Shown: positions 1 to 64,000 of the stretch, piece by piece | How positions within the stretch are numbered: the stretch's first letter is position 1 | How the letters are laid out: each line of letters opens with the position of its first letter | IMG/VR virus record: IMGVR_UViG_3300023174_000042 | Coordinates: 62,001-126,000 of that record | Length of the DNA stretch: 64,000 nt | Strand: one strand, 5' to 3' | Notes under the pieces: generated by a model | Databases searched by the model: none | The model's input: the letters and a program-made list of their open reading frames with translations, nothing else | What the model was told of the DNA's origin: nothing | Made by a program: the position numbers and the translations under genes

Positions 1-159
1 TGTGACACAGGTTTTACAAGTTGTATTTACATAAACACAATCGGTTTGGGTCAAATACCATATGTTTTTAACCTTCCATTTATTATGGAAGACATGCATT
101 CATATGTTGTAAAAGTTGTTGATAGTAATAACTGTATGGTAACACAAGAATTTACATAA
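1..159 (+). CDS. 3' end of a small Cys-containing structural/accessory protein (5' truncated by window edge)
   Basis: Frame 1 open from base 1 to TAA at 157-159: CDTGFTSCIYINTIGLGQIPYVFNLPFIMEDMHSYVVKVVDSNNCMVTQEFT; same C-D-x5-C-x-YI...LP...K-x-x-x-D-NxC pattern as ORF 8316-8540. Confidence 0.7.
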   Translation, partial: CDTGFTSCIYINTIGLGQIPYVFNLPFIMEDMHSYVVKVVDSNNCMVTQEFT

Positions 160-160
160 T

Positions 161-1963
161 ATGGCTTGTAGTGGTTTAGGTTTATTTGCGGTGGACACTA
201 GTCCAAATTATTCTTTGTGTTTTTCAGCACGAACAAGTCCCGTTTATGGGACTACATTAGGTTTAGGTAATTATCTTTATATCGATTCTGGATGCACTTT
301 CGCATATTCAACATCTTATTTAAGTGATGGTTCTAATATATATGTGACAAATGGACTTGGAAAAATTACTGAAATTACTGCCTGTGCTTGTAATTTCTTG
401 GGAACTTTCGCATCAGCATCAGACCCAAATTTATCTTGTATTTCTCCTTTGCTTTTTGATCTTTGGGGTCCAGGATTACTTGTTGGAAATGTGGTATACA
501 TTGACTCAGGTTGCACCACCCCTTCCACTAATACTTTTTATTCAGATGGAGTTACAATCTATGAAGTTGATTCATCAGGAACGATATTGTCAATTTCTAC
601 TTGTTCTTGTCCTGGTATTTTTTGTGTTCAAAATGATTCAAATTACGATGATACATATGTATATGCCGGAATGTATGGATCTTATACTTATTATACAGGT
701 CAGACAAACGGATATTCTATCTTTTATTCTACTGGTGAAACAAGATGGTGCTTGGCTCAAAATCTTGGGGATCCTTGTAATCAATTTGGTCCATATGGGA
801 GTGTTTCAACTTGTCCCGATTTAGATGATAGTGTTGTTTATTATGGTTCTTGTATAACAACCACAACGACCACAAATCCGTGTGTGGATTTTAATTTTGA
901 AGCGATTTTTGATTGTTATATTCCACCAACACCAAGTTTTAGTCCGACACCAACACATACACCAACGCCGACACCAACGCCAACAACTTCAAACATTTGT
1001 GGAGGAGTCTCTATGGTAGTTACATCAACCAAAGTTACTCCAACACCAACACCATCTTATTCTCCCACACCTACCCCAACACCTCAAGTTGAGCGTCCTT
1101 GTAATTTTTCGGGTGAAGTTGTGTTTAATACATTTTCCGAAATTATACAATGTGCTAATAGTAAAAAATTCCGTGATTGCTTTACAGGTATTGAATACTT
1201 TACTTCAGATCTCGTATTGGTTTCGGGATCAACGTCACCTAAAGAAAACTACGTTTATAACGCAACTATCAATGGATTAAATTATTGTGTAATTTATGAT
1301 GGTCTATTTGAAAATATCAGTGGTGTTGATAACATTACTTTAACAAATGAAGTAGGTTCTGCTATGGAAGGGTCTTGTTTAGAGTGTGTGCCATCTCCTA
1401 AAGAACCTGTAGCACAATGTTTGGTTATTCATGGAGAATGTGGCACAAGTAATGTAAGTCCAAACGTATTTATAAACGGCAAATTATCTTATATTTGGAG
1501 TTTTAGTTCATATCCTGCGGTATATAGAATATATTGGGATAATTTAAACGTAAGGTGGGTTGCTGAAAATTACGGAACAAACGTTTCTGGATCATATTTG
1601 TATAAGGACACTCAACTTCCGATTGGTTCAAGTATGGAGTGGGTTGATAATCCAAACCATGGTCCTGATGAAACTTGTTTGACTCAAAGCGTTGGATTTT
1701 ATACAACAGTGTTAGATGTTCCTTGTCCTACACCATCAGCAACACCAACACCAACGCCCACACCAAGTCCATGTGTTTCTAGTCAATATAGAATAACAAA
1801 TATTAGTCCTTCAAAAATTACGGCCAAATATTTTGACTGTGTAAAAGGTATGTTGTCAGTTTCAATAAGTCCAAATTCTTCTTTGATATTATGTTCAACA
1901 ACTACACCATCGACAGCAAACCCACAGAACTTACAAATCACAAACTTAGGAACTAGTTGTTAA
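161..1963 (+). CDS. Cys-rich, Pro/Thr-linker virion surface (fibre/adhesin-like) protein, 600 aa
   Basis: Two tandem ~73-aa repeats (LG.F...C...YIDSGCT...SDG..IY...G.I..I..C), a poly-Thr run, three PTPT tracts, many Cys; no catalytic motif. Confidence 0.65.
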   Translation: MACSGLGLFAVDTSPNYSLCFSARTSPVYGTTLGLGNYLYIDSGCTFAYSTSYLSDGSNIYVTNGLGKITEITACACNFLGTFASASDPNLSCISPLLFDLWGPGLLVGNVVYIDSGCTTPSTNTFYSDGVTIYEVDSSGTILSISTCSCPGIFCVQNDSNYDDTYVYAGMYGSYTYYTGQTNGYSIFYSTGETRWCLAQNLGDPCNQFGPYGSVSTCPDLDDSVVYYGSCITTTTTTNPCVDFNFEAIFDCYIPPTPSFSPTPTHTPTPTPTPTTSNICGGVSMVVTSTKVTPTPTPSYSPTPTPTPQVERPCNFSGEVVFNTFSEIIQCANSKKFRDCFTGIEYFTSDLVLVSGSTSPKENYVYNATINGLNYCVIYDGLFENISGVDNITLTNEVGSAMEGSCLECVPSPKEPVAQCLVIHGECGTSNVSPNVFINGKLSYIWSFSSYPAVYRIYWDNLNVRWVAENYGTNVSGSYLYKDTQLPIGSSMEWVDNPNHGPDETCLTQSVGFYTTVLDVPCPTPSATPTPTPTPSPCVSSQYRITNISPSKITAKYFDCVKGMLSVSISPNSSLILCSTTTPSTANPQNLQITNLGTSC

Positions 1964-1993
1964 AAAAAAATATCGGTTAAAAAACCGATATTT
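1962..1993 (-). terminator. Intrinsic terminator between convergent transcription units
   Basis: Perfect stem AAATATCGGTT (1968-1978)/AACCGATATTT (1983-1993) with 4-nt loop; A-run 1962-1970 gives a U-tract on the minus strand. Confidence 0.75.
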
Positions 1994-2018
1994 CAAATTA
2001 AATAATATGTAAAAAAGT

Positions 2019-2624
2019 TTATTCCCAAATTTCTTTATATTTCATAAATCCTAAAACACAGGTGTATGCATCTGTTTGATCAAAATTTTCCTTTTTAAGG
2101 GTGTTGTTTTTTGTATATAACCATTTTATCTGTGGTTCAAGTTTTGCGACTTTTTCCCAAATAACCATTTTTTTATCAACATCCTTTGGCATTCCACCAA
2201 ACAACACAAACTTTTTTTTGTCGTTCTCTTGAACTAACTCGGGAAAAGCATACTTTCGTGAATTGTATGTAGAAATAAATTCAGGAACAATTCCTAAAAT
2301 ATTATATATTTCTTTAAATACAAAACTATTAAAACGTAATAATGTTTGAATTGTATAAACATTGTTGGAATTAAGTAGGGGTTCTTCTATTATTACTCTT
2401 ACAATACCCAAAGTTTTATATTCTTTAAGTTTTTCTCCAAATATTTCAGATTTTAATAAAAGTTCTTTTATTTTATCATCATCACTATCAGTTTTTGGTC
2501 TTGGTGAAACATGTGTTAATTCGAGTAGCTCTTTTGTTTTAATATCAAACAGAGCCCATCCTATTGTTCGAGTGGAAATATCCAATCCTAAGACTTTGGG
2601 AGAATTTTTGAAGTTTTTTGCCAT
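2019..2624 (-). CDS. ruvC: RuvC-like Holliday junction resolvase
   Basis: RNase H-fold motifs VLGLDISTRTIGWA, IIEEP, and C-terminal DQTDA acidic pair; 201 aa. Confidence 0.75.
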   Translation of the reverse strand: MAKNFKNSPKVLGLDISTRTIGWALFDIKTKELLELTHVSPRPKTDSDDDKIKELLLKSEIFGEKLKEYKTLGIVRVIIEEPLLNSNNVYTIQTLLRFNSFVFKEIYNILGIVPEFISTYNSRKYAFPELVQENDKKKFVLFGGMPKDVDKKMVIWEKVAKLEPQIKWLYTKNNTLKKENFDQTDAYTCVLGFMKYKEIWE

Positions 2625-2679
2625 AAAATATTGTTATATTTTAATATTATAGGTTATAAAGTAAAAAATTAAAGTTTTT

Positions 2680-5178
2680 TTAAAAGTCCAACTTAATAAC
2701 ATATTGTTGTATCCCTTGTCTTAACACAGGTGATTGTAATTTTGACATAACAAGAATATCATCATTTTCATCCAAAAGCGCAATTTCTGTTACATAAGAT
2801 TTTGTTCCAAATGTCCATGTTGGGTTTTGAGAAACCAAAAACTCATTTGAAGATAGATTGATTTTATACTTCATTTCGTAGATTGTTGCCTGAATGTCTG
2901 TTTCTAAGTTGCCGTAGAAATAATATTCGTCACCAAAATTAAGGTTTGTTCCTGTGTCTCCTTTTGGAACCAAAGAAATGTAATCATTCAAATTATAATA
3001 AGGTGCTGATGAATAATTTTCTGAAGTAATGGTAAATGTGGTTGCCGTTAGTGATTCTTGTGTGACATAACCATTTACAAAAAATTGACTCGCTTGTTCT
3101 GTAAAATCAATTATTTTCCAGTTATCCGCAATAGGTCTTTGACCAAGAGGAACTTTTTGTGCCAATACCTGAAATTGATTAGCATAAAATCCAGCAGGAA
3201 CAACACAAGTCGGACAAGATGTTGTTGTTGTGGTTGTATATGGATTTGTTGTTGTTGTGGTTGTTGTGTTTGGAAAATAAGTTGTTGTTGTTGTCGTTGG
3301 TGAATATCCAGGTTGTACTAGACAAGGAAAATCTCCTCCAAATCTAACTGCAACATTTTTTGGTGTGCTTGGGCTACAAACATTTTCTGTTCCCACGACA
3401 CTTGTATAATAATTACAATGAAGTGAGTTGGTAAAGAAATATGAATTTGATAATCTATATGTGACCCAAAGAGTTTCACCACCACCAGTTAAAACTCCTG
3501 TTGTATTTGAAGTTCCACAAGTGTTTGGTGTTAATAAAGACACTTGAGGTGCCGGTAACGTCCAATTTCGATTTGACTTGTATGAAAGTGCCGCAACAAT
3601 TTCTTCGTCATCAATAATAATCAATTTAGAGTCTGGATAAACTTTTCCTATTCTACTTGGAAGTCCGTTTGGTTGTGGAAATGTATCCCAAAGATTGTAA
3701 TATCTCAAACCAGGTTTATTCATGTTTGAGGACACGTTTGATTTTGTGTATTGAACTTGAAATAAATTTTTTCCATCAAATCCTGGTGGATCAACATAAA
3801 ATGTTTGACCAAAACAACATTCGGGGTTTTTATGCCACATCAAAGTTGGAATATGTAGTTTGAAGTTTCTTGCCTGCCCTTGTGTGTTTTCAGGATTTTG
3901 ATTATCGTATGGTTGTAACGCAAATTTTTCTCCATAAAAGAAATCAATTGTTTGATTTGTATAATGAATAATAGCAATAGCCTTTTGATCTTGTGGTGTT
4001 ACAACTTGTTTTTCACCAAAAGAGTTATAATAATAAACATCATCAGTCGATGTTTGAGCACTTGTGGTGTAACCAAAATATTCTTTTTGACCTATATAAT
4101 TTATAGACCCGAAATTTGTGTAGTCTTGAAATTGATTTGATATTAAACCCGCAGGACTTTCAGTCCACGGAATATTCATATTCCAAATTTTAACATCAAA
4201 TTGGTCTGTATCACAAACAGATTCAAAATCAATAACACTTTGAGCCCAATGTGGTTCAGGAGTAAAACTATCATACAAAGGAACCATCTGTGGTGGGTAA
4301 ATTAAAGTTCTAGCAACACAATCACTTGCTAAGTTTGTAAAATCGGGCGTTGGTCTATCTAATGTTAACTTATTATTACAAACAGAAATAATTCTATAAG
4401 TCAAAATTGAAAAACAACTTACAACATCTTTCAGACAATCAGGTGGTGGTGGTAAAGGACATTGAGCGCTTGGTGTTGGTGTTAAACAAGGTGTATGTGT
4501 TGGTGAAGGAGTTGGTGTTGGTGACGCACAAGGTTCACTATTTGTCGATGATGGTGTTGGGGTGGGTGTTGGTGTTTGATTTACAGATGCGGTTGGTGTT
4601 GGTGTTGGGAAATTAGAACAAGAACAATCTGTTTTTGCTCTTCCGTCGTAATAAATTGTTATAAAATCCCCTATTTGCGGTGTGTTGTTATTTTGAACAT
4701 TACAATCCAATCTATAAACATTAATTTCATTTGTCCCATTCAAAGTGGACATATTTACAACGTAGTTTGGTGTGACAACATATTGATTATTTACTAAAGC
4801 TTTCCAATCTACAGTTGATGCTGTTGTGTTTCCTGTAAAAAATCCTCTCATTGCCGCCCTATTAAAAACAGATTCTATTTGTGAATCCATAAAAGGAATG
4901 CCATAAATATTTGTTTGTCCTTGATCAACCAAATACGGGTATTTAATATATTGTCTATTTGATTCTGGAACACCTGAACTATTTTGTGAATTAAATTGGG
5001 GTTCTAAAACAACCGTATTAGATTGATTATAAGTTTCGGGTAATTCGTTGTAAGAAATCTCACTATCACCAATAGCAAAATATGCTATGTTGAATCTACC
5101 TTCAGATAGTCTTTGTCTTCCCGTGTCAGTAACTCGGGTATTTACCAAACCTGATGTATTTTTAATTATATATGCCAT
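2680..5178 (-). CDS. Baseplate/tail-fibre attachment protein (tail-collar DUF3751-like ends) with a large Cys/Thr/Pro-rich insertion
   Basis: N-terminal TRVTDTGRQRLSEGRFNIAYFAIGD and C-terminal YVTEIALLDENDDILVMSKL resemble the two halves of tail-collar fibre N-domains; internal PTPT and TTTTTT tracts; located in the tail operon. Confidence 0.55.
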   Translation of the reverse strand: MAYIIKNTSGLVNTRVTDTGRQRLSEGRFNIAYFAIGDSEISYNELPETYNQSNTVVLEPQFNSQNSSGVPESNRQYIKYPYLVDQGQTNIYGIPFMDSQIESVFNRAAMRGFFTGNTTASTVDWKALVNNQYVVTPNYVVNMSTLNGTNEINVYRLDCNVQNNNTPQIGDFITIYYDGRAKTDCSCSNFPTPTPTASVNQTPTPTPTPSSTNSEPCASPTPTPSPTHTPCLTPTPSAQCPLPPPPDCLKDVVSCFSILTYRIISVCNNKLTLDRPTPDFTNLASDCVARTLIYPPQMVPLYDSFTPEPHWAQSVIDFESVCDTDQFDVKIWNMNIPWTESPAGLISNQFQDYTNFGSINYIGQKEYFGYTTSAQTSTDDVYYYNSFGEKQVVTPQDQKAIAIIHYTNQTIDFFYGEKFALQPYDNQNPENTQGQARNFKLHIPTLMWHKNPECCFGQTFYVDPPGFDGKNLFQVQYTKSNVSSNMNKPGLRYYNLWDTFPQPNGLPSRIGKVYPDSKLIIIDDEEIVAALSYKSNRNWTLPAPQVSLLTPNTCGTSNTTGVLTGGGETLWVTYRLSNSYFFTNSLHCNYYTSVVGTENVCSPSTPKNVAVRFGGDFPCLVQPGYSPTTTTTTYFPNTTTTTTTNPYTTTTTTSCPTCVVPAGFYANQFQVLAQKVPLGQRPIADNWKIIDFTEQASQFFVNGYVTQESLTATTFTITSENYSSAPYYNLNDYISLVPKGDTGTNLNFGDEYYFYGNLETDIQATIYEMKYKINLSSNEFLVSQNPTWTFGTKSYVTEIALLDENDDILVMSKLQSPVLRQGIQQYVIKLDF

Positions 5179-5207
5179 TTATATGATAAATATTGATTTT
5201 ATTAATT

Positions 5208-7283
5208 TTATATTATTGGTGGAACAGGATTTAATTTTGGATTATTTAAAATAACTTGACAACAATTACAATTACTAACCACAGGATTTGACATAAAAAG
5301 GTTGTATGATCCTAATGCCTTTTCACAAGACCCAGTTGGATTATTTATAATACTTGATGTTGTTGATCCTGTAATTACTTGTCCGCTACTAAATGTTAGA
5401 GTATTTGAATATGTTTTACTTGTTTGAACAACCGTTATTGGAAAATCAGCGGTGCAAGGACCCGATAATGGAACTGTGCCTGACGTGGTATTTACTAAAG
5501 TCATAGGTGTTGTTCCGTTGATTGTTGTTATATTGTTGTATGTTGGCACAGGACTTAAAGTACTAGGATAATAACTAAAAGTTGATGTCATGATTAGATT
5601 TAATGAAATTGTAACTCCACTAGGAAGAACGGGTGCGGTTATTGAAAAAGTTCCATTATTATAATTTACGTTCAATGCCAAAGTATATGTTGTGGGAAGA
5701 ATATTATTTACTTGAACTGATGTTAATGACCCTACTGTTGTTTGCGAATCTTTTACAAAAACTGAATATATTCCTGGAATTAAATTGTTAAAAATTGGTG
5801 ATGATTGATAGGAACCTCCACCATTAATCGAGTATTGGTATGGCGGAACTCCCCCAACGGCAGATACCGTAATACTTCCTTTTTGTTCGCAAGCAGCGTC
5901 ATTTACTGAAGCACTTACACTTATTGTATAACTTGTCAAACATTCACCTTGAGCCACGGCCATACTAAACACTTCAGGAGATCCTTGAACTTGCCAATTA
6001 CTTAATGGGGGTGATGTTGGGTCATTATTAATTAAACTAACGTAAGGACTTGAATAACCCGTCATTATCCATTGATTAGGTGTTGATCCTGTGTTCCAAT
6101 AAATAACGTATTGTCCTGTTGATGACGACCAACTTGGTTGTCCGTTTACGTCGTTGCTTGGGTCTAATTGAATTTGTTGACTTTGTGTTGCAACTCCTGG
6201 TTTTGGGCTTCTAACAACTAAAGTAACACATAAACTAGTTAAATCCTTTGGTATTGTTGGAATTTGACATGGTCCAACATAAGATTGTAATAAATAATAT
6301 GGTGAGTCAGAAATGTAATCCCAATCTCCAGTGTCTCCTGACGGATAAAATGTTGTTGTCATCAAATCGTTATAGTTTGATATATTTTGACATTCCAAAG
6401 TTTGACAAAAAGACCAATAGTTTAATTCTGAACTCCAAAAAACATATCCAATTGTTTCAACACCGTATTGAATTTTATAATATGGTTTTCCATTTTTTAA
6501 ACCAGAACTTTCACTATAAACATAAAAAGTCGTTTGATTTGAAACTCCACTAACAGCAAAACACATACCAGACAATGTTAATGTGTCCGCTGTTAACACG
6601 CATGTTGTGGTGGCAGTAAAATCACCATAATAATCTGTTACTGTTGCTTTATATTGTCCTACACCTAAATTTGTAAGAGCGGGAGCAAAACTACCTACTT
6701 CCCAAAAAATTGTGTATGGTGGTGTTCCTCCTGTTACAATCAAAGTTGTTGATCCATCAAAACTCTTATCATTTGTTGGCTGTAAAGTTAAACATTCAAT
6801 TGTCATGGGGAAAATAGTAATAACATCACATTCATTTGGTGGTTTTACTGTTGGTATTGTTGGTGGACACTGATTGTTTTGACAAATATCAGTTAATTTA
6901 ATTGGTATTTGAGTTTCTGTGTCAAATTGTGGAAATACTTTACTACAAATATTATATGTTTGCCCTTCTTGAATCGTGTCCACAACTATGGTGTCATTAC
7001 AATCAACATAAGTGACATCTGTTGTCTGAGTTGCCGATCTAATAAAATAACAATAACACTGACAAACACAAGTTGTTCCAGTATTAACATCTATGTTATA
7101 AGTTGGGGAACATTCCATCTCACCCAAACTTAAAACATAAAAACAAGTGTCAGGAGTTTCACCTAAGTCTATAATGTCTATTGAAACAAAAGTTTCTGAA
7201 TAAGCACTTAATCCACTAAAGTTTGAAACAATAGGGTCATAACTTCCGTCACAAGAATATAATATGTAGCAATTTTCAATCAT
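5208..7283 (-). CDS. Cys-rich SprB-repeat virion adhesin-like protein
   Basis: SprB-type units DGSTTLIVTGGTPPYTIFW...LGVGQYKATVTD and KGSITVSAVGGVPPYQYSING...FNNLIPGIYSVFVKD. Confidence 0.65.
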   Translation of the reverse strand: MIENCYILYSCDGSYDPIVSNFSGLSAYSETFVSIDIIDLGETPDTCFYVLSLGEMECSPTYNIDVNTGTTCVCQCYCYFIRSATQTTDVTYVDCNDTIVVDTIQEGQTYNICSKVFPQFDTETQIPIKLTDICQNNQCPPTIPTVKPPNECDVITIFPMTIECLTLQPTNDKSFDGSTTLIVTGGTPPYTIFWEVGSFAPALTNLGVGQYKATVTDYYGDFTATTTCVLTADTLTLSGMCFAVSGVSNQTTFYVYSESSGLKNGKPYYKIQYGVETIGYVFWSSELNYWSFCQTLECQNISNYNDLMTTTFYPSGDTGDWDYISDSPYYLLQSYVGPCQIPTIPKDLTSLCVTLVVRSPKPGVATQSQQIQLDPSNDVNGQPSWSSSTGQYVIYWNTGSTPNQWIMTGYSSPYVSLINNDPTSPPLSNWQVQGSPEVFSMAVAQGECLTSYTISVSASVNDAACEQKGSITVSAVGGVPPYQYSINGGGSYQSSPIFNNLIPGIYSVFVKDSQTTVGSLTSVQVNNILPTTYTLALNVNYNNGTFSITAPVLPSGVTISLNLIMTSTFSYYPSTLSPVPTYNNITTINGTTPMTLVNTTSGTVPLSGPCTADFPITVVQTSKTYSNTLTFSSGQVITGSTTSSIINNPTGSCEKALGSYNLFMSNPVVSNCNCCQVILNNPKLNPVPPII

Positions 7284-7300
7284 CTAATAGTTATAAATAA

Positions 7301-8281
7301 TCAAATTTCGTATTTTTTAATATAAGATTTCATATTCTCAATATATTTAATTGTTGAACTCTTAACATCAACATAGTCAAAGTGATTAGGAGTTTCTTTA
7401 AGTTTTGTTATTGGGTCAATATTAATATAATCCCCTTTATAAAATTTTGTAGTTTTAAGGTTTTCTGTGACTCCTGCCATGTGTAATATTGGTTTAGAAT
7501 TATAAACATCAATTGAGTCTGTTGCCCAAGAAAAATCCAACTCTTTTGTTATTTTTGTCTGATGATTATACAACCACAAATTCCAAAGAACCGACCACAT
7601 TTCGGCTGTCCAAAATTGTATTTCCCCTGGAGATATTGGAAATTTTTTTTGGTATGACATCATTCTATCATAAAGTTTAATAGAATCTTTATAGATCTTA
7701 TCCCACAACTCACAACTTGTGTTTTTTAAAAGGTATTGACCACCACCAGAATTTTCTTGGTTTAACTTTATTGTTTCAACATCAATACCAATAACTTCAG
7801 CCATTTCTTTTATCAATTGGCCTTTTTCTGAAGACGGATAGCGATTTTCATATCTATCACAACAATCCATAATATAATTATATCCAATATATCCAATGGT
7901 ATCAGATAGATAATTTACATCATCATTTAACAACCGATCAAAGCTCGGTAGTTCTCTAAAAATAATATCAGCATCATGTAAAAAAAATAATTCACCAAAT
8001 TTTGCTTTTGATTGAATCCATTTTGAAATTAAATATGGTTTTATTGACGGGATGTAATGTTTTTTTACTCTTTGGTCAACAAAATAATGAATATTTATAT
8101 TTAAGTTTTTTAACTCTTCAGATTCTTTTGATGGTTTTGTTTTTCCTTGGACAAGTCCTAAAACAACGTGAATTTGATTTGGCTTGATCCCTTTTTCAAT
8201 AAAATTATTTACATATAATTTAATTTGCCAAATAAAGTATGGAACGTCAGGTTGTGCAGAAACAAATAAAATTTCTTCCAT
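7301..8281 (-). CDS. GT-A fold glycosyltransferase resembling plant peptidyl-serine galactosyltransferase (GT96)/hydroxyproline arabinosyltransferase (GT95)
   Basis: Ordered motifs YFIWQ, Y-x4-KP-x5-W-x-Q, LHDADIIFR (DxD), GYIG, GGGQYLL, WTAEMWS, PILHMAG. Confidence 0.7.
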   Translation of the reverse strand: MEEILFVSAQPDVPYFIWQIKLYVNNFIEKGIKPNQIHVVLGLVQGKTKPSKESEELKNLNINIHYFVDQRVKKHYIPSIKPYLISKWIQSKAKFGELFFLHDADIIFRELPSFDRLLNDDVNYLSDTIGYIGYNYIMDCCDRYENRYPSSEKGQLIKEMAEVIGIDVETIKLNQENSGGGQYLLKNTSCELWDKIYKDSIKLYDRMMSYQKKFPISPGEIQFWTAEMWSVLWNLWLYNHQTKITKELDFSWATDSIDVYNSKPILHMAGVTENLKTTKFYKGDYINIDPITKLKETPNHFDYVDVKSSTIKYIENMKSYIKKYEI

Positions 8282-8315
8282 ACTTTAATTATATGAAAAA
8301 CTTAAAACAAGTGTA

Positions 8316-8540
8316 TTATGAGGTGCAGTTAATTGTTTCAATTTTTTCACATCCATTATCTTTGATTAATTTTAATCCTATCGCAGGGGCGGTGTTGAAT
8401 TGAATTGGTAGTGTTATTGTTGTTGGTAAACTGCTAATTATTCCAATATAAGAACATTGATTTCCATATACATCACAACAATATCCACTAAATGGGGTTG
8501 TTAAACCTGAAATGCTATTTATTGTTACTTGATTTGCCAT
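8316..8540 (-). CDS. Small Cys-containing beta-rich protein (74 aa), paralog of ORF 1-159
   Basis: CCDVYGNQCSYIG...LP...KLIKDNGC; tightly packed between neighbouring genes. Confidence 0.7.
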   Translation of the reverse strand: MANQVTINSISGLTTPFSGYCCDVYGNQCSYIGIISSLPTTITLPIQFNTAPAIGLKLIKDNGCEKIETINCTS

Positions 8541-8543
8541 AAC

Positions 8544-10730
8544 TTAAGAACACGAAACACAAGATATGTCAAAATCAATAATTAGATTTACAGTTATCTG
8601 TGTATCTTGTAAGGGGTTTATAGGTTCAATTTTACACCCTTTTGGTATGTCTTCGCAGGTTGTTTTGATTGTAATTCTATTTGAAATAATATCAACTGTT
8701 GTTCCTGATATTCCCAAAAAAGAATCTAATGTATTTGAAATTGTTTGTGCCCAAAGCGAATCACTAGGGTAATCTGTCGCTCCAGTTGAGACAAAAAATT
8801 GGGTTTGAGCAGACTGCGACCCAACTTGTGCAAATATTGAAAAAGTTGCTTCATTTATAATACAATTTGTATCTCCACTTGTAAGATCAGAAAATCCTTC
8901 CAAATACATAGATCTTATGTCTCTTTTGGTTATACTTCCACTATCTTTAAAAGTATTTTCACAAATATTATAATATCTGTAGTCGCTATATTTTTTTGTC
9001 CCTGACAATTTAATACTTTTAGTTAACGTGCAACCACTAGCATCCGTTATGGTTAATGAATATTTTCCAGAGGTTAAACCTGTTATTGTAGATCCTGTTT
9101 GTCCTGAAACACTTCCACTCCAACTTAAAGTAAATGGTGGTTCACCCGATGTAATAATTGTTGTTATTGACCCGTCATTTCCGTTAAAAGGCTGATTGGG
9201 GTAAAGGTTAAAAAATACGCTTTGACTATAATTAATGTAAACTGGAAAAGATTGAATACAAGCCGGAGATCCTGAGTCCTGCACGGTAAGAACATAATTT
9301 CCATATTTAAGATTTGTAAATGTTCCAATCGGTGTGGTTAATGAAACGGGCGCGTAAGATGGTCCAACTAACGTAAATAAATAAGGTAATGTCCCTCCAG
9401 TTGACACTAAAACTTGTAATACCCCATTACTAGACCCACAAGTCGTTCCTGTTGTTGATGCGGTTACAGTAAATAAGTTAACAGAAGTTATATTTGTAGT
9501 TGCGGTATAAACGCAACCTATTGTTTCTACTGAAATTAAATAAGTTCCGTTTGGTAATCCGTAGAACGTTTGACTTGGGTTTCCTAATGTTCCAATTTGT
9601 TGCGTTCCTGTTGATCCTGATACCGATATCAACAAACTTGGTTCAGTAGCAAGACCATTATCAATAATTACTTGAATTGTTCCATCGTTTGCAGAACAAT
9701 TTGATGGTGTTGTGTTAATCGCAACGGTGCTAAAAGAATTTGGAGTTATCAAAGAAACAGAATCATAAATTGTGCAAAGTCCTGAATCGGTAACCAAAAA
9801 ACTATATCCTCCAGACGAAAGTCCAGTGAAAATAACCGATTGGTTAAAAGTTATATCAACTTGACCTGATGATCCGCTAAAAAAATACGGAGCAGTTCCT
9901 CCTGTTATTATAAATTCAACAACTCCGTCATTAGAAAAACAAGTTGGTTGAGATATTGTAATGAATCCAGCGGAAGTTAATGCTCCCACAGAATTTACAG
10001 TAAATGAATTTGTTGTTGTGCAATTATTAGGATCTGTTATGGTTGCCAAATAAACGCCACTTGTTAATCCTGTTACGGTTGTTCCTGTTTGTGATCCAAC
10101 ATTCGGAGACCAAGTTATTGTATATGCCGATACGGGTAGTGTTAATCCTGTTATAAATATTTTTCCACTTGGGGTCCCTATACAACTTCCGTCGTCAACA
10201 ACGTATGCTCCAAATGTTAGTCCCGTTGATGGAGTTAAAATAACAGATGCTGTAATTCCTGTGCAACCCCCTCCGTCATTAGCAACAATATAATATGTTC
10301 CTGCCGATAAACTTGTAAAAGTATAATTTGAGTTTGGTGTTGTTGCAGAACTTATATAGTTATCGTCCCCATCGTAAAGTGTAAATGTTGCCGTGCCATA
10401 AACTCCTGATGTAAATCCTGTAACTTCACCATTATCTAAACCACAACTTGTATTTAATGAATCAATAGTGGCGGTTGTTCCTGATGATATATAAACGGAT
10501 TGTAAATAAGAATTAGAAGCACCATCAACAATTTGTAAGAAATAAGTTCCTGCAGATAAACTTGTTGCCGAATAACTTAAAGTGGCCGCTGATGTTGGTA
10601 ATGGACATCCAGAAGTAATACAAGTAATTGCAAATGGGGGTGTAGATCCTGTAATATTAAAAGACACACTCCCTGAATTTGTATTACTACAATCTCCAGT
10701 TACGTTTAGGTTATATATTGATATACTCAT
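8544..10730 (-). CDS. SprB-repeat adhesin-like structural protein (about 7 repeats)
   Basis: Repeated C-x3-(D/N)G.I....GG..PY..W.....TGL..G.Y...(V/I)TD..GC units, e.g. DGSITTIITSGEPPFTLSWSG...TGLTSGKYSLTITDASGC. Confidence 0.8.
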   Translation of the reverse strand: MSISIYNLNVTGDCSNTNSGSVSFNITGSTPPFAITCITSGCPLPTSAATLSYSATSLSAGTYFLQIVDGASNSYLQSVYISSGTTATIDSLNTSCGLDNGEVTGFTSGVYGTATFTLYDGDDNYISSATTPNSNYTFTSLSAGTYYIVANDGGGCTGITASVILTPSTGLTFGAYVVDDGSCIGTPSGKIFITGLTLPVSAYTITWSPNVGSQTGTTVTGLTSGVYLATITDPNNCTTTNSFTVNSVGALTSAGFITISQPTCFSNDGVVEFIITGGTAPYFFSGSSGQVDITFNQSVIFTGLSSGGYSFLVTDSGLCTIYDSVSLITPNSFSTVAINTTPSNCSANDGTIQVIIDNGLATEPSLLISVSGSTGTQQIGTLGNPSQTFYGLPNGTYLISVETIGCVYTATTNITSVNLFTVTASTTGTTCGSSNGVLQVLVSTGGTLPYLFTLVGPSYAPVSLTTPIGTFTNLKYGNYVLTVQDSGSPACIQSFPVYINYSQSVFFNLYPNQPFNGNDGSITTIITSGEPPFTLSWSGSVSGQTGSTITGLTSGKYSLTITDASGCTLTKSIKLSGTKKYSDYRYYNICENTFKDSGSITKRDIRSMYLEGFSDLTSGDTNCIINEATFSIFAQVGSQSAQTQFFVSTGATDYPSDSLWAQTISNTLDSFLGISGTTVDIISNRITIKTTCEDIPKGCKIEPINPLQDTQITVNLIIDFDISCVSCS

Positions 10731-13717
10731 TATCCGTTACAATATACCTCAAAGTTTATTCCAATATTAATTTGGAGTTCGTCAAAATTTGGTTGACAAT
10801 TATTGTTGAAAACAACAACTTCTTGGTTTGTTTCATCAATATTATAACTATACCCTTCTAGTTGTAAACCATCTAATGCTTCAGACAAAGCCGTAACCCA
10901 TTGTGTGTTATTTGGAAGACCATTTGTTCCAATACCTTCAAAGAACCCATATTGTGTTAGAATAGCACCATTTACTCTTATATCAACATACCAATCACTT
11001 ACTATCGTATTGATTTGACAATTATTAGGATCTAAACCTTGTGATGTAAAGAAATCCAACATGGTTATACCCAAAACGGCCCCAAACGAAGGTGTATTAG
11101 GGTCTGTCGTCCATGGATATAATCCACAAGTAACTTTTTGAACCGGACAATCCAAAACATATAGTTGGGTTGTAAGATTACAAGGTTTACAAGGGATTGG
11201 TAAAAACTTACAACCTTCTTGTCTTCTCCACACAAATTTTTGTCTATGAAATATTGAATTTTCTAATCTTGTTCCTGTGTTCCAAATTGTGGTTGCCGGA
11301 ACCATCTGTTCAATCATTTGAATCCAATAATCGCCCATCCCATTTACATAATCAATCATAGTCTGATATGTAAAGTTGTCGTTTGGAACTCCTGCCAATT
11401 TTTGTGATTCTAAATATCTCCAATATATTGATTGTAATGTTGGGTAACCTCCAGTTTTTCCATCAGTAATAAATTGACGATTTCTTGTATTTATCATATT
11501 TCGCCAAAAAGTTTGAGCGAATTCAAAAAAAGTTTTTTGTTTTGGTTTTGGAACTATTGTTGTCCAATCAACACCTCCCAATTTTGGATATGGGTTTGGG
11601 ACATAACACGGAGAAGGTGGTTGATAAAATAATCCTTGTTCTGGAATTGGGAAATTATATTTGTTTGACATATACCAAACATCGTAGGCCAATCCTTGAG
11701 CCGGATTCATCATTATGTCAACATTTTTAACATTCAATACCAAACATTCTTCTCCAACATTATAATATGAATTAAAACCACCATCAAAACTTGTTCTTAA
11801 AGTTGGATTTGTGTCTACCCAACTTTTTTTGTTATCAATAACATCTCTCAATTTGAATCCAAGATTCATATATGGAAAATGTCTATAAACTTGTAAATAT
11901 TCTTCACCGTAGTTAAAAGGTAAAAGTTGTGTTTGATAATTTGGGTTATTTCCTGTGAACACAGCATTTGTTGGGACCGCAAACTCAGGCATTCTATGTT
12001 GTGGTGTGGATTCAAACCATCCGCCACCTATTTGAAAAAAGTATGATTCTGTGGGTGTTGGCATTTGTGGGCAACCAAATTCATCCACGGGATAGTCCGA
12101 TCTTGTTGTTAAAACATTTGTGTTTGTTGCGGTTGTTGTGAATCCTGTATATGAAACTCCTTGAATTGAATAAACGTTTGTTGTTTCTAAAACAGGAGTT
12201 TGTGTTAAAATTGTTCCTGTGCTAATTTGAGCATATTGTTGGTTAAACTCGCTCATATTTATTCTTTGATCGGCAACATAAACGTATTCGTTAAATTCGG
12301 TTATTGCTTCAGGGGCTCCGATCATTCTTAATAAACATTCAATAGATTTTCTTGTCCCTTTTGATTTGAAAAGGTAGGCAGAATTAAGAATTAAATTTCT
12401 ATAAAACTGATAATTTATTTCTTCTGGTGTTTGTCCTATTTGAAGTCCAGGAAAAGTATTTGGTTGTGTTGTAAAAACTGCTTTTAACAATTCTTCATTA
12501 GATATTGGCGAAAAATTTGTAACCCATCCAAGTGTTTGTGCCAAGTTTTTTAATAATTGCGAAGGAATATCGTTTTGAATTGTATAGTGAATACTATTAA
12601 TATTTCCTAAAGCACTTATAAATGTTTTAGTCTCATCAAAACTTCTTCCGTATATTTGAAGTAATTTTTCAAATTTTTGGTCGGGAGTGTCAAATTCTTT
12701 TAATGCTCCTGTTGTTAAAAATCTTGATACAATATTTGTAGTGTATTGATCAAGATTGTAGGCAAAGTCATTAATTTTGGTTAAATAATTGTCAAAAGAA
12801 ACTGATCTAATATCTAAATTCCAAAATCCTGCCCTAGGCCAAGTTGCAGTCTCGTTAGTTAAAATAAAAGTCCCATTTTCTTGTTCTACAGGCACGGTAA
12901 ACGTTGCGGTATAAGCCGGAGTAATTTGTCTATTCAACAAAAAGTTTTCAACCGCATCAAAATCTAAATTAAAAACTTTGTTTGTTTCATAATCACTTGG
13001 TCTAATAACTAAATAATCATAAGAAATTTGATTTCCACTAAACGGATTTCCGTCAACAATAAGTTTCAAGGTTGTTGATGAACTATCTGTTGGGAATAAA
13101 TAATTTACAGGATATTGATTTCCGTTTATATATAAAACATACTTTTTATATTGTAGTTTCATATTTCTCAACGGAGAAACTTCCATTTCATTGAACATCA
13201 TGTTTATTTCTGAATTGATTGAATAATCAATTTCAAATGGGTTTTGAATCGATGATATATAAACCTCAAATGTTGTATCGTTTTCTACAGAATCGTATGA
13301 AATGTTGATTGCGGTTTCTTGTGTTATAAATTTTGGAGTTTTTGGTGGAACTTCTAATCCCGCGGGAAAAAAATTAATAATCTTAGTAACGGAGGTCGAT
13401 AATCTTTTTACTAAAGATCCATATTGTGTAAAATTTGTGACTTGTGATAAGTCGTAATTTGGATAAACCCTATAATTGTTGGCCAGAATTTCTGCAGACT
13501 CAATGTTGCTTTCCATATTCATGGTTTGCAAATTGATCGGGTCAGAAAAAGTTCCGATTGTAAAAGTTCGATTTTGTTTTTCTGAAATACCTGTTGTAAA
13601 ATTAAAATTTGCTTGCGTTAAACCACCACCGGTAACCAATTGAACTCCAACTAAATCGTTGGAAAATTGATTTGCCGCACTACTTTGGGGTGGACAAGTA
13701 AATTTATTTGTTGCCAT
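10730..13717 (-). CDS. Baseplate wedge subunit, T4 gp7/P2 gpI-like, enlarged (995 aa)
   Basis: LLKNLAQTLGW...YRNLILNSAYLFKSKGTRKSIECLLRMIG matches the gpI/gp7 wedge signature; TAATG stop-start coupling on both sides. Confidence 0.6.
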   Translation of the reverse strand: MATNKFTCPPQSSAANQFSNDLVGVQLVTGGGLTQANFNFTTGISEKQNRTFTIGTFSDPINLQTMNMESNIESAEILANNYRVYPNYDLSQVTNFTQYGSLVKRLSTSVTKIINFFPAGLEVPPKTPKFITQETAINISYDSVENDTTFEVYISSIQNPFEIDYSINSEINMMFNEMEVSPLRNMKLQYKKYVLYINGNQYPVNYLFPTDSSSTTLKLIVDGNPFSGNQISYDYLVIRPSDYETNKVFNLDFDAVENFLLNRQITPAYTATFTVPVEQENGTFILTNETATWPRAGFWNLDIRSVSFDNYLTKINDFAYNLDQYTTNIVSRFLTTGALKEFDTPDQKFEKLLQIYGRSFDETKTFISALGNINSIHYTIQNDIPSQLLKNLAQTLGWVTNFSPISNEELLKAVFTTQPNTFPGLQIGQTPEEINYQFYRNLILNSAYLFKSKGTRKSIECLLRMIGAPEAITEFNEYVYVADQRINMSEFNQQYAQISTGTILTQTPVLETTNVYSIQGVSYTGFTTTATNTNVLTTRSDYPVDEFGCPQMPTPTESYFFQIGGGWFESTPQHRMPEFAVPTNAVFTGNNPNYQTQLLPFNYGEEYLQVYRHFPYMNLGFKLRDVIDNKKSWVDTNPTLRTSFDGGFNSYYNVGEECLVLNVKNVDIMMNPAQGLAYDVWYMSNKYNFPIPEQGLFYQPPSPCYVPNPYPKLGGVDWTTIVPKPKQKTFFEFAQTFWRNMINTRNRQFITDGKTGGYPTLQSIYWRYLESQKLAGVPNDNFTYQTMIDYVNGMGDYWIQMIEQMVPATTIWNTGTRLENSIFHRQKFVWRRQEGCKFLPIPCKPCNLTTQLYVLDCPVQKVTCGLYPWTTDPNTPSFGAVLGITMLDFFTSQGLDPNNCQINTIVSDWYVDIRVNGAILTQYGFFEGIGTNGLPNNTQWVTALSEALDGLQLEGYSYNIDETNQEVVVFNNNCQPNFDELQINIGINFEVYCNG

Positions 13718-14622
13718 TAAGCCGTTATATTATTAAATGCCTTTGAAAAATCAATATTCTCACCACGATCTTGTCTAACTTCATAAAGAAGAGCGTTAAA
13801 CTGATCTTTAATTTCATACAAGTTGTATTGTTTGTATATATTGTTATTAGAATCGTAAATGGTGTAAATACCATCCTCAATAGATTTAGTTTGGTTTCCG
13901 TAAAGAGCAATTGCAAGTGTCGAAATATCTTGGTCAACAATTTCAATTTCTGTGCTTATTGGATTAAAATAAGTATTAGTTATAATAATACTTTGATTTG
14001 GTTGTCCAATATAGGGGGTCGCACTTGGTTTGTTAGTTGGTGATGATGAAGGAGACAATGTGCAAAACAACAAGTTAGTTGCTCCTTCAACATACTTATA
14101 TCTAATAGATTTTTGAATTGTGTTTGTAAGGTTTTGAACCACAGGTTCGCAATAAAAAGATGATGTAATAATTCTAAAAAAGTTTGGTATTTTTGTTCCG
14201 TCAGGATTTAAATATTCAACTCTAAATCCAACTAATCCTTGATTTACAAATTTATTTCGACTTTGTGCCGGAACATTATTCAAATCAATTACAATTCCTT
14301 TAACATTTGGTAATGCCGATAAGACACCACAATCAGTAATTATTGTTCTAATTTCCGCTGGTCGAATCATTAGAGTATAGATTCCCAATTTGTTAAATTG
14401 ATCTGCCGGTAATTTTAGATTATACAAACCACCAAGTATTTCTACCGAACTTCCTCCCGTGGCATTATTATTAAAATAAGGTCTAAGAACGTCTTGTGCG
14501 TTCAAAGTTGTTAAGGTAAAATTTTGTGTGTCGTCTCTCGATTGAGTGTAAACCAATACGATTTGAACATCTTCAGGGCTAACATCTGAAGGTCTTATTG
14601 TGCCATAATTGCCAGTTGCCAT
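13717..14622 (-). CDS. Hypothetical structural protein (301 aa)
   Basis: Long ORF in the baseplate operon preceded by TATTTAT motif (14642-14648); no recognised family. Confidence 0.6.
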   Translation of the reverse strand: MATGNYGTIRPSDVSPEDVQIVLVYTQSRDDTQNFTLTTLNAQDVLRPYFNNNATGGSSVEILGGLYNLKLPADQFNKLGIYTLMIRPAEIRTIITDCGVLSALPNVKGIVIDLNNVPAQSRNKFVNQGLVGFRVEYLNPDGTKIPNFFRIITSSFYCEPVVQNLTNTIQKSIRYKYVEGATNLLFCTLSPSSSPTNKPSATPYIGQPNQSIIITNTYFNPISTEIEIVDQDISTLAIALYGNQTKSIEDGIYTIYDSNNNIYKQYNLYEIKDQFNALLYEVRQDRGENIDFSKAFNNITA

Positions 14623-14649
14623 TTTTTTATATTACTTTTTTATAAATAG

Positions 14650-15825
14650 TTATGTTGATACTTTTTCTATTGTAAAATATTTGTATCCATATTTTTCTAA
14701 ATCACCCATGTTATCAACTTCACCAAGTCTCATAACATTTTCCAATGGGGCATACTTCCCCCTTTCAATATAAACATTAGTTATAATTTCTGGTTGGTCA
14801 ATAACATTTAACAAAGCCTCATTTTTTGTTAGTGCGGTTAACACTAAATCATCAGGAACTAATCCATACGAATCTGTAAAATATATTGTAAAATCTTCAT
14901 AATCGTGATAAATCGTTCCGTTCATAGTGTAAGCACTAAAAGTTCCTGTTGGGTCAACTCCATAGTAAGTTCCAATACCTCCTGTAGTTCCTGTTACTTG
15001 AACTCCTAATTTGTATTTCCCTCCTGCCAAATTAATTTTTGGTCCAAATTGTGCCAGATCATTTAATGTTGATTCTGTATAACCTGTAATTGGAAAAGGA
15101 ACTGAAGTATAGTTGTATGAATAATAGTCATTAATGTTTGTATTTGAATCTCCCGTAAAGATGTAGTCATAACTTATTGGGTTAGCAGACCACGATCCGC
15201 CCGCAGGATAGAATGTAATTGATCCTTGTGGATTTGGTATTGTGGCCGCACTATATGGTGTTAATACAGGTTTTTGAACTTTTGATATTCCCCAAGGCGA
15301 ATTGGCCGTTAAAGTTATTGTGTAGTTGTTATTTGCCGTAGAATAAGTATGTGAAATAGGTGTTATTCCCAAAACCGCCTGTGGTGGTGACCCATCACCC
15401 CAATCTAAGACATATGTTACAAGTTGTAAAAACTTAATAAACTCCAAATCTGATGTATTATAAAATGTATAGGTATAGGGATTTATTGTGTTTGCTGTAA
15501 CAATAAAATTATTTAACACATCGGCCTGTAATACTAAACCATCAAAGGGTGTATAATAACCAAAATCAACAGCGGATTCTGTAATCATTATATTAACCGA
15601 TAACCCTGTTAAAAACGAAGTTCCACCTGTATTTCCACTTAATACATAAGACATTGGAAGATAAACTCCGGTTGTTCCTGTTGTGGTTGCGCTAACAGTG
15701 GTTGCAGTTAAACAACATGGATCAATAATTGTTGTAATATCAGTATTTCCTGTATAATTAACAAAAATAAGATCACTTTTTATATTTTCGGGTGAAACAA
15801 TAAATTTATATTCTTGTAATTCCAT
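14650..15825 (-). CDS. PKD-like domain structural protein
   Basis: VLDWGDGS...ISHTYST...YTITLTA is the PKD signature; many (S/T)G-x-T motifs. Confidence 0.65.
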   Translation of the reverse strand: MELQEYKFIVSPENIKSDLIFVNYTGNTDITTIIDPCCLTATTVSATTTGTTGVYLPMSYVLSGNTGGTSFLTGLSVNIMITESAVDFGYYTPFDGLVLQADVLNNFIVTANTINPYTYTFYNTSDLEFIKFLQLVTYVLDWGDGSPPQAVLGITPISHTYSTANNNYTITLTANSPWGISKVQKPVLTPYSAATIPNPQGSITFYPAGGSWSANPISYDYIFTGDSNTNINDYYSYNYTSVPFPITGYTESTLNDLAQFGPKINLAGGKYKLGVQVTGTTGGIGTYYGVDPTGTFSAYTMNGTIYHDYEDFTIYFTDSYGLVPDDLVLTALTKNEALLNVIDQPEIITNVYIERGKYAPLENVMRLGEVDNMGDLEKYGYKYFTIEKVST

Positions 15826-16631
15826 TATGGGTTAACATATTCATACCAGATAATCGGTGAAATCGCATCTCCAACCCTTAAAGTTGTTGATGTTGAAAAC
15901 ACTTCGTAAGTTTTGTTGTTATAATCCAAGTCCACCTTATAATAAAAATAGTCCGCATTATTAAATTGAAATTTATTTGGTGTAATTAAATCTTGTCTTG
16001 TGTTTGTCATTTGTTTAAAAACACCCAATCTTCCATCAAAAAACTTTGCGGTCATATAAAATGTTGAGATATCAATAAAATTTCTACTTCTTAACCAATA
16101 AATAAAAAATCCTTCCTTATCGTTTCCAATATAATCTAAGACCATTTTTGGTTTTTTAATTTCAACTGGAGGAATTTGGGGCGATAAAACTGCGGTTTGC
16201 GTAAGTCCTTGTTGAACGGGAAGTATGACCGATAAATAAATTTGTTGTGTTTTTTCTTCTGTTGTATTGTAAAAATCCAATTTGAAAAAGGACTTTGTGA
16301 AAGGTTTTGAAAAATAATAAATGTCTTGAACCGAAAAATTGTTATTCAAATATGTTGATGACCAATTTCCAACAGTGTTTGCTGTTATTGGTTGCGAATC
16401 GTCATAAAAGTTAAATTCATAATTTATCGCAGAATCTTGATTGTAAAATACGTTATGGGCAAATCTTGCGATTTCAAAATCTGGAGCAATTCCTGTGACT
16501 TGTTTAATGGCATCAACCTCATATTCCGAAATACTTTCGTCTCGACCCATAAAATCCCATTGCATGTTAATTGGTATATTAACAAACTTATTTATGTCGT
16601 CTTTTACTATTTTAATTCTATTCGCATTCAT
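15825..16631 (-). CDS. Hypothetical structural protein (268 aa)
   Basis: ORF translationally coupled to both neighbours in the tail operon. Confidence 0.6.
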   Translation of the reverse strand: MNANRIKIVKDDINKFVNIPINMQWDFMGRDESISEYEVDAIKQVTGIAPDFEIARFAHNVFYNQDSAINYEFNFYDDSQPITANTVGNWSSTYLNNNFSVQDIYYFSKPFTKSFFKLDFYNTTEEKTQQIYLSVILPVQQGLTQTAVLSPQIPPVEIKKPKMVLDYIGNDKEGFFIYWLRSRNFIDISTFYMTAKFFDGRLGVFKQMTNTRQDLITPNKFQFNNADYFYYKVDLDYNNKTYEVFSTSTTLRVGDAISPIIWYEYVNP

Positions 16632-18420
16632 CGGCCGCTGGATCTGCTATCGTTGTTATGTTTATAGGAACCGCTCCCGTTTGAGCATAATCGCTTGGTA
16701 TATTGTAATTTTCTGGTGTAACTCTAAATATTGTGTTTGTAAACGGATAATGGGAATCATTTAAAAAAGGAAAATCAACACCAACTCCATCGGTGTCAAT
16801 AAACCCATAAGGATATAAATCTCTCCATCTAAAAAGAGCGTTCATTGTGGAATAATATGCGTAATCAGGTATTCCCACAACATTTATTGAACTTCCTTCT
16901 TCTATGTAATCAGAAAAAGCTCTAATTTGAATTGGGCTATGTGGTTGATAAAAATAACCATATTGATTGTTTGGTGTTAAAGTTGTTGCTGATAAACTAA
17001 ACCAATTTTCATTGTATGTTATTTTATGTTGATATAAGGAAATTACCCTTTCTAATTGCTCAAAGTTATTCCACTCACAATAGTCTCCGTCTATTGTATC
17101 TCCTGTGTTTAATAGTTCGTTATAAAAAAATGGTCCTTGATTTGTTAAAGAAGTATATTGATTTTGAATTATGCTTGTATTAGAATCAGGATTATTTTGA
17201 TCCCACCAAATTTGTGGTTTTGTTTGATCTAAATATGTATTAAAATACCAACCTTGTTTTAATTTTTGTGTCCAACCAAAATAACCTCTCCAAACTGTTG
17301 TAAAAAATAATTCACTAACGGGTCTGTTTTCGTTATCCAATAAATCAAGAATATCAACATCACAATTAAAAGATAAAGTATATGATCTTGCACCTTCTTT
17401 AACAGATGTCCTACGTGTTTGATTTGGTGTTAATGACTTTATTTCACACTTAGTTTTATTGTTATAGATATTTTGTTCGAATCCCGCATTTACCAAAACC
17501 GCACATTCGGGTTTAGTTAATATTTTATGTTTTCTAACATAATATTTACTAATCGTATCGGCAGAATTTGCCAAATTTATAACCCTTTTGAAAGTTCCTT
17601 GTGTTAAGGTTAAAAATGTGTTTCCTGTATAACCAACATTTCTAATATTAAAGATGTATTCATCTGACCCCGATGAAGGGTCACCCAAACTTGTTACCTG
17701 AAAAAATTGATTTCCATTGTAGTTGGTCGATAATTGAACAAATTCTCCAACAGATAAACCATGCATAACTGGGCATTTAAAACTTATAATTCTTGTTGTT
17801 TGATCGCTTCCAACTATCACAAAATATGGAAGTCCGTCTGAAGCAACCCAATTCCAAGAAATATTTGTATTTGGTTGAACTGTATAAAGATTTTTGTTAT
17901 AATCATTTTGATATACATAACTTATGTAATGGGACCAGTTGTATGTTGTTGCGCTAACGGATTTGAAATCTAAGTGTCTTCCGTTTCCGATTGTATACCC
18001 CAATACGTCAAAATCAGTTCTTATAAAATCAAATTCGGGATATTGGGGAAATCCATCCCAAGCCGCGTTTTGATTTGTTGGTTGTGGTGGGACTGATGGA
18101 TTATTTCCAGAAGGGTAATAGGAAATTGCGTTTGCTACCGCATTTGTGTAATATAAATTATCTCTAAACGGAGGATAAATCGTAGATCCTGTATAAGCAT
18201 TTTCAAATATAACGGTATATTTGGTTACAGGTCTAAATATTGTAGATTGTTGTCTTTCATCATCAAAAACTGTAACCAAGTTTAAATCAACACTTCTATC
18301 AAATTCAATAATTTCTTTATTACTTTGAGCAAAAGGAACATTAATAAACTGATCTGTTTTTGGGGCTCCTTTATATCTTTGAGTTGATAAAATAATATTT
18401 GTTGTTGGGTCTACTATCAT
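16618..18420 (-). CDS. Hypothetical structural protein (600 aa)
   Basis: ORF with ATGA overlap to the upstream gene; aromatic and beta-rich composition. Confidence 0.6.
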   Translation of the reverse strand: MIVDPTTNIILSTQRYKGAPKTDQFINVPFAQSNKEIIEFDRSVDLNLVTVFDDERQQSTIFRPVTKYTVIFENAYTGSTIYPPFRDNLYYTNAVANAISYYPSGNNPSVPPQPTNQNAAWDGFPQYPEFDFIRTDFDVLGYTIGNGRHLDFKSVSATTYNWSHYISYVYQNDYNKNLYTVQPNTNISWNWVASDGLPYFVIVGSDQTTRIISFKCPVMHGLSVGEFVQLSTNYNGNQFFQVTSLGDPSSGSDEYIFNIRNVGYTGNTFLTLTQGTFKRVINLANSADTISKYYVRKHKILTKPECAVLVNAGFEQNIYNNKTKCEIKSLTPNQTRRTSVKEGARSYTLSFNCDVDILDLLDNENRPVSELFFTTVWRGYFGWTQKLKQGWYFNTYLDQTKPQIWWDQNNPDSNTSIIQNQYTSLTNQGPFFYNELLNTGDTIDGDYCEWNNFEQLERVISLYQHKITYNENWFSLSATTLTPNNQYGYFYQPHSPIQIRAFSDYIEEGSSINVVGIPDYAYYSTMNALFRWRDLYPYGFIDTDGVGVDFPFLNDSHYPFTNTIFRVTPENYNIPSDYAQTGAVPINITTIADPAADECE

Positions 18421-21400
18421 TCTTCTACTGTTGCAACATAAAGTTTATAAAATCTATCAACGGCAGTTTTTCCGTTGTTTAATCCGAAGTAAAAGTGGTA
18501 TGGAGCACCAACTATAACCGCTTGATTCGGATTGCCAGTAGGTTGTCCTTGTATTATTGTATTCATTGGTGGTTGTGGGTTGGGATTTCCATTAATATCA
18601 TAATTTGTAATATACCCTAATTTGGTGGTTGATGTAATATATTTTTCACTTAAGGTTGTAAAATCCAAATCTTGATATTTTTTCTTGAAAAATCCTCCTG
18701 AACTGATTGTATTTGTATACCAATTATTATCTTCTGTTCCAAAAATGTTTGATGATGGATTACTTTGTTTTAACGACCATTTATAATTTGGGACAACTTG
18801 AGACTTTGTGTAACCAAATTTTTCTTCAATCAAAGGGGTAAAATTATAGGTTTCAATTCCTGGAGATTCTATTTTTCGATATCTTAAATTAGTTGTTGGT
18901 GTTTGGAAAAATAATCCCATAACAGGTTTAAGTTGATTTCCTGATGCTCCGTTATCTCCAAAATAGATGTAATTGGCCGCTGGAACATTTTCTGTTATAA
19001 AAGGTAAAACTTTCCATTCTGAATTTATCGACAGCATTTGGGCCCAATCCCCGTCAATTCTATATCCCCCTCTTGTGCTGTTGAAAAATTGAACTATCCC
19101 TTTTCCTTCGCTTGAATTTCCTCCATTTGTGATTGGTATCATTCTCTGTCTAACACCATCGTTAAGTATTCGTGATAAAAACCCAAGTTGTATAATATCA
19201 GAGTTGTCTTGATATGAAGTTGCTTTTAGTTGATCGGCGTAGTATGATCCAAAACCATCCACACCACCAGTACAACAAACTTCATTTATAAAATAATCTC
19301 TAGGTCCTAAATCAACAACCGTTGTTGGAAATTGTATTTGTTTTTCGTTATATCCAAATCCAGGGAATTTAGCCAAGGAACTTTGTGAATTGTAACTTGG
19401 CGAATCTTTTCCAATAAACTCTTGAGTTGTATTATTCCAAGGTGATGATCTATAATAAAAATTGTTTGTTAGTTCATTAAAAACAATAACATTTTCACAA
19501 TAATTATAATTAGGTTTGGTTGGGTTTAGACCAAAAGTTGTGGTTTTATTAAAGTTAAACATATACAAAACACCATTTATCCAATTGTTTTGAAACACCT
19601 GAGCAAAAACACCTCTACAGGCAGCAAAATTCATTGTAAATCTAACTTTCCATTCTAAAAACAATCTAGCGTCTTCACCATACTCTTTTAAGTATGTTTT
19701 ATTCAATAAACAGTAACATCCATTAATCATTCTGTTTTCAGGAACAGAACATTGACCTGAAGGAACAACGCCAACATTACTTCCTGATCCAGTATAACAA
19801 GCCAAAGGAACCATACCCTCACAAGTAAGAGTTTCTGTAAGTCCAGAAGTTATTGAATCATTATCTTGATGTTCGCCAGTTGCTAAATCACCACCTGCGG
19901 TTACTACAGGTTCAGTTTGTGTTCCGTTTACGATATAAAAAGCAAAATTGTCATTTTGGTGTAAAGCATAACCTGTTTGTGTTCCTGATGGTCCATTTTC
20001 GATACCTGTAGAAGTTGGAAGTCTATCTGACCTCATCACAACACGGTTGCTGTTTGCCACAGGAAATGAAATTGGGGATAAATTTTGTCTGTAATATGCA
20101 GGAGAATAAAGTGCCGATAAATTACCCATGTTGTTAATTCCTGTATAAAAAGTAGAACTAGTGTCAAAATATTCGCCTATCTGACAATTAGAATTACAAG
20201 GTGGGTTACTATTACTATTTCCTGTTTGCATGTAAATACTTGTAGTATTAAAATCATTAACCCACCTTAAATAAGTTCCACCAACAGTGTAATTTGATAA
20301 AGGGGGTAGTGTTGGTATGTTGAATCCGTTTGGAATGGTTTGTTGTAATAAAGTTGTGCTTTGTTGATTTGTTTTCCATTGACCTGGATATGGTGAATAT
20401 CCATTAGACACTGAAGTGTCGTCGGTGCTCAAATAATAGTATGGTAAGTTTGAAGTAAATGCAGTGTATTGTGTTGGGTCAGGTGTAAAAGTAAATGATG
20501 GAAAATATAACGTTTGATTTCCATTATTTACGGTATTATGTGTTGTCGGTTTTAATGATGTGTTTAATCCTTGTATTGGAATGTTTAAATAATAATCTCC
20601 TTGTATTATAAAATTTCCATATGATGTTCCAAATATTTTAGACACGTCATATGAAATTGTTTGTTTTGCGGTGAACGGATCTACCCCTCTGACAAAGATA
20701 CAAATTTCGTAAGTTTGATATCCTTGCATTGATTGGATTATATTATAAAGAGAATTACTTGCTCCACAAGGGGCGGTATAATTTATATCATGATACAAAT
20801 ATTCGTCAGGGAAGAAACCTGCGGTAAAACTTGCCTGATTAACAAAATCCGTATAAGTTATTCCTGTAATTAATTGAAAGTATTCAATATCTGTTGGGTA
20901 TTGAAGGTATGACTGCTCAACTTGGGGATTACCTATTACAGGTTTTTGACTCACTTGTGGTGAATTAAGGACGATCGTAGCAGGCAATGAACCTGAAGGA
21001 TTGTTAGGATTTGCATAATTGATTGATATAGATGTTTGACCTGTTAATGTTGTTCCTGTTATTGAGTTATTTTGAAATTGGTTTGTTGTTGCTCCAGTCA
21101 AATTTACCATTCTTAAAGAAGATCCTGAATCCATATAATTTGGATTTTGGAATGTTACAATGTTTCCAACTCCTAAAGATGATGTAGATCCTGCATTCAT
21201 CAGAACTACAACAACCTGATCTTCAAATGGTGTTGATCCTGATGTTGGGTTTACTAACGTTTTTATCCTATTTACACCAGTTCCATATGCTGAAGTTGTA
21301 TTACTTTTAAAGTATTTGTCTCTTGTGTTAAATTCATTTAATTTTTGTGAAAAGGTTACAGAAGTAGGATAAGCAAAATATCTATCATCTTTACCTGCGT

Positions 21401-23975
21401 TTTTGGCGGCCGTAAACAAAAATGGTTGTGGTGCTTTTAATAAGTAAGCTTCGTTTGGTATATACTTGTTTGGGTCTGTAGAACTTAAAACATCATATCC
21501 TGATGCAATTCTTTTAAAATCTAAAGAGGCCCTAACGGCAACATCAGTAGTAATGTCAGGATTATTGGAGCCAAGTAACGTTGTTAACGATTTACATGGA
21601 GGATAAGGATCGTTGCCGGCAGAGTCATTATTGAAATTTGGGTGGTCTATTAAATACGATCCAGAAGAGTTTAGAGGTGCAATAATGGTTTGTGATGTTG
21701 CTAAAATTGTATTGTTTGGTCCTGTTGATGATTGTGTTTCGGCGTTAACTTGTGCTTGCACTGAATTAGAATCAAAATTATCGTCTTGTTCTGCATTTTT
21801 ACAATCACAATCGCAACTTGTACAGTCAGGATATGATATCATTGGTAATCCAATTCTTGGGAAACCTTTGACTTTTATAGCCGCAAGGGTGGCAAATGCG
21901 GTAAATGTTGCCGCCAATGCTATTTTGAACGCGGCAATTGCGATTTGTGCAATTCCCCATAATAAATTTCTTATAGTTTCTGCCAATAATCCGGCATTTA
22001 TGACAACACCAAGTCCAGTACTAAGAACACCCGCAGCGTCGTTTATTGCTGCCAATCCTGTTTGGATTGCCTCCAATCCAGACACAACAGCATCATAAGT
22101 TAAATAAATTCCAAGTATTATCAAAACATATTTGAGTACTGGCCACATAAATGAAATTAAGTGAGCAACAAATAAAAGAGTTAATATTGGAAATGTTAAA
22201 ATGTTTATAAGAATATTAAAAACAAAAAATATTGCATCAAAATTTCTTATAATATCATTTACAGGAAAAGTATTTACTGTGGATTTACAAGATCTATTAT
22301 CAATTTCTTTAATCCCCAAATGTCTTGCTCTACCAATACCTTTTTTATAACGATCCAAAAACATGGCAGTGGTGTAAACTTTATTATAATGAAATTCATA
22401 AAATGTGTCTTCACATTTAAGGGCTTCTTGTGTATTGGCATAATCATCCCAATCTGTACTAAACGCATATGATCTTAGCAAATTAAATAATTCTTCTGGA
22501 TATGATGTAAATACGATTGATTGAGATTGTGAAGAATCAATAGGTGTTGCAACAATTTGTATGGTATCTCCAACATTAAAGGGTATTGAATTTATACTTC
22601 CAATATAGAGTTGTCCATTAAGATAAATTGAATATGAACTAACATTGTTTGTTGTCGGTTGTGATAATCCAAAATTCACACCAAAAATATTAGTCGCTGT
22701 TATTCCACTTGTTGATCCGGCCGGTATTGATGGATATGTGTAAGTTCCTGACGATGAGTTTATAAATGGATCGTTTCCTGAATTATATGTGTTGTTCCAT
22801 CCATATTCTTTAACATTAGGAACTAAAAAATTTGCTCTCTGAAAGCTTCCTTGTAATCCTTGTTCGTTTTGCCATTTAAACTTGAACCTATACCTCCCTT
22901 TTGTTGGTATACCTTTTTTTGGATCATTTGATATAACCTGTTGTCCGAATTCGTTTGTATAAACATAGTCCAAATTCATTGGGACGTTAAGTAAATAAGT
23001 TCCGTCAGAATCAATAACTTTCCCTTCTTGTTCAATTTGATATCTTTCTAAGATTGGGAGTCCTTTGTCGTCTGAGTATATTGTATGTCTAATGGCTTGA
23101 ATTTCTCCTGGACCCGCAACTAATTCACATAAATTACCTGTGTTATTTTTTGGTTTACATTTAACCTTTAAGGCGTCGTCATCACTTGTTGAGATGATTG
23201 ATCCCATAAAAATTGCTGTGGGTTGGATGTTGATATTTGCTTGTTTTGTTAAGTCAAAATCAACCCTTGTTATACCAATTTGACAAAGGTCCGCATCTCC
23301 CCAAAAAGGTCTAACATCAACATCAAAAACTAAATTTTTAATTTGGGGTAATTCTCTAAGGTTTGTGGACGATTTAAATCTAGCACCATTTACTTGACTT
23401 TCAGTTGCCAAACCTTGTTGAATTAAATCTTGTGGTGATAATGAAAAACAACCTATATCTGATAAATCAACGTCCATAACAATCGTTTGAGTCCCGATTG
23501 GAACTCCAAAAAACATAAAATCACCACTTTCATTTGTTGTAACGGTGAACCTATAATATTTGTCGTATACCTCAATATACGACCCATCCATCAAAACATC
23601 CGCCTTATTAGGAAATGAACCGGTTGATACGTGACCTTTATATGATGGCAGTTTGGGTAATAAATTATATCTATAACCATCAGCGTTGGTTTCAGTTATC
23701 GTTTTATATGGATATAGTTCTGAAATTACTGGATTTAATTCATCAGCAGCCTCTAATGGTATAAAAACCGATACTTTAGCGTTTGGCAATCCAAATCCTC
23801 CGTTTACAAAAACTCTACCCGTCACAACTCCATAATCAGAACAAAAACGAGTATACACATCGTTTGCCAAAATCTTTAAAGATAATATCTCCAAAGATTC
23901 CCAATCCTGTTCTAAATTAACGTTTATGTATTTGTCTACACCAACTTGGGTTCTTATTCTATATGATTTAGGCAT
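18417..23975 (-). CDS. Very large baseplate-associated protein with carboxypeptidase-regulatory-like domain and an internal hydrophobic (TM-like) segment
   Basis: VVTGRVFVNGGFGLPNAKVSVFIP and TTNESGDFMFFGVPIGTQTIVMD (prealbumin/CarboxypepD_reg-like); ~120-aa hydrophobic stretch at ~21875-22240. Confidence 0.6.
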   Translation of the reverse strand: MPKSYRIRTQVGVDKYINVNLEQDWESLEILSLKILANDVYTRFCSDYGVVTGRVFVNGGFGLPNAKVSVFIPLEAADELNPVISELYPYKTITETNADGYRYNLLPKLPSYKGHVSTGSFPNKADVLMDGSYIEVYDKYYRFTVTTNESGDFMFFGVPIGTQTIVMDVDLSDIGCFSLSPQDLIQQGLATESQVNGARFKSSTNLRELPQIKNLVFDVDVRPFWGDADLCQIGITRVDFDLTKQANINIQPTAIFMGSIISTSDDDALKVKCKPKNNTGNLCELVAGPGEIQAIRHTIYSDDKGLPILERYQIEQEGKVIDSDGTYLLNVPMNLDYVYTNEFGQQVISNDPKKGIPTKGRYRFKFKWQNEQGLQGSFQRANFLVPNVKEYGWNNTYNSGNDPFINSSSGTYTYPSIPAGSTSGITATNIFGVNFGLSQPTTNNVSSYSIYLNGQLYIGSINSIPFNVGDTIQIVATPIDSSQSQSIVFTSYPEELFNLLRSYAFSTDWDDYANTQEALKCEDTFYEFHYNKVYTTAMFLDRYKKGIGRARHLGIKEIDNRSCKSTVNTFPVNDIIRNFDAIFFVFNILINILTFPILTLLFVAHLISFMWPVLKYVLIILGIYLTYDAVVSGLEAIQTGLAAINDAAGVLSTGLGVVINAGLLAETIRNLLWGIAQIAIAAFKIALAATFTAFATLAAIKVKGFPRIGLPMISYPDCTSCDCDCKNAEQDDNFDSNSVQAQVNAETQSSTGPNNTILATSQTIIAPLNSSGSYLIDHPNFNNDSAGNDPYPPCKSLTTLLGSNNPDITTDVAVRASLDFKRIASGYDVLSSTDPNKYIPNEAYLLKAPQPFLFTAAKNAGKDDRYFAYPTSVTFSQKLNEFNTRDKYFKSNTTSAYGTGVNRIKTLVNPTSGSTPFEDQVVVVLMNAGSTSSLGVGNIVTFQNPNYMDSGSSLRMVNLTGATTNQFQNNSITGTTLTGQTSISINYANPNNPSGSLPATIVLNSPQVSQKPVIGNPQVEQSYLQYPTDIEYFQLITGITYTDFVNQASFTAGFFPDEYLYHDINYTAPCGASNSLYNIIQSMQGYQTYEICIFVRGVDPFTAKQTISYDVSKIFGTSYGNFIIQGDYYLNIPIQGLNTSLKPTTHNTVNNGNQTLYFPSFTFTPDPTQYTAFTSNLPYYYLSTDDTSVSNGYSPYPGQWKTNQQSTTLLQQTIPNGFNIPTLPPLSNYTVGGTYLRWVNDFNTTSIYMQTGNSNSNPPCNSNCQIGEYFDTSSTFYTGINNMGNLSALYSPAYYRQNLSPISFPVANSNRVVMRSDRLPTSTGIENGPSGTQTGYALHQNDNFAFYIVNGTQTEPVVTAGGDLATGEHQDNDSITSGLTETLTCEGMVPLACYTGSGSNVGVVPSGQCSVPENRMINGCYCLLNKTYLKEYGEDARLFLEWKVRFTMNFAACRGVFAQVFQNNWINGVLYMFNFNKTTTFGLNPTKPNYNYCENVIVFNELTNNFYYRSSPWNNTTQEFIGKDSPSYNSQSSLAKFPGFGYNEKQIQFPTTVVDLGPRDYFINEVCCTGGVDGFGSYYADQLKATSYQDNSDIIQLGFLSRILNDGVRQRMIPITNGGNSSEGKGIVQFFNSTRGGYRIDGDWAQMLSINSEWKVLPFITENVPAANYIYFGDNGASGNQLKPVMGLFFQTPTTNLRYRKIESPGIETYNFTPLIEEKFGYTKSQVVPNYKWSLKQSNPSSNIFGTEDNNWYTNTISSGGFFKKKYQDLDFTTLSEKYITSTTKLGYITNYDINGNPNPQPPMNTIIQGQPTGNPNQAVIVGAPYHFYFGLNNGKTAVDRFYKLYVATVEE

Positions 23976-24050
23976 TAAAAATCGTTTTTTTCATAAATAG
24001 TTTATTTGCTATTTTGATAAAAATAGTTATAGTTTGAAAAAAATAAATTG

Positions 24051-25892
24051 CTACGAAAAGTTTACCGATCTGAGGTTTAAAACTCTGACATTTATATCTT
24101 TGTTTGGGTATCTAATTTGATATGTTTGTGTAGGTGTTGCAAACAAGGTGTCTGCGGTTGGTTGAATTTGTCTTGTGGCAGGGTCTGCATACGGCATAGA
24201 TGTTTGACTAGATGAATATTGTCCCCCAACTTGATTAAAGAATAAAATATCTGTAATACTTACAATTCCATTTTCTGACTGAATTAATCTTCTGAGTTCA
24301 GAAATATTAACATTTTGACCAAGGTTTCTAACTAGCGGGTTGAAGAAGTCGGTAATAATTTGAATTGTTTTTGAGATAATCGCTCCTTGATTTTGACTAT
24401 TGTCTAAAACAACATCAACTGTTACGGCCAAGTCTATTGTTTCTGCGGCTTCAATAGATATGTAGTCATTTATCATTCGATAGTTTGATAAATAATTTGC
24501 AACATTTTGTTTTAAAGTGTTTGACACAACATTTGTTAAAGTTCCGCTTGAATCATAAGACAACATTTTAATTTTTATCTTGTTGTTTTCTTCAGTTATG
24601 GCAACTTTTGCTGGTGCCCCAAATTGAGAAGGCATTGTTCTAATTAACGAATTGTAATCATTTACTGTTACGGCCCTGTTTTGTGCTGCGAAGTTAAATG
24701 CCACCAAATTTCTAACATCTTCAGTTGTTGGTGGATTTGCCCCACCAATGGCAGCAGTTACATTGTTACATTGTAAACTATTTATTACACTATTGTTTAC
24801 AGTTTGTGATGGTCCATTAACCGCAAATGAAACGGTTCCAATTTGGTTGATTGTATTAATACCTAAATTACTTGATAAACCACCACCAATTCTATATTGA
24901 ACAAATAATGTCGTGTTTGGCGAAAGAGCGGCACCTAAAGCATAATTATTTGTATATCTACTTAAATCAAACCCTTTCCCATCAATTGCAAATTGTCTTA
25001 ATTGTTCATCGGCAGAAATATTTCCCCCACCAAAAGTCATTTTACAAAATCCTTCAGGTGTATATTCAGAAATGAATTTGTTTGATGTTGTAATATATCT
25101 TCCCACTTTAATACCTGGTTGATCTGAAGTTTTGGTTGGGTCTTCAATAAAAACTCTATCTTGAACTAACGCATCAACTTCATACCATCTTTCGGGACCT
25201 AAACTTAAAAAATCTTGTGGGTTTGGAATTGTCGAATATTGTGTTCCAGGTTTTAATAAAACACTTGTAATACCCAAAACATTTTTTTCTGGTAAGAACA
25301 ATTCTAAATAAGGTTTTGAGTCATTTGGTGTAATTACTCTTTTATATACTTTTGTAATACCATTTACAACAACTTCTCTTTTTACGATCGTATAATTTAA
25401 TAATTTACCGCTAGAATCAAAGTTGGGAATTTTTACTCTGTTTGGTGATCCTTCGGCATTAATTGGTGATGCAAAGTCAATATCGTATACGGTTTCAAAC
25501 GGCTGTCCTCCACCATTAACTTGTGAACCCCTTCTTAAAACACCACAATATCTTAAATCTTCTCTATCTCCGAAGGCAGGAACTGTAATTGAAAAATCAA
25601 TTAAGGCAACTGATGGTCTTTGACCAGGAACTTTAAGACCATATGTTCTTGCAATATTATATACAGAATTTTTTTGTTGTGCGAATTGTAATACAGTTTC
25701 TTGTATACTTCGATCAATTTGATAATTTAAATTATCGGTGACCGCAGCATTCAAATCCAACATAACAGAAAAAATACCTGCGTCATTAAAATTTTGGACT
25801 AAGTCAGGATAATAGGCTCGTGTAAAGTTAATCAACTCGGTTCTTACACCTTGAAAGTCCCTTGCAACGTATGATATTTTCTTTTCTGCCAT
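24051..25892 (-). CDS. Baseplate wedge protein, T4 gp6/baseplate J-like
   Basis: ARDFQGVRTELINF...FNDAGIFSVMLDLNA...AQQKNSVYNIARTYG N-domain; GGANPPTTEDVR...AQNRAVTVNDY. Confidence 0.85.
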   Translation of the reverse strand: MAEKKISYVARDFQGVRTELINFTRAYYPDLVQNFNDAGIFSVMLDLNAAVTDNLNYQIDRSIQETVLQFAQQKNSVYNIARTYGLKVPGQRPSVALIDFSITVPAFGDREDLRYCGVLRRGSQVNGGGQPFETVYDIDFASPINAEGSPNRVKIPNFDSSGKLLNYTIVKREVVVNGITKVYKRVITPNDSKPYLELFLPEKNVLGITSVLLKPGTQYSTIPNPQDFLSLGPERWYEVDALVQDRVFIEDPTKTSDQPGIKVGRYITTSNKFISEYTPEGFCKMTFGGGNISADEQLRQFAIDGKGFDLSRYTNNYALGAALSPNTTLFVQYRIGGGLSSNLGINTINQIGTVSFAVNGPSQTVNNSVINSLQCNNVTAAIGGANPPTTEDVRNLVAFNFAAQNRAVTVNDYNSLIRTMPSQFGAPAKVAITEENNKIKIKMLSYDSSGTLTNVVSNTLKQNVANYLSNYRMINDYISIEAAETIDLAVTVDVVLDNSQNQGAIISKTIQIITDFFNPLVRNLGQNVNISELRRLIQSENGIVSITDILFFNQVGGQYSSSQTSMPYADPATRQIQPTADTLFATPTQTYQIRYPNKDINVRVLNLRSVNFS

Positions 25893-25898
25893 ATAATG

Positions 25899-26357
25899 TT
25901 AAATATTGATAATGATAAAATCTTGAGATTCAAAAGCCGAGTCGGTTATTTTATAGTCGATTTTGATTTTTGCGGTGTGCTCTAAAGTTGCTATATTAGT
26001 AACTTTGAACTCTCTTTCACCTTCTTTGTTTATTGTATAACCTTTATCCTCTAAACCTGCGGATGCTGGTTCTACACTTATATTGGTTACCTGTAAATTT
26101 GGCATATAAGTTCCAATGGTGCTTCTTATTTCGGCTTCAATATCTGAAAAAGTTGGTCCATCTAAAGGTTCAAATATAAACTCATAAAGACGAGTTCCAA
26201 AATCAGGTAAAAAATATCTAGATCCCTTTCTTGTTAATAATAAATGAACTAAATTTGCTCTTATTTCTCCCTCAGTTGAATTTGTTACGTCCAAATAACG
26301 ACCTGTAAAAGAGTCAACAAAAGGAAAAGAAATTCCATAAGTAATACCATTTGCCAT
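25899..26357 (-). CDS. Baseplate wedge subunit gp25-like (GPW/gp25)
   Basis: IRANLVHLLLTRKGSRYFLPDFGTRLYEFIFEP is the gp25 signature. Confidence 0.9.
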   Translation of the reverse strand: MANGITYGISFPFVDSFTGRYLDVTNSTEGEIRANLVHLLLTRKGSRYFLPDFGTRLYEFIFEPLDGPTFSDIEAEIRSTIGTYMPNLQVTNISVEPASAGLEDKGYTINKEGEREFKVTNIATLEHTAKIKIDYKITDSAFESQDFIIINI

Positions 26358-26425
26358 ATCACATATAAATATAGGTTAGGTTTTTTTTAAGTAAAAATTA
26401 CAGAAAAACTTTATTTACCTATACT

Positions 26426-26614
26426 TTATATTAGTGCGATAATTTTCCCGTTCAATAGTTTGACGTTACTTTTTTCATATTCAAACTCAACAAATTTTTG
26501 ATTAATTATGTAATCTTTAATATTATCGTTAATTGGATAACAATTCAAACAATCAACCATTGGTGTTGTCGATGATTTATATTTATAATAACCAATTTCA
26601 TAACCCCATATCAT
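26426..26614 (-). CDS. Small hypothetical protein (probable true extent of track ORF 26426-26848)
   Basis: ATG at 26614 overlaps the end of the flavoprotein gene; MIWGYEIGYYKYKSSTTPMVDCLNC...; the upstream 230 nt of the track ORF overlap a clearly real gene. Confidence 0.35.
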   Translation of the reverse strand: MIWGYEIGYYKYKSSTTPMVDCLNCYPINDNIKDYIINQKFVEFEYEKSNVKLLNGKIIALI

Positions 26615-27365
26615 CAATGAATTTTTTGTGGGATTTTTTGTAAGAAGATTTACTTTCGTCATAAGCGTCGGTTGTGTATTGCCAATTCCAATATAGTTTT
26701 TTATTAGGTTTAAATCCATAAAATTTATGAACTTCCATTTGTGTTTTTGTAACATTTTCTCCATTCCAATTTTGTCCAACACAAATAAAACCAGTTTCAA
26801 CATCCTTAACGATATTTTTTTCACCATAAGTGGTGTGTCTATTTTCAATCCAATTTAGTCTTTCTATTAAATTTTGATAGAACATATTTGCCTGTCCCCA
26901 TCTTACTGAACTAAAAAATACCACAGCATCTGATTCAAATAATTCCTTACTTACCTTCCAAAGTTCATCTGTTTTATTATTCAAACTTGCCCAACACCTA
27001 TGATAACCTGATGGATTTTTTTTATCATCTTTGAGTAATGACTTTAATATACCACAACTATTTCCTTCTTTTCTTGAAACATTTCCTTCGCAAGGAAATA
27101 TTTTAAGTTCTGACACGTCCATAAACACAGATTTTTTTCCAAGTTCTTCATTCAAATACATTCCAAGAATCTTAGATTTAGGAACGTCTACATTTTTTGG
27201 ATCCCAATTAAATCTGTTTGAGCAACTTAAAAGTAAAACTTTATCTTTTTTTTGTAGAATGTCTAAAGTTTGTTTTAATTTTTTAGCACCGTCTTCTTGG
27301 ACAAGTTCTTCCAAGAGCATCATTTTTCTGATTTTTTGAATTTCTTCTGAAATTAGGTTTGACAT
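26598..27365 (-). CDS. Flavodoxin-fold NAD(P)H-dependent FMN reductase/iron-sulfur-flavoprotein-like protein with N-terminal I/L-x-E leader
   Basis: VLLLSCSNR (FMN phosphate loop), DVSELKIFPCEG, SDAVVFFSSVRWGQAN...LIERL; leader MSNLISEEIQKIRKMMLLEE. Confidence 0.7.
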   Translation of the reverse strand: MSNLISEEIQKIRKMMLLEELVQEDGAKKLKQTLDILQKKDKVLLLSCSNRFNWDPKNVDVPKSKILGMYLNEELGKKSVFMDVSELKIFPCEGNVSRKEGNSCGILKSLLKDDKKNPSGYHRCWASLNNKTDELWKVSKELFESDAVVFFSSVRWGQANMFYQNLIERLNWIENRHTTYGEKNIVKDVETGFICVGQNWNGENVTKTQMEVHKFYGFKPNKKLYWNWQYTTDAYDESKSSYKKSHKKFIDDMGL

Positions 27366-27405
27366 AAAAATAAATAGTTTGTGTGACTAAAAAAATTATA
27401 AAACG

Positions 27406-27436
27406 AAAAAACCCTCCTTTTTGGGGAGGGTTTTTT
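27406..27436. terminator. Bidirectional-type intrinsic terminator
   Basis: AAAAAACCCTCC/GGAGGGTTTTTT perfect 12-bp inverted repeat with 7-nt loop just after the 27451 stop. Confidence 0.85.
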
Positions 27437-27450
27437 ATTTATTGTCTTAA

Positions 27451-27981
27451 TTAACCTTTATAAGTGTTATCACCATAAGTGTTATCACCCATACGCATTA
27501 CTTTATCTGCTGTAAATTGTCCAAATCTTTTATCATAATCATCTCTCATTCTAGCCTGATCTGAAAAATCATGTGCAACTTCAGATTTTAACATTCTTTC
27601 AATTTTTTGAGGATTGTCTCCTTTGAATAATAAAACTTTTCTTTCTCTAAATCCTTCGTCTCTTGTCATATCAGTAGTATCTATACCCCAATATATTTCA
27701 CCTGTATTGTTGTCACGGTACTCTTTCATAGTAAAGAAGTTACCTTCTTGGTCACCACCAGTTGATTTTTTAACATTACCTGTTGGTGTCATTTTGTTTA
27801 TTAATAATCTATTAGTTACGTAATCATAAGCTTTCTTAACAATAGCTCCACCAAGAGCAAGTCCTCCTAATGTCATCAAAACACCTTCATTGAGGTTTTT
27901 GTTATTTTTTTGCTCCTCATTAATCACTCTTTTAACGATACGAACAAGATCTGATTCAGTTAATTTTATAATTCTTTTCAT
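27451..27981 (-). CDS. Putative capsid-packaged protein with propeptide and hydrophobic helix
   Basis: MKRIIKLTESDLVRIVKRVINE...LNE followed by GVLMTLGGLALGGAIVKK; own TATTTAT motif (28001-28007) and own terminator. Confidence 0.6.
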   Translation of the reverse strand: MKRIIKLTESDLVRIVKRVINEEQKNNKNLNEGVLMTLGGLALGGAIVKKAYDYVTNRLLINKMTPTGNVKKSTGGDQEGNFFTMKEYRDNNTGEIYWGIDTTDMTRDEGFRERKVLLFKGDNPQKIERMLKSEVAHDFSDQARMRDDYDKRFGQFTADKVMRMGDNTYGDNTYKG

Positions 27982-28014
27982 AACTTTTTTTAATTTACTA
28001 ATAAATATATCAAT

Positions 28015-28046
28015 AAAAAAAAAATCACTAATTTCTTAGTGATTTT
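28015..28046 (-). terminator. Intrinsic terminator ending the replication/nrdJ transcript
   Basis: AAAATCACTAA/TTAGTGATTTT stem with TTTC loop plus an A-run giving a U-tract on minus. Confidence 0.75.
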
Positions 28047-28254
28047 CTACAATTTTATTTCCTTTAACATATTTTGGTTCGTATGGACAATTTAAACATT
28101 TTGATCCACAACAAAAACCCCTTTTTATATGATAAGATTTGGTCATAACAATTTTCCCGTTTTCATTTTCGTAAAAATCAGGTTCAGGAGATTTTTTTAG
28201 TGTCTCCTGAACATATAATTGTTGTATCCAATCGTTTGATGCTTTTATTGTCAT
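28036..28254 (-). CDS. DUF5522-like small Cys-rich metal-binding protein
   Basis: DFYENENGKIVMTKSYHIKRGFCCGSKCLNCPYEP matches the recalled DUF5522 pattern HxxRGxCCxxxCxxCPY. Confidence 0.7.
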   Translation of the reverse strand: MTIKASNDWIQQLYVQETLKKSPEPDFYENENGKIVMTKSYHIKRGFCCGSKCLNCPYEPKYVKGNKIVENH

Positions 28255-28259
28255 TTGTA

Positions 28260-29039
28260 TTAAGTATTTTCTTTTTTATTTTCAACAACTAATTTAAATG
28301 TAAACATATAATAATTCTTACCTTTTTTAACACATTTATAAGGTTCACCGTTTTTAGCTTTAACTCTAACAGTATGTGCTGGAATCCCTAAATGTTTATT
28401 AACCTCAACAGCACTTTCGTATCTACCATATTCAACACCATTATTATCGTAAACAATAATATAACCTAACCATCTTCCGTTTTTATTCCCACTTTTTACT
28501 TCAGACCACAATTTCCTTTTTTCTGGATCTTCTAAACTTTTTTTTACACCCATAGATAATTTATCTTTGTGTTCTTTTGTATTTACAACTTTCTTTAAAC
28601 CATTTAAAACTTTTACCCTATAATCTTTGTTTTCCCATTTTTTTCTTGTTAAATCACTCATTTTTTTTCTATAATCATCTGTTAAATTTTTTTTTGCCGT
28701 TTCAGATAATTTTTTACGAGTAATTTCTTTTAGTTCATCACATTTGTTTGTGAATGTGTCTCCACCAGTACCACCGATAGTGTAATTATATCCATTTAAA
28801 ACTGTATCATATTGTTCTATATATTGAACTTCTAAATCGTTTATTTTATCTGAAGTTGTTTGATTGAGAATTATAAACTCAAAATTATCCCATCCATAGT
28901 GTAGAATTGCATCATAAAGTTTGTGTCTTTTTTTTCCAACCAACATTTTATGTTCGGTTAATCTTTTATTTGGTCTTTTTGTTTTTCCAATGTATAGTTT
29001 ACCATTAATTTTATTTTTTATACAATATATATATTCCAT
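28260..29039 (-). mobile_element. Free-standing GIY-YIG homing endonuclease (Seg-like)
   Basis: YIYCIKNKINGKLYIGKT...RLTEH...YGWDNF...LE...GYN-x3-GG, then basic NUMOD-like repeats and a C-terminal HTH-like segment; start placed at ATG 29039 behind GGAGG (track uses ATG 29051). Confidence 0.9.
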
Positions 29040-29041
29040 AG

Positions 29042-29076
29042 AACCTCCCATTTATTTAATAAATATCTGGGAGGTT
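29042..29076 (-). promoter_or_regulatory. RBS-sequestering hairpin with a late promoter in its loop
   Basis: AACCTCCCA (29076-29068) pairs with TGGGAGGTT (29050-29042); loop contains TATTTAT (29065-29059). Confidence 0.8.
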
Positions 29077-29099
29077 GTGAAATTAAGTAAAAATCATTT

Positions 29100-30965
29100 T
29101 TAAAATTCTGAAACAGTACAAGCTCCACCAGCACAAGCCGCTTCACCACTAAGATTTGTATTGTCTTGTAATTCAATTACTTTTGTTAGATCAACATTAT
29201 TTAATGTTTTTAACAAGTTTTCGAATTGTTCTTTGGTGCAATCTTCAAAAGGTGCTTGTGTGTAAGTTCCTCCGTTATAAGGTAATACCGATAATCCATT
29301 ATAAAATTTTCTTGATTTCCACATCCATTCTCCAACTTTTTCCCACTCATCTTCTTTAATTGATACAGTTGCAGAAACGTTATGTGTGTTTTGTCCTGAT
29401 CTATGTCCAGGTTTAATCCACTCTTTAGATACTTTTTTAACTCTTTCTAACATTTGAAAAACAGATTCATATCGTAGAATCGATCCTTCTGGTGCCTTTT
29501 GAGGAATTGTAATTACTGCCGTATCATGTGGTCTGAAATATTCATCTTCAATAAGTTCGGGGTGGTTGATTGCAAGATAAGAATAAATTGCTTCATTTTT
29601 TCCAACACGAATTCTTCTTAAATAATAGTCATTGTGCCAAGCGTGAATTCCTGATGAGGTTCCTAAAACCAAAGATGAAGTTCCTGATGGTTTAACTGTG
29701 GTTGTTCTTGCCGCTTTATTAATTCCAATAATTTCAGATACTCTTTCGTTTTCATCTTTAACTGCTTGAGCCGCCGCTTCCATATCATAACCTAAAACAA
29801 CTCCCGAACCAATTCCTGTCATACCTACACCGATAAGAGCATCTTTTTCTGTTGTTCTTTTCCATACATCACGAAGATAATGAAAATCTGTATATCCTGC
29901 TTGTAATGTTCCAATGAACGCCGCTCCTTTAACTCTTTTTTCAAAATCTTCTTGTGATTTGATGTCTGACGCATTTACTTCACACAAATTACAGAATTGA
30001 TAAGGACGAAGACCGATTTCACAACAAGGATTTGTTCCCCAATCTTTATCGTTTGATAAATAAATTCCAGGTTCTCCTGCTCCTGATAATTCAATTCTTT
30101 TCCACAAGTCCATAAAATATTCTTGTGTTACTTTGTGACGAAGAAGAACCGCTGAATTATTTGCTCTTCCTCGTTGTGGATTTTGTTCCCACCAACTTCC
30201 ACTTTTACATGAAATCATATCATCATCATCGGCAGAAAATAACGAAATAAGAGCCGCTCTTCTGATACCTCCAGCCAATACTGCGTCTGCAATATGACAA
30301 ACAATATCATGAGTTTCAATTGGTGTAAGTTTTTCTCCTTCAGTTTTATTTTCAAACACTTTTGTAATATGGTGAATACAATCTTTAAGTGGTTGTGGAC
30401 CTGGAGCCTTTCCTCCTGATGTTACTAACAAAGCCCCTTTTTGTCTAATGTCTGAAAAATCAAAAATTGGTGTTGAAGATTTTAATCCAAAATAGGATTC
30501 TACTAATACTTTAATTGCGTCTGCCCATCCTTCAATAGAATCACCAATCAAATATCTTCTTGTTCTACTTGGGTTAGGTTTTTTTATTTCAGGTAATTTA
30601 TCAACATGATGTTTTTGAACTGAAAATCCTACTCCGGTTCCTCCTAAAAGTAAAAACATTGTTTCTGAAAAAGCATCCGGATGGTCAATTGGTAAATAGG
30701 CGCAATTATAAACCCTATTTGGCGAAATTTCAATTGGTTTTCCTCCAAATTGTAAAGATCTCATAGAAGGAAGAATTTTTTTGTCATATACCATTTTATA
30801 AACTTCCTCAATTTCTTCTTTAATTTGTGGATATTTTTTTTGATGCATTTCTTTGTTTCTTGTAACCAACTCTTCCCACGTTTCTCTTCTGTTTAAGTCA
30901 GGAACAAATTTTGCGTATTTCATATACACCGTAATGTCGCTCAATATTCTTTGTGAAATGTCCAT
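29100..30965 (-). CDS. nrdJ: Class II (adenosylcobalamin-dependent) ribonucleotide reductase, monomeric RTPR type
   Basis: LPSMRSLQFGG, YNCA, GGIRRAALISL, TNPCCEI (NxCxE), TTVKPSGT, C-terminal CAGGAC redox pair; no ATP cone. Confidence 0.92.
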   Translation of the reverse strand: MDISQRILSDITVYMKYAKFVPDLNRRETWEELVTRNKEMHQKKYPQIKEEIEEVYKMVYDKKILPSMRSLQFGGKPIEISPNRVYNCAYLPIDHPDAFSETMFLLLGGTGVGFSVQKHHVDKLPEIKKPNPSRTRRYLIGDSIEGWADAIKVLVESYFGLKSSTPIFDFSDIRQKGALLVTSGGKAPGPQPLKDCIHHITKVFENKTEGEKLTPIETHDIVCHIADAVLAGGIRRAALISLFSADDDDMISCKSGSWWEQNPQRGRANNSAVLLRHKVTQEYFMDLWKRIELSGAGEPGIYLSNDKDWGTNPCCEIGLRPYQFCNLCEVNASDIKSQEDFEKRVKGAAFIGTLQAGYTDFHYLRDVWKRTTEKDALIGVGMTGIGSGVVLGYDMEAAAQAVKDENERVSEIIGINKAARTTTVKPSGTSSLVLGTSSGIHAWHNDYYLRRIRVGKNEAIYSYLAINHPELIEDEYFRPHDTAVITIPQKAPEGSILRYESVFQMLERVKKVSKEWIKPGHRSGQNTHNVSATVSIKEDEWEKVGEWMWKSRKFYNGLSVLPYNGGTYTQAPFEDCTKEQFENLLKTLNNVDLTKVIELQDNTNLSGEAACAGGACTVSEF

Positions 30966-30994
30966 TTTTTTTACTTTAATTATTATTTATTTAT

Positions 30995-32374
30995 TTAATT
31001 TTGAGAGTCTTTTTGTTTTCTTTTTTCAAGTAACTCTCTAACTCTTTGTCTTTGTCTTTCTTCTTTTTGTTCTTCCAAACCTAAAAAAGTCATAGAACTT
31101 TCAGTATCTATCTCTAACATGGCGTTATCAAATTTACAATTTTCAAATACAACACCATCATCACCTATTCGAGACTTTGTAATTGCTATTGTTGCCAATT
31201 TTAATTCTTTTTGTTGTAATGTTTTTGCCACCGAAATAATTACGTGACCAACTTGTGCTTTTTTAATTGATCCTCCCATTTGATCTGTCGTTACAACTTC
31301 AGATGATATTGAAGATCTATTTCCTTGAGTTGCTGTCCATCCAACTAAGTTCATTTCGTGACACATTGCTTCAAATGCTCTCATTACAGATCCTTCACTT
31401 TTCCATTCATCACCTAAGTTTTTGTCAGGAACAATACAATCAATATAATCTAAAACAACCATATCAATTTTAATACCATCTGAAACCATTTTTCTGATTT
31501 GATTTTTAATTTGTAACATCGTCAGAGTATCAGAAGGAAGTTTTTTCAAAATCAATTTGTTTGGCATTGTTTCTTCAATTTCTTTAACTTTTGACATGAC
31601 ATCATCTTTTTTTTCTGACAAATCGTCAGGGTGTATCTTTGTCCAAAGTGTAAAATGCTTTCGTTGAATTACTTTCGAATTGTCTTCAAAAAACACTTGA
31701 AGAACGTTAAATCCGAGATTAAATGCGTGGTTTGATATTTTGGTTAAAATGGTTGATTTACCCACACCAGTTGGGGCTAAGATAACACCAATTTCTCCTT
31801 TGGCTAAACCACCTTTTAGTAGTCTATCAATACCAGGTATTCCCATCGGAATTGGGTGTCTGTAATCTTCTTCAAGCACTTGATCGAGGTTTGAAAATAC
31901 ATCTAAAATTGATGTATCTTTTGACCCCACCTGAAGAGCGGTTTTAACCATTTCTTCAAGGGTGTCATAGTTTTCAAACTCTCCACCATCAATGATCTTT
32001 TGAGCCTTCCCCATTACCTTTTGAAGTTCTTGTTGTTTACAAAATTTTAAGGCCTTTTCTTGAACGAAAGCCACGCCATCGATAGGTGCATCTTTAATTT
32101 TCTTAATTGTATCTAAAACAATTTTGGATGCTAATGCTTGTTGTAGTTCTGATTTTGTAATTTGTTCTAACGTTTCAAATGATGGTGTGTGATCGTATTT
32201 TACATAATACTCGCGGACCATTTGAATTATAATTTTGAAATATTTGTTTTCAAAATAATTGTTATCAATCACATCAATTATAGATTGTGAAAAGTCTTTA
32301 TCTACAATAATTTGATTTAATAATTGTAATTGAAAAGTGTTTCCTAAGTATTCAAAATTTTTTGTTGTCGCCAT
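30995..32374 (-). CDS. dnaB: Replicative helicase, DnaB/gp41 family
   Basis: Walker A LAPTGVGKST, VVLDYID, WTATQGNR, KSRIG. Confidence 0.92.
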   Translation of the reverse strand: MATTKNFEYLGNTFQLQLLNQIIVDKDFSQSIIDVIDNNYFENKYFKIIIQMVREYYVKYDHTPSFETLEQITKSELQQALASKIVLDTIKKIKDAPIDGVAFVQEKALKFCKQQELQKVMGKAQKIIDGGEFENYDTLEEMVKTALQVGSKDTSILDVFSNLDQVLEEDYRHPIPMGIPGIDRLLKGGLAKGEIGVILAPTGVGKSTILTKISNHAFNLGFNVLQVFFEDNSKVIQRKHFTLWTKIHPDDLSEKKDDVMSKVKEIEETMPNKLILKKLPSDTLTMLQIKNQIRKMVSDGIKIDMVVLDYIDCIVPDKNLGDEWKSEGSVMRAFEAMCHEMNLVGWTATQGNRSSISSEVVTTDQMGGSIKKAQVGHVIISVAKTLQQKELKLATIAITKSRIGDDGVVFENCKFDNAMLEIDTESSMTFLGLEEQKEERQRQRVRELLEKRKQKDSQN

Positions 32375-32404
32375 GTTTTTCTTTTTTCGTATTGATAAAT
32401 ACTA

Positions 32405-32854
32405 CTAGTTTTTGATAAAAGTCGGATAATAATAATTAAAATTTTTACCTGAAAAAATGTCAGTCAAACCAGCCATGATTGATTTTAACTTTGGGCGTAG
32501 GTCTACGGTGTATCTGACCTTTGGTGGGTATGGTTTTGCATCAAACTGCCTATGACAAATTGTCAGGTCGGCGACCTTTATTATTATGTTAAAGTTTTCT
32601 GGCCCATCGGTTATTGACGTATTAAGGATTTCTGGATTTTCCAAAATTTCATATTGGTTTTCCAACATGTATGATACAGACCTCATCTTTAAGTCATACA
32701 TAAGTTGATTTGTCAACATTCTAATATGATCATAAAACTCTACAGATTTATGAGCATTTTTGTTAAAACCTCTGACATTAAAAAACCTTTGAACTACGAT
32801 GTTCTCATTACACATTAACAAAAACTCTACTTTTGTTATATCTTGCTCTTTCAT
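32405..32854 (-). CDS. Hypothetical protein (149 aa) in the replication block
   Basis: Clean ORF between exonuclease and helicase with an A-rich leader. Confidence 0.7.
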   Translation of the reverse strand: MKEQDITKVEFLLMCNENIVVQRFFNVRGFNKNAHKSVEFYDHIRMLTNQLMYDLKMRSVSYMLENQYEILENPEILNTSITDGPENFNIIIKVADLTICHRQFDAKPYPPKVRYTVDLRPKLKSIMAGLTDIFSGKNFNYYYPTFIKN

Positions 32855-32870
32855 TTGTTTTTTTTTGTTT

Positions 32871-33878
32871 TTACTTTTTGTTTCGAAATTTACTTTTTTC
32901 TTTTCTTGTCAACTTTAAAAATGGTTTTAGAAAACTCACCCAAGCGTCGTCACCCTTCGGCAAGTATTTGAAAAAACCATCTTCCATCATCATTCGAATT
33001 AGATTTCTATGTCCTCTTCCATCGGGATCCATCGATTCGGAGTGATATAGTTTCACTAACTCTTTTTCTTCTTCGGTTAAGAGTGGATTTTCTAAATCTA
33101 CAAGTTTCTCGTTAATTTGAAAAAACTCATCGCCGAATATACCTTCTTTAGTTTTACCACTTAGAAGATTTTGAAGTGTGATATTTCCTTTATCTTCTGT
33201 TAAAAGTTTTTCACTCTTTTGTAAAATATAAGTTAATTCTACTTTTTGTTCAAGTAGTTCAGGAAACATTTTAATTAAAGTTTTCTCACCTAAATAAAAA
33301 ATCCCGTCAATATTATCGGAACTATCTCCAGTAAGAATTTTAACTATTTTTACATTATAGTAGGGGACTTCAATATCGTGTAATTTTATTTTATCTCCTA
33401 GTTTATAATATTTTTTTGTTGTTGGTGAATATATAGACACCTTTTCAGAAATAAGTTGAGTTAAGTCTCTGTCGCTTGAAAATATTGTTTTTTCTTCGTC
33501 TACAGAAACTTTACAATAATGCGCAATCAAATCATCGGCTTCAGCATTTTCAGTCTCTAATTGTCTTACAAACATCTCCTCGAGGTATTGTTTAACCCTT
33601 TGTTTTTGTTCTAAAAAAGATTCTTCTTTTGATTCTGTTTCAGAAGATTTACGATTTAACTTATATTTTGGGTATAACAATCTTCTTTTGGAAGACGATG
33701 TTTTAGAATCCCAAAAAACAACAACTTTATTGTAATTATGTTCATCTAAAAATTTTCTAAGAGTATTTAAAAAATGCCAAATGCCACCAACATGATTACC
33801 TTTATGGTAAAAATCTCTAACCCCATGGAATCCAACTTTTAGTAAGTTATTTCCATCAACTAATAATGTTTTTGACAA
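32871..33878 (-). CDS. 5'-3' exonuclease/flap endonuclease (T4 RNase H/PolI N-domain family)
   Basis: LLVDGNN, VVFWDS, YPKYKLNR, EADDLIA, SSDRDLTQL, LTGDSSDNIDG; TTG start. Confidence 0.9.
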   Translation of the reverse strand: MSKTLLVDGNNLLKVGFHGVRDFYHKGNHVGGIWHFLNTLRKFLDEHNYNKVVVFWDSKTSSSKRRLLYPKYKLNRKSSETESKEESFLEQKQRVKQYLEEMFVRQLETENAEADDLIAHYCKVSVDEEKTIFSSDRDLTQLISEKVSIYSPTTKKYYKLGDKIKLHDIEVPYYNVKIVKILTGDSSDNIDGIFYLGEKTLIKMFPELLEQKVELTYILQKSEKLLTEDKGNITLQNLLSGKTKEGIFGDEFFQINEKLVDLENPLLTEEEKELVKLYHSESMDPDGRGHRNLIRMMMEDGFFKYLPKGDDAWVSFLKPFLKLTRKEKSKFRNKK

Positions 33879-33899
33879 TTTTTTATTTATTAAAAATTA

Positions 33900-34907
33900 C
33901 TACTCTATTTCTTCTTTTTCTTCTTTCAAATCAAAATCACCTTCCATACCAATAATGTCTTTCCAATATTCAGCATAATCTTTTTTATATTTTTCAATAT
34001 TAGTTTTTTCTTCAACGGTATCTTTACCAGCAATAAATCCGTGTGGTGTTACGATAATTTTACCATCATCATATCCCAAACCATTGATATGGTTTTTCAT
34101 TACAGAAATTTTTGTTCTTGATGCAAATTTAATTGTTCGTTTATCTTTAGTTGCGGTAATTTTAGTAGTGCCAGCATCTTTTTGATTTCCAAATAAAAAT
34201 ACTAATGATGAGTTTAACCAAATTGCTTCACCACCCTTGCTTTTTATTTTAGGTTGTCCAAAAGGATTATCCGGAAGTTGGACCCAAGGTTGGTTGACAA
34301 CAATCAATGTATTTTCATACTTTGATTCCGATTTTCTTGATCCTGAAATACGTTGATTAATACCCATACCAATTTTATCTGCCAACGCCGCCGCATTGTG
34401 TTGTTTTCCTCCACGACCTTCAAAAGTCATTTTACAAGGAACGCTCCCAACTGAATCCCACATTATACAAAGTGAATAATCTAATTCACCTTTTTCTTGC
34501 GCATCCAATAGATCATTAATATAGTCAGTAATTTGTTCAATATAACTAAAGTTATTATTAAACAAAAAGAATCCATCCCAAGTTAATTCACCTGTTTCTT
34601 CATCAACAACTTCTTCACATTCAAATCCCATAAGTTTAGCATGTTCAAAAGACCATTTTTGTTCTGTAATAATAAACACAGGTAAAATACCTTTCTTTTG
34701 AGCATCCACGGCCGTTTTAACCAATGCTGTTGTTTTTCCTGTGTCTGAATGACCTAAATACATGTTAAGGTGTCCTATTGCGGGTCCAGGTAAACCAACC
34801 GCATCCAAGAAATCAGGACCAAGATCAAAAAATCTTTGTGGTTTGTATTTTGCGTCCGAAGAAAACTTTTTCTTTAACGAACTAAAATCATTTTTTTTAA
34901 GTGCCAT
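33900..34907 (-). CDS. uvsX: RecA/UvsX-like recombinase
   Basis: Walker A GHSDTGKTT, Walker B WDSVG, VVNQ, GGEAI, KNHING. Confidence 0.88.
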   Translation of the reverse strand: MALKKNDFSSLKKKFSSDAKYKPQRFFDLGPDFLDAVGLPGPAIGHLNMYLGHSDTGKTTALVKTAVDAQKKGILPVFIITEQKWSFEHAKLMGFECEEVVDEETGELTWDGFFLFNNNFSYIEQITDYINDLLDAQEKGELDYSLCIMWDSVGSVPCKMTFEGRGGKQHNAAALADKIGMGINQRISGSRKSESKYENTLIVVNQPWVQLPDNPFGQPKIKSKGGEAIWLNSSLVFLFGNQKDAGTTKITATKDKRTIKFASRTKISVMKNHINGLGYDDGKIIVTPHGFIAGKDTVEEKTNIEKYKKDYAEYWKDIIGMEGDFDLKEEKEEIE

Positions 34908-35128
34908 TATAGATCGTAAATTTTAAAGTTTTTAATTGTTTCTAATTTGTCATTAGCATTTGTTAGTTGTTCAACTAAATTATCCATTTCTTCGGTGTGT
35001 TGTGGATGTTCTCCAATTCCGACCGAATTTGTGAAATAAACATATAGTCTTGCTTCAGCATCTGCGATTTCTGCCTCATATTTTTTTATAAGGGCTTCTT
35101 TTAATTTTTCTGCAATAAATGAATTCAT
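34907..35128 (-). CDS. Small helical hypothetical protein (GIGEH motif)
   Basis: 73 aa, coiled-coil-like, coupled to uvsX by a TAATG overlap. Confidence 0.7.
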   Translation of the reverse strand: MNSFIAEKLKEALIKKYEAEIADAEARLYVYFTNSVGIGEHPQHTEEMDNLVEQLTNANDKLETIKNFKIYDL

Positions 35129-35152
35129 AATCTTTTTTTTAAAAATATAGAT

Positions 35153-35183
35153 AAAAAAACGGGAACAATAAACTGCTCCCGTT
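35153..35183 (-). terminator. Intrinsic terminator after the SSB gene
   Basis: Minus strand AACGGGAGCA-GTTTAT-TGTTCCCGTT followed by TTTTT. Confidence 0.8.
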
Positions 35184-35202
35184 AAAATTTTCTTTAATTA
35201 AA

Positions 35203-36066
35203 TTAGAAAGGTAAATCTCCGTCTACTTCATCTGACATCTGCGGATCTTCGATCTCATTGATGGATTTTGTTTTAGATGAACCTCCGATAGAAAGTTCTG
35301 CCGTTTCATCATTAGAATAAACATATCCACCTTTTTCTGAATCCCAACGTGGAGTTTCTCCTCTTGCGATTGCTTCAAGATATTCAACAGGTTTTTTTGA
35401 ATAAACATCTTCCCATGTCATTTCATCTGAAACCCATTCTGTTAATTGATCTTCATCTTTAGAAATTGGTGATGGGTCATCATACATTACAGTTTGAATA
35501 ACTGTGTAAAATGCTCCTTTTGGTGTTTTGGCTTTGGTTAGTTCCAAAATTAGATCTCGTCCTGTTGTTGGGTCTGTGATATCTCCTTTTGCTTTCCAAA
35601 TTGGAATGACTTTGTCTAAGATTCCTTCTTGTTTGTAGTTATGTTTGAATCTCCAAAATTTAACTCCATCTTGCTCGTTGTCTCGGTCAATAACTTTTAC
35701 AATGTAAAACTTACGAGCCTTGTATTGTTTAGCAAGTTCTTTGTCGGATTCTTTTCCTGTTGACATAAGTTCTTCATAAACTTCGTTAAGTGGTGAACGT
35801 TCGTTGTCGTTTTTAGCCGGATCATAAAACTTTTGCCACTTTCCGTCTACTTGAATTTCGTGAAACCAGACCTCTTTAAAAGGTGAAGATCCGTCTGTTG
35901 TAGGAAGAATACGAACTCGTCTCTGTCCTTGTTTTTCATTGTCTTTTAGAAGTGCCGCGAAATATTTTTTCATTCGGTCTTCTGAAGACATTTTTGTTGT
36001 AGTGTTTGAACTACTTTGTGATTTTTCGTACTGTGCTAGTACCGCGTCTAATGAATTTGTCGCCAT
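35203..36066 (-). CDS. ssb: Single-stranded DNA-binding protein, T4 gp32-like
   Basis: RVRILPT...PFKEVWFH, YIVKVIDRD...GVKFWRF, DITDPTTGRDL, acidic C-tail ending DGDLPF. Confidence 0.85.
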   Translation of the reverse strand: MATNSLDAVLAQYEKSQSSSNTTTKMSSEDRMKKYFAALLKDNEKQGQRRVRILPTTDGSSPFKEVWFHEIQVDGKWQKFYDPAKNDNERSPLNEVYEELMSTGKESDKELAKQYKARKFYIVKVIDRDNEQDGVKFWRFKHNYKQEGILDKVIPIWKAKGDITDPTTGRDLILELTKAKTPKGAFYTVIQTVMYDDPSPISKDEDQLTEWVSDEMTWEDVYSKKPVEYLEAIARGETPRWDSEKGGYVYSNDETAELSIGGSSKTKSINEIEDPQMSDEVDGDLPF

Positions 36067-36099
36067 TTGTAAATAAAAATTAAAGGTTTATGTGTTAAA

Positions 36100-36128
36100 A
36101 TTATAAGAGTAAGTAAATATATTGTCAA
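36100..36128 (-). promoter_or_regulatory. Consensus sigma70-type promoter for the ssb/replication block
   Basis: TTGACA (36128-36123), exactly 17 nt, TATAAT (36105-36100). Confidence 0.8.
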
Positions 36129-36140
36129 ATGTTGGATGTC

Positions 36141-36180
36141 AAAAAAAGTATTATAAGGTCACAGATTGTGACCTTATAAT
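36141..36180 (-). terminator. Intrinsic terminator
   Basis: Perfect 14-bp stem ATTATAAGGTCACA/TGTGACCTTATAAT with 3-nt loop, then a T7 run on minus. Confidence 0.8.
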
Positions 36181-36858
36181 TTAAGAATTATATCTGTTTA
36201 ATAAAATGTCGTCTTCATCTTCCATTGGTTCATTAAATGATTTTTCAATTTCGGATGGACTAAAATTTTCAACTTCGTCTTGTGTTAAAACGTATTCATT
36301 TTTTCCAGTTTTTTCCATTTCAGATTCTTTGTCTTTGAAAAAGTCTGCCAAGTTTTGCTTGAATGGTCCTGAATCTAAACTTCTTAACTGAAGTTTTTCT
36401 TGTGCTGTTTTTGGTCTATATTTTTCATACTTGGCATCCAAAGCATCAATTTTTTGAACCAAACTATCCATTTCGGACAATTTTTCTTCCATTTTTTTAA
36501 TTTGACCAAAAAGATTTTCAAAGTATTCTTCTTGTTTGTCTGCCATTGTTTTTTGTGAATCAACTAAGTCTGTAATATCTAATTCTTCAGTTTCTTCTTC
36601 ACCTTCTTTTCCAACTTCTTCAACGTCAGGATCTTTTTCAACATCAACAGGTTGTCCTTCGGGGGCTGCCGGTGGTGTTGGGGCTGCTCCTGCCGCGGGT
36701 GCCGGGGCCGCTCCTGCATCAGGTGCGGGAGCCGCAGCGGGACCACCAGGAGGTGGTGGAATGTCACCAGGTGCTGGTGGAGCGTCTTGTTCTAAAATAT
36801 AGTTATTGATCGATCTATATCTTCTAATTTCTTCTAATATTTTTTCATCTAATTTCAT
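36181..36858 (-). CDS. Pro/Ala-rich, acidic, coiled-coil protein (prohead core/scaffold-like)
   Basis: MKLDEKILEE...YILEQ leader, PAPA low-complexity tract, E/D-rich block, coiled coil. Confidence 0.55.
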   Translation of the reverse strand: MKLDEKILEEIRRYRSINNYILEQDAPPAPGDIPPPPGGPAAAPAPDAGAAPAPAAGAAPTPPAAPEGQPVDVEKDPDVEEVGKEGEEETEELDITDLVDSQKTMADKQEEYFENLFGQIKKMEEKLSEMDSLVQKIDALDAKYEKYRPKTAQEKLQLRSLDSGPFKQNLADFFKDKESEMEKTGKNEYVLTQDEVENFSPSEIEKSFNEPMEDEDDILLNRYNS

Positions 36859-36859
36859 A

Positions 36860-37084
36860 TTATCCGTTTAATAATGTTTTTATACCATTTTTGGTTTCCA
36901 CTTGAATTTTTTTAAAAGAATTTTTTGTGTTATCAACTCTTTCAATTAACCCATCTTTCATTCTTATTGTATAGCAATCTCCAGTGTCCAAGTCACAAAC
37001 TTCTTTATAGCCATCACCTTGATCTTTTTCTGAAACTCTTGTGTTTTTTCCCAAGTAGTTATCTAATATAAGTTTAGTATTCAT
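36860..37084 (-). CDS. Small hypothetical late protein (74 aa)
   Basis: TATTTAT at 37099-37105 upstream; VCDLDTGDCY Cys pair. Confidence 0.65.
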   Translation of the reverse strand: MNTKLILDNYLGKNTRVSEKDQGDGYKEVCDLDTGDCYTIRMKDGLIERVDNTKNSFKKIQVETKNGIKTLLNG

Positions 37085-37120
37085 ATTTAATTTTTATTAT
37101 AAATATCTGTATTATTTTAT

Positions 37121-40100
37121 TTAGGACCACAATGATGTAAAAATTTGATAAGCCCTCTTGAATTCTGTATTTAATGCTCCAATTTGTTCTGGATCTTGTG
37201 TAATTTTTGTGTAAACATCATCATTTTGATTAATAGGATAATGTAATACATATTGTTTCGCCAAATTTGCAGGAACATCCTCTTCGGTTGGGAATTGGTT
37301 TGAATCTTGAATTAAAAATGTTGGGACATTTCCAACCTTTATTAAAACAAAATTTATAAAATCTTTTAAAGATCTAAAAGCGACAATTGGTAGATTTTTA
37401 TCTGTTCCTCTTGAAACGCAAAAATACTTTCTGTTTATGTATTCAAAAAACGAATCTCCGTAAACTTCCTTTAGGTTTATTGTGCTGTAATTATTTTCAT
37501 AAGCACTTATTTCTGTTCCGTTATTATTTCCTGAATCAACAAAAACAAATGTAAAAACAGATGCGGCAGTTTGGTAAGTGGTATTTGCCGTCATATCATA
37601 TTTTAATTCAATTAAATTATTTCTTAATTCAGTTAAGAATGTTTTTACTGAAACAGTTGTTGATTGTGGAGTATCTACTCCTGTAAAATTATTATATCTA
37701 GTGTTCAATTGATTTGCACAATCTTGATTTTTAGTTAAAGTGTCTTGGGATTGTAAGTTTGCTATTGTATTTTGTGCCTGAAACAATATATTAGCAGAAT
37801 CTTCTTTTTGTTTTGATTCATTTTCTTGAATTTTGCTTTGTAATTGTGAAAGAATTTTAACATTTAACGTTTGTAAAAAGTTATCTACCGTTGGCAGACT
37901 ATAAAAAGGTTGTCGTATTCCTTCAAAAACAGTGCTAAAACCATTTTCATTAACGTCATGACTTACTTTTGTAATCATGTATGGTCCAGAAAACATTGGT
38001 ATATTTCTAATATTAAAATACATCATCGGTTGTATTAAAGCACATCCCATCATATCTACAGAACAACTATAACTTCTGTTTTTATATAAATTGTATAATG
38101 AAACGCTCTGAGTTGATGATCGTCTATTTTTTTCAACATTCGCCATTTGATCCAAAATCTGTAAAGATTCGCTTGTTGGTTTACCTGGATCTTGTGAAAC
38201 ACTAAATGATTTAAATATTTGTTGGTTTTCTTTTGTTGGGTCAACATTAAACCCAACAACTTTATTTGATTTATCCCAATCTATTTTTTTTGCTTGGTTT
38301 TCTGTTAAAGGGTTATCACTTGCTCTTCTTAAATCAAAGGCATCATCTCTGAATCTATAGTCTATATTGTTGTTCAAGTTCAAATGTTCACTAGGTTTAC
38401 TTACATAGTAGCACAAAAATTTTGGGGAACTCTGTCTATAATCAACATTTAAAAAAGTCCCAAACAACATATTACCAAATTCCATAGTGCCGTCAGGTCG
38501 TGGTGTTGGGTTTTTTTGTGCGTCTTGGACGTTATAGAAATTGACATACGACGGAAGCATAAAATGTTGAAAATTGTTTTCAATTAAGATTGTTGTGACC
38601 ATATCTAAAAGAGTGTTCTTATACGAACTACTACCATTATTTTTTTCTGTTGATCCGTCTTCCAACAATTTGATAACTCCGTAAATATCAACTAAAACTT
38701 TATCGCCAACATTTCTACTTGCCCTATCAACTAACATGACATCTTCAAATAAAGTTTTGTTTTGAAAATCAAATCCTGCTATCCATGTATCGTTTAAGGC
38801 TTTAAATGTGTTCCATAATTCTGTTCTTGTTTGTTCTGTAAATCCTGCCTCTAAATTGGCTCTATTTGACGACCCATCTTCACTTATAAAAATATTTGGT
38901 AATTCTTTTCTAACCATAGGCAACATGGTGTTCAACACGTTATCAACATATTTATTTGAATCGTCAATATAGGTGTCCATTAGTTGATAAAAACTTTTTA
39001 AGTTTAAATTTTTGTTAGCTAATTTTTGAGTGGCATAAATTTTTATAAGGGGGGCAAAATCCTGAACGTTCTTTTCGTTAAAAGCAACGTTAAGGTCAAT
39101 AAAAAAATCTGTTATATATGAACCATTATTTTTATAAACAAGTTCTGGTATGGATGAATTACCAACATAATATTCTAAAGCATCCCATGTTTTGGGATTT
39201 TGTTGTTTGGATTGTGATAAACTTACTTCAGGTGGTAAATTTCCTTGTTGATATGGGCTATATATTATTGGGTTTTCAATATACCTTGTAGAAAAAGTAT
39301 AAAACAATCTTCTATCAAAATTTGATGGGTTTCCGATCTTGAAACAAACATCATAATTTATAAATCCGCCCAAAATTTGTTGGAAAGTGTCATTCTGATT
39401 CGAAATTATATTTTCAAGTTTTGTTTCTGGCGAATCTCCTGTTGGTTTATTTATCACAAGTAATTGTCTCATCAAGTAATGAAAATTTTTATATCCTTTT
39501 TCAGTGTTTGAGTCTGTGGTAACTAATCCTTGGTTTTCCGTTGGTTTTTCTTCTTTACTACTTGAATTTGGTAAAGTGTCGACATAATCATATAATGACC
39601 GACTAAAATTTAAAAATTCTGATTCAAAATTATCTAAAACTGAAATGTCAAAAGTTGTAAATAGTTCTTCTATACTTGTGTATTCAGTGTCATCACCTGT
39701 TATTAAAAAGTTTTGTTGATCTTTTTGTTCGTTTAATATCTTTTTAAGATATGTTTCTGGATTATTTTTTTTCAGTTTTGAATTATCAAACCAACCATAT
39801 TGCGAAACATTCCAAAATAACCTAACCGTCCCGTTAAACATTGCAGGATTATTAGAGAGTTCAACTTTCATAGTTCCATTTTTAAAAGCCTCTTCTTTAG
39901 CCTGATTGATATTAGAACCAAAAGATGGTAAAACATAATATAAATCAGGTTGGGTTGATGAACTAACAATTACTGACCAAGGACTAACTCTCATAGATCT
40001 AGTATTATTATTTGGGTCAAATCCTGGTAATTCAAAAATGGTTGAGTTAGTTGTGTTTAATAAAACTAATTTTTCATTGTTTATTAAGTTTTGTATTTGT

Positions 40101-43100
40101 TGTGACCCAATTCCTTGGACGTAAGCACCCTGCACTACAAATGGTGATGTTGTTGGTGGTTGTATTGTTGATATAGAATAAAGTCCAACACCTCCTGTTG
40201 TTCCTGAGATTTGTGACGATATAATGAGATTACCATTTAGATTAGATCCGTTAAGTGTTGTTCCTCCCGAAATAACATTAGAACCTATTGATGTTACTTG
40301 TAATGGTGGATTTAATACTGTATAGGTAAATGTTTCCGCAGAAGTTTTACTAACTTCAAAAATTGAAGTTGTTCCTGTTGAAGCGCTAAAAACACTTTGT
40401 ATCGTAGTTGTTGATATTGATGAACTTCCGCTCAATATTTGTCCTACTTGTAATGGGTAGGGCGCTGTGTTTGTTATATTAGCAAATGTCCCCAATACAA
40501 AATCTAAACCGGTAAATGCGGCATTAAAGTTTAATGGTGTTGTATAATAACCTGTTCCCCCTGTTATTCCATTTACTTGTGAAACAAGTTGTATATTAGC
40601 ATTTAATGAGGGTAAATATATTGTGTGTGGAACTTTGATATAATTTTTAGATATAGAATTAATTGTAATTCCTGTTCCATTTGTAGAACATGTTCCTGTA
40701 ACTTGGAAAGTTTCACAAGTTCCTGTAACATTTTGACTAACACAAGTTCCAGTTACTTGTGTTTGACCACTAAATAATTTTAATCCTTGTAAAAAAACAT
40801 TAAAATCATCAACCAATTGTGGATAAAATCCTGTATTTATATCTGTTAATGGAGGTGTTCCAGTGGTATTATCTAAAACTAAATTTCTTGGAGTTCCATC
40901 TATTAAAAGATTATAGGAATATGTAGTTGCTGAATTTGCCGGATCCCAATTTTTTTTGTAATTAAAATCTTGCCAAACTTCATCTAAAATATCCACACCA
41001 GTTTCTTTGTAAATTTTGTAACGATGCCATATTGATCCATATTTTAAAATCCAAGAATATGGTAATTTATGAACCGCACCAAATTTTTTCATTGTAGACA
41101 GAATATAATCCAAATCTGTGGTTGCCTGACCTGAACTGGTTTTATACCTTTCTCTAAGCGTTGATAAAGGTAAACTATTCAAAAACAAATAAGCACCTAA
41201 CTTATATGGTGCTAAATCAGTTTGTTTGTATCTAAAGTTAAAAACCCCTTTTTGAATTGCGTTAATAAAATATGGTGTGTTCAACATAGATGTTGTCTGA
41301 CTAGCATCGAGATAGTTAGAATAATTACTATAATATAGGTTACCCTCCGTTATAAGTTGGTTAGAATAAGTTCTTGTGTTATAAAAAGTTTTTAAATTTG
41401 TTGTGTCAGGTGTAACATTTAAGTTTTGAAAATTAAAATACGTAAATGGTCTAATATCATCTGCGGTGGTTGCTAAACCAAAATTTGTAATTGTTTTATG
41501 TATATTATTATATTGTAAAACTTTTTTTGTGTCGAAAGCTTCTTTTGAGTTGTTTAAACTTTTACCATTTGCCAAATTGTTTCTATCCCAATTTAAATCA
41601 ACCAAGGGGTAAGTATCAATAAATTCAAATTCATTGGATTGTGAACTTCCTGTTAAATATTGATTTATATTTATTAAGTTTTTTGGATTTGATAAAGAAA
41701 CATCAGGTTGTGATTTTAAAGAATTAAATATCGATGCGTTTATTAAAATGTTTGGATTTTGAACTTCGTTTTTGATATATGGCGTAACAAACTCACCTTT
41801 GATGTATGTTTGCCAACTTTCACCTTGTCCTTCATTGGATATATGTTTTAAAAATGAAACATAGTTATTTGAATCCAAAAGGTATTCTTTTAATATTTTG
41901 CTTAAAAATGGATTATCGCTTCCCAAACTTTGAAGGACGTTGATTGCTTCATCTTCGGATTCGACCTCATATATCGCTAAAGGGTATCCACTTTTTCTGT
42001 TAAAATTACTGTAAAAAGAGTTTAATAACAATCTTTCATATATTTCATAAAAATATTTTGATTCTTCTTTGTTTTGAAATATTTGATTTGTTGCGGGAAA
42101 ATCTATCGCGTTTAAAGAAATTCGTAGTGGTTTTAGATTTGTTTCAAAAACTTTTGAGTCATTATTGTTTAACTGCCTTTCTGTAAAACCCTTTATAAAT
42201 TGTTCCACAAACTCAACTTCTGGCCAAACTTCAGGACTATATGCTCTATAAGTGTTTGCAACAGTTTGGTCTCCTGGGTATATTATTTCAAATTTTTCTT
42301 TATTATCTTCACCAACAGATTCTTTTAATACTTGTGGCCAAGGATAAATTGGTTCATTATTTTGTGTAGATGTTTTCAAGTCAACACTTGGTGCCGTTGA
42401 TGAGTTTCCAAAAATTGCCGCTCTTCTGTATTGATTTTCTCTTTGATCCCATGCCTTTTTATGAACCTCGTCAAGTAATCTTAAAAACGCTTCTCCTTGA
42501 CAATAAAAAACCGCCAATATATTTCTTATAGAAGGAATAAACCCCAAACCACCATTTCCCTGTGAATTAAATTTTGAAGACAAACTTGCGGTTATTTCTG
42601 TTTCGACTTTTTTTCTTGTTTCAGAAGCGGTTTTTGCTATGTTATCAGTTATACTCATAAATGAGTCTTGTCCTTCAAAAAAGTAAGTAATGTTTTCATT
42701 AACAAGAAGTTGTGCTTGTAATGTTTGTTTGAATTGAATTATCACATCGTCTGACTCTTTATAATTTCCTTTTGGTGCGTTTTTTTGTGCGGTGTATGTT
42801 TTTACAAGATCAATATCGGATAGTGTGATTTTTTTTTGAAGTGTTTTTAAACTTATTGGAACGTCAATATTTGATTTTGTCGTAATTCCACCTACGGTAT
42901 ATTTTCCGTTTATACCAAAAACTCCGTTTTGATTTAATACGTCATTGTATTGTTCAATATCTCCTTTTAACTTTGTAACCCCTTCGGATCTTTTGTCGGC
43001 ATCTAATTCTTTTTTAAAAATATAAACATTTTGTGAATTTTCTTTTAGAACTATTGGATTATCTCTATCCATAAAGGTTCCATACCAAGAAGCATTTGTA

Positions 43101-44170
43101 TATAAAAAAACTTTTTGTTGATAAGACAACAAATTATTGGTATACAAAGTCATATCGGATAATATTCCCATATTTTCTTTTTCAAATTGACTTAAAACAT
43201 CATCAATAAATTTCTGTAAACGGTATTTTAATTGATTTAATGTGATTTCAGGAAAATCATCCGGTATAAGACCTTTTGATTTATAGTCTGAATAAACTTC
43301 TTTCATTTTTTGATATCCTCTACTAACACTTGAAGTTGTGGTCAAGGTATTGGAACTTGATTGTTGGTTTCCTTGTGTTTTAGAAACAGGAGTTTGTGTT
43401 ACGTTATTTCTATACATTTGGGGAACTGCCATTAGAGCACCAAAATTAACGTATGAAAGTAAGGTATATTTATACCCGTAAAATTTTAATTTAATTTGAA
43501 AATTATGTGTTGAAGGATCAAACGTTGACGTAAACGATTGAAGCATTATTGGAAATTTTATTGCCTTTCCATAATATCCTTTTAACGTCAATGTAAATTG
43601 GGGATAGGGTAATTGAAAAAATGCCGAGTATGGAGAATTGTTACCGCCTTCAAAAAGAGCTCTTCCCTTAACGTCTTCTAATTCAACATCTATTTGTGGT
43701 AAAAAGTCGGTTCCAATTGACATTCTTATTGATTTCATTCCCAAAAATCCATTATCAACAGCACCAGGTGTCCCGTTTGACCATAAGTTTTGAGTAATAT
43801 AATAATCATTAGTTTGATTTGGGTTTTTAACTGCCGTTTGTCTTGGTTGATTAACCCCTTTACCTTGTAAAGTTCCTTTACCTGTTAGTTCATCTGACCA
43901 AGCGGTGTCTAAAAATGTTTTATTTCCAGGATTTAAAAAATTAATTTTAGCAACAGATATTGTTCTTTGCGAATCGTTCATCGCAGAACCTACTGATAGT
44001 TTTGTTCTTGGTAAAACATTACACTCCAAGTTAGCATAATACACTAAGTCTTCTTGTTTAACTAATCTATCTTTAACATTTCCTTGTTGGTCAATAACTT
44101 TGTTAGGATCAATAAGGCTTATGTTATCATAGTCAAGTTCTACTAATATATTTTCTTGATTATCTACCAT
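37121..44170 (-). CDS. Giant baseplate hub protein (gp27/VgrG/GpD-like termini), 2349 aa
   Basis: N-terminal IDVELEDVKG...FTLTLKGYYG beta barrel; C-terminal GCALIQPMMYF...SGPYMITKVSH...FSTVFEGIR typical of hub proteins; located after LysM/gp53 gene. Confidence 0.6.
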   Translation of the reverse strand: MVDNQENILVELDYDNISLIDPNKVIDQQGNVKDRLVKQEDLVYYANLECNVLPRTKLSVGSAMNDSQRTISVAKINFLNPGNKTFLDTAWSDELTGKGTLQGKGVNQPRQTAVKNPNQTNDYYITQNLWSNGTPGAVDNGFLGMKSIRMSIGTDFLPQIDVELEDVKGRALFEGGNNSPYSAFFQLPYPQFTLTLKGYYGKAIKFPIMLQSFTSTFDPSTHNFQIKLKFYGYKYTLLSYVNFGALMAVPQMYRNNVTQTPVSKTQGNQQSSSNTLTTTSSVSRGYQKMKEVYSDYKSKGLIPDDFPEITLNQLKYRLQKFIDDVLSQFEKENMGILSDMTLYTNNLLSYQQKVFLYTNASWYGTFMDRDNPIVLKENSQNVYIFKKELDADKRSEGVTKLKGDIEQYNDVLNQNGVFGINGKYTVGGITTKSNIDVPISLKTLQKKITLSDIDLVKTYTAQKNAPKGNYKESDDVIIQFKQTLQAQLLVNENITYFFEGQDSFMSITDNIAKTASETRKKVETEITASLSSKFNSQGNGGLGFIPSIRNILAVFYCQGEAFLRLLDEVHKKAWDQRENQYRRAAIFGNSSTAPSVDLKTSTQNNEPIYPWPQVLKESVGEDNKEKFEIIYPGDQTVANTYRAYSPEVWPEVEFVEQFIKGFTERQLNNNDSKVFETNLKPLRISLNAIDFPATNQIFQNKEESKYFYEIYERLLLNSFYSNFNRKSGYPLAIYEVESEDEAINVLQSLGSDNPFLSKILKEYLLDSNNYVSFLKHISNEGQGESWQTYIKGEFVTPYIKNEVQNPNILINASIFNSLKSQPDVSLSNPKNLININQYLTGSSQSNEFEFIDTYPLVDLNWDRNNLANGKSLNNSKEAFDTKKVLQYNNIHKTITNFGLATTADDIRPFTYFNFQNLNVTPDTTNLKTFYNTRTYSNQLITEGNLYYSNYSNYLDASQTTSMLNTPYFINAIQKGVFNFRYKQTDLAPYKLGAYLFLNSLPLSTLRERYKTSSGQATTDLDYILSTMKKFGAVHKLPYSWILKYGSIWHRYKIYKETGVDILDEVWQDFNYKKNWDPANSATTYSYNLLIDGTPRNLVLDNTTGTPPLTDINTGFYPQLVDDFNVFLQGLKLFSGQTQVTGTCVSQNVTGTCETFQVTGTCSTNGTGITINSISKNYIKVPHTIYLPSLNANIQLVSQVNGITGGTGYYTTPLNFNAAFTGLDFVLGTFANITNTAPYPLQVGQILSGSSSISTTTIQSVFSASTGTTSIFEVSKTSAETFTYTVLNPPLQVTSIGSNVISGGTTLNGSNLNGNLIISSQISGTTGGVGLYSISTIQPPTTSPFVVQGAYVQGIGSQQIQNLINNEKLVLLNTTNSTIFELPGFDPNNNTRSMRVSPWSVIVSSSTQPDLYYVLPSFGSNINQAKEEAFKNGTMKVELSNNPAMFNGTVRLFWNVSQYGWFDNSKLKKNNPETYLKKILNEQKDQQNFLITGDDTEYTSIEELFTTFDISVLDNFESEFLNFSRSLYDYVDTLPNSSSKEEKPTENQGLVTTDSNTEKGYKNFHYLMRQLLVINKPTGDSPETKLENIISNQNDTFQQILGGFINYDVCFKIGNPSNFDRRLFYTFSTRYIENPIIYSPYQQGNLPPEVSLSQSKQQNPKTWDALEYYVGNSSIPELVYKNNGSYITDFFIDLNVAFNEKNVQDFAPLIKIYATQKLANKNLNLKSFYQLMDTYIDDSNKYVDNVLNTMLPMVRKELPNIFISEDGSSNRANLEAGFTEQTRTELWNTFKALNDTWIAGFDFQNKTLFEDVMLVDRASRNVGDKVLVDIYGVIKLLEDGSTEKNNGSSSYKNTLLDMVTTILIENNFQHFMLPSYVNFYNVQDAQKNPTPRPDGTMEFGNMLFGTFLNVDYRQSSPKFLCYYVSKPSEHLNLNNNIDYRFRDDAFDLRRASDNPLTENQAKKIDWDKSNKVVGFNVDPTKENQQIFKSFSVSQDPGKPTSESLQILDQMANVEKNRRSSTQSVSLYNLYKNRSYSCSVDMMGCALIQPMMYFNIRNIPMFSGPYMITKVSHDVNENGFSTVFEGIRQPFYSLPTVDNFLQTLNVKILSQLQSKIQENESKQKEDSANILFQAQNTIANLQSQDTLTKNQDCANQLNTRYNNFTGVDTPQSTTVSVKTFLTELRNNLIELKYDMTANTTYQTAASVFTFVFVDSGNNNGTEISAYENNYSTINLKEVYGDSFFEYINRKYFCVSRGTDKNLPIVAFRSLKDFINFVLIKVGNVPTFLIQDSNQFPTEEDVPANLAKQYVLHYPINQNDDVYTKITQDPEQIGALNTEFKRAYQIFTSLWS
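40688..40756. repeat. 27-nt coding tandem repeat x3 (xxVTGTCxx)
   Basis: ACA(T/A)GTTCC(T/A)GT(A/T)AC units start at 40688, 40715 and 40742. Confidence 0.8.
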
Positions 44171-44483
44171 AATAGAAGAAATAGTTTTCGTAAGAGTTTT
44201 TATAATCTTGTAATGAAGCTACTAAAGGAAATGGAATTGTCAATACCGCACCATCAGGTATTGCATATTCGTTTCCTGAATATTGCGGATTTGCCGCTTG
44301 GATCAACCATCCAAAATACGGAGATCCATAAAATTGTTGTGAAATTTTGTCCAACCTAGACTGACCAATAATATATATATAATTTTTGTCTGAAGTCTTT
44401 GAAGGCAACTGAACATACGGAACAACAGTTTGTTGTCCATTAATTAAAAAATCTGTATATCTATTCCAATATTGTAATCCCAT
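44160..44483 (-). CDS. LysM/gp53-like baseplate wedge protein
   Basis: SRLDKISQQFYGSPYFGWLIQAANP...IPDGAVLTIP. Confidence 0.8.
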   Translation of the reverse strand: MGLQYWNRYTDFLINGQQTVVPYVQLPSKTSDKNYIYIIGQSRLDKISQQFYGSPYFGWLIQAANPQYSGNEYAIPDGAVLTIPFPLVASLQDYKNSYENYFFYYGR

Positions 44484-44485
44484 GT

Positions 44486-47400
44486 TTAGTTAAATGTTAC
44501 TTTTCCGTTGAATGATTTTTTATCATCATTTAAATTAATGTTTGAGTAAAGGTCCTTTATCCTTTTAGTTTTTTGTTTTATATCCCCTTCAGCAGGTGTT
44601 ACATATGAACACGTTTTAATTGTGTTATCAGGTATTTTCCAAGTTGTTACTGTTTTATATACCTGATCGTCAATAATCTTTTTTAATTGATCTGTCCAAA
44701 ATTTTTGAAAACTTTCATATTCTTTTTTCAAGTCATTACATGCCTCTTTTATCTGATCGGTCAGTCCTTTAGTATCTCCTTTAACTTCAGGACCACTAAT
44801 TAATTCATTGACCATATTTTGAAATTTTTCAGAGTTTGTAAAGTATGGACACATCAAACTATAATATCTATTGGTGGGGCAGTTTATTAAATATCCCTGA
44901 TTGTTTCCTTCAACAAAACTACACCCGTTTCCGTTGTCTAACGTTGAATTAGATTTTTTAAAGAAGTCTGGATTAAAATCGGAACTTAGAATTAATTTAT
45001 TGAAATCTTCAATTGTTTTGGGAACTTTATTTGTAAAAACATCAAAAATAGATCCACTATTTTCCGTAGGATCAAAAAATGTGTTGCCGCTTAAGTCATA
45101 CAATACTGGTTCATTGGATTGTAATAAACTTCCGTCCAGTTTTGAGGCAACAACATCAAGTTGTCTAAAAATATAATTAAGATCAGTTTCTACTTGAACA
45201 ATATTTGTATTATTGTTTGTTATTGTATTTGAAATATCAATTTGACCTTTTGATACTTGTGATTTTAACTTTTCTTGTAGTTCTCTTTTTTGTTTTCCTG
45301 TAATACCACCTGATCTATCGCTCACAACTTTAAGTATTGGATTATCTCCTTGATTAATATCTTTTTGAACTTCTTTTACAAGATTGTCTATAAATCCTTG
45401 ATACTCATTTGATTTACCATAGAGGATTGTTTTTGTTTTTTGGCTTGTATATTGGGATAATTCACCTTCAGTATAATTTTTATTTTTTAACGATATAAGT
45501 GTTGCCCCATAAGAATAATCCGTAGTTGTTTTATTTATAGTATCATAATATGCTTTGAAATATTCTTGTAGTTTTGATTGTAAAGAATCGTATAGTCCCG
45601 AATAGTTCATAGTTGTTGTGTCTACAATTGTTCCAACAGTGTTTCCCCCTTTTTTTGGTTGAACACTGTTAATTACCGCCTGTTGTTGTTGTGTCACCGG
45701 TGGAAGTCCTCCTGTTATTTTTTCAACAACATAATTATCTAATTTACTTGTATCGTAGGTCGAAACCGCTCTTTCGTCAAAAATTTCTGTGTTTGCATAA
45801 TAATTAAATGACAGAGCATTTTGTAGTTCTTGAACTGGTTCTTTTAATCCCATTCCTCCAATTATGTTAAAACTTAAACTTATGTTTGCCAACATTGGTT
45901 GAACTCCGATTCCTTCGGGATTCATATCCAATAATAATGGTTCATATGTTATACCTAAAGATGTTGGAACGATTTTAGTGTGGTAAAAGTCACCAACTCT
46001 TAATACCAAAATTGGGGGTGCTCCAAAAGAAGTATTTAAAGCGTCATTATATTTTGGTCGTCCGTCAGGTCCTATAATTGGTATTGTTTGACCTGGTCTT
46101 GTGCATTGCTGTAAAAACGTTAGTCTTGAATTTAAACCTTCAGGTGTCATGGAGTGAAAAGCAGGATTGAAATACTTAATACTATCTTTTATAGTATCAA
46201 ACACGGTGGGGTCTGTTTGTTTTATTATTTCAAAATAATCACATTCGGTAAAAAGATTTCTTAATATTTTTTTTGAAATGCCTTCTCTAACTTTTTGTTC
46301 TACCGTAATTTGAGGTTCAGGTTTAATACTCTGAGTGGTTGCTGTTAATATATTCTGAGAGTTATTAGTTTTATTTTGTGTTGTATCTTTTGTTTCTACA
46401 GGATTTGGTGTTACAGGATTTGTTGGGATAACTGCAGTAATTTTTTGAATTGCAACTCGTCGACAAGCCATCGCAGGAATACTATACCACTGCGCTTCGT
46501 TTGGTTTTGTTTGATCGGGTATTTTTACTCCTTTATCTGTCACAGCATAACTATCAACAGTACAATTGATGCTTGCAGATAAGATGTCTCCTCCTTTTGA
46601 ATTTGCAACACTAATATCATTTGTTTCTGAAGTTCCTGACGCAATTGCTCTTGTTTGAGGAATTACGGTTTCTTCTCCTTGAGGATTTAAATTCATTTTG
46701 AATTTGTCTCCATATTCTTGTATTGTTTTATTATCAGATAATTTATAAGCTAAAAACCATTTTTTAACTGAATCATTTCTTCTTTCTGATAATTTAACGT
46801 TATACGCTTTTTCTTGTGGTGCTGATGCCGATCCTAACATATCTAAAGTAATACTCCCCTTTTGTTTTACCAAAACATCATCAATTTTTTTCATTAGGTC
46901 ATTTTGAACCGTATTAAAGTTTCCTTCAATAACTTCACTAAAAAAGTTTGGAATTGCGGCCTTGTTAAATATTTCTCCGTTTGAATTTACGTATTCTGGT
47001 GCCTTTGCGTTGTAAACGCTCTTTAAACCAATATATTGATTATAATAAACATCAAAATTACTTGCTGATGTTCCCAAAGTTTTGTTTTCACCAGGTTTTG
47101 TTCCGTTTGGTCCACCAGGGACATCGTTTTCGAAATAAAACCCAAGTCCTTCGTATGAACTCCAATTGTAATCTGGAGGTGTATTATCTTGTGTTTGATT
47201 TCCCTCCCCTGTTGTGTTTAAGTTTGTGTCAGCACCTGATGAACTATTTGAGTTTGAATTACTTTGATTAACAGGTAAACTTTGTAAAACTTGAACTTGC
47301 TCTTCTGATGTAAGTCTTGGGTTATTTAGAATTTGTTGATATGTGTATAAATCTTTAGTTGGGATCGTGTTAAATTTAATTCCCAATTCATACATGTCGT

Positions 47401-49585
47401 ATTTTGTACAACCAGCAAAAAAGGAATCAACCACACTTTGTACTCTTTCTTTGGCAACCCCTTTCATTTGTTTTTCAATTATTGTGTTTAGCATTGATGG
47501 ATTATCAACAATAATTGTCCAACTTAATTGTCCAGACCTACTTGTATTTTTGTATGTGTAGATAGGTTCTGACCTTCCAAGAAAAGAAGTTGAATTGAAG
47601 TCTGGTTTTGAATCATCTGAAAATTTCAAGTTGTAAGGTGGAAACCACATGATTCTTCCACCGTTTGGTCCTTTTTCACAAACAGGAAGGTCGTCGTATG
47701 TATATCCTGGTCTATCGGAAGTTCTCCATGCCAAGTTTTCGATTGAAAACATATATTTTTTTACTTTTCCGTCCACAATATTGGTTGAACCTGGATTTCT
47801 TAATGGGGCAATATTCAGATTATAAGTGTTATCAAATATTGAATAATCCGCTCTTCTTCCTGCGGTTGTAATACCATCAGTTTTTTGTAAATCGGCGTAA
47901 GTGTAATATGGAGTATCTTTTTGAAATACTCTACAATATTCTAACCCTGCTTGTGTTCCATCTGCTTGATTGACATATGACAAAACTCTTGATCCTTTTG
48001 TTAATTCTTTGTAACCATCGTTGAAAACTTTTGAAACTTGATTGATTGCCGTTCCTACATGTTTTAGTCTTGTTTGTCCTTGGACTTGGTCTGCGGAATT
48101 TACTAATTGTTGTGTTTCATACAAAATAGACCCAGGTCTAAATTCAACATCTGTTGATTGATATTGTAAATAATCTGCTGATATTTGATTAAAGTCGTCG
48201 TTTAAACTTCCGGCACCTCCTCCTTCTGTTGCTCTAAAACCTGCGTTTGGTTTATACTTTGGTGATGTCCAAACCATTTGTCCCGAAGTTCCACCCCCAT
48301 CGGTATAAGCCTTTCCTTTTAGACCAAATTTAATTTTTTCTTCGTTACCCTCATATAGTATTCCCAATTCTTGTGGTCCATAAACTATACTTTGTTGTTG
48401 AACTCCAAATTGATTTGTTGGTAGTTGGTTTGGTGGTCCGTCTATTTGTGATGGTTCAGCATTTTCACTTCCGACATAATATCCCGAAGATTGGGATTTG
48501 TCTTGGTTGAACAATCTATTAACGGCCGCAGAAGCATTTGCAATAACTCCTCCGATAAGACCTCTGTTATATGCCGGTCTAAATAAGTTATAATCCAAGG
48601 CCGAAAATAATGCAGATCTTTGTCCGTTTCCTGTGTTTGCGACAAACACTTCGGATGGATTTCTATATTTGTTTAATATTGGTGCTAATAACCCACCAGT
48701 CAAACTATTTGCAACACCAAGAGCGGCTTCGGTTTGTGGTTTGTCAATAGGATTATCATTACTAAAGTAATCGCCAGGAATAAAAGAAACAGGAAAATAA
48801 GTTCCCGTTAATCTATTTGCTAATGAAACTGCCGCTAACGCAGGGTTTTCAGGAACTGTAATTTTCCAATCTCTAATAAAAAAAGGTTGTTGTCCTGTTG
48901 CTAATAAACTAGCAGAAAACGGATCACTTATGGTATCTAAGTTTATAACTCCTATGGTTGCTTGTTGTATTTCTTGAGACACTCTTTCGTTGAAAGCAAA
49001 TTTTAGTTGTGCCGCACCTATTTGAGCAATAAAACTATCTGACGATAAAGGTCCGTTTGATCCAATAGGATCGTCTTGAAAGACCACATTAAAAGTGGGA
49101 TATAATGAATAATTGTAGTAACCCGGATCCCAATAAGGTTGGTAAATGTTTCCAGCATTTTGTAAATCTGTTATAATTATTAAATCCTTATATCCACCAC
49201 TTGGTCCCCATTTATTTGTAACATAAGCAGTTTCGATATAAAATTCATTAACAACATCTAAAACAGTGTCGTTTGGTTGATATGGACCTTGATTTGTTCC
49301 TTGGGGATTATTAGTGGATGCAATGCTATTAACACTTATTGGGTTTCCAAAACCACCTTCAGGTCCATATTCATTTAATGGATATAGATCGGTGGCAAAT
49401 AAGTTTGTCGATACATAGTTGTTTGGAGAATCAATTACGTTAGATACCGTCAAGTTTGTTTCATAATTAATTGGGTTTCCTGGCGCCGTGTATGCTCCTG
49501 GCACACCATATGGTACTAGATTTCTAACTAATAATTGTTTTCTAAATGATTCTGAATTACCAAAAGATAAAAAACTTTCAGCCAT
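44486..49585 (-). CDS. Tail-tube initiator (gp48/gp54-like) with an inserted OmpA-like domain, 1699 aa
   Basis: FPPYNLKFSD...FLGRSEPIYTYKNTSRSGQLSW and FGAPPILVLRVGDFY...SLGITYEP tube-initiator motifs flank LGSASA...YNVKLSERRNDSVKKW...CRRVAI. Confidence 0.6.
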   Translation of the reverse strand: MAESFLSFGNSESFRKQLLVRNLVPYGVPGAYTAPGNPINYETNLTVSNVIDSPNNYVSTNLFATDLYPLNEYGPEGGFGNPISVNSIASTNNPQGTNQGPYQPNDTVLDVVNEFYIETAYVTNKWGPSGGYKDLIIITDLQNAGNIYQPYWDPGYYNYSLYPTFNVVFQDDPIGSNGPLSSDSFIAQIGAAQLKFAFNERVSQEIQQATIGVINLDTISDPFSASLLATGQQPFFIRDWKITVPENPALAAVSLANRLTGTYFPVSFIPGDYFSNDNPIDKPQTEAALGVANSLTGGLLAPILNKYRNPSEVFVANTGNGQRSALFSALDYNLFRPAYNRGLIGGVIANASAAVNRLFNQDKSQSSGYYVGSENAEPSQIDGPPNQLPTNQFGVQQQSIVYGPQELGILYEGNEEKIKFGLKGKAYTDGGGTSGQMVWTSPKYKPNAGFRATEGGGAGSLNDDFNQISADYLQYQSTDVEFRPGSILYETQQLVNSADQVQGQTRLKHVGTAINQVSKVFNDGYKELTKGSRVLSYVNQADGTQAGLEYCRVFQKDTPYYTYADLQKTDGITTAGRRADYSIFDNTYNLNIAPLRNPGSTNIVDGKVKKYMFSIENLAWRTSDRPGYTYDDLPVCEKGPNGGRIMWFPPYNLKFSDDSKPDFNSTSFLGRSEPIYTYKNTSRSGQLSWTIIVDNPSMLNTIIEKQMKGVAKERVQSVVDSFFAGCTKYDMYELGIKFNTIPTKDLYTYQQILNNPRLTSEEQVQVLQSLPVNQSNSNSNSSSGADTNLNTTGEGNQTQDNTPPDYNWSSYEGLGFYFENDVPGGPNGTKPGENKTLGTSASNFDVYYNQYIGLKSVYNAKAPEYVNSNGEIFNKAAIPNFFSEVIEGNFNTVQNDLMKKIDDVLVKQKGSITLDMLGSASAPQEKAYNVKLSERRNDSVKKWFLAYKLSDNKTIQEYGDKFKMNLNPQGEETVIPQTRAIASGTSETNDISVANSKGGDILSASINCTVDSYAVTDKGVKIPDQTKPNEAQWYSIPAMACRRVAIQKITAVIPTNPVTPNPVETKDTTQNKTNNSQNILTATTQSIKPEPQITVEQKVREGISKKILRNLFTECDYFEIIKQTDPTVFDTIKDSIKYFNPAFHSMTPEGLNSRLTFLQQCTRPGQTIPIIGPDGRPKYNDALNTSFGAPPILVLRVGDFYHTKIVPTSLGITYEPLLLDMNPEGIGVQPMLANISLSFNIIGGMGLKEPVQELQNALSFNYYANTEIFDERAVSTYDTSKLDNYVVEKITGGLPPVTQQQQAVINSVQPKKGGNTVGTIVDTTTMNYSGLYDSLQSKLQEYFKAYYDTINKTTTDYSYGATLISLKNKNYTEGELSQYTSQKTKTILYGKSNEYQGFIDNLVKEVQKDINQGDNPILKVVSDRSGGITGKQKRELQEKLKSQVSKGQIDISNTITNNNTNIVQVETDLNYIFRQLDVVASKLDGSLLQSNEPVLYDLSGNTFFDPTENSGSIFDVFTNKVPKTIEDFNKLILSSDFNPDFFKKSNSTLDNGNGCSFVEGNNQGYLINCPTNRYYSLMCPYFTNSEKFQNMVNELISGPEVKGDTKGLTDQIKEACNDLKKEYESFQKFWTDQLKKIIDDQVYKTVTTWKIPDNTIKTCSYVTPAEGDIKQKTKRIKDLYSNINLNDDKKSFNGKVTFN

Positions 49586-49635
49586 ACTTTTGTTTTATAA
49601 ATAGATGTTATGCTATTTTTTTTTATAGTGTATGA

Positions 49636-51480
49636 TTACTTATTTTTAGAACCAGTTGCCGCACTAACACCTTTATCATCTGCACTTTTTGAATTAAGAG
49701 CTGTTCTTACATTGGGATCATCAATACCGTTGATAACAGCATCTATTGCTTGTTTTCCGTCTATTTTATTTAATGTATTTGGATCTCCGGTTAAATTTAT
49801 ATTAAGGTTGATATTTTTTGTTTCTTTGACTTCAGTGTTTCCTTTACTTTGATAAGTTTCTGAAAAGATTTTTGCGACATCTTTTCCGGTATTTTGAATT
49901 ACCTCTTGCGCTGTTGGTATTATTTTTCCAACAATGTCTCCTAAGTTAGATCCAAGTTTGTCAAAGTTAGTTGCAAGACTTGCGGCATTACCTTCGGCTA
50001 ATGATTTTACTATATCTTCTATAGGTCCTCCGATTTTTTCAACATTTTCTCTAACACCTTTAGTTGTGCCTGCCGCTTCACTTATGTTTTTAGCAGCCGA
50101 CATATTACTTTTAGCGAGTGCTCCATAAAATTTACTAAGACTTGGAGCAGTTGCCTTTCCCATTTTAAGGGCCAACTCTCCACTTTTGAAATAATTCAAA
50201 GTTTGTTCTTGTATTGATAACTGTTCTGCTGCCAATTGTTCCAAAGATTTGGAAGATTCTTCATTTGCTTTTTTCAATTCGGCAATATCTTGTGGTGTCA
50301 ATTCTTCAACCTTTCTTTCTTCCCCTTTGATCTGAACGGTTGCGACACCTCCTTTTAATTGAGACATCGACGCGATTAGTTGTTTTGTTTCTTCATCACC
50401 TTCGGCCAATGAAGGGAATTTAATTTGTTTCATTTTCATGTCAAAATCTGCAGCGTTAATTGACATTTTTGCTAATTCATCTGCATTCATACCCATCTCT
50501 TTGGCAATTTCTCTCAACCTTCTTTTAGAACCTGGAAGTATTTCAAATTTACCATTTTTTTCATTAAATGTTGTAAACTCTTTTGTTATGTTGATCATTT
50601 CTTTTTGTAGACCTTCAGGATCATTTGCTGCCAAATCCATCGCTCTTAATGGATCTAATAATCCACTAGCGGTTACACCAAGTCTTTGTAACCCTGCCGC
50701 CATTTCTATTGCACCTTCAGGATTATATATTTTTTCAGAAAATTCAAAAACATCACGCATCTGTAAACCTATTCTTTGCGAGGTGGCTGCCATAGTTGCT
50801 AAACCTTTGATTCCGTTGTCAAAGTTGTATAGATTCATTTTGTTCAAATTAGAAACTACATCACTCGATACTCCTTTTACTGAAACTCCGACATTTTTAG
50901 CGTAATCAATTACTGTTTTCATTTCTGAACCAACATCATTGATTGATACACCGACTTCTTTAAATTTTGACGCTAAATCATCTTCATCTTGTGCCGTTAT
51001 TTTTGATACTGCGGCCAGTTCAGTAATGGCCTTTGTGCTTAGACTTGCAGTTGTTCCTAATCCTGTCATTATATCGGAAATATGTGTCGCAACGTTTTCT
51101 TCTTCTATTCCTAATTTTTTCAATTCGGGAGCAACATCGGCTATAGTTAATTTGAATTCTTCAATTCTATCTTTTCCTAATCCAAAAGTGGATTGTAGTT
51201 TTGTTCCGTAGTCATCTAAATTGGCAAATGCTTTAGAGTCAAATGGATCTATGGCTTCACCATATTCTTTGGCCGTTGATAATAACTTATTTGATATTCC
51301 GTCTACATTTGCCACCCATACATTATAAGAGTCTGCGCTTGCATCAAGCGATGAAGTTTGACTTGAATATTGATCTCGTTGAAGTTTTTTGATTCTACCA
51401 TCTTGATAATCTATGGTTGCATCTTTTTCTTTAAGAGCTTTAATTAATTTATCTGTGCTGAGATTGTCGTAACTAGGCAT
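49636..51480 (-). CDS. Tape measure protein
   Basis: 614 aa helical and Ala/Lys/Glu-rich, directly after the tail assembly chaperone; length similar to T4 gp29. Confidence 0.75.
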   Translation of the reverse strand: MPSYDNLSTDKLIKALKEKDATIDYQDGRIKKLQRDQYSSQTSSLDASADSYNVWVANVDGISNKLLSTAKEYGEAIDPFDSKAFANLDDYGTKLQSTFGLGKDRIEEFKLTIADVAPELKKLGIEEENVATHISDIMTGLGTTASLSTKAITELAAVSKITAQDEDDLASKFKEVGVSINDVGSEMKTVIDYAKNVGVSVKGVSSDVVSNLNKMNLYNFDNGIKGLATMAATSQRIGLQMRDVFEFSEKIYNPEGAIEMAAGLQRLGVTASGLLDPLRAMDLAANDPEGLQKEMINITKEFTTFNEKNGKFEILPGSKRRLREIAKEMGMNADELAKMSINAADFDMKMKQIKFPSLAEGDEETKQLIASMSQLKGGVATVQIKGEERKVEELTPQDIAELKKANEESSKSLEQLAAEQLSIQEQTLNYFKSGELALKMGKATAPSLSKFYGALAKSNMSAAKNISEAAGTTKGVRENVEKIGGPIEDIVKSLAEGNAASLATNFDKLGSNLGDIVGKIIPTAQEVIQNTGKDVAKIFSETYQSKGNTEVKETKNINLNINLTGDPNTLNKIDGKQAIDAVINGIDDPNVRTALNSKSADDKGVSAATGSKNK

Positions 51481-51508
51481 TAAGTATTATTTTACAATAA
51501 ATACTGTT

Positions 51509-51664
51509 TTATTTTTTTTCACTTTCAGTAACAAATTTATTTATAAGATATTTTCTTACATACGTTGGCATATTCAAAAACTCAGAGTATTGAGTTCTAA
51601 ATATTTTGGAAAAATAATAGAATTCGTCCAAAATTGTTGTTTTATATTGATAAGAAAGGCCGAA
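51509..51664 (-). CDS. Tail assembly chaperone C-terminal extension (gp51/TAC-C-like), probably reached by +1 frameshift
   Basis: Frame open from 51664 to TAA 51511-51509: FGLSYQYKTTILDEFYYFSKIFRTQYSEFLNMPTYVRKYLINKFVTESEKK; no ATG before the last 20 codons; not in the track. Confidence 0.7.
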   Translation of the reverse strand, partial: FGLSYQYKTTILDEFYYFSKIFRTQYSEFLNMPTYVRKYLINKFVTESEKK

Positions 51665-52412
51665 AAAACTCCACCCCAAAAGTAATGTCGACCATTACTC
51701 TTTCTCCTGACGGGGCTATTACTTCTTTTGATAGATCTAATCTTGGTTCATTTTCTGTTAAAAACTTTCTTATGTATTTGGAATCTGCAATTGGCATTTT
51801 TTCTATAAACATAGCAATATTTCCTTTGTCTGTATCTCCATCAATCTCAACAATTTGTTTTAGTAGTCTTGTTGTTATAGTTGGAATCGTTCTTCCAGCA
51901 GGATATAATTTTAAGGTATTTTCGATTTCAAATTTTTCTCCCATGTTTAAAATTTTCAGTTTTACATGATTTTTTGACACAGGAAGTATAGTCTCGAATA
52001 AACCTTCTTCGTTTGGTTGGAAATTGACTTTTTTATAGTTAAGTTCTTCTAAACTAATGGTAGTTTGAAATCTTTTGTCTGTTTCAGGGTCTACCGCTGT
52101 AATCGTGTATTCGGGGCCAAATGATGTATTTCGTAAAAATAAAAGAATTGCTTCAACATCCCCGTCTATTAATTCATCAGGTCTTAAATCTTTTTCATAG
52201 ATTTTATTTCTTAATAACGGAAATATAATGCTTTCAGTTATACTTTTTTTATAATCTGCCTCAGCAATTATGTTTTCATCAAAAGCGGTTAAATAACCAA
52301 CTTTTACTGATTTCTTTTTTGATTTATAAAATTTACCTTGACTTGGTAATTGTATTACATCGTGTGGTAAATTAAATTCGGCTTGACCGGCTTGATAAAC
52401 ATCTTGTTCCAT
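51642..52412 (-). CDS. T4 gp26-like baseplate hub/tail assembly chaperone (TAC-N)
   Basis: LPSQGKFY...VGYLTAFDENII...DVEAILLFLRNTSFG; ends ...GVEFFRPFLSI; lies between tube and tape measure genes. Confidence 0.8.
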   Translation of the reverse strand: MEQDVYQAGQAEFNLPHDVIQLPSQGKFYKSKKKSVKVGYLTAFDENIIAEADYKKSITESIIFPLLRNKIYEKDLRPDELIDGDVEAILLFLRNTSFGPEYTITAVDPETDKRFQTTISLEELNYKKVNFQPNEEGLFETILPVSKNHVKLKILNMGEKFEIENTLKLYPAGRTIPTITTRLLKQIVEIDGDTDKGNIAMFIEKMPIADSKYIRKFLTENEPRLDLSKEVIAPSGERVMVDITFGVEFFRPFLSI

Positions 52413-52478
52413 ACTTTATTTATTTTAATTAAAAAATACATAAAAATTGTAGTTAGTAAATATTTTTATATCTAAATG

Positions 52479-52522
52479 AAAAAATCCACACATTTGAGTA
52501 TAAACTCTAAACATGTGGATTT
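52479..52522 (-). terminator. Intrinsic terminator after the tail tube gene
   Basis: AAATCCACA/TGTGGATTT outer stem, inner GAGT/ACTC stem, U-tract on minus. Confidence 0.7.
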
Positions 52523-52543
52523 AAATACTAAAAAAATATGTGA

Positions 52544-53032
52544 TTAATAAACTAATATACAACGGTCCATTCTCATCTGACAAGATATTTTTGCAACACC
52601 ATCTGATGAATATGTTAATGATCCCCCATCATACCCCAAAAGAAAAGTCCCTTCTAAAATCCATTTCTCGACAACAACACCAGTAGGGTCTAACATTTCA
52701 AGATCGACGTTTTTCTTATATCCCGCAGCATAACCCATACGACCTGTTACTGACTCAGCACATAATCTAATCCATTCCATAACCGCTTGTGATGCCGAAG
52801 GACCAATCGGGTCACGAAACGTTACGGGAAGTTCACCCCAATTGAATCTTCCTGCAACGAAAGTTGATGTATTTAAAAACTGAATCTCTGTAGATGCAAT
52901 TGTAAGTTTTGGTCTAGACGTTGTCTCAACATACCACTCATTTATTCCAAGTGACGATGGGAAACGTAGTATCCATCGGTTCTCCCTTTTCGGTTCGTAA
53001 GGGATAGGCATTTTCATTAATAAATCAGCCAT
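52544..53032 (-). CDS. Tail tube protein, T4 gp19-like
   Basis: EPKRENRWILRF, RPKLT, FVAGRFNWGELPVTFRD, YKKNVDLEMLDPTG...WILEG. Confidence 0.9.
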   Translation of the reverse strand: MADLLMKMPIPYEPKRENRWILRFPSSLGINEWYVETTSRPKLTIASTEIQFLNTSTFVAGRFNWGELPVTFRDPIGPSASQAVMEWIRLCAESVTGRMGYAAGYKKNVDLEMLDPTGVVVEKWILEGTFLLGYDGGSLTYSSDGVAKISCQMRMDRCILVY

Positions 53033-53138
53033 GTTAGTTTTTTGTTTTTTTTTGTTTTATTTTATTATAAATACTATCTTATGAAAAAATTTTTCTATTT
53101 ACTTTTATTTTTTTTAAAATAATCTATAACTAGATTTA

Positions 53139-53969
53139 TTATTCATATTTAGTTTTACCTTCTTTACCAGTATGATAAATTTTTAATTTGTCTTCGTCAT
53201 TAAAATATTTTCTCATTGTTTGAACATTTTTTAGATCATCATCTGAAAAACCAATATAAGGTAAAAAATAATTACTTATTTTATTTTTCATAAATGCCTT
53301 CTCTTGAAGTTGTCTTGACAGTTTTTGAACGTAAGTCATAAACTCTGTCATTGCTTCCACTTTTAGTTTTTCAGGGTTTGCTGCCGACCCCTGACCAAAA
53401 GTAACCGGATAAAATTTACACATGTCTAAATAATATCTGATTATTTCATCATCTGTTAAGATATCTTCATCGGCTAACTCTCTATATTTCTTTAGATTTC
53501 TAACAATAGTTTTTTCGTTCAATCCGTGTTTATTTTTCTTAATTAAATTATATACCGCATTTTTTAACACACTTGGGGTATGTCCTCGTGCCGTAATGAT
53601 TGAAAAAATTGATCCTTGATTAACGGCTTCCACAAAATCGTCCCATGAAGGTCCTGTTTCTGATGACATTGCGTCTTTAACAAATTCTTTATCACCTGGA
53701 ACCTTAAAATCTCTAAACGCTTCGTCGTCAAAACCAACAATCTTGTGTCCTTTGTAATTAAAAGGTTCTTTACCAATTTCAGTTCTGTATTCAGCAAAAT
53801 CTTCAGTTGACATACCAACACTTTTTCCTTTATCGTCTTTCAAATAAATTTTGGTCGGCATATACATTAAGTTATCATCCCAATCAAAAGCATAATACTT
53901 CATTGTTGGTTTTAACTGATCACTAATAATTTCTGTAATTATATCTTTTACAAAAGTTTTGTAATTCAT
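53139..53969 (-). CDS. HAD-superfamily phosphatase-like protein with N-terminal ITE leader
   Basis: Motif I FDWDDN, motif II ITARG, conserved Lys (EKLKV), motif IV GFSDDD. Confidence 0.75.
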   Translation of the reverse strand: MNYKTFVKDIITEIISDQLKPTMKYYAFDWDDNLMYMPTKIYLKDDKGKSVGMSTEDFAEYRTEIGKEPFNYKGHKIVGFDDEAFRDFKVPGDKEFVKDAMSSETGPSWDDFVEAVNQGSIFSIITARGHTPSVLKNAVYNLIKKNKHGLNEKTIVRNLKKYRELADEDILTDDEIIRYYLDMCKFYPVTFGQGSAANPEKLKVEAMTEFMTYVQKLSRQLQEKAFMKNKISNYFLPYIGFSDDDLKNVQTMRKYFNDEDKLKIYHTGKEGKTKYE

Positions 53970-53989
53970 AACAATAAATATCTTAAATT

Positions 53990-54018
53990 AAAAAAAGGGG
54001 GAACTAATGTCCCCCCTT
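53990..54018 (-). terminator. Intrinsic terminator after the tail sheath gene
   Basis: Minus strand AAGGGGGGAC-ATTA-GTTCCCCCTT followed by a T run. Confidence 0.85.
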
Positions 54019-54036
54019 ATTTATGATCTGATAAAT

Positions 54037-57000
54037 TTAGATATTTTCAAACGACGCTCCTGTTGGAGTGATGTAGAAAGTAATATCAATAAATTCAAGA
54101 GCTCTTGTAGGTTTGATATAGATTTTTCCTGTTAATTGGTTTCTATCTAAATCTTCAGGAGAAGACGAAACGGTTACACGGAAGTCATATAAACCACGGT
54201 CTCTTCTAATGGCATCCAAGATAGGATTAACAGCGTTTAAGAAGTCTTGTCTAACTTGTGCGTCATTTTGTTCAAACAACAATCGAATAGATACTGCAGA
54301 AATCAATTTACGTGCTTGTAATAACAATCTTCTTACGTTAATTCTGTCAAGGGCCGACTCTCTAATTTGTAGAGTTTTGTTACCCCAAATTACAGTTCCC
54401 ACATCAGAGAAAGTAGCAATTGGGTTAATTCTACCAACATAAAGGATATCTCTGTCTTCTTGAGTTAGTTTCTTACGTGCTTTAATACAATTAACAATAC
54501 CACGAGTGTAACCAGCCGCCGCAAACCAAGGGAACGCGATGTTGTCTGTTAATGCTAAGTTTCTTGTAACTTCAGCCGTAGGTGGAATATAAATTTGGGT
54601 ATTATTCACACTATCTCTTGTTAACACCCAAGGATAATAAGTTGCCGTGTAGTTTGAGTCAATTCCTGTATTATCCAAGTTATTAACCGCCTCTGTAGGA
54701 TAAATGAAACCATCTATACCTGTAGTTGTTGGTAAATATAAGTCATAGTCAGGTGTCGTACAAACATAAAGTGAATCGGCTCTATTGAACTCAATCATTT
54801 GAACTGCGTCTTCAACTAAGTTACTGTTGTTTACATAGTCAATACCAGGTGTTACAAAAACGTTGATGTTTGTTGCTTCAGGATTGGCAAAAGTTTGTTG
54901 TCCTAATAAGTAAGCGTAATAGTCGGTATTTGCAAAATTTTGTGTTCCGTCGCCTAATGATATTTCTTTAAATGCACCCCAACCAACCGCAGTTGGATAT
55001 CTCGGTGAAGGACAAGCACCATTTAAGAAACCTCTTCTACCAATTTGGTATTCGTCAGTATTGGTTCTCCATTCTCTGTAAATATCCCATCCATCAAATC
55101 CACCTTGAACTAAGAATGTGAATTTACGTGCGAATAATCTGTAATAAACATTTGTAGGTGATTCAGGTTCTGTAATGAAAGATGAATTACCACAAACAAA
55201 TCTTGGTTCGCCACTTGTAGAGAACTCAGGTCCGATTGTAAGTCCACTGGCATTTACGTCCATGTGGAACCCTTCAGATCTGAAATTGAAAGGTAATCCT
55301 TCTATATCACAAGAATTAATTGGGTTTCTTTTTCCAACATACTCAAAGAATGATGGATCCCATCCATAAGAATTTGAAATACCTAAGTAAACTCTTCTTA
55401 CATTGTCACCAGGACTTGTAAGAGCATTATCATTTCCGGAAGACAAACCAAAAGGTGGGTTGTAAATTACTTCACCAGGGAAGTCATATTTCCCTTTGAT
55501 AATTGGGAATGGTGAATTAGCACCTGCGTAATTTCTAAAGTTAAACCCGTTAAACCCACAAGGGAGTGTGTCAATTGGAGCATCTTCACTCATTTCTACC
55601 ATTACATATTTTGAGTTAAGCATATATTCCCCATTTAGGGTTCCAATTTTATTTCCAATAAAATTGTTTTGACCCGGATCCATACCGCAGTTAGTGAATT
55701 TTTCTAAAACAACAGGGTTTGAATCAGTGTCAAAGTAATCACGAATTAAAACATCAAATGTTAAATTGTTATATGATTGATTAACAATTGAAATTTTAAT
55801 CAATGTGTTTGCTGCGTCACCGTCAGAAATTGTGTAAAATCTAAATAGGTCATAAACTTTATTACCCCTTAATTCTGAAACAACAAATGGAGATACTGGT
55901 GTTTGCCATTTATCTAAATACCAACCAATTGAATTTGGATCACCGCTTTGTGCCGAATCAAGAGCAATTAAATTAGGATTTAAACCTCTAATATAACCCT
56001 TCTTCCAAGAATAATTTAACCAAGATTGGAAGTTTTCTTCAGCAAAGACAGGAACTTCAATTCTAGGTTTTTGAAAGTTAGTAACTCCAAATACCTTAGT
56101 CCAATATTCAGGATCATTTTGTGTAAAAGAAGTTTCAAATGAGTAGTGAGTTCCAAAGTGGTCAACAACATTTACACCAAATGTGGAGTAAGGGTTTTTC
56201 AATACTGCTGAGTATTGACCGGTCATGTTAAGAGTGACATCTGATGTCCCTGTTACTGAATATTTTGGATTAGTAGCGTTTGTATAAGTCGAAATACCCC
56301 TTGATCTTAAAGTTCCTACAACTACATTGTCGTAATTTACATATGATGTTCCGGTATAGTAATAAATTTTACCAACAATCGTTCCTGAATAACAATCAAT
56401 ATTAACAGGAGTTGGTGTTGGAGTTGGGGATGTAAACGGTGAAGGTGTAATACAAGGATTTACAAATGAAGGAGTTGGTGTTGGAGATGCTGTTGCTTGT
56501 GGTGTTGGTGTTGGGTTTGGATAATAAGGTGTCAAACCTGAAACGTAAGTAAAGAATGAGTAACCACTATAGTGAGTATTTCCTGTATTTGTGAATAAAG
56601 CATAATACCAAGCATCATTTAATGGTGAAGTTAAACTTGTATCGTCAAGTGAAACTGAAGGAACATTAAAGACGTTAGTTGCTGCTGTCCATCCAGCACC
56701 TTCTAAAGTATTATAATCCATAGTATCTATTGAACCAAAATATGAAATATATTCATCTTCTGCCATATATGGATTAGAATCTGTTATTACATCAAAAATT
56801 AAATTTCTAATTTGTGAATCCAAGGTCGACGTTGATCCATTGAATTGTTCAAATTGAGAATAAAGAATGTCTTGAATTTCATCTGGAAAATCAGCATTGT
56901 ATCCAATTGTTGTCACAGAATTTGTACAAGCGGTAAAAGGAACTGTAAATGCCAATTCTTTAGGAGTAACACAAGTAGTTTCACAAGTTGTATAATCTGT

Positions 57001-57387
57001 AACTGAACTTAAACACCAAACACCAATAGTTGATGGGTTTACGTTAGCCACAGTTGTTACAGACCAAGATGGTCCTGCGTCATAACCCGATAAACCAAGG
57101 ATTCTTGTAACAAATAATTGATTAGATTGTTGCAAGTATGCTTTAGCGATATAAGATGCTTCATATTTAGGAATTTGAGTGTTTACAAATTTTTCTGGTG
57201 AAGTCCCACCAAACACCGTTTCAAATTCCGTGAAATTTGTTATAAAAATAGGTTCGAAAGCCGGACCTATTAAAGTTTCACCAACAATACCTAATGTAGT
57301 TACACCAACACTTTGAGCCACAAAGCTTAGGTCAACTTCAGAAGTATACACACCGGGCGAAACAAAAACCTTACTGTTAGTTGCCAT
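54037..57387 (-). CDS. Tail sheath protein (gp18-like) with a large insertion, 1116 aa
   Basis: SPGVYTSEVDLS, FGGTSPE, ATYYPW, PWFAAAG..RG, INPI, VIWGNKTL...DRINVRRL, IKPTRALEFI. Confidence 0.93.
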   Translation of the reverse strand: MATNSKVFVSPGVYTSEVDLSFVAQSVGVTTLGIVGETLIGPAFEPIFITNFTEFETVFGGTSPEKFVNTQIPKYEASYIAKAYLQQSNQLFVTRILGLSGYDAGPSWSVTTVANVNPSTIGVWCLSSVTDYTTCETTCVTPKELAFTVPFTACTNSVTTIGYNADFPDEIQDILYSQFEQFNGSTSTLDSQIRNLIFDVITDSNPYMAEDEYISYFGSIDTMDYNTLEGAGWTAATNVFNVPSVSLDDTSLTSPLNDAWYYALFTNTGNTHYSGYSFFTYVSGLTPYYPNPTPTPQATASPTPTPSFVNPCITPSPFTSPTPTPTPVNIDCYSGTIVGKIYYYTGTSYVNYDNVVVGTLRSRGISTYTNATNPKYSVTGTSDVTLNMTGQYSAVLKNPYSTFGVNVVDHFGTHYSFETSFTQNDPEYWTKVFGVTNFQKPRIEVPVFAEENFQSWLNYSWKKGYIRGLNPNLIALDSAQSGDPNSIGWYLDKWQTPVSPFVVSELRGNKVYDLFRFYTISDGDAANTLIKISIVNQSYNNLTFDVLIRDYFDTDSNPVVLEKFTNCGMDPGQNNFIGNKIGTLNGEYMLNSKYVMVEMSEDAPIDTLPCGFNGFNFRNYAGANSPFPIIKGKYDFPGEVIYNPPFGLSSGNDNALTSPGDNVRRVYLGISNSYGWDPSFFEYVGKRNPINSCDIEGLPFNFRSEGFHMDVNASGLTIGPEFSTSGEPRFVCGNSSFITEPESPTNVYYRLFARKFTFLVQGGFDGWDIYREWRTNTDEYQIGRRGFLNGACPSPRYPTAVGWGAFKEISLGDGTQNFANTDYYAYLLGQQTFANPEATNINVFVTPGIDYVNNSNLVEDAVQMIEFNRADSLYVCTTPDYDLYLPTTTGIDGFIYPTEAVNNLDNTGIDSNYTATYYPWVLTRDSVNNTQIYIPPTAEVTRNLALTDNIAFPWFAAAGYTRGIVNCIKARKKLTQEDRDILYVGRINPIATFSDVGTVIWGNKTLQIRESALDRINVRRLLLQARKLISAVSIRLLFEQNDAQVRQDFLNAVNPILDAIRRDRGLYDFRVTVSSSPEDLDRNQLTGKIYIKPTRALEFIDITFYITPTGASFENI

Positions 57388-57510
57388 ATTGTAAAATACT
57401 TTTAATTATTTATTTTTTTTTTATAAATACTTTGATTTTTATCAAAAACTTTACTTGGTAAAAAGTATTTATATCTTGGTATGATTTTATTCTGCCTTTT
57501 TTCTACCACT

Positions 57511-57675
57511 ATGGATAAAGACGTAAAGACGATAAAAAATTTAAAAATAGACGCTAAGGTCCATGATATCCTAAAAAAATATTGTGACAAACGGGGTATT
57601 AAAATGTATAAGTTTTTAGAAAATCTTATTGTGGAAAAGTGTAAAGAAAAAAAAGATATATACGGAGAAATTTAA
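57511..57675 (+). CDS. Small ribbon-helix-helix-like transcriptional regulator
   Basis: MDKDVKTIKNLKIDAKVHDILKKYCDKRGIKMYKFLENLI: beta strand plus two helices; divergent from the sheath gene; second ATG preferred over track start 57481. Confidence 0.6.
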   Translation: MDKDVKTIKNLKIDAKVHDILKKYCDKRGIKMYKFLENLIVEKCKEKKDIYGEI

Positions 57676-58712
57676 ATAAGTTTTCTTGTATAAACCAATG
57701 TTGGGGTTTCGTTTGTTAAACCTATTGTTATATCAACTCTTAACTTATCTCCATCATTTATCTGAATCAAATCAACATCATCCCCATAATAATTGTCATT
57801 AATAAACACAGAATAATTTTCAATGTTGATAGATTTTTCAAAAAATAAATTACATGTGTAGTCAAAATGATATTCTGTAGTTGTTGCACTATTTGGGTAT
57901 TCTAAAGTAATTGACCCCAATTTGACAGGTTCTTGTTTTTTTTGTCGTCCTTTTACAGGACGAGAATCCACTTCAAACATTTGAAATGTTCTTGACAAAG
58001 CAGGAAATACTTCAAATTGTTCTTCATCAATTAAAAAACCCATCATAGTAAAATCGTATTTTTGAATGTAGTATTTTCTTTTCTCTAAATCTAAAACAGA
58101 TTCGTCTGAAAACGAATCATTAATAATAGGAATATAATGTCCATTTATAGTTTGATAAGCTTGTCGAGAAGCAAAAGTTTCCATGACTCTTTGATTTAAG
58201 GTATTTGCTTCTCTCATTCTGTTACAAACAATTGCCACCGTATATTTCAGATCAATTGGAACTGGTTGAGGTATTTTATAAATGTCGGCCCCTTCTCTAT
58301 TTCCATCCCAAGTCGGAACTTCCATGTAATAATACATCCTTCTAACTGGTATATTATATAAAACAGAAGGGTTATTTCCATATTTTACTTCAGGATTTCT
58401 AATGATTACCAAAAAGGGTGGTTCAACGTTTTTGTCAATATTTTGAAAATCCCATGTTTCAACAAATTGAGACCAATTTTGTGTTGTTATCAAAATATCA
58501 ACCACAGGTATTTTTTTTCCTTCAGAAACAATATTGAATTTTTCTTTAACAAAATCTAAAAACCCTTTATCTAAATCGGCATGAAGTAAGGATTTAGGAA
58601 GATAAGTTCCATCTTTAGTAATCATATCCTTTATTTGTTCTCTTCTTGGTAAAAGAGTTTTTGGATAATTTAAAGGTATAGATGGTTTAACTTGTTTTTT
58701 TGGTAATCCCAT
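57672..58712 (-). CDS. Tail terminator/sheath stabiliser, gp15-like
   Basis: DLDKGFLDF...KIPV...PVPIDLKYTVAI...LNQRVMETF; position between neck and sheath genes. Confidence 0.55.
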   Translation of the reverse strand: MGLPKKQVKPSIPLNYPKTLLPRREQIKDMITKDGTYLPKSLLHADLDKGFLDFVKEKFNIVSEGKKIPVVDILITTQNWSQFVETWDFQNIDKNVEPPFLVIIRNPEVKYGNNPSVLYNIPVRRMYYYMEVPTWDGNREGADIYKIPQPVPIDLKYTVAIVCNRMREANTLNQRVMETFASRQAYQTINGHYIPIINDSFSDESVLDLEKRKYYIQKYDFTMMGFLIDEEQFEVFPALSRTFQMFEVDSRPVKGRQKKQEPVKLGSITLEYPNSATTTEYHFDYTCNLFFEKSINIENYSVFINDNYYGDDVDLIQINDGDKLRVDITIGLTNETPTLVYTRKLI

Positions 58713-58729
58713 TATTTTATTTTAATATT

Positions 58730-59242
58730 TTATAATCCTCTAAATTCATTTGGACCAACAGGTGCCGCAATAATAGTGCGATAGAATGGTTTATAGCCTT
58801 TATATGTGTGTTTTATGTCTGAAATAACACGTCCATCATTTACTACGGTGTAATATCTAACAAAGTTTTCACTATCATAGTATCCTACATAATCCCCAAA
58901 ATCTATATCGATATTAAGGTCAGTTAATGTCTTCAAATAAACAGACATAGTAATGTTTCCTGGCTCTACTTGATCCAATTTTGTGGTTCCAAGTAATTTA
59001 TTTTCGGGGGACGCTATACCAACGTAAGCATTAAACTCAACTGGAGGTAAAAACTTAATACCATCTTCAACAACTTCACCGTAAACATCATCAGTCTTAA
59101 TCTTATTTCTATCAATCTTGTATAATATACAAGTGTAGTTCATATCACCAATTAACCATTCTTGACCCATTTCAATTTCCAACTCAAAATCACGGTCACC
59201 AAAAAATTTACCAAGTCTTGTAATAGGGACATTATTTCGCAT
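58730..59242 (-). CDS. Neck/head-completion protein, gp14-like
   Basis: ILYKID...DDVYGE...F.PPVEFNAYV, DIDFGD; position upstream of the gp15-like gene. Confidence 0.55.
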   Translation of the reverse strand: MRNNVPITRLGKFFGDRDFELEIEMGQEWLIGDMNYTCILYKIDRNKIKTDDVYGEVVEDGIKFLPPVEFNAYVGIASPENKLLGTTKLDQVEPGNITMSVYLKTLTDLNIDIDFGDYVGYYDSENFVRYYTVVNDGRVISDIKHTYKGYKPFYRTIIAAPVGPNEFRGL

Positions 59243-59256
59243 AAAAAAGGTTTTTC

Positions 59257-59285
59257 TTGATAAATATACAATTATTGATTATCTT
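59257..59285 (+). promoter_or_regulatory. Sigma70-like promoter overlapping a divergent late promoter
   Basis: TTGATA (59257-59262)-17 nt-TATCTT (59280-59285) on plus; TATTTAT on minus at 59266-59260. Confidence 0.5.
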
Positions 59286-59301
59286 TTTTAAAAGACTAAC
59301 T

Positions 59302-61062
59302 TTGGAAACTCAAAAGTCGCTTATAGAGTATAAAGCCATAGATATACTTGCCACTTATAGTGGTTCCAATAACTATATATTATATTTAAAAAACAAAAAA
59401 GAGTCTTCTTCAAAATTTTTTCCAACAAGAACACAAGCAGAATACATCGTAAATTATTCAAACACTGTTCCCAAAATCGCAAGAAAATGGGTTGAATTGG
59501 ATTCGTATTTTTCTAAGAAATTTGCGGAGGAAAAATATTTTATACAAACACCAAAAGAAATTTATATTGAGAAGTTATTAGTAGAAAAAGAAAAATCTTA
59601 TCATGTTTGGGCTAAATTTTTTGAAAAAGATCAACTATCGGAGTTTTGGATACCAAAATCCGCTCTTATTAAAAGTCATAACACCCAATCTGTTAATGTT
59701 GATTATTTGAAATATTCACATAGACCTCCTTTAGATCATCAAAAAATAGCAATTGAAAAACTAGCAGGGTCTAAAAGATTTATTTTGGCAGACGACATGG
59801 GTTTGGGGAAAACCACATCAACAATTATTGCGGCTCTTGAGACCGGAGCAAAAAAAATATTAATTGTTTGTCCTGCGTCTTTAAAGATAAATTGGCAAAG
59901 AGAAATCGAAAATTATTCCAATAGACCAGTTTTTATCGCAGAAGGAAAAAAATTTTCAACGGACCATGATTTTGTAATAATAAATTATGACATCTTAAAA
60001 AACTTTCATGACACAAAAGAAAAAGAAAATTCGTTATTAGAAAAATCTAATTTTGATTTAGTAATACTTGATGAAGCCCACATGATATCAAATGGTCAGG
60101 CTCAAAGAACAAAAATTATAAATAGTTTTGTAAAAAAAATAGATAAAGTTTGGTTATTAACAGGAACACCAATGACATCTCGACCTATGAATTATTATAA
60201 TCTATTAAACATAATAGAAAGTCCTGTTGCTCAAAATTGGAAGGCTTATGCGATTCGTTATTGTCAGGGATTTCAGTTTACGGCTGGTAAAAGAAAAGTA
60301 TGGAATGTATCGGGAGCGTCTAATTTAGAAGAATTAAGAGATAGAACTTCAAAACAAATATTAAGAAGACTTAAAGAAGATGTGTTAGATCTACCTGACA
60401 AAATTATAACACCAGTTTATTTGAGATTGAAATCAAAAGAATACGAAGAACTGATGGGTGATTATTATGATTGGTATGATAAAAACCCCGAAGAGTCATC
60501 ATCACTTACGGTTCAGTTTTCAAAGTTAATGAAAGTTAGAAAAGTAATCGCGAATGAAAAAACAAAACAAACTATTGAGTTTGCTGAAAACATAATAGAT
60601 CAAGGAAAAAAAGTTATTATATTTACAAACTTCACAGACACACTTCAGACAATACACCATCATTTTGGAAAACAATCTGTTTATCTTGACGGAAGTTGTT
60701 CTAATTCAGTTCGCCAACAAGCCGTCGACTTATTTCAAAATGATGAAAAAATTAAAGTCTTTGTTGGAAATTTAAAAGCGGCGGGAGTTGGTTTAACTCT
60801 AACAAGAGCAGAGGCGGTTATTATGAACGACTTATCTTTTGTTCCCGCAGAACATGCGCAAGCCGAGGACAGAGCATATCGTTATGGTCAAAAATCAAAC
60901 GTATTGGTTTATTATCCTTTGTTTGAAAATACTATTGAAGGGGTTATTTATGATATATTAAATAAGAAAAAACAAATCATTAGAACCGTTATGGGTGATG
61001 AAATACAAGAAAATGTTGGTGATGTTGCCGAGGAAATATTAAATCTAATCAACAAAAGGTGA
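59302..61062 (+). CDS. SNF2-family (HARP/SMARCAL1-like) helicase/annealing ATPase
   Basis: ILADDMGLGKT, LIVCPASLKINW, VILDEAH, LTGTP, RRLKEDVL, GVGLTL, QAEDRAYRYGQ; start placed at TTG 59302. Confidence 0.9.
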   Translation: METQKSLIEYKAIDILATYSGSNNYILYLKNKKESSSKFFPTRTQAEYIVNYSNTVPKIARKWVELDSYFSKKFAEEKYFIQTPKEIYIEKLLVEKEKSYHVWAKFFEKDQLSEFWIPKSALIKSHNTQSVNVDYLKYSHRPPLDHQKIAIEKLAGSKRFILADDMGLGKTTSTIIAALETGAKKILIVCPASLKINWQREIENYSNRPVFIAEGKKFSTDHDFVIINYDILKNFHDTKEKENSLLEKSNFDLVILDEAHMISNGQAQRTKIINSFVKKIDKVWLLTGTPMTSRPMNYYNLLNIIESPVAQNWKAYAIRYCQGFQFTAGKRKVWNVSGASNLEELRDRTSKQILRRLKEDVLDLPDKIITPVYLRLKSKEYEELMGDYYDWYDKNPEESSSLTVQFSKLMKVRKVIANEKTKQTIEFAENIIDQGKKVIIFTNFTDTLQTIHHHFGKQSVYLDGSCSNSVRQQAVDLFQNDEKIKVFVGNLKAAGVGLTLTRAEAVIMNDLSFVPAEHAQAEDRAYRYGQKSNVLVYYPLFENTIEGVIYDILNKKKQIIRTVMGDEIQENVGDVAEEILNLINKR

Positions 61063-61083
61063 TATTTATTTAATAAAAAAATT

Positions 61084-61791
61084 ATGCCAACTAAATTAGA
61101 TCAAAATCAAATATCAGGATTGAATGAAGAACTAAGTTCATTAGATTCAATAGACGCGTCTTTAGAAAAAAAAATTTCAGTAGAAGACTCTATCAATGAT
61201 GCGGTTGATGTGACATTAACAAATACAATATCTTTAAAACAAGACAAATTAGTTAGTGGGACAAATATAAAAACAATCAACGGAAATTCTTTACTTGGGA
61301 GTGGAAATTTGTCTGTTACAGCAACATCACCTATAACTCAAATTGGATATGGAACAGGAACTTCTGTTTCTAACACCACAACTGTTACTATATCAGCATC
61401 TTTATTAATACCCGCAGGAACTTTATCCACAGATCAAGTTTTAATGATTAGAGCAAAATCCATTAAGACCGCAGGAACAGGAACAAGTTGTGCTCGAATT
61501 CATATTAACACATCAAATAGTTTGGTTGGAGCAACTCAAATTGCTATTGCCGCAGCTCAATCGGGGGGGTCAACTTATATACAATCTTTTTGGAGAGACA
61601 TTTATTTTGACGGAACTTATTTACAATGTTATAACCCTTCAAACGCAATATCATCAGACATTACGTCAGGAAACATACAGCCAATTTCATTTAATAAAAA
61701 CGTAGATAATTATCTTATTTTTAGTGTAGGACATGCCGCTACAACAGATTCAATGAGCATAAAAAAATATAGCGTATTCAAATATGATTAA
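61084..61791 (+). CDS. Short fibre-like structural protein
   Basis: N-terminal coiled coil, KQDKLVSGTNIKTINGNSLLGSGNL fibre-type motif, beta-rich C-domain; TATTTAT at 61063-61069. Confidence 0.55.
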   Translation: MPTKLDQNQISGLNEELSSLDSIDASLEKKISVEDSINDAVDVTLTNTISLKQDKLVSGTNIKTINGNSLLGSGNLSVTATSPITQIGYGTGTSVSNTTTVTISASLLIPAGTLSTDQVLMIRAKSIKTAGTGTSCARIHINTSNSLVGATQIAIAAAQSGGSTYIQSFWRDIYFDGTYLQCYNPSNAISSDITSGNIQPISFNKNVDNYLIFSVGHAATTDSMSIKKYSVFKYD

Positions 61792-61984
61792 TTTAACAAA
61801 AACACAAAATGGATTTACTGTAAATGGTGTTGATTACATACTAAGTGGTGAGTCAGAAGTTTTTAATGAACAACAAGCAAATTTCCCAACAAATAAAGGT
61901 GTGTTATTTCTTGACACATCAGTATCAATAGACAACAGAAAATTTGACAACATTCAAAGTTTTATTGAAGAGTTATACAAATGA
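61784..61984 (+). CDS. Small hypothetical protein (possible fibre partner/chaperone)
   Basis: 66 aa, overlaps the stop of the preceding fibre-like gene. Confidence 0.6.
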   Translation: MINLTKTQNGFTVNGVDYILSGESEVFNEQQANFPTNKGVLFLDTSVSIDNRKFDNIQSFIEELYK

Positions 61985-62006
61985 TAAATTATAAATATTT
62001 ATCATT

Positions 62007-64000
62007 ATGAAAGTATCATTTCAATACGAAAATAAAGACTTTAAGAAATATTCAAATTTTGTTAACAGGTTTATAAAACTCCTACAAAAAGAATTTCCTT
62101 TAAAAAACGATGTAAAAATCTTTTTTTTAAATGACAAAAAGGGGGAAATGTCCACTGGAAGTAGAATGCCAAATAACATAATTAAGGTTTTGGTCGCCAA
62201 CAGATTAAATCGCGACATTATGAGAACTTTGGCTCACGAATGGGTTCATGAATATCAAATGGATGTTCAGAAAAGAAAACAAGGTCCTAATATTGGTGGT
62301 AAAAACGAAGATGAAGCAAATGCGTTTGCTGGTAGACTTATTAAAATGTTTGAAAAAGACAACCCTAACTTAGAGGAAATGATGTATGAACAAAAAGGTA
62401 TCAGAGGTAAAATTAGTTTAATTAACGAAGAAATAATAACTGAAGAGAAAAAAACGATAAAAGAAAACTTTTTGGTTGAGATGAAAAAAATTGGAATTGA
62501 AAAATTACCATATTCATACTCTTCCTTGTCAAGATTTATTGATTCTAAAACAATGAACGTCCATTACAATAAACATTACAAAGGATATGTTGACAAATTA
62601 AATAAAGCCATAAAAAAAATTGATGGAGATATGGATTTAGAAGAAATTATTAGATCCATATCAAAATTTGACAAAAATATTAGAAATAACGCAGGAGGTT
62701 CTTTTAATCACGCTTTATTTTGGAAAATGTTGTCACCAAAAAAACAATTACCAAAAGGGGAAATTCTTAAAAAGATAAACAAAGACTTTGGAAACATAAA
62801 AAAAATGAAAGACGAGTTTAATCAAGCGGCAAAAGATCGTTTTGGATCAGGTTGGGCTTGGTTATACCTTAGCAAAGACGGAAAATTGAAAATAATGTCC
62901 ACCCCAAATCAGGATAATCCACTTATGAATGTTGTTAAAAAAGGTGGATTTCCATTATTGGGTTTAGATGTTTGGGAACATGCTTATTATTTGAAATATC
63001 AAAACAAACGAGATGAATATATCAATAACTTTTGGAATGTTGTAAATTGGGAGTTTGTAAATGATTTATATTTGTCAAAAACAAAAAAAGAAAACATTAA
63101 AGAAAATGTTGAGTCTAAAGAAATTATAAATGAGATCAGCTCAACATTTGCATTTCCATACACAGCAAAACAATTAAGAGAATTAATTCATTCGCAGTAT
63201 GTAGGATGCCATGGTCAACAATATAAAAATGGATGTATAGGAAAGATCCAAACAAAAAAATGTAAAACAGATATTGGTGTTTTAGGCGGTGATTATGCAG
63301 AAAAAAAACACGGAGGAACAAGTCAATGGTCTGTAATCAATCGTTTTGACACCAATGGCAAAGTCAAAAAAGAGATTTACAATATTTGGCAAGAAGAAAC
63401 AGAAGGAGTAACAGATTTTAAAACATGGATTAAAGAACATGCATACGATCTTTTTTCAAATGAAGGAATGTATTTAGATAGATTGGCCGAAATAAACGTT
63501 GGGACTATAGAAATTGGTAAAGAAAATGAGGGATACGCAACAAGTATCATCAAACAAATATATAAATTAAATCCTGATGAAGAAGGTATAACTTACGAAA
63601 TATATGAACATTGTTCGGGAGATGTTAATGATAGAAAAAAAGGTCAAGATATAGTTTTAAAAATTAAAGGTCACGACACAATTTATTTTCAAGTCAAACC
63701 ATTTTTAAATCAAAATAACGATATTCAATATTTTGATGGTGGAGATAGAGGACATTATTTCAAAGTAAATTCTTGGAACACAAACAAAAAATATAAAGAA
63801 GAAAATGTTGATGTAATAGTGTATGTTGATAGATCTGAACAAAAATATATTATGTTTAGAAACGATCATAGTAAAATTTTAACAATAGGAACCTCAAGAA
63901 AAAACATACCATATTTTATATATTATTATGAAATGCCGCTCAAAAGTAATTTCCAAGTTCCATTACAAAAAGAAACATCAAGTGCTCCCGTAAAACAATT
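62007..64000 (+). CDS. sodA: Three-domain fusion (3' truncated): IrrE/ImmA-like HExxH metallopeptidase + Mn-type superoxide dismutase + PD-(D/E)xK nuclease-like domain
   Basis: Hand-translated ORF open from ATG 62007 to the window end (664 codons; absent from the track because it has no stop). LAHEWVHE...EDEANAFA; LPYSY...HYNKH..GYV, GGSFNHALFW, FGSGWAWL, NQDNP, DVWEHAYY; GKENE...DRKKGQD-x13-QVK. The symbol applies to the SOD domain only. Confidence 0.88.
   Translation, partial: MKVSFQYENKDFKKYSNFVNRFIKLLQKEFPLKNDVKIFFLNDKKGEMSTGSRMPNNIIKVLVANRLNRDIMRTLAHEWVHEYQMDVQKRKQGPNIGGKNEDEANAFAGRLIKMFEKDNPNLEEMMYEQKGIRGKISLINEEIITEEKKTIKENFLVEMKKIGIEKLPYSYSSLSRFIDSKTMNVHYNKHYKGYVDKLNKAIKKIDGDMDLEEIIRSISKFDKNIRNNAGGSFNHALFWKMLSPKKQLPKGEILKKINKDFGNIKKMKDEFNQAAKDRFGSGWAWLYLSKDGKLKIMSTPNQDNPLMNVVKKGGFPLLGLDVWEHAYYLKYQNKRDEYINNFWNVVNWEFVNDLYLSKTKKENIKENVESKEIINEISSTFAFPYTAKQLRELIHSQYVGCHGQQYKNGCIGKIQTKKCKTDIGVLGGDYAEKKHGGTSQWSVINRFDTNGKVKKEIYNIWQEETEGVTDFKTWIKEHAYDLFSNEGMYLDRLAEINVGTIEIGKENEGYATSIIKQIYKLNPDEEGITYEIYEHCSGDVNDRKKGQDIVLKIKGHDTIYFQVKPFLNQNNDIQYFDGGDRGHYFKVNSWNTNKKYKEENVDVIVYVDRSEQKYIMFRNDHSKILTIGTSRKNIPYFIYYYEMPLKSNFQVPLQKETSSAPVKQ

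What the first reader, a model, noticed from the sequence alone, without database searches (positions are those of the whole stretch)
7301..8281. Plant-extensin-type O-glycosyltransferase embedded among mucin/extensin-like virion genes: candidate phage virion O-glycosylation system
Seen: a 326-aa GT-A protein with ordered motifs YFIWQ / YIPSIKP...WIQ / LHDADIIFR / GGGQYLL / WTAEMW / PILHMAG inside the fibre operon. It has a TATAAT box upstream (8288-8293), and a TATTTAT motif restarts transcription right after it (7293-7299). Known (recalled): Arabidopsis SGT1 (GT96) has YFDWQ / YPAINKP...WLQ / ILDADMIIR / WISEMY / PVLMHYG and adds Gal to Ser in extensin Ser-Pro repeats; HPAT (GT95) is related. 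Seen: neighbouring structural proteins carry SPTPTPTP, PLPPPP and TTTTTT tracts (161-1963, 2680-5178, sheath 56405-56525). Inference: the phage glycosylates its own tail and fibre linkers, for protease resistance, stiffening of stalks, or shielding.
Basis: partly seen in the sequence, partly recalled or inferred. Interest (0 to 1): 0.9.

Follow-up and report, generated by a model that had tools for sequence, protein, structure and literature searches.

The report
Phage glycosyltransferase paired with poly-threonine virion proteins
A so-far unnamed phage enzyme with a sugar-transferase fold sits, in hundreds of unrelated phages, right beside capsid, tail or fibre proteins that carry runs of threonine. 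This suggests that many phages, not only mycobacteriophages, sugar-coat their own particles.

Summary
The ORF at 7301-8281 (-) is real, 326 aa, with the motifs as listed. It has no Pfam, NCBIfam or PADLOC hit and belongs to phrog_4417 ('unknown function'). A confident AlphaFold model (pLDDT 95) is a GT-A fold closest to retaining GT24/GT6/GT8 enzymes. D103-x-D105 and H267 are invariant, and there is no membrane segment.

The decisive evidence is comparative. In 43 of 49 bacterial species genomes, and in 76 of 76 Enterococcus-type prophage loci, the gene just upstream encodes a structural protein ending in a poly-Thr tail. Homologous tail proteins in phages without the gene lack that tail.

In this jumbo-phage lineage, the 832-aa fibre protein has Thr runs in 66 of 70 loci that carry the gene. 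It has none in 5 of 5 syntenic loci that lack it, although the Pro-Thr linkers persist in all.

Best reading: a cytoplasmic Thr O-glycosyltransferase that modifies poly-Thr tracts of virion proteins. No chemistry has been shown.

PT linkers as acceptors and the promoter calls are not. The plant GT96 link could not be tested here.

The enzyme is not homologous to the known mycobacteriophage virion glycosyltransferases, so this is a new variant of a known kind.

The parts
7301..8281 (-). Glycosyltransferase gene (326 aa), GT-A fold, phrog_4417; DxD at D103/D105, conserved H267
2680..5178 (-). 832-aa fibre-like structural protein, two genes downstream; the most likely acceptor in this phage
3220..3303 (-). 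Poly-Thr insert of the 832-aa protein (aa 626-653: SPTTTTTTYFPNTTTTTTTNPYTTTTTT), encoded by (ACA/ACC)n; candidate O-glycosylation site
   Evidence: present in 66/70 relatives with the GT, absent in 5/5 syntenic relatives without it
4444..4593 (-). Pro-Thr/Pro-rich linker of the 832-aa protein (aa ~196-245); conserved whether or not the GT is present, so probably not GT-dependent
161..1963 (+). 600-aa Cys-rich structural-type protein with a T6 run (aa 233-238) and three PT tracts; second candidate acceptor
5208..7283 (-). 691-aa SprB-repeat protein directly downstream of the GT; Thr/Ser-rich (24%) but no Thr run in this window. Its homologue carries runs of five or more Thr in 31 of 76 related loci
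8316..8540 (-). 74-aa Cys/Thr-rich ORF directly upstream; missing together with the GT at the syntenic site in the relatives whose flank spans that site (L266, L279, L280), with paralogues elsewhere in those loci
8544..10730 (-). 728-aa SprB/Ig-like repeat structural protein upstream (fibre/baseplate block)
54037..57387 (-). Tail sheath (1116 aa) with a TSPTPTPTP linker at aa 319 (about 56407-56433); PT only, no Thr run

Best explanation
The gene encodes a soluble, cytoplasmic, metal-dependent (DxD) GT-A glycosyltransferase of an unannotated family (phrog_4417).

During late infection it most likely takes a host nucleotide-sugar and O-glycosylates threonine (and serine) side chains in the disordered poly-Thr tracts of the phage's own structural proteins, before or during assembly. 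In this phage the target is the Thr-run insert of the 832-aa fibre protein and probably the T6 run of the 600-aa protein. In siphovirus relatives the targets are the C-terminal poly-Thr tails of the major capsid and major tail (tube) proteins.

The result would be a mucin-like, hydrated and protease-resistant glycan brush on exposed parts of the virion.

Shown here: the fold, the conserved catalytic-type residues, the absence of a membrane anchor, the synteny and the covariation. Inferred: the transfer reaction, threonine as acceptor, the donor sugar, the stereochemistry (retaining, judged from the fold neighbours), and the benefit to the virion.
For: Fold. The AlphaFold2 model has pLDDT 95.1 and pTM 0.93. 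The best PDB matches are retaining GT-A enzymes: UGGT catalytic domain, ABO GTA/GTB, XXYLT1, glycogenin and LARGE1 (E about 1e-6, TM 0.45-0.5). In BFVD the best matches are two family members, then viral glycosyltransferases, several annotated GT8.

Conserved residues. D103, D105 and H267 are invariant in alignments A1 and A2. In the 91 long family representatives the two Asp are again invariant and the His is at least 90% conserved. There is no hydrophobic segment (maximum KD19 0.86).

Synteny. In cultured phages of Enterococcus, Staphylococcus, Clostridium, Lacticaseibacillus, Lactobacillus and Chryseobacterium, the homologue directly follows a capsid, tail or other protein bearing a Thr tract. 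In 76 of 76 IMG/VR Enterococcus-type loci the upstream neighbour ends in a run of at least five Thr, against about 0 of 74 at positions -5 to -2 and +1 to +4. In 49 different bacterial species, 43 upstream neighbours carry such a run (42 of them C-terminal), against 2 of 236 at flanking positions (Fisher p = 6e-42). A second tailed protein appears at the capsid/tail distance.

Covariation. Tail-protein homologues at about 40-60% identity in Streptococcus Javan phages, Pediococcus cIP1, phiJL-1, SPP1 and Aeromonas AS1 have no GT in the loci examined and no Thr tail. In the jumbo lineage the fibre protein has runs of five or more Thr in 66 of 70 loci with the GT and 0 of 5 loci without it (p = 7e-6).

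Fusions. Partners are second glycosyltransferase domains (Glyco_transf_7C x9, GT2 x3, GT6, GT25) and Methyltransf_24. GT2, GT25 and Methyltransf_24 are the Pfam families found in the Che8 virion-glycosylation genes gp108-110.

Cellular contexts. Family members also sit in lanthipeptide/RiPP clusters or are fused to radical-SAM/SPASM domains, that is, in peptide-modifying settings.
Against: There is no biochemical or mass-spectrometric evidence for any member. No paper in the searched library treats this family.

Fold neighbours mostly act on glycans, and a fold cannot assign an acceptor.

The association is not universal. Four loci of one Bacteroidota-type group (L169-171, L183) and two GC-rich MAG loci (L292, L293) show no Thr tract nearby.

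The five GT-less jumbo relatives are also the most divergent, so phylogeny confounds that contrast. A GT copy elsewhere in those genomes could not be excluded, because the scan was truncated.

In this window the Thr-run protein is two genes away rather than adjacent. No nucleotide-sugar pathway gene is in the window.
Confidence: 0.7

Rival explanations
1. One reading: the enzyme is an extensin-type Ser/Pro-motif glycosyltransferase whose acceptors are the SPTPTPTP/PLPPPP linkers of the tail, fibre and sheath proteins.
For: PT linkers are present in three structural proteins of the window. The GT8-like fold is compatible with GT95 being described as GT8-related (PMC4908140).
Against: PT linkers are conserved in syntenic relatives that lack the gene, while only the Thr-run insert is lost. 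The partners in Firmicutes phages are Pro-free Thr/Ser tails. SGT1 needs hydroxyproline next to Ser (PMC4908140), and nothing here suggests prolyl hydroxylation. The protein has no membrane anchor.
Confidence: 0.1
2. The protein binds or otherwise modifies the Thr tails without making a simple O-glycoside. It could be a sugar-phosphate or other nucleotide-activated group transferase, or an assembly factor that has kept a GT-A fold.
For: The same synteny and covariation as for the main model. GT-A folds support several transfer chemistries (general knowledge). Acceptor and donor are untested.
Against: The invariant DxD and conserved His, and the repeated fusion to second glycosyltransferase and sugar-type methyltransferase domains, fit glycan building best.
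Confidence: 0.1
3. It modifies a host cell-envelope glycan (teichoic acid, O-antigen, capsule), for superinfection exclusion or serotype conversion.
For: Phage GT-A enzymes that alter host surface glycans exist (general knowledge). Many family members are in prophages.
Against: The gene lies inside late structural operons, between tail protein and chaperones or between capsid and connectors. It is also present in lytic and jumbo phages. There is no membrane segment and no flippase or GtrA/B-type partner nearby. This model does not explain the Thr-tail covariation.
Confidence: 0.05
4. It glycosylates phage DNA (a hypermodified base) to evade restriction.
For: DNA glycosylation is the classic role of phage glycosyltransferases, and it is one option raised for jumbo-phage GTs (PMC12619734).
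Against: The gene has a conserved position next to Thr-tailed structural proteins and not in DNA-metabolism modules. It is present in small 36-39 kb temperate phages. It is also found in lanthipeptide clusters. No structural hit to DNA glycosyltransferases appears among the top matches.
Confidence: 0.03

Closest known systems
Mycobacteriophage virion glycosylation (Che8 gp108-110, Corndog, Myrna; Freeman et al. 2023, as summarised in PMC12363180, PMC11256854, PMC12619734)
   Same: Both have phage-encoded glycosyltransferases that (there shown, here inferred) decorate the phage's own capsid and tail-tube subunits at C-terminal extensions. The accessory domain families overlap: GT2, GT25 and Methyltransf_24 are found in Che8 gp108-110 and as fusion partners of this family.
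   Different: The enzyme is not homologous (hhalign probability below 1% against gp108, gp109 and gp110). Here the gene sits inside the structural operon next to its presumed substrate, whereas the Che8 genes lie near the right genome end. The acceptor here is a near-pure Thr run. In this jumbo phage the tracts are internal to fibre proteins rather than at capsid or tube C-termini. No glycan has been demonstrated.
Retaining GT-A glycosyltransferases of CAZy GT8 / GT24 / GT6 (glycogenin, XXYLT1, LARGE1; UGGT; ABO GTA/GTB)
   Same: The overall fold matches (Foldseek E about 1e-6, probability 1.0, TM 0.45-0.5). A DxD lies after a beta-strand, and a conserved His lies in the C-terminal half.
   Different: Sequence identity is 8-12%. 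No Pfam GT model matches any of 46 members, and no sequence-profile hit to PDB was found. The presumed acceptor is a peptide Thr run.
Plant GT96 SGT1 (Ser alpha-galactosyltransferase) and GT95 HPAT1-3 (Hyp arabinosyltransferases) of extensins
   Same: Those enzymes are peptide O-glycosyltransferases acting on extended low-complexity repeats. GT95 is described as GT8-related and related to GT96 (PMC4908140, PMC8012813), and the fold neighbours here include GT8. That is a lead, not a test.
   Different: The plant enzymes are membrane-anchored ER/Golgi proteins, and SGT1 needs hydroxyproline-flanked Ser (PMC4908140). This protein is soluble and tracks Thr runs, not Ser-Pro motifs. Homology could not be tested because no plant sequence was reachable.
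Glycosyltransferases of RiPP clusters (glycosylated lanthipeptides, glycocins)
   Same: Family members occur beside LanB, LanC, a lanthipeptide precursor and a C39-ABC exporter. Others occur beside radical-SAM/LanC-like genes or fused to radical-SAM/SPASM domains. This points to peptide substrates rich in Ser, Thr and Cys.
   Different: Those are cellular loci with two-domain proteins of 580-760 aa. The window's protein is a single domain in a virion gene block.

Membership tests
GT-A fold nucleotide-sugar glycosyltransferase | Single Rossmann-like alpha/beta/alpha domain matching solved GT-A enzymes | tested here: met
   AlphaFold2 model with pLDDT 95.1. 220 PDB matches at E<=1e-3, and the 50 listed are essentially all GT-A enzymes.
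GT-A fold nucleotide-sugar glycosyltransferase | DxD metal/nucleotide-binding motif after a beta-strand, conserved across the family | tested here: met
   D103 and D105 are invariant in 8, 46 and 91 sequences. Strands E98-101 and E106-108 flank the motif.
GT-A fold nucleotide-sugar glycosyltransferase | Glycosyl transfer activity | not testable with these tools
   Needs an enzyme assay or virion mass spectrometry.
phrog_4417 (phage protein family of unknown function) | Full-length match to the family profile | tested here: met
   E = 6.5e-65, residues 6-319 against profile positions 3-290 of 293.
CAZy GT96 (SGT1) / GT95 (HPAT) | Sequence or profile homology to SGT1/HPAT catalytic domains | not testable with these tools
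   No plant sequence or AlphaFold DB library was available. No Pfam family of any kind matched 46 members. A text search for the motifs found nothing useful.
CAZy GT96 (SGT1) / GT95 (HPAT) | Membrane-anchored ER/Golgi enzyme | tested here: not met
   No hydrophobic segment (maximum KD19 0.86). The model is globular from residue 5.
CAZy GT96 (SGT1) / GT95 (HPAT) | Acceptor is Ser/Hyp in Ser-Hyp4 type repeats | tested here: not met
   Partner proteins carry Thr runs, not Ser-Pro4. PT linkers do not covary with the gene. This is indirect evidence only.
Mycobacteriophage virion glycosylation system (Che8 type) | Glycosyltransferase homologous to Che8 gp108, gp109 or gp110 | tested here: not met
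   hhalign probability 0.06-0.18%.
Mycobacteriophage virion glycosylation system (Che8 type) | Acceptors are terminal extensions of major capsid and tail-tube subunits | tested here: inconclusive
   Relatives of this gene pair with C-terminal Thr tails on capsid and tail proteins. In this window the tracts are internal to fibre-type proteins. Modification itself is untested.
CAZy GT8 | Match to the Glyco_transf_8 sequence family | tested here: not met
   No Pfam hit at E<=10 for any of 46 members. The similarity is at fold level only.

The most novel reading that the evidence does not exclude
phrog_4417 may be the viral/bacterial branch of the same clan as the plant peptide O-glycosyltransferases GT95/GT96.

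It would define a very widespread two-part module, a poly-Thr tail or tract plus an adjacent glycosyltransferase. Through this module, phages of Bacillota, Bacteroidota, CPR bacteria and freshwater jumbo phages would build mucin-like O-glycan brushes on capsids, tails and fibres.

The same enzyme would be reused by bacteria to glycosylate lanthipeptides.
Probability: 0.3. Interest if true: 0.85.

Novelty: new variant of a known kind. Interest (0 to 1): 0.75.

Why it matters
Virion glycosylation in phages has so far been demonstrated only in mycobacteriophages, where it changes antibody recognition.

The family described here has more than 1000 clusters at 50% identity, and every public copy examined is named 'hypothetical'. 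It occurs in prophages and lytic phages of Enterococcus faecalis, Staphylococcus, Lactococcus, Lactobacillus, Clostridium and Listeria, and in abundant freshwater jumbo phages.

If it does glycosylate Thr tails, several things follow. Glycosylated virions would be common. A simple sequence signature (Thr tail plus this gene) would predict them. Cryo-EM densities, particle stability, mucus and host adhesion, and the immunogenicity of therapeutic phages would need re-reading. A new peptide O-glycosyltransferase with a minimal acceptor tag (Thr-n) would also become available.

Cultured phages carrying the gene exist, so the question is directly testable.

Tried and rejected
Family libraries. Pfam on the protein, on 46 diverse members and on 91 long members gave no hit to the GT domain itself. 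NCBIfam gave only noise. PADLOC gave nothing.

PDB by sequence gave nothing, either with the single protein or with a profile.

Che8 comparison. hhalign against the three Che8 glycosyltransferases showed no homology.

Literature. The Freeman 2023 paper itself is not held, so it is cited only through papers that summarise it.

Plant GT95/GT96 link.
- The profile search of 1.84 billion representatives lists only the best 150, and all are strong family members.
- No plant sequence could be fetched by reference.
- Motif strings are not present in the paper library.

GT copy elsewhere in the five GT-less jumbo contigs.

Whether the window's phage belongs to the published 'moraphage' lineage (PMC12619734) could not be checked.

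Promoter claims were rejected as chance-level.

My first Thr-tract criterion (at least 9 S/T in 10) was too strict and missed tails such as TTTTTTKPTTTTTTT. It was replaced by 'at least 5 consecutive Thr'.

Full report
OBSERVATION.

The ORF at 7301-8281 on the minus strand is real: ATG start, 326 aa, with the listed motifs in the stated order. Its neighbours do carry low-complexity tracts. The 600-aa protein (161-1963, +) has a T6 run and three PT tracts. The 832-aa protein (2680-5178, -) has two PT tracts and three Thr runs (T6, T7, T6). The 1116-aa tail sheath (54037-57387) has one TSPTPTPTP linker but no Thr run. With 8.6% Thr in the window's 19,660 residues, about 0.08 runs of five Thr are expected by chance.

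The gene lies downstream of a Baseplate_J gene (24051-25892) and between SprB-repeat proteins, so 'inside the fibre/baseplate block' is correct.

The promoter statements are not more than chance. The strings exist, but TATAAT occurs 146 times and TATTTAT 55 times in the window. No -35/-10 pair is found at that position, and the region's count is only modestly above its shuffles. The TATAAT is 6 nt from the start codon, and the gaps to the flanking genes are 34 and 17 nt.

WHAT THE PROTEIN IS.

No Pfam, NCBIfam or PADLOC model matches it, or matches any of 46 diverse relatives. It is a full-length member of phrog_4417, 'unknown function' (E = 6.5e-65). All named public copies are 'hypothetical protein', or at most 'prophage pi2 protein 34'.

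An AlphaFold2 model built on a 46-sequence alignment is very confident (pLDDT 95.1, pTM 0.93). Foldseek places it among GT-A glycosyltransferases. The best solved matches are retaining enzymes: the UGGT catalytic domain (GT24), the ABO transferases (GT6), and XXYLT1, glycogenin and LARGE1 (GT8). These match at E about 1e-6, TM 0.45-0.5 and 8-12% identity. Among predicted viral structures, the best matches are two family members, followed by viral glycosyltransferases, several of them annotated GT8.

D103-x-D105, H267, Q182, W224 and about fifteen other positions are invariant. In the 91 long family representatives the two Asp are again invariant and the His is at least 90% conserved. There is no hydrophobic segment, so this is a soluble cytoplasmic enzyme.

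The family is large: 1029 clusters at 50% identity with E<=1e-3, and 595 with E<=1e-30. About 60% of the best 150 representatives are 380-790 aa fusion proteins. Where the extra part is recognisable, it is a second glycosyltransferase domain (Glyco_transf_7C in 9, GT2 in 3, GT6 in 1, GT25 in 1), a Methyltransf_24 domain, or a radical-SAM/SPASM module.

THE COMPARATIVE SIGNAL.

In cultured phages the homologue (31-36% identity, 77 records) always sits in the structural module. It lies directly after the major tail protein and before the chaperones and tape measure in Enterococcus phiFL1A, Staphylococcus RQ1 and Clostridium phiCTP1. It lies directly after what is, by position, the major capsid gene in Lacticaseibacillus R3.3, and after a structural-module gene upstream of the tail genes in Enterococcus VPE25. 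It lies after a 134-aa Thr-repeat protein in Lactobacillus LpeD, and after a 429-aa protein with a 24-residue Thr/Ser tract in Chryseobacterium MA9V-3.

In six of the seven phages the upstream neighbour carries a poly-Thr tract, in most of them at or near its C-terminus, for example ...NGTTTTTSTTTTTTSSTTTTTTTQASSK. In VPE25 the Thr tail is instead on the major tail protein a few genes further on.

Systematic counts, using 'at least 5 consecutive Thr':
- In 76 of 76 Enterococcus-type IMG/VR loci the immediate upstream gene ends in such a run. At positions -5 to -2 and +1 to +4 the count is about 0 of 74. A second tailed protein appears at +5 or -6, the capsid-to-tail distance.
- In 49 loci from 49 different bacterial species, 43 upstream neighbours have the run, 42 of them within 15 residues of the C-terminus. 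Flanking positions show 2 of 236 (Fisher p = 6e-42).
- Two of the six exceptions still have Thr-rich tails. A Staphylococcus aureus prophage has (TSTTT)n tails on both proteins, and L313 has a weaker Thr-rich C-terminus. The two GC-rich MAG loci L292 and L293 show none.
- Independent 50%-cluster representatives show the same pattern in an 85-kb phage contig, a 245-kb contig and several short contigs.

PRESENCE/ABSENCE COVARIATION.

(a) Tail-protein homologues at about 40-60% identity to phiFL1A gp50 occur in Streptococcus Javan prophages, Pediococcus cIP1, Lactobacillus phiJL-1, Bacillus SPP1 and Aeromonas AS1. These have no glycosyltransferase next to them. No Streptococcus, Bacillus, Pediococcus or Aeromonas record appears among the 77 GT-bearing phages. 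These proteins stop where the globular part ends, and their longest Thr run is 2-3. Within one genus (Coetzeevirus), R3.3 has the gene and Thr tails on both the presumed capsid protein and the tail protein, while cIP1 and phiJL-1 have neither at these sites.

(b) In the window's own lineage, the 832-aa fibre homologue has runs of five or more Thr in 66 of 70 loci where the gene lies 1-2.5 kb upstream. It has none in 5 of 5 loci with a full 6-kb flank and no gene (p = 7e-6). Three of these loci span the site and keep the order p995 - p728 - [gap] - p691 - fibre - RuvC.

The alignment shows the Thr-run insert (reference aa 626-653) deleted or replaced in those loci. The Pro-Thr linker at aa 196-245 is conserved in every sequence. 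The tract that tracks the gene is therefore poly-Thr, not the PT linker.

Caveats: the five loci are also the most divergent, and a copy elsewhere in those genomes is not excluded (one search was truncated).

MECHANISM (INFERRED).

The protein would be a soluble DxD GT-A enzyme, made with the late structural proteins. It would use a host nucleotide-sugar to O-glycosylate Thr (and Ser) in disordered Thr runs of virion proteins in the cytoplasm, before or during assembly. In the window these are the fibre insert and probably the T6 run of the 600-aa protein. In siphoviruses they are the outward-facing C-terminal tails of capsid and tube subunits.

The single-domain form would add the first sugar. 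The fused or neighbouring GT2/GT7C/GT25/methyltransferase domains in other phages would extend and cap the glycan. The likely effect is a hydrated, protease-resistant, mucin-like brush.

The Thr runs are (ACA/ACC)n repeats, and their length varies between close relatives. The density of sites could therefore drift quickly.

The occurrence of family members inside lanthipeptide/RiPP clusters, beside Ser/Thr/Cys-rich precursor peptides, independently points to peptide substrates.

COMPARISON WITH WHAT IS KNOWN.

Phage virion glycosylation is established for mycobacteriophages Che8, Corndog and Myrna, on capsid and tail-tube C-termini, with effects on antibody binding (summarised in PMC12363180, PMC11256854, PMC12619734). 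The present enzyme is not homologous to Che8 gp108-110. Those proteins are GT2 + Methyltransf_24/TylF, GT2 and GT25, and the same families recur as fusion partners here.

The plant GT96/GT95 assignment could not be tested. GT95 is described as GT8-related and related to GT96, which is compatible with the fold hits. However, the plant enzymes are membrane-anchored and SGT1 needs hydroxyproline. I therefore file the protein as a GT-A enzyme of family phrog_4417, 'works like' a virion protein O-glycosyltransferase, and not as a member of GT96.

VERDICT.

The acceptor is better described as poly-Thr than as extensin-like PT. The promoter calls do not hold, and the plant label is unproven.

Confidence in the protein-O-glycosylation model is about 0.7. 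The novelty class is 'new variant of a known kind'. The window itself is IMG/VR contig 3300023174_000042, 272.6 kb. It may be related to the freshwater 'moraphage' jumbo lineage (PMC12619734), but this was not checked.

Noticed in passing
L287:5001-7271 and neighbours; L194:3825-5573: Two-domain members of the same glycosyltransferase family sit in cellular RiPP clusters. L287 has LanB dehydratase, a LanC-like cyclase, a 65-aa lanthipeptide precursor with a Ser/Thr/Cys-rich core, and a C39-ABC exporter. L194 has radical-SAM and LanC-like genes. One representative is fused to Radical_SAM+SPASM. These may make glycosylated lanthipeptides.
   Followed up: partly
L003:7223-7925 (Staphylococcus phage RQ1): The major tail protein ORF ends in a T7 run. 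An overlapping ORF in another frame encodes about 100 aa of (T7-x3) repeats. This could be a programmed frameshift extension of the tail protein or an annotation split.
   Followed up: no
L005:7578-7982 (Lactobacillus phage LpeD orf68): A 134-aa protein made mostly of Thr/Ser repeats is annotated 'glycoprotein gp2 EHV1', apparently on composition alone. It lies directly upstream of the GT homologue, and a GT2 gene lies about 7 kb downstream.
   Followed up: partly
window 161-1963, 5208-7283, 8316-8540: These fibre-block proteins are unusually Cys-rich for phage proteins made in the cytoplasm (5.2%, 3.9% and 6.8% Cys). This suggests disulfide-stabilised or metal-binding modules.
   Followed up: no
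window 2019-2624 and 28260-29051: A RuvC-like resolvase gene is wedged between fibre genes and is conserved at that place in relatives. A GIY-YIG endonuclease gene lies next to the ribonucleotide reductase gene and is probably a homing endonuclease.
   Followed up: partly
window 3220-3303: The Thr runs are (ACA/ACC)n trinucleotide repeats, and their lengths differ between relatives that are 80-97% identical (T5 to T8). These are likely slippage-prone, fast-evolving tracts.
   Followed up: partly
window 18417-23975, 37121-44170, 44486-49585: Three very large ORFs (1852, 2349 and 1699 aa) have essentially no family match, apart from one faint tail-protein hit. They lie between the baseplate, tube/sheath and replication genes.
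   Followed up: no
L339 (Saccharimonadales MAG) and L289 ('Woesearchaeota' MAG): A CPR-bacterium contig carries the GT directly after a protein ending ...ASTTTTT. A 5-kb contig binned as an archaeon carries a copy 65% identical to the window's and is probably a mis-binned phage fragment.
   Followed up: no
L169-L171, L183; L292, L293: Some family members have no Thr tract within two genes: one Bacteroidota-type phage group and two GC-rich Myxococcota/deltaproteobacterial MAG loci. Their substrates, if any, are unknown.
   Followed up: no

What the first reader, a model, noticed from the sequence alone, without database searches (positions are those of the whole stretch)
26598..63130. Shared I/L-x-E leader marks a set of unrelated late proteins as capsid-targeted cargo
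Seen: unrelated folds begin with similar amphipathic, Glu-terminated leaders. Flavoprotein MSNLISE-EIQKIRKMMLLE; 27451-27981 MKRIIKLTE-SDLVRIVKRVINE...LNE; 36181-36858 MKLDEKILE-EIRRYRSINNYILE; HAD protein MNYKTFVKDIITE; plus the internal linkers of the SOD polyprotein. All lie downstream of TATTTAT motifs, and replication enzymes in the window lack such leaders. Known: T4 internal proteins carry an N-terminal capsid-targeting sequence removed by gp21 at I/L-x-E. Inference: a general address tag loads a redox/phosphatase/membrane/nuclease toolkit into the head.
Basis: partly seen in the sequence, partly recalled or inferred. Interest (0 to 1): 0.78.

Follow-up and report, generated by a model that had tools for sequence, protein, structure and literature searches.

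The report
Shared N-terminal tag on phage proteins
About one in seven proteins of this uncultured 273-kb freshwater jumbo phage, and thousands of otherwise unrelated proteins in its relatives, start with the same short Glu-terminated helix. It most likely works like the phage T4 capsid-targeting sequence that loads cargo into the head, but no experiment has tested this.

Summary
The window is part of a 272,576-bp T4-related jumbo myovirus from lake metagenomes. Four related leader types sit at the exact N-terminus of 46 of 316 called proteins:
- A: MKRIIRLTESDLxRIVKRVInE
- B: MKIIITEDQ
- C: MxxLIRxILKEE
- D: MNxLxEEIxRIKxLMxLLxE

There were no hits on the reversed proteome. Once the leader is removed, the 46 bodies fall into 44 unrelated groups.

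The HAD-like protein and the SOD linkers share only a short I/L-x-E motif.

Leader A matches 8,230 protein clusters in metagenomes. Its DNA pattern occurs once in 596 Gb of prokaryote genomes, and the leader was not found in 50,697 GenBank phages. Synonymous codons vary while the peptide stays fixed. Conservation stops exactly at the Glu.

The phage encodes a T4 gp21-type protease. Its capsid protein has a predicted ...FLINE|A maturation site, matching the leader's ...VINE| end. Leader genes share the TATTTAT upstream motif with virion genes.

Best reading: a T4-CTS-like targeting propeptide, inferred and not shown (about 0.55). It is a new variant of a known kind at unprecedented scale.

The parts
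26598..27365 (-). 255-aa flavodoxin-like protein (WrbA/azoreductase-like) with a type D leader; the leader is encoded at about 27306-27365
   Evidence: HMM D gives i-E 2e-6 at residues 1-20. There are 3003 homologs, which JGI names 'multimeric flavodoxin WrbA'. The leader is conserved, with E19 invariant. In the AF2 model the leader is a low-confidence detached helix (residues 3-16) ahead of an alpha/beta body. The top Foldseek hits are FMN azoreductases (E 5e-4, TM about 0.4).
27451..27981 (-). 176-aa protein of unknown function with a type A leader, MKRIIKLTESDLVRIVKRVINE, encoded at 27916-27981
   Evidence: HMM A gives i-E 2e-15. There is no Pfam or PHROG family. The first 40 residues find more than 140 metagenomic proteins with the same leader on unrelated bodies.
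36181..36858 (-). 225-aa protein with a type D leader (about 36787-36858), a Pro/Ala-rich linker and an acidic helical C-terminal part
   Evidence: HMM D gives i-E 1e-5. The G001 ortholog is 56% identical and keeps the leader. There is no Pfam or PHROG family.
27370..27376 (-). TATTTAT upstream motif, 4 nt before the ATG of the flavodoxin-like gene
28001..28007 (-). TATTTAT upstream motif, 19 nt before the ATG of the 176-aa leader gene
37099..37105 (-). TATTTAT motif before the 74-aa gene (36860-37084); the 225-aa leader gene follows 1 nt downstream and is presumed to be co-transcribed
53139..53969 (-). 276-aa HAD-like protein starting MNYKTFVKDIITE. It is not a member of the leader families; it has only an I-x-E at residues 11-13, which the G001 ortholog keeps as I-V-E
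   Evidence: No leader HMM hit. No Pfam or PHROG family. Atlas neighbours are viral DUF2608/HAD-like clusters, which is a lead only.
62007..64000 (+). 714-aa fusion protein that runs on to 64151, past the window end. It consists of an HExxH unit (residues 1-128), the linker SLINEEIITEE...FLVE, an Fe/Mn SOD (165-353), the linker EIINE and a C-terminal unit
   Evidence: Pfam Sod_Fe_C 1e-41 and Sod_Fe_N 2e-21. In G001 the HExxH unit and the SOD are separate genes. The stand-alone SOD has its own N-terminal extension, MKSLKLLSE...FLTE|MK. TATTTAT lies at 61996-62002.

Best explanation
The leaders are most likely capsid-targeting propeptides of the T4 CTS kind, greatly expanded in this phage clade.

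Proposed mechanism:
- Each tagged protein is made from a TATTTAT-type promoter together with the virion proteins.
- Its N-terminal amphipathic helix docks it onto the scaffolding core of the assembling prohead.
- The gp21-type prohead protease then cuts after the conserved Glu of an I/L-x-E site. Candidate sites are L-T-E at 7-9 and/or I-x-E at 20-22 in type A, and the terminal L/I-x-E in types B-D.
- This frees the body inside the head, to be ejected with the DNA.
- Tandem leader-body-leader-body ORFs would be cut into separate units in the same way.

Shown:
- The tag exists and sits at the exact N-terminus.
- It is modular and under protein-level selection.
- It is restricted to viruses and to this clade.
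- The protease, and a matching capsid-protein site, are present.

Inferred:
- Docking to the core, cleavage, packaging, ejection and late timing.
For: 1. Forty-six of 316 proteins carry a leader, 45 at residue 1, with 0 hits on the reversed proteome. The bodies are unrelated: 44 BLAST components.
2. 97.8% of leader proteins have I/L-x-E in their first 28 residues, against 34% of the others.
3. In 195 unique type A leaders the information content is mostly at least 3 bits per position from M1 to E22 (about 1.5 at the two variable positions 13 and 21). It drops to 1.3 at position 23 and below 0.7 beyond. L7 (100%) and E22 (98%) are conserved although they lay outside the DNA search pattern.
4. 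The phage encodes a T4 gp21-type protease: phrog_207 at 1e-42 and PDB 5JBL at 2e-14, with SELNHP and GISSRG motifs. The head module is T4-like in gene order.
5. The capsid protein's N-terminal 60 residues are nearly identical (2 substitutions) between G000 and G001 and diverge right after ...LINE. This site aligns to T4 gp23 ...FLTE|A and is the same I-N-E that ends leader A.
6. Among genes with at least 20 nt of upstream gap, 24 of 25 leader genes have TATTTAT, against 66 of 140 others (p=1.5e-6). No leader gene has only the host-type TAnnTTTG motif. TATTTAT precedes the sheath, tube, baseplate, portal, protease, scaffold-position and terminase genes.
7. The tag is modular. It is gained or lost on orthologous bodies, and it lies inside ORFs at fusion junctions. 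Leader genes lie directly beside the capsid gene in both genomes.
8. Synonymous codons vary freely across 107 unique leader DNAs, so selection acts on the peptide.
9. There is a published precedent: T-even internal proteins are diverse bodies that share only a CTS, which is removed at L/I-x-E (PMC3012670, PMC9026906).
Against: - There is no direct evidence of cleavage or of presence in virions. No cultured relative exists and no RNA run holds the phage.
- The complex prediction with protease, scaffold-position protein and capsid N-terminus gave no answer.
- I/L-x-E is not depleted in the bodies of tagged proteins (O/E 1.06 against 1.17).
- TATTTAT also precedes the helicase and about 60 other non-leader genes, so 'late' is an inference. 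In several genes it ends only 4 nt before the ATG.
- The residue after E22 is usually Q, E, N or S, not the Ala seen at the capsid-protein site.
- The most conserved part of type A lies after the first L-T-E site and is kept in internal copies. It may therefore stay on the mature protein and do something else.
- The scaffold-position protein is not detected by the leader HMMs.
- Forty-six cargo species per head is far more than T4's four to eight.
Confidence: 0.55

Rival explanations
1. The leader is a retained functional helix rather than a removed address tag. It would be a common docking, oligomerisation, membrane-binding or DNA-binding amphipathic helix that brings many accessory proteins to one hub in the infected cell, such as the inner membrane, a replication or assembly factory, or a shared partner protein. 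It would have no role in the capsid.
For: - The core SDLxRIVKRVIxE is a basic amphipathic helix with hydrophobic residues spaced as in a heptad.
- It lies after the first L-T-E site and is kept in internal copies of tandem proteins.
- AF2 models the type D leader as a free helix.
- I/L-x-E is not depleted in the bodies.
- Bodies with LysM, PG-binding or lysozyme domains would act at the cell envelope.
Against: - It does not explain why conservation stops exactly at a Glu in every leader type.
- It does not explain why L7-T8-E9 and E22 are nearly invariant.
- It does not explain why the end copies the capsid protein's predicted I-N-E maturation site.
- It does not explain why the genes share the virion-gene upstream motif.
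- The leader has no hydrophobic stretch of signal-peptide or transmembrane type.
Confidence: 0.25
2. The leader is a by-product of a mobile expression cassette. The cassette would consist of a terminator hairpin, the TATTTAT promoter and the first 20 or so codons. It would be copied by recombination in front of new genes, so the peptide is kept because it gives good expression or translation initiation, not because it addresses the protein anywhere.
For: - A 138-nt promoter-plus-leader unit is repeated five times within 4 kb, and two copies are 96% identical.
- The upstream regions of several type A genes are near-identical.
- Tagged genes lean towards the accessory genome: 16 of 45 have a homolog in G001, against 128 of 249 others (p=0.054).
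Against: - Across 107 unique leader DNAs the synonymous sites vary freely (for example R18 as AGA 46, CGA 39, CGT 15) while the amino acids stay fixed.
- Internal copies, which have no promoter or start codon, keep the peptide.
- Four leader types that differ in sequence share the same helix-plus-Glu design.
- A core gene has kept its leader across 3003 homologs.
Confidence: 0.12
3. The similarity is a chance or compositional effect of an AT-rich genome, in which N-termini are rich in Lys, Ile and Glu.
For: - The genome has 32% G+C.
- 34% of ordinary N-termini contain I/L-x-E. This is all that the HAD-like protein and the SOD linkers share with the leader family.
Against: - There were no HMM hits on the reversed proteome.
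- Scores separate sharply: members have i-E<0.01 and nearly all others have i-E>0.3.
- Leader A matches 8,230 representative proteins at E<=1e-3 in a library of 1.84 billion.
- Its DNA pattern occurs once in 596 Gb of prokaryote genomes.
Confidence: 0.02

Closest known systems
Capsid-targeting sequence (CTS) of phage T4 internal proteins IPI/IPII/IPIII and Alt, and the gp24 propeptide (Mullaney & Black 1996; reviewed in PMC9026906 and PMC3012670)
   Same: - Both are short propeptide-like leaders at the exact N-terminus that end in I/L-x-E.
- Both are shared by otherwise unrelated bodies that turn over quickly.
- Both phages encode a gp21-type protease and a gp23-type capsid protein with a delta domain.
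- The tag is modular.
   Different: - The tag here is 13-22 residues in four sequence types, against 10 in T4, and no sequence homology to the T4 CTS was established.
- Type A is bipartite, with two candidate cleavage sites.
- It marks about 15% of the proteome (46 proteins) rather than 4-8.
- Tandem leader-body repeats occur within single ORFs.
- The clade is an uncultured freshwater one whose early promoter motifs resemble the Bacteroidota consensus.
- Packaging and cleavage are untested.
Long N-terminal propeptides of ejection proteins in giant phages SPN3US/phiKZ/201phi2-1 (PMC5694885, PMC10052503)
   Same: - These are also jumbo phages whose heads hold many (about 50) protein species, many of them processed by a gp21-related protease after Glu.
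- Two SPN3US paralogs have identical N-termini, which the authors likened to a CTS.
   Different: - Most of those propeptides exceed 100 residues (one is about 20) and are not a common sequence across unrelated proteins.
- The phage here is not a phiKZ-like virus.
Encapsulin cargo-loading peptides
   Same: Both are short conserved peptides that address unrelated enzymes, including redox enzymes, to the interior of an HK97-fold shell.
   Different: - Encapsulin peptides are usually C-terminal, bind the shell protein directly and are not removed.
- There is no homology.
Polymorphic toxin/effector systems (conserved N-terminal trafficking region with variable C-terminal domains)
   Same: - One conserved N-terminal module sits on a very large, recombining repertoire of unrelated C-terminal bodies.
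- Repeated cassettes favour swapping of bodies.
   Different: - Those systems are bacterial and use secretion machinery.
- Here the proposed carrier is a phage head, and the bodies are mostly small proteins of unknown function.

Membership tests
T4-type capsid-targeting sequence (CTS) propeptide system | Short leader at the exact N-terminus of the precursor | tested here: met
   Forty-five of 46 HMM hits start at residue 1-13 and the other is a miscalled start. In 107 unique leader A DNAs the Met lies at a fixed distance in 83%. Leader length is 13-22 aa.
T4-type capsid-targeting sequence (CTS) propeptide system | Leader ends in the gp21 cleavage motif L/I-x-E | tested here: met
   97.8% of leader proteins have the motif, against 34% of the others. 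E22 is 98% and L7-T8-E9 100% conserved. Conservation stops at the Glu.
T4-type capsid-targeting sequence (CTS) propeptide system | Same genome encodes a gp21-type (S77) prohead protease with catalytic His and Ser, plus a gp23-type capsid protein that has a cleavable delta domain | tested here: met
   phrog_207 at 1e-42 and phrog_138 at 3e-66. PDB 5JBL at 2e-14 with SELNHP and GISSRG motifs. The capsid site ...FLINE|A aligns to T4 ...FLTE|A and is conserved in G001.
T4-type capsid-targeting sequence (CTS) propeptide system | One leader shared by unrelated mature proteins | tested here: met
   44 BLAST components among 46 bodies. 178 body families in 120 related loci. 8,230 representative clusters.
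T4-type capsid-targeting sequence (CTS) propeptide system | Expression together with head proteins (late) | tested here: inconclusive
   Leader genes share the upstream TATTTAT motif with the virion genes (p=1.5e-6) and none has only the host-type motif. Timing was not measured, and the motif also precedes the helicase gene.
T4-type capsid-targeting sequence (CTS) propeptide system | Leader is removed by the prohead protease | not testable with these tools
   No proteome or isolate exists. The complex prediction gave no answer.
T4-type capsid-targeting sequence (CTS) propeptide system | Leader is sufficient to bring a protein into the prohead core, and the cargo is present in virions | not testable with these tools
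   No cultured relative was found among 50,697 GenBank phages.
T4-type capsid-targeting sequence (CTS) propeptide system | Sequence homology to the T4 CTS itself | not tested
   No tool comparison with the T4 CTS peptide was made. tblastn searches with type A and type D leader peptides found no real match in 50,697 GenBank phages, T-even phages included. The resemblance is one of design only.
Sec/Tat/lipoprotein signal peptides | Hydrophobic h-region of about 10-15 residues after a basic n-region | tested here: not met
   The leaders have a charged residue every 2-4 positions (alignments). Classic signal peptides occur on other proteins of this genome and look different.
phiKZ/SPN3US-type ejection-protein propeptides | Mostly long (over 100 aa) propeptides, specific to each protein | tested here: not met
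   The leaders are 13-22 aa and are common to unrelated proteins. The comparison is with PMC5694885.

The most novel reading that the evidence does not exclude
An abundant, uncultured clade of freshwater jumbo phages uses one universal, protease-removable address tag to load a huge and rapidly changing arsenal of proteins into the head for injection. The arsenal would be about 46 proteins per genome and thousands of families across the clade. Some are encoded as leader-body-leader-body polyproteins, and they include a complete sigma factor, a flavodoxin-like reductase, an SOD, peptidoglycan-binding proteins and peptidoglycan hydrolases. The 22-residue tag would then be a sequence-only way to read out the injected effector repertoire of phages that cannot be grown.
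Probability: 0.4. Interest if true: 0.85.

Novelty: new variant of a known kind. Interest (0 to 1): 0.78.

Why it matters
If the tag is a capsid address, it turns an idea known from four T4 proteins into a general, sequence-readable marker of injected proteins. It would pick out thousands of candidate host-takeover and anti-defence effectors in phages that have never been cultured.

It would also give a second, longer and highly conserved targeting peptide for packaging foreign proteins into phage heads. Heads carrying dozens of different cargo proteins, partly made as polyproteins, would change how much 'protein genome' a phage is thought to deliver at infection.

If the tag is not a capsid address, then an unexplained sorting or docking signal marks 15% of a phage proteome and more than 8,000 protein clusters. 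That would be equally worth solving.

Tried and rejected
- Chance or composition is rejected for types A-D: there were 0 hits on reversed proteomes and the score gap is sharp.
- A paralog family that simply has a conserved N-terminus is rejected: the bodies form 44 of 46 separate BLAST components.
- Conservation at the DNA level only is rejected, because synonymous sites vary.
- A bacterial origin or bacterial signal is rejected.
- Iterating the HMMs did not widen the family.
- The scaffold-position protein and other head-module proteins looked leader-like by eye, but the HMMs do not detect them. I therefore do not claim that they carry the tag.
- Depletion of I/L-x-E in cargo bodies was tested as a signature of protease exposure, and no clear depletion was found.
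- A complex prediction of the leader with the protease, the scaffold-position protein and the capsid N-terminus gave no answer and counts neither way.
- Searches for the leader in GenBank phages and in the three nearest named relatives found nothing beyond chance. Those relatives are Flavobacterium phage immuto, LR756508 and Microcystis phage Mel-JY01.
- Literature searches for the peptide strings found no paper.
- No RNA run holds the phage.

Full report
**What the window is.** The window is bases 62001-126000 of a single 272,576-bp viral contig. It is an IMG/VR record with an estimated completeness of 93% and 32% G+C. The contig is a myovirus distantly related to T4.
- The tail sheath, baseplate wedge and hub proteins match T4-type families; the tail-tube and tail-fibre-region calls rest on position and size only.
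- Outside the window lies a head module in T4 order: portal, small proteins, gp21-type protease, a hyper-acidic 507-aa protein in the scaffold position, then a gp23-type capsid protein and the large terminase.
- The nearest GenBank phages are only about 41-44% identical in the capsid protein: an uncultured 484-kb phage, Microcystis phage Mel-JY01 and Flavobacterium phage immuto.
- The same sequence occurs in 20 freshwater and lake metagenome runs from 11 studies, and in no RNA run.

**Checking the observation.** I called 316 genes on the whole genome and listed all N-termini.
- Dozens of proteins begin with one of four related leaders:
  - A: MKRI(I/V)RLTESDLxRIVKRVInE
  - B: MKIIITE(D/S)Q
  - C: M(K/N)xLIRxILKEE
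  - D: MNxLxEEIxRIKxLMxLLxE
- Profile HMMs built from seed alignments hit 46 proteins at i-E<0.01. Forty-five hits are at the very N-terminus and the other is a miscalled start. The reversed proteome gave none.
- The score gap to the next-best proteins is wide.
- With the leader cut off, the 46 bodies form 44 separate BLAST components.
- Of the 20 larger proteins scanned with Pfam, 19 of them leader-bearing, almost none has a family: one has a lysozyme domain and one a weak DHH hit.
- The HAD-like protein (53139-53969) and the SOD-protein linkers match no leader model. They share only I/L-x-E, which 34% of ordinary N-termini also contain.

**Spread beyond this genome.** Searching 5.8 billion proteins with residues 1-40 of the 176-aa protein returned over 140 proteins that carry an almost identical MKK(V/I)(I/V)KLTESDLVRIVKRVINE. 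Their bodies are unrelated and include LysM, PG_binding_1 and sigma-70 region 4 domains.
- A degenerate DNA pattern for TESDLxRIVKRVI found one match in 596 Gb of prokaryote genomes, on a 3.3-kb MAG contig.
- The contigs that carry it are fragments of roughly 240-320-kb phages of the same clade, with proteases 76-79% identical.
- The 120 loci hold 276 leader-bearing ORFs, 247 unique bodies and 178 body families. Only about 8 of 150 representatives have a Pfam domain. Those include a complete sigma factor, an HD domain, a lysozyme, LysM and PG-binding domains.
- A 30-column profile of leader A matched 8,230 representative proteins (clusters at 50% identity) at E<=0.001 among 1.84 billion.
- Neither type A nor type D was found in 50,697 GenBank phages. 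None of the four types was found in the three nearest named relatives.
- No paper contains the peptide strings.

**The tag is a peptide-level, modular unit.**
- Among 107 unique leader A DNAs the synonymous positions vary freely while the amino acids are fixed. L7 (100%) and E22 (98%) were outside the search pattern.
- In 195 unique leaders the information content is mostly at least 3 bits per position from M1 to E22 (about 1.5 at the two variable positions), 1.3 at position 23 and below 0.7 beyond.
- I compared G000 with a complete relative, G001 (293,850 bp, fetched, with 26 strict leader proteins). Leaders are conserved on orthologs, for example the flavodoxin-like protein at 76% and the 225-aa protein at 56%.
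- Leaders are also present on one ortholog and absent or shortened on the other, as in g251189/h221223 and g237417/h15309. One lies internally at a fusion junction (h287171).
- Many top database hits carry two or three leader copies, in the arrangement leader-body-leader-body.
- A 138-nt promoter-plus-leader unit is repeated five times within 4 kb. This offers a route by which new bodies acquire the tag.
- Tagged bodies have G001 homologs somewhat less often than other proteins (16 of 45 against 128 of 249, p=0.054).

**Link to the head.**
- The protease matches T4 gp21 (PDB 5JBL, E 2e-14) and has the SELNHP and GISSRG motifs.
- The capsid protein aligns to T4 gp23 so that its ...QASFLINE(60)|ASSDG corresponds to T4 ...GSFLTE(65)|AEIGG.
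- The first 60 residues are nearly identical (2 substitutions) between G000 and G001 and diverge right after LINE. Leader A ends with the same V-I-N-E.
- Several tagged genes lie directly beside the capsid gene in both genomes.
- T4 biology supplies the precedent. CTS propeptides of 10-20 residues are removed at L/I-x-E, they are sufficient to package foreign proteins, and they sit on a diverse set of internal proteins (PMC9026906, PMC3012670, PMC5694885).

**Upstream motifs.** Two classes are visible.
- TAnnTTTG resembles, from my own recollection and not a tool test, the Bacteroidota housekeeping-promoter consensus. It precedes about 25 genes, presumably early ones.
- TATTTAT lies 4-30 nt before about 100 start codons. 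These include the sheath, tube, baseplate, portal, protease, scaffold-position and terminase genes.
- Among genes with their own upstream gap, 24 of 25 leader genes have TATTTAT against 66 of 140 others (p=1.5e-6). No leader gene has only the host-type motif.
- Timing is inferred, not measured. TATTTAT also precedes the helicase gene.

- The 255-aa protein is a core gene of the clade, with 3003 homologs that JGI names 'multimeric flavodoxin WrbA'. Its AF2 model has a flavodoxin-like body and a detached, low-confidence leader helix. Foldseek finds FMN azoreductases weakly.
- The 714-aa ORF has a firm Fe/Mn SOD domain. In G001 it is three separate genes, and the stand-alone SOD has its own N-terminal extension ending FLTE|MK. 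This supports the polyprotein idea.
- 'HAD' is only a lead.
- No nuclease was identified.

**Weighing the explanations.**
- The CTS-like reading explains several features together: the position of the tag, the Glu boundary, the match to the capsid-protein site, the shared upstream motif, the modularity, the internal copies and the restriction to viruses.
- Against it stand the complete lack of direct evidence, the absence of motif depletion in the bodies, the uninformative complex prediction and the non-Ala residue after E22.
- The best-conserved helix also lies after the first candidate site and could remain on the mature protein.
- I put the CTS-like explanation at about 0.55, a retained docking, membrane or hub helix at about 0.25, an expression-cassette by-product at about 0.12, and chance at about 0.02 for the true family.

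**Verdict.** It is a new variant of a known kind at a scale not described before. Interest is 0.78.

Noticed in passing
whole genome; examples at G000 49740-50276, 51915-53990 and 199433-199855 (outside the window): About 25 genes are preceded by TAnnTTTG, often as TATATTTGTAGAAA with an upstream TTG. This resembles, from my recollection, the Bacteroidota housekeeping-promoter consensus. It points to a Bacteroidota host and to an early gene class. None of these genes lies in the window.
   Followed up: partly
window 61996-64000 (the ORF runs to 64151): A 714-aa ORF fuses an HExxH unit, an Fe/Mn superoxide dismutase and a 340-aa unknown unit. In the relative G001 the first two are separate genes, and the HExxH gene sits next to the head module.
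   Followed up: yes
L011:6385-10406 (G000 234385-238406): A 138-nt unit, consisting of a terminator-like G/C hairpin, TATTTAT and the leader A codons, is repeated five times in front of different bodies. Two copies are 96% identical. This looks like a cassette that spreads the tag.
   Followed up: partly
P0241, P0245, P0249, P0262, P0275 (metagenomic proteins): Single ORFs carry two or three copies of the leader, N-terminal and internal, between unrelated bodies. One internal copy still has its Met and Lys-Lys, as expected after loss of a stop codon between two tagged genes.
   Followed up: partly
G000 182170-183693 (L008:7173-8693, minus strand): The 507-aa protein in the gp22 (scaffold) position is extremely acidic, with runs such as DDMMEMDDMEEMDD. 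Only its first ~48 residues were seen to be conserved with G001, and its overall identity to the G001 protein is 44%.
   Followed up: partly
G000 180236-182143 (capsid protein): The gp23-type capsid protein has 635 aa. It aligns to T4 gp23 at residues 73-107 and 316-609, so about 200 residues in between appear to be an insertion rich in Gly, Pro, Asn and Cys.
   Followed up: no
window 28260-29051 (minus strand): A 263-aa ORF begins ...YIYCIKNKINGKLYIGKT..., which looks like a GIY-YIG homing endonuclease. It sits between the RNR gene and the tagged genes. This is by eye only.
   Followed up: no
window 18417-23975, 37121-44170 and 44486-49585 (minus strand): Three giant ORFs of 1852, 2349 and 1699 aa lie in the tail and baseplate region. 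The 1116-aa sheath protein carries a Pro/Thr-rich linker (PTPTPQATASPTPTPS). None was studied further.
   Followed up: no
G000 42652-44316 and 236152-236610: Two proteins have a leader-like motif at the C-terminus instead of the N-terminus: VEKLNEEFDRINSLMSYNRK at residues 536-551 (i-E 0.007) and SLIKRIVRETLRE at 138-146. T4 Alt and gp21 are processed at the C-terminus, so these may be worth a look.
   Followed up: no
window 24000-30000: Near-identical sequence is present in 20 freshwater, lake and pond metagenome runs from 11 studies (2018-2025), so this is a widespread and recurrent phage. Two metatranscriptome runs from one of the samples hold none of it.
   Followed up: partly
window 27370-27376, 53974-53980 and 61996-62002: In several genes TATTTAT ends only 4 nt before the ATG. 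If the motif is a -10-like promoter element, these mRNAs would be leaderless or nearly so. Otherwise the motif has another role in initiation.
   Followed up: no

What the first reader, a model, noticed from the sequence alone, without database searches (positions are those of the whole stretch)
29037..29076. Homing endonuclease translational switch: SD hidden in a hairpin whose loop holds the late promoter
Seen (minus strand): AACCTCCCA-GATATTTATTAAATAAA-TGGGAGGTT-CT-ATG. The 9-bp stem pairs the GGAGG element. A transcript starting downstream of TATTTAT would lack the 5' arm. It is also the only clear GGAGG leader I found in the window; other genes have A/T-rich SD-less leaders. Known: T4 I-TevI and several Seg/Mob genes use this early-occluded, late-released design. 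Inference: the endonuclease is silenced on nrdJ read-through RNA and made only late. The architecture independently supports TATTTAT as the late promoter, and the lone SD hints that the gene came from an SD-using lineage.
Basis: partly seen in the sequence, partly recalled or inferred. Interest (0 to 1): 0.6.

Follow-up and report, generated by a model that had tools for sequence, protein, structure and literature searches.

The report
Homing endonuclease start-hiding promoter hairpin
A selfish endonuclease gene inserted in an uncultured giant phage has an RNA hairpin predicted to hide its translation start on read-through messages, with a promoter-like motif in the loop: the trick known from phage T4, here in a phage whose host probably ignores Shine-Dalgarno sites.

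Summary
On the minus strand a perfect 9-bp stem (29076-29068 / 29050-29042) encloses a 17-nt loop that carries TATTTAT. It is followed by CT-ATG (29039) and lengthened by a 6-bp outer helix that pairs the UG of the AUG.

The gene is a GIY-YIG homing endonuclease. It sits in an 863-bp cassette inserted between nrdJ and a DUF5522 gene. Most of 80 related phage contigs lack the cassette.

TATTTAT is the genome's dominant upstream motif (102 of 309 crude genes). The hairpin around it is seen almost only at homing endonuclease genes. It recurs with different arm sequences in distant relatives (promoter-enclosing energy median -6.8 versus -2.5 kcal/mol, p about 1e-6).

The T4-like logic is therefore well supported in silico: the start region is occluded on read-through RNA and open on RNA started in the loop.

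- "Late only" is not shown. The same motif drives the upstream dnaB-nrdJ operon.
- The phage has Bacteroidota-type signals, and those ribosomes ignore SD. Several relatives have arms with no SD.
- The 5' arm is an inverted copy of the native nrdJ 3' end.

No transcript data could be obtained. Verdict: a new variant of a known design.

The parts
29100..30965 (-). nrdJ, a class II (B12-dependent) ribonucleotide reductase of 621 aa. It is the gene upstream of the cassette and is co-transcribed with dnaB.
   Evidence: Pfam Ribonuc_red_lgC, RNR-II_ins_dom and RNR_Alpha. At least 598 relatives in IMG/VR. The dnaB-nrdJ spacer has no promoter motif and no hairpin.
29100..29117 (-). Recoded nrdJ tail at the left edge of the cassette. 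The last codons read T-V-S-E-F-stop, where endonuclease-free relatives read E-I-V-stop. The C-terminal Cys codon (29120-29118) is kept.
   Evidence: Junction comparison with L005, L007, L014, L018, L022 and others.
28255..29117 (-). The whole homing endonuclease cassette (863 bp). It is absent from most relatives, where the nrdJ stop lies a few bases from the DUF5522 ATG.
   Evidence: tblastn map of 84 loci and the junction sequences. The same cassette, with a 98% identical protein, is in L002 and L003.
29070..29097 (+). Inverted copy of the native nrdJ-end/DUF5522 junction, the presumed homing-site region. Read on the plus strand it matches the junction of endonuclease-free relatives at 23 of 28 positions, including the stop codon. 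It contains the 5' arm and the AATTTCACA box.
   Evidence: Local alignment against 15 junctions; 2 of 1000 shuffles reach the score. L084 shows the same, with 14 of 14 bases matching, p = 0.004.
29078..29083 (-). 5' strand of the outer helix (AUUUCA).
   Evidence: MFE and centroid structure.
29068..29076 (-). 5' arm of the main stem (AACCUCCCA), complementary to the purine tract.
   Evidence: L003 carries a C-to-U change here that keeps a G.U pair.
29051..29067 (-). Loop of 17 nt holding the promoter-like motif TATTTAT (29065-29059).
   Evidence: Motif enrichment 7-18 fold upstream of genes; GATATTTAT lies upstream of a gene for 26 of its 32 genome copies. Spacing analysis.
29042..29050 (-). 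3' arm (UGGGAGGUU) containing the SD-like GGAGG (29048-29044).
29049..29051 (-). Upstream in-frame ATG, 7 nt after TATTTAT. It is a candidate near-leaderless start that would give MGGSMEY...
   Evidence: the ORF listing. The spacing class of 4-8 nt is shared by 36 other genes.
29037..29039 (-). ATG favoured by homology (MEYIYCIKN...). Its UG is paired in the outer helix.
   Evidence: The Pfam GIY-YIG domain starts at residue 2. Relatives start M-I-I-Y or M-G-Y-F-I-Y.
29033..29038 (-). 3' strand of the outer helix (UGGAAU).
28260..29039 (-). GIY-YIG homing endonuclease ORF, 259 aa (263 aa if read from 29051).
   Evidence: Pfam PF01541 5e-12. phrog_314 'homing endonuclease' 8e-32. I-TevI catalytic domain 1mk0 E = 0.0045.
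28036..28254 (-). DUF5522 gene (72 aa), the native downstream neighbour of nrdJ. It now lies 5 nt after the endonuclease stop.
   Evidence: Pfam PF17653 9e-16; synteny.
28015..28046 (-). Terminator-like hairpin plus a run of ten T at the end of the dnaB-nrdJ-endonuclease-DUF5522 unit. It is followed by the next TATTTAT (28007-28001).
   Evidence: (I23).
32395..32401 (-). TATTTAT motif 20 nt before the dnaB ATG, the likely source of the read-through RNA.

Best explanation
An 863-bp free-standing GIY-YIG homing endonuclease cassette is inserted between nrdJ and a DUF5522 gene of an uncultured 273-kb phage. The phage's expression signals are of the Bacteroidota type.

The cassette's 5' control region is a hairpin whose two arms flank a copy of the phage's own promoter motif, TATTTAT.
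- RNA that reads through from the upstream dnaB-nrdJ unit contains both arms. The hairpin (about -18 to -20 kcal/mol) buries the whole translation start region: the purine tract, both in-frame AUGs, and the first codons through an outer helix. The endonuclease is then not translated from the abundant operon message.
- RNA started at the loop promoter begins downstream of the 5' arm and cannot form the hairpin. Its start region is open.

Endonuclease synthesis is thereby uncoupled from the operon it invaded and depends only on its own promoter. Because there is no terminator, transcription of the downstream DUF5522 gene is not blocked.

Shown: the sequence, the fold, the insertion polymorphism, the motif statistics, and recurrence with different arms. 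Inferred: that TATTTAT is a promoter with its start site a few bases downstream, that occlusion represses translation, and that the host is a Bacteroidota member.

The GGAGG is more likely a pairing partner, or a relic, than an essential SD.
For: - Sequence and fold.
- Opening energy of the start region: 19.4 kcal/mol on read-through RNA against 4.4-4.5 on RNA starting at 29056-29051.
- The cassette is an insertion.
- TATTTAT is the top upstream k-mer (102 of 309 crude genes within 80 nt). It often follows canonical terminators. Its spacing to the ATG is bimodal, at 4-5 nt and 13-20 nt.
- A phage sigma-70-family gene sits behind a host-type promoter.
- The hairpin is specific to endonuclease genes. 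Promoter-enclosing energy is -18.3 here; the 98 other TATTTAT sites of the genome have a minimum of -11.4 and a median of -2.0. In 133 TATTTAT gene starts of related loci, only endonuclease genes fall below -9. Across 19 endonuclease lineages against 226 other sites the medians are -6.8 and -2.5, Mann-Whitney p about 1e-6, and sites at or below -12 number 4 of 19 against 0 of 226.
- Different arms, same layout: L084/L344 (GGCTCCTTATAT / ATATAAGGAGCT), L087 (AATCCCTTTATA / TATAAAGGGATT), L088 (AAGGTC / GACCTT), L119 (TGGTG / CACCA), L102. HNH-type genes L044 and L172 and GIY-YIG gene L208 have a 3' arm that abuts or includes the ATG.
- G.U pairs on the sense strand in L003, L084 and L087 fit RNA pairing rather than DNA symmetry.
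- In L044 a canonical terminator precedes the promoter hairpin, so the two are separate elements.
- In Bacteroidetes, secondary structure of the start region tunes initiation (PMC6847099).
- Same logic as I-TevI, segB and mobE (PMC2988022).
Against: - No transcript ends or expression data exist. No RNA run was listed and the phage is uncultured.
- That TATTTAT is a promoter is inferred from position and statistics only.
- The upstream operon uses the same motif, so there may be no temporal switch.
- 15 of the 19 endonuclease lineages with TATTTAT lack a strong (-12 kcal/mol or below) enclosing hairpin, so the design is frequent but not obligatory.
- No formal column-by-column covariation count was possible, because the sequences are too divergent to align in register.
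- An inverted repeat flanking a promoter could also act at the DNA level.
Confidence: 0.55

Rival explanations
1. The strict T4-type reading of the first reader. GGAGG is a working Shine-Dalgarno site. The read-through RNA is early or middle. TATTTAT is a late-only promoter. The endonuclease is therefore made only late.
For: - The layout is the same as I-TevI, segB and mobE.
- TATTTAT precedes the tail sheath, tail tube and baseplate genes.
- SD-like leaders recur in this endonuclease family within SD-poor contigs, in about 9 of 21 leaders against 5 of 309 phage genes. This suggests the motif is retained.
Against: - dnaB, the head of the read-through unit, has the same TATTTAT motif.
- The leaders and promoters indicate a Bacteroidota host, whose ribosomes do not use SD.
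- The GGAGG-to-ATG spacer is only 4 nt.
- Relatives with the same hairpin layout lack any SD.
Confidence: 0.15
2. A DNA-level operator. The two arms and the inverted copy of the homing-site region flank the promoter and are bound by the endonuclease itself, as in I-TevI autorepression, or by another protein. This may act in addition to the RNA effect.
For: - Plus strand 29070-29097 matches the endonuclease-free nrdJ/DUF5522 junction at 23 of 28 positions, with 2 of 1000 shuffles reaching the score. L084 shows a 14 of 14 match, p = 0.004.
- I-TevI represses its own late promoter through an operator that resembles its homing site in 15 of 20 positions (PMC2988022).
Against: - The copy lies upstream of the motif rather than over it.
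- No such similarity was found for the L119-type gene at another site.
- The L087 case is ambiguous.
- The G.U pairs fit RNA, not DNA symmetry.
- The homing site of this enzyme is not known.
Confidence: 0.12
3. The hairpin is a transcription terminator, or a 3'-end stabiliser, for nrdJ mRNA, brought in by the cassette to insulate itself.
For: It is a stable stem 24 nt after the nrdJ stop. Many homing endonuclease cassettes in T4-like contigs carry a terminator followed by TATAAATA. In L087 the stem is followed by a U-rich run.
Against: - There is no U-tract after the stem, and the loop is 17 nt. The terminator scan does not call it, though it finds the real terminator at 27406-27436.
- The genome's terminators are G-rich stems followed by T runs placed before TATTTAT, not around it.
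- A terminator here would cut DUF5522 off from its operon.
- L044 has both a true terminator and the promoter hairpin.
Confidence: 0.08
4. A functionless scar. The inverted repeat arose as an inverted duplication of the target during the original insertion or repair, and persists by chance.
For: The 5' half is an inverted copy of the native junction. The cassette is young in this lineage, with copies 98% identical.
Against: - Hairpins with other arm sequences recur at other insertion sites and in HNH-type genes.
- In every case the promoter motif is in the loop and the 3' arm lies at the start codon.
- The 9-bp core is perfectly complementary although the copy differs from the target exactly where that is needed to pair.
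Confidence: 0.08

Closest known systems
I-TevI (phage T4 td intron) translational control hairpin with internal late promoter; also I-TevII and I-TevIII
   Same: It is a GIY-YIG endonuclease. A stable RNA structure on read-through transcripts sequesters the ribosome binding region. The gene's own promoter is placed so that its transcripts lack the 5' part of the structure. A homing-site-like sequence lies next to that promoter (PMC2988022).
   Different: The gene here is free-standing, not intron-encoded. The promoter motif is TATTTAT, not TATAAATA. The host type does not use SD. The upstream operon appears to use the same promoter class. Nothing here has been tested experimentally.
mobE of Aeromonas phage Aeh1 (HNH) and segB of T4: free-standing endonuclease genes with RBS-sequestering hairpins
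   Same: Both are free-standing homing endonuclease genes. mobE is embedded in a ribonucleotide reductase gene region, with a hairpin over the RBS and a late promoter (references B57 and B58 of that review).
   Different: mobE is an HNH enzyme in an SD-using T4-like phage. Here the same nrdJ site holds GIY-YIG or HNH genes in different relatives. The arms include an inverted copy of the target.
T4 late genes e, soc, 49 and others: RBS occlusion on early polycistronic RNA
   Same: The general logic is the same: the start region is closed on long transcripts and open on transcripts from an internal promoter.
   Different: Those are phage genes, not mobile elements, and the temporal classes are known experimentally.

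Membership tests
T4-type endonuclease control hairpin (I-TevI / segB / mobE class) | A homing endonuclease ORF lies immediately downstream. | tested here: met
   Pfam GIY-YIG 5e-12; phrog_314 8e-32.
T4-type endonuclease control hairpin (I-TevI / segB / mobE class) | A stable RNA structure sequesters the ribosome binding region on read-through RNA. | tested here: met
   In silico only. -20.1 kcal/mol, z = -3.3. P(unpaired) of GGAGG is 0.00. Opening cost is 19.4 against 4.5 kcal/mol.
T4-type endonuclease control hairpin (I-TevI / segB / mobE class) | The gene's own promoter is placed so that its transcripts lack the 5' arm. | tested here: inconclusive
   The genome's dominant upstream motif sits in the loop, downstream of the 5' arm. 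No start site has been mapped.
T4-type endonuclease control hairpin (I-TevI / segB / mobE class) | The internal promoter is of a later class than the promoters that give the read-through RNA. | tested here: inconclusive
   The motif precedes structural genes but also dnaB, the head of the read-through unit. There is no temporal data.
T4-type endonuclease control hairpin (I-TevI / segB / mobE class) | A consensus Shine-Dalgarno site about 8 nt before the AUG is the occluded element. | tested here: inconclusive
   GGAGG is present but only 4 nt from the ATG. The genome is SD-poor and the host type is SD-blind. Relatives have non-SD arms.
T4-type endonuclease control hairpin (I-TevI / segB / mobE class) | Translation is repressed on long RNA and relieved on short RNA. 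| not testable with these tools
   Needs reporters, toeprinting or infection experiments.
GIY-YIG homing endonuclease | A full-length GIY-YIG catalytic domain. | tested here: met
   PF01541 covers profile positions 2-78 of 78, at 46.4 bits against a cut-off of 22.6. It aligns to the I-TevI domain 1mk0, residues 4-87.
GIY-YIG homing endonuclease | Presence/absence polymorphism at a conserved site among close relatives. | tested here: met
   Present in the window, L002 and L003. Absent in most of the 80 nrdJ loci, where the nrdJ stop and the DUF5522 ATG lie a few bases apart.
GIY-YIG homing endonuclease | Cleaves the endonuclease-free allele and is copied into it. | not testable with these tools
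   Needs enzyme assays or co-infection.
Intrinsic (rho-independent) terminator | A G+C-rich stem with a short loop, followed by a U-tract. | tested here: not met
   The loop is 17 nt and the tail is CUAUGGAAU. The scan does not call it.
I-TevI-type autorepression operator | A sequence resembling the homing site at the endonuclease promoter. | tested here: inconclusive
   An inverted 28-nt match to the native junction, p about 0.002, lies upstream of the motif. The true homing site is unknown and binding was not tested.

The most novel reading that the evidence does not exclude
The 5' half of the hairpin is a deliberate inverted copy of the endonuclease's own homing site and does double duty. 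As DNA it is an operator through which the endonuclease represses its loop promoter. As RNA it is the arm that closes the start region. The retained SD-like tract would then be read only by the minority of Bacteroidia ribosomes whose anti-SD is free (those lacking bS21). That would give a third layer of restraint on a selfish gene in an SD-blind host.
Probability: 0.12. Interest if true: 0.7.

Novelty: new variant of a known kind. Interest (0 to 1): 0.45.

Why it matters
- Selfish homing endonuclease genes appear to have converged on, or carried along, the same insulation logic as in T4. Here it occurs in an abundant, uncultured clade of giant phages (at least 598 nrdJ relatives in IMG/VR) whose hosts apparently initiate translation without Shine-Dalgarno pairing.
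- This separates the two components of the classical model. What is conserved is occlusion of the start region and a promoter inside the loop, not the SD.
- The work yields a usable promoter motif (TATTTAT), a candidate phage sigma factor for this clade, and evidence for many near-leaderless messages.
- It offers a natural construct for asking whether an SD-like leader has any activity with Bacteroidia ribosomes.
- The inverted copy of the target next to the promoter hints at how such hairpins are born.

Tried and rejected
- RNA evidence: the look-up of sequencing runs listed no run for 27400-31400.
- Rfam: no family matches 28700-29400.
- Cultured relatives: there is no close phage record. 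The best hit is 68% DNA identity over nrdJ only.
- Pattern scan for the box plus motif in IMG/VR: mostly chance hits in AT-rich DNA. Only L172 and L208 were informative. The 9-mer AATTTCACA alone is not rare.
- Formal covariation count: the MAFFT alignment of seven 5' regions is not in register with the stems. I used energy comparisons instead.
- Inverted-target test at other sites: negative for the L119-type gene. For L087 it is ambiguous, because the native sequence there is itself a palindromic terminator.
- A three-part attenuator, in which the nrdJ end would pair with the 5' arm in competition with the main stem: 8 of 9 pairs are possible, but this is far weaker than the main hairpin and absent from the MFE of the long RNA. 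Rejected.
- The second GIY-YIG hit in the genome is UvrC-like, not a homing endonuclease.
- The metagenome scan gave no closer relatives of the protein, at most 47% identity.
- The large protein searches, structure prediction and complex prediction were not needed and were not run.

Full report
**What is there.** Folding the 81-nt region gives -20.1 kcal/mol (z = -3.3; none of 200 shuffles fold as well). The fold also shows a 6-bp outer helix (29083-29078 with 29038-29033) that pairs the UG of the start codon, and a small helix inside the loop. A second in-frame ATG lies at 29051, at the loop/stem junction. The repeat is one of the strongest short inverted repeats of the window. No Rfam family matches.

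**The genome.** The window is part of a 272.6-kb IMG/VR virus record estimated 93% complete, with 30% G+C. It has no close cultured relative. Neighbouring genes on the same strand are dnaB, nrdJ (class II ribonucleotide reductase), the endonuclease gene, a DUF5522 gene, and then baseplate genes.

Leaders are A-rich and G-poor, with A peaks near -3, -6, -11 and -13. SD-like cores are almost absent. Many small genes are preceded by TTTG-N19-TAnnTTTG, the Bacteroidota promoter consensus (PMC6847099). The likely host is therefore a Bacteroidota member. Ribosomes of that group do not recognise SD sequences, and initiation is tuned by start-region structure and upstream adenines.

**The promoter motif.** TATTTAT is the most enriched upstream word. 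It lies within 80 nt of 102 of 309 crude gene starts, and GATATTTAT is upstream of a gene for 26 of its 32 copies. It often follows canonical G-rich terminators with T runs. Its distance to the ATG is bimodal, at 4-5 nt and 13-20 nt. The short class implies near-leaderless messages and a start site within a few bases of the motif.

The motif precedes the tail sheath, tail tube and baseplate wedge genes, but also dnaB. The phage encodes a sigma-70-family protein behind a host-type promoter and no RpoB-like protein. I infer that TATTTAT is the phage's own post-early promoter class. 'Late only' is not shown.

**The gene is a mobile insertion.** The ORF is a GIY-YIG homing endonuclease (Pfam 5e-12; phrog_314 8e-32; weak match to the I-TevI catalytic domain). 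Among 80 loci with nrdJ 77-94% identical, most have the nrdJ stop a few bases from the DUF5522 ATG. Only L002 and L003 carry this gene (98% identical). L084 carries a 32-36% identical GIY-YIG gene at the same place. L016, L023 and L044 carry HNH-type genes there.

The cassette spans 29117-28255. It replaces the last nrdJ codons but keeps the C-terminal cysteine. The unit dnaB-nrdJ-endonuclease-DUF5522 has no terminator until about 28046-28015. Read-through RNA across the endonuclease gene is therefore expected, and a terminator at its 5' end would be polar on DUF5522.

**Is the hairpin functional?** Three lines of evidence bear on this.

1. Within the genome, no other TATTTAT site is enclosed by a comparable stem. 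The value is -18.3 kcal/mol here, against a minimum of -11.4 and a median of -2.0 for the other 98 sites.
2. In related loci, only endonuclease genes score below -9 among 133 TATTTAT gene starts.
3. Distant endonuclease genes from viral and metagenome contigs show the same layout with different arms. These are L084/L344, L087, L102, L088 and L119, plus L208, and the HNH genes L044 and L172, where the 3' arm abuts or contains the ATG.

Over 19 lineages the enclosing energy is shifted, with a median of -6.8 against -2.5 and p about 1e-6. Sites at or below -12 number 4 of 19 against 0 of 226. Changes that keep pairing as G.U on the sense strand occur in L003, L084 and L087. This favours RNA pairing over DNA symmetry. 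In L044 a true terminator precedes the promoter hairpin, so the two elements are distinct.

Modelling both transcript forms gives an opening cost for the start region of 19.4 kcal/mol on read-through RNA and 4.4-4.5 on RNA beginning at 29056-29051.

The design matches the T4 precedent (I-TevI, I-TevII, I-TevIII, segB, and mobE of Aeh1; PMC2988022). However:

- The read-through unit and the endonuclease gene share a promoter class. The hairpin may therefore insulate rather than time expression.
- The SD is not the conserved element. Several relatives occlude non-SD sequence or the start codon itself.
- In an SD-blind host the upstream ATG at 29051, 7 nt after the motif and in an A-rich context, is a plausible near-leaderless start. 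Homology favours 29039.

SD-like leaders are nevertheless over-represented in this endonuclease family inside SD-poor contigs. An origin in SD-using phages, or some residual use, remains possible.

**An unexpected feature.** Read on the plus strand, 29070-29097 is a copy of the native nrdJ-end/DUF5522 junction of endonuclease-free relatives. It matches 23 of 28 positions including the stop codon, and 2 of 1000 shuffles reach the score. L084 shows a 14 of 14 match, with a different left boundary of its cassette.

The 5' arm is thus an inverted duplicate of the presumed homing-site region. Its one difference from the native GGAGC makes it pair perfectly with GGAGG. This could show how the hairpin arose. 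It could also mark an operator like that of I-TevI. The pattern was not found at another insertion site and is ambiguous at a third.

**Limits.** No transcript data could be obtained. The promoter function, the start site, the host and the repression are all inferences. The sequences are too divergent for a column-wise covariation count.

**Verdict.** This is a new variant of a known regulatory design, of moderate interest.

Noticed in passing
whole genome G000; in the window for example 25892-25910, 57387-57430: The spacing from TATTTAT to the ATG is bimodal. 25 genes have only 4-5 nt between motif and ATG, which implies many leaderless or near-leaderless messages in this phage. Host-type TAnnTTTG promoters also sit 4 nt from some ATGs.
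   Followed up: partly
G000:C1:49350-49556 (minus strand), outside the window: The phage encodes a sigma-70-family protein (PF04542, E = 2.8e-18) in a unit behind a Bacteroidota-type promoter (TTG..TATATTTG). It is a candidate reader of the TATTTAT promoters. No RpoB-like gene was found.
   Followed up: partly
L003:1945-3005: In this close relative, nrdJ is interrupted in frame at about residues 311-320 by a roughly 1.06-kb insertion. The insertion has LAGLIDADG-type motifs and an intein-like end. It is a second mobile element in the same gene.
   Followed up: partly
nrdJ/DUF5522 junction in L008, L010-L033, L016, L023, L044, L057, L058, L062, L084: The junction is an insertion hotspot. Different relatives carry GIY-YIG genes, HNH-type genes, a conserved small ORF of about 26 codons, canonical terminators, and in L062 a 333-aa ORF whose N-terminus looks like a cytosine-C5 methyltransferase (read by eye, not tested).
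   Followed up: partly
window 37121-44170, 18417-23975, 44486-49585 (all minus strand): Three giant ORFs (2349, 1852 and 1699 aa) have no PHROG family match at 1e-5.
   Followed up: no
window 36150-36180: A perfect 14-bp inverted repeat with a 3-nt loop lies in the spacer between two minus-strand genes (I7). It was not examined.
   Followed up: no
G000:C1:254799-256112 (plus strand), outside the window: A 437-aa ORF with a GIY-YIG domain is UvrC-like rather than a homing endonuclease.
   Followed up: partly
L092-L094, L100, L131, L135, L161: Related GIY-YIG genes in T4-like contigs show the classical order: terminator, then TATAAATA, then about 25 nt, then ATG. They have no enclosing hairpin. 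TATTTATA is the reverse complement of TATAAATA.
   Followed up: no
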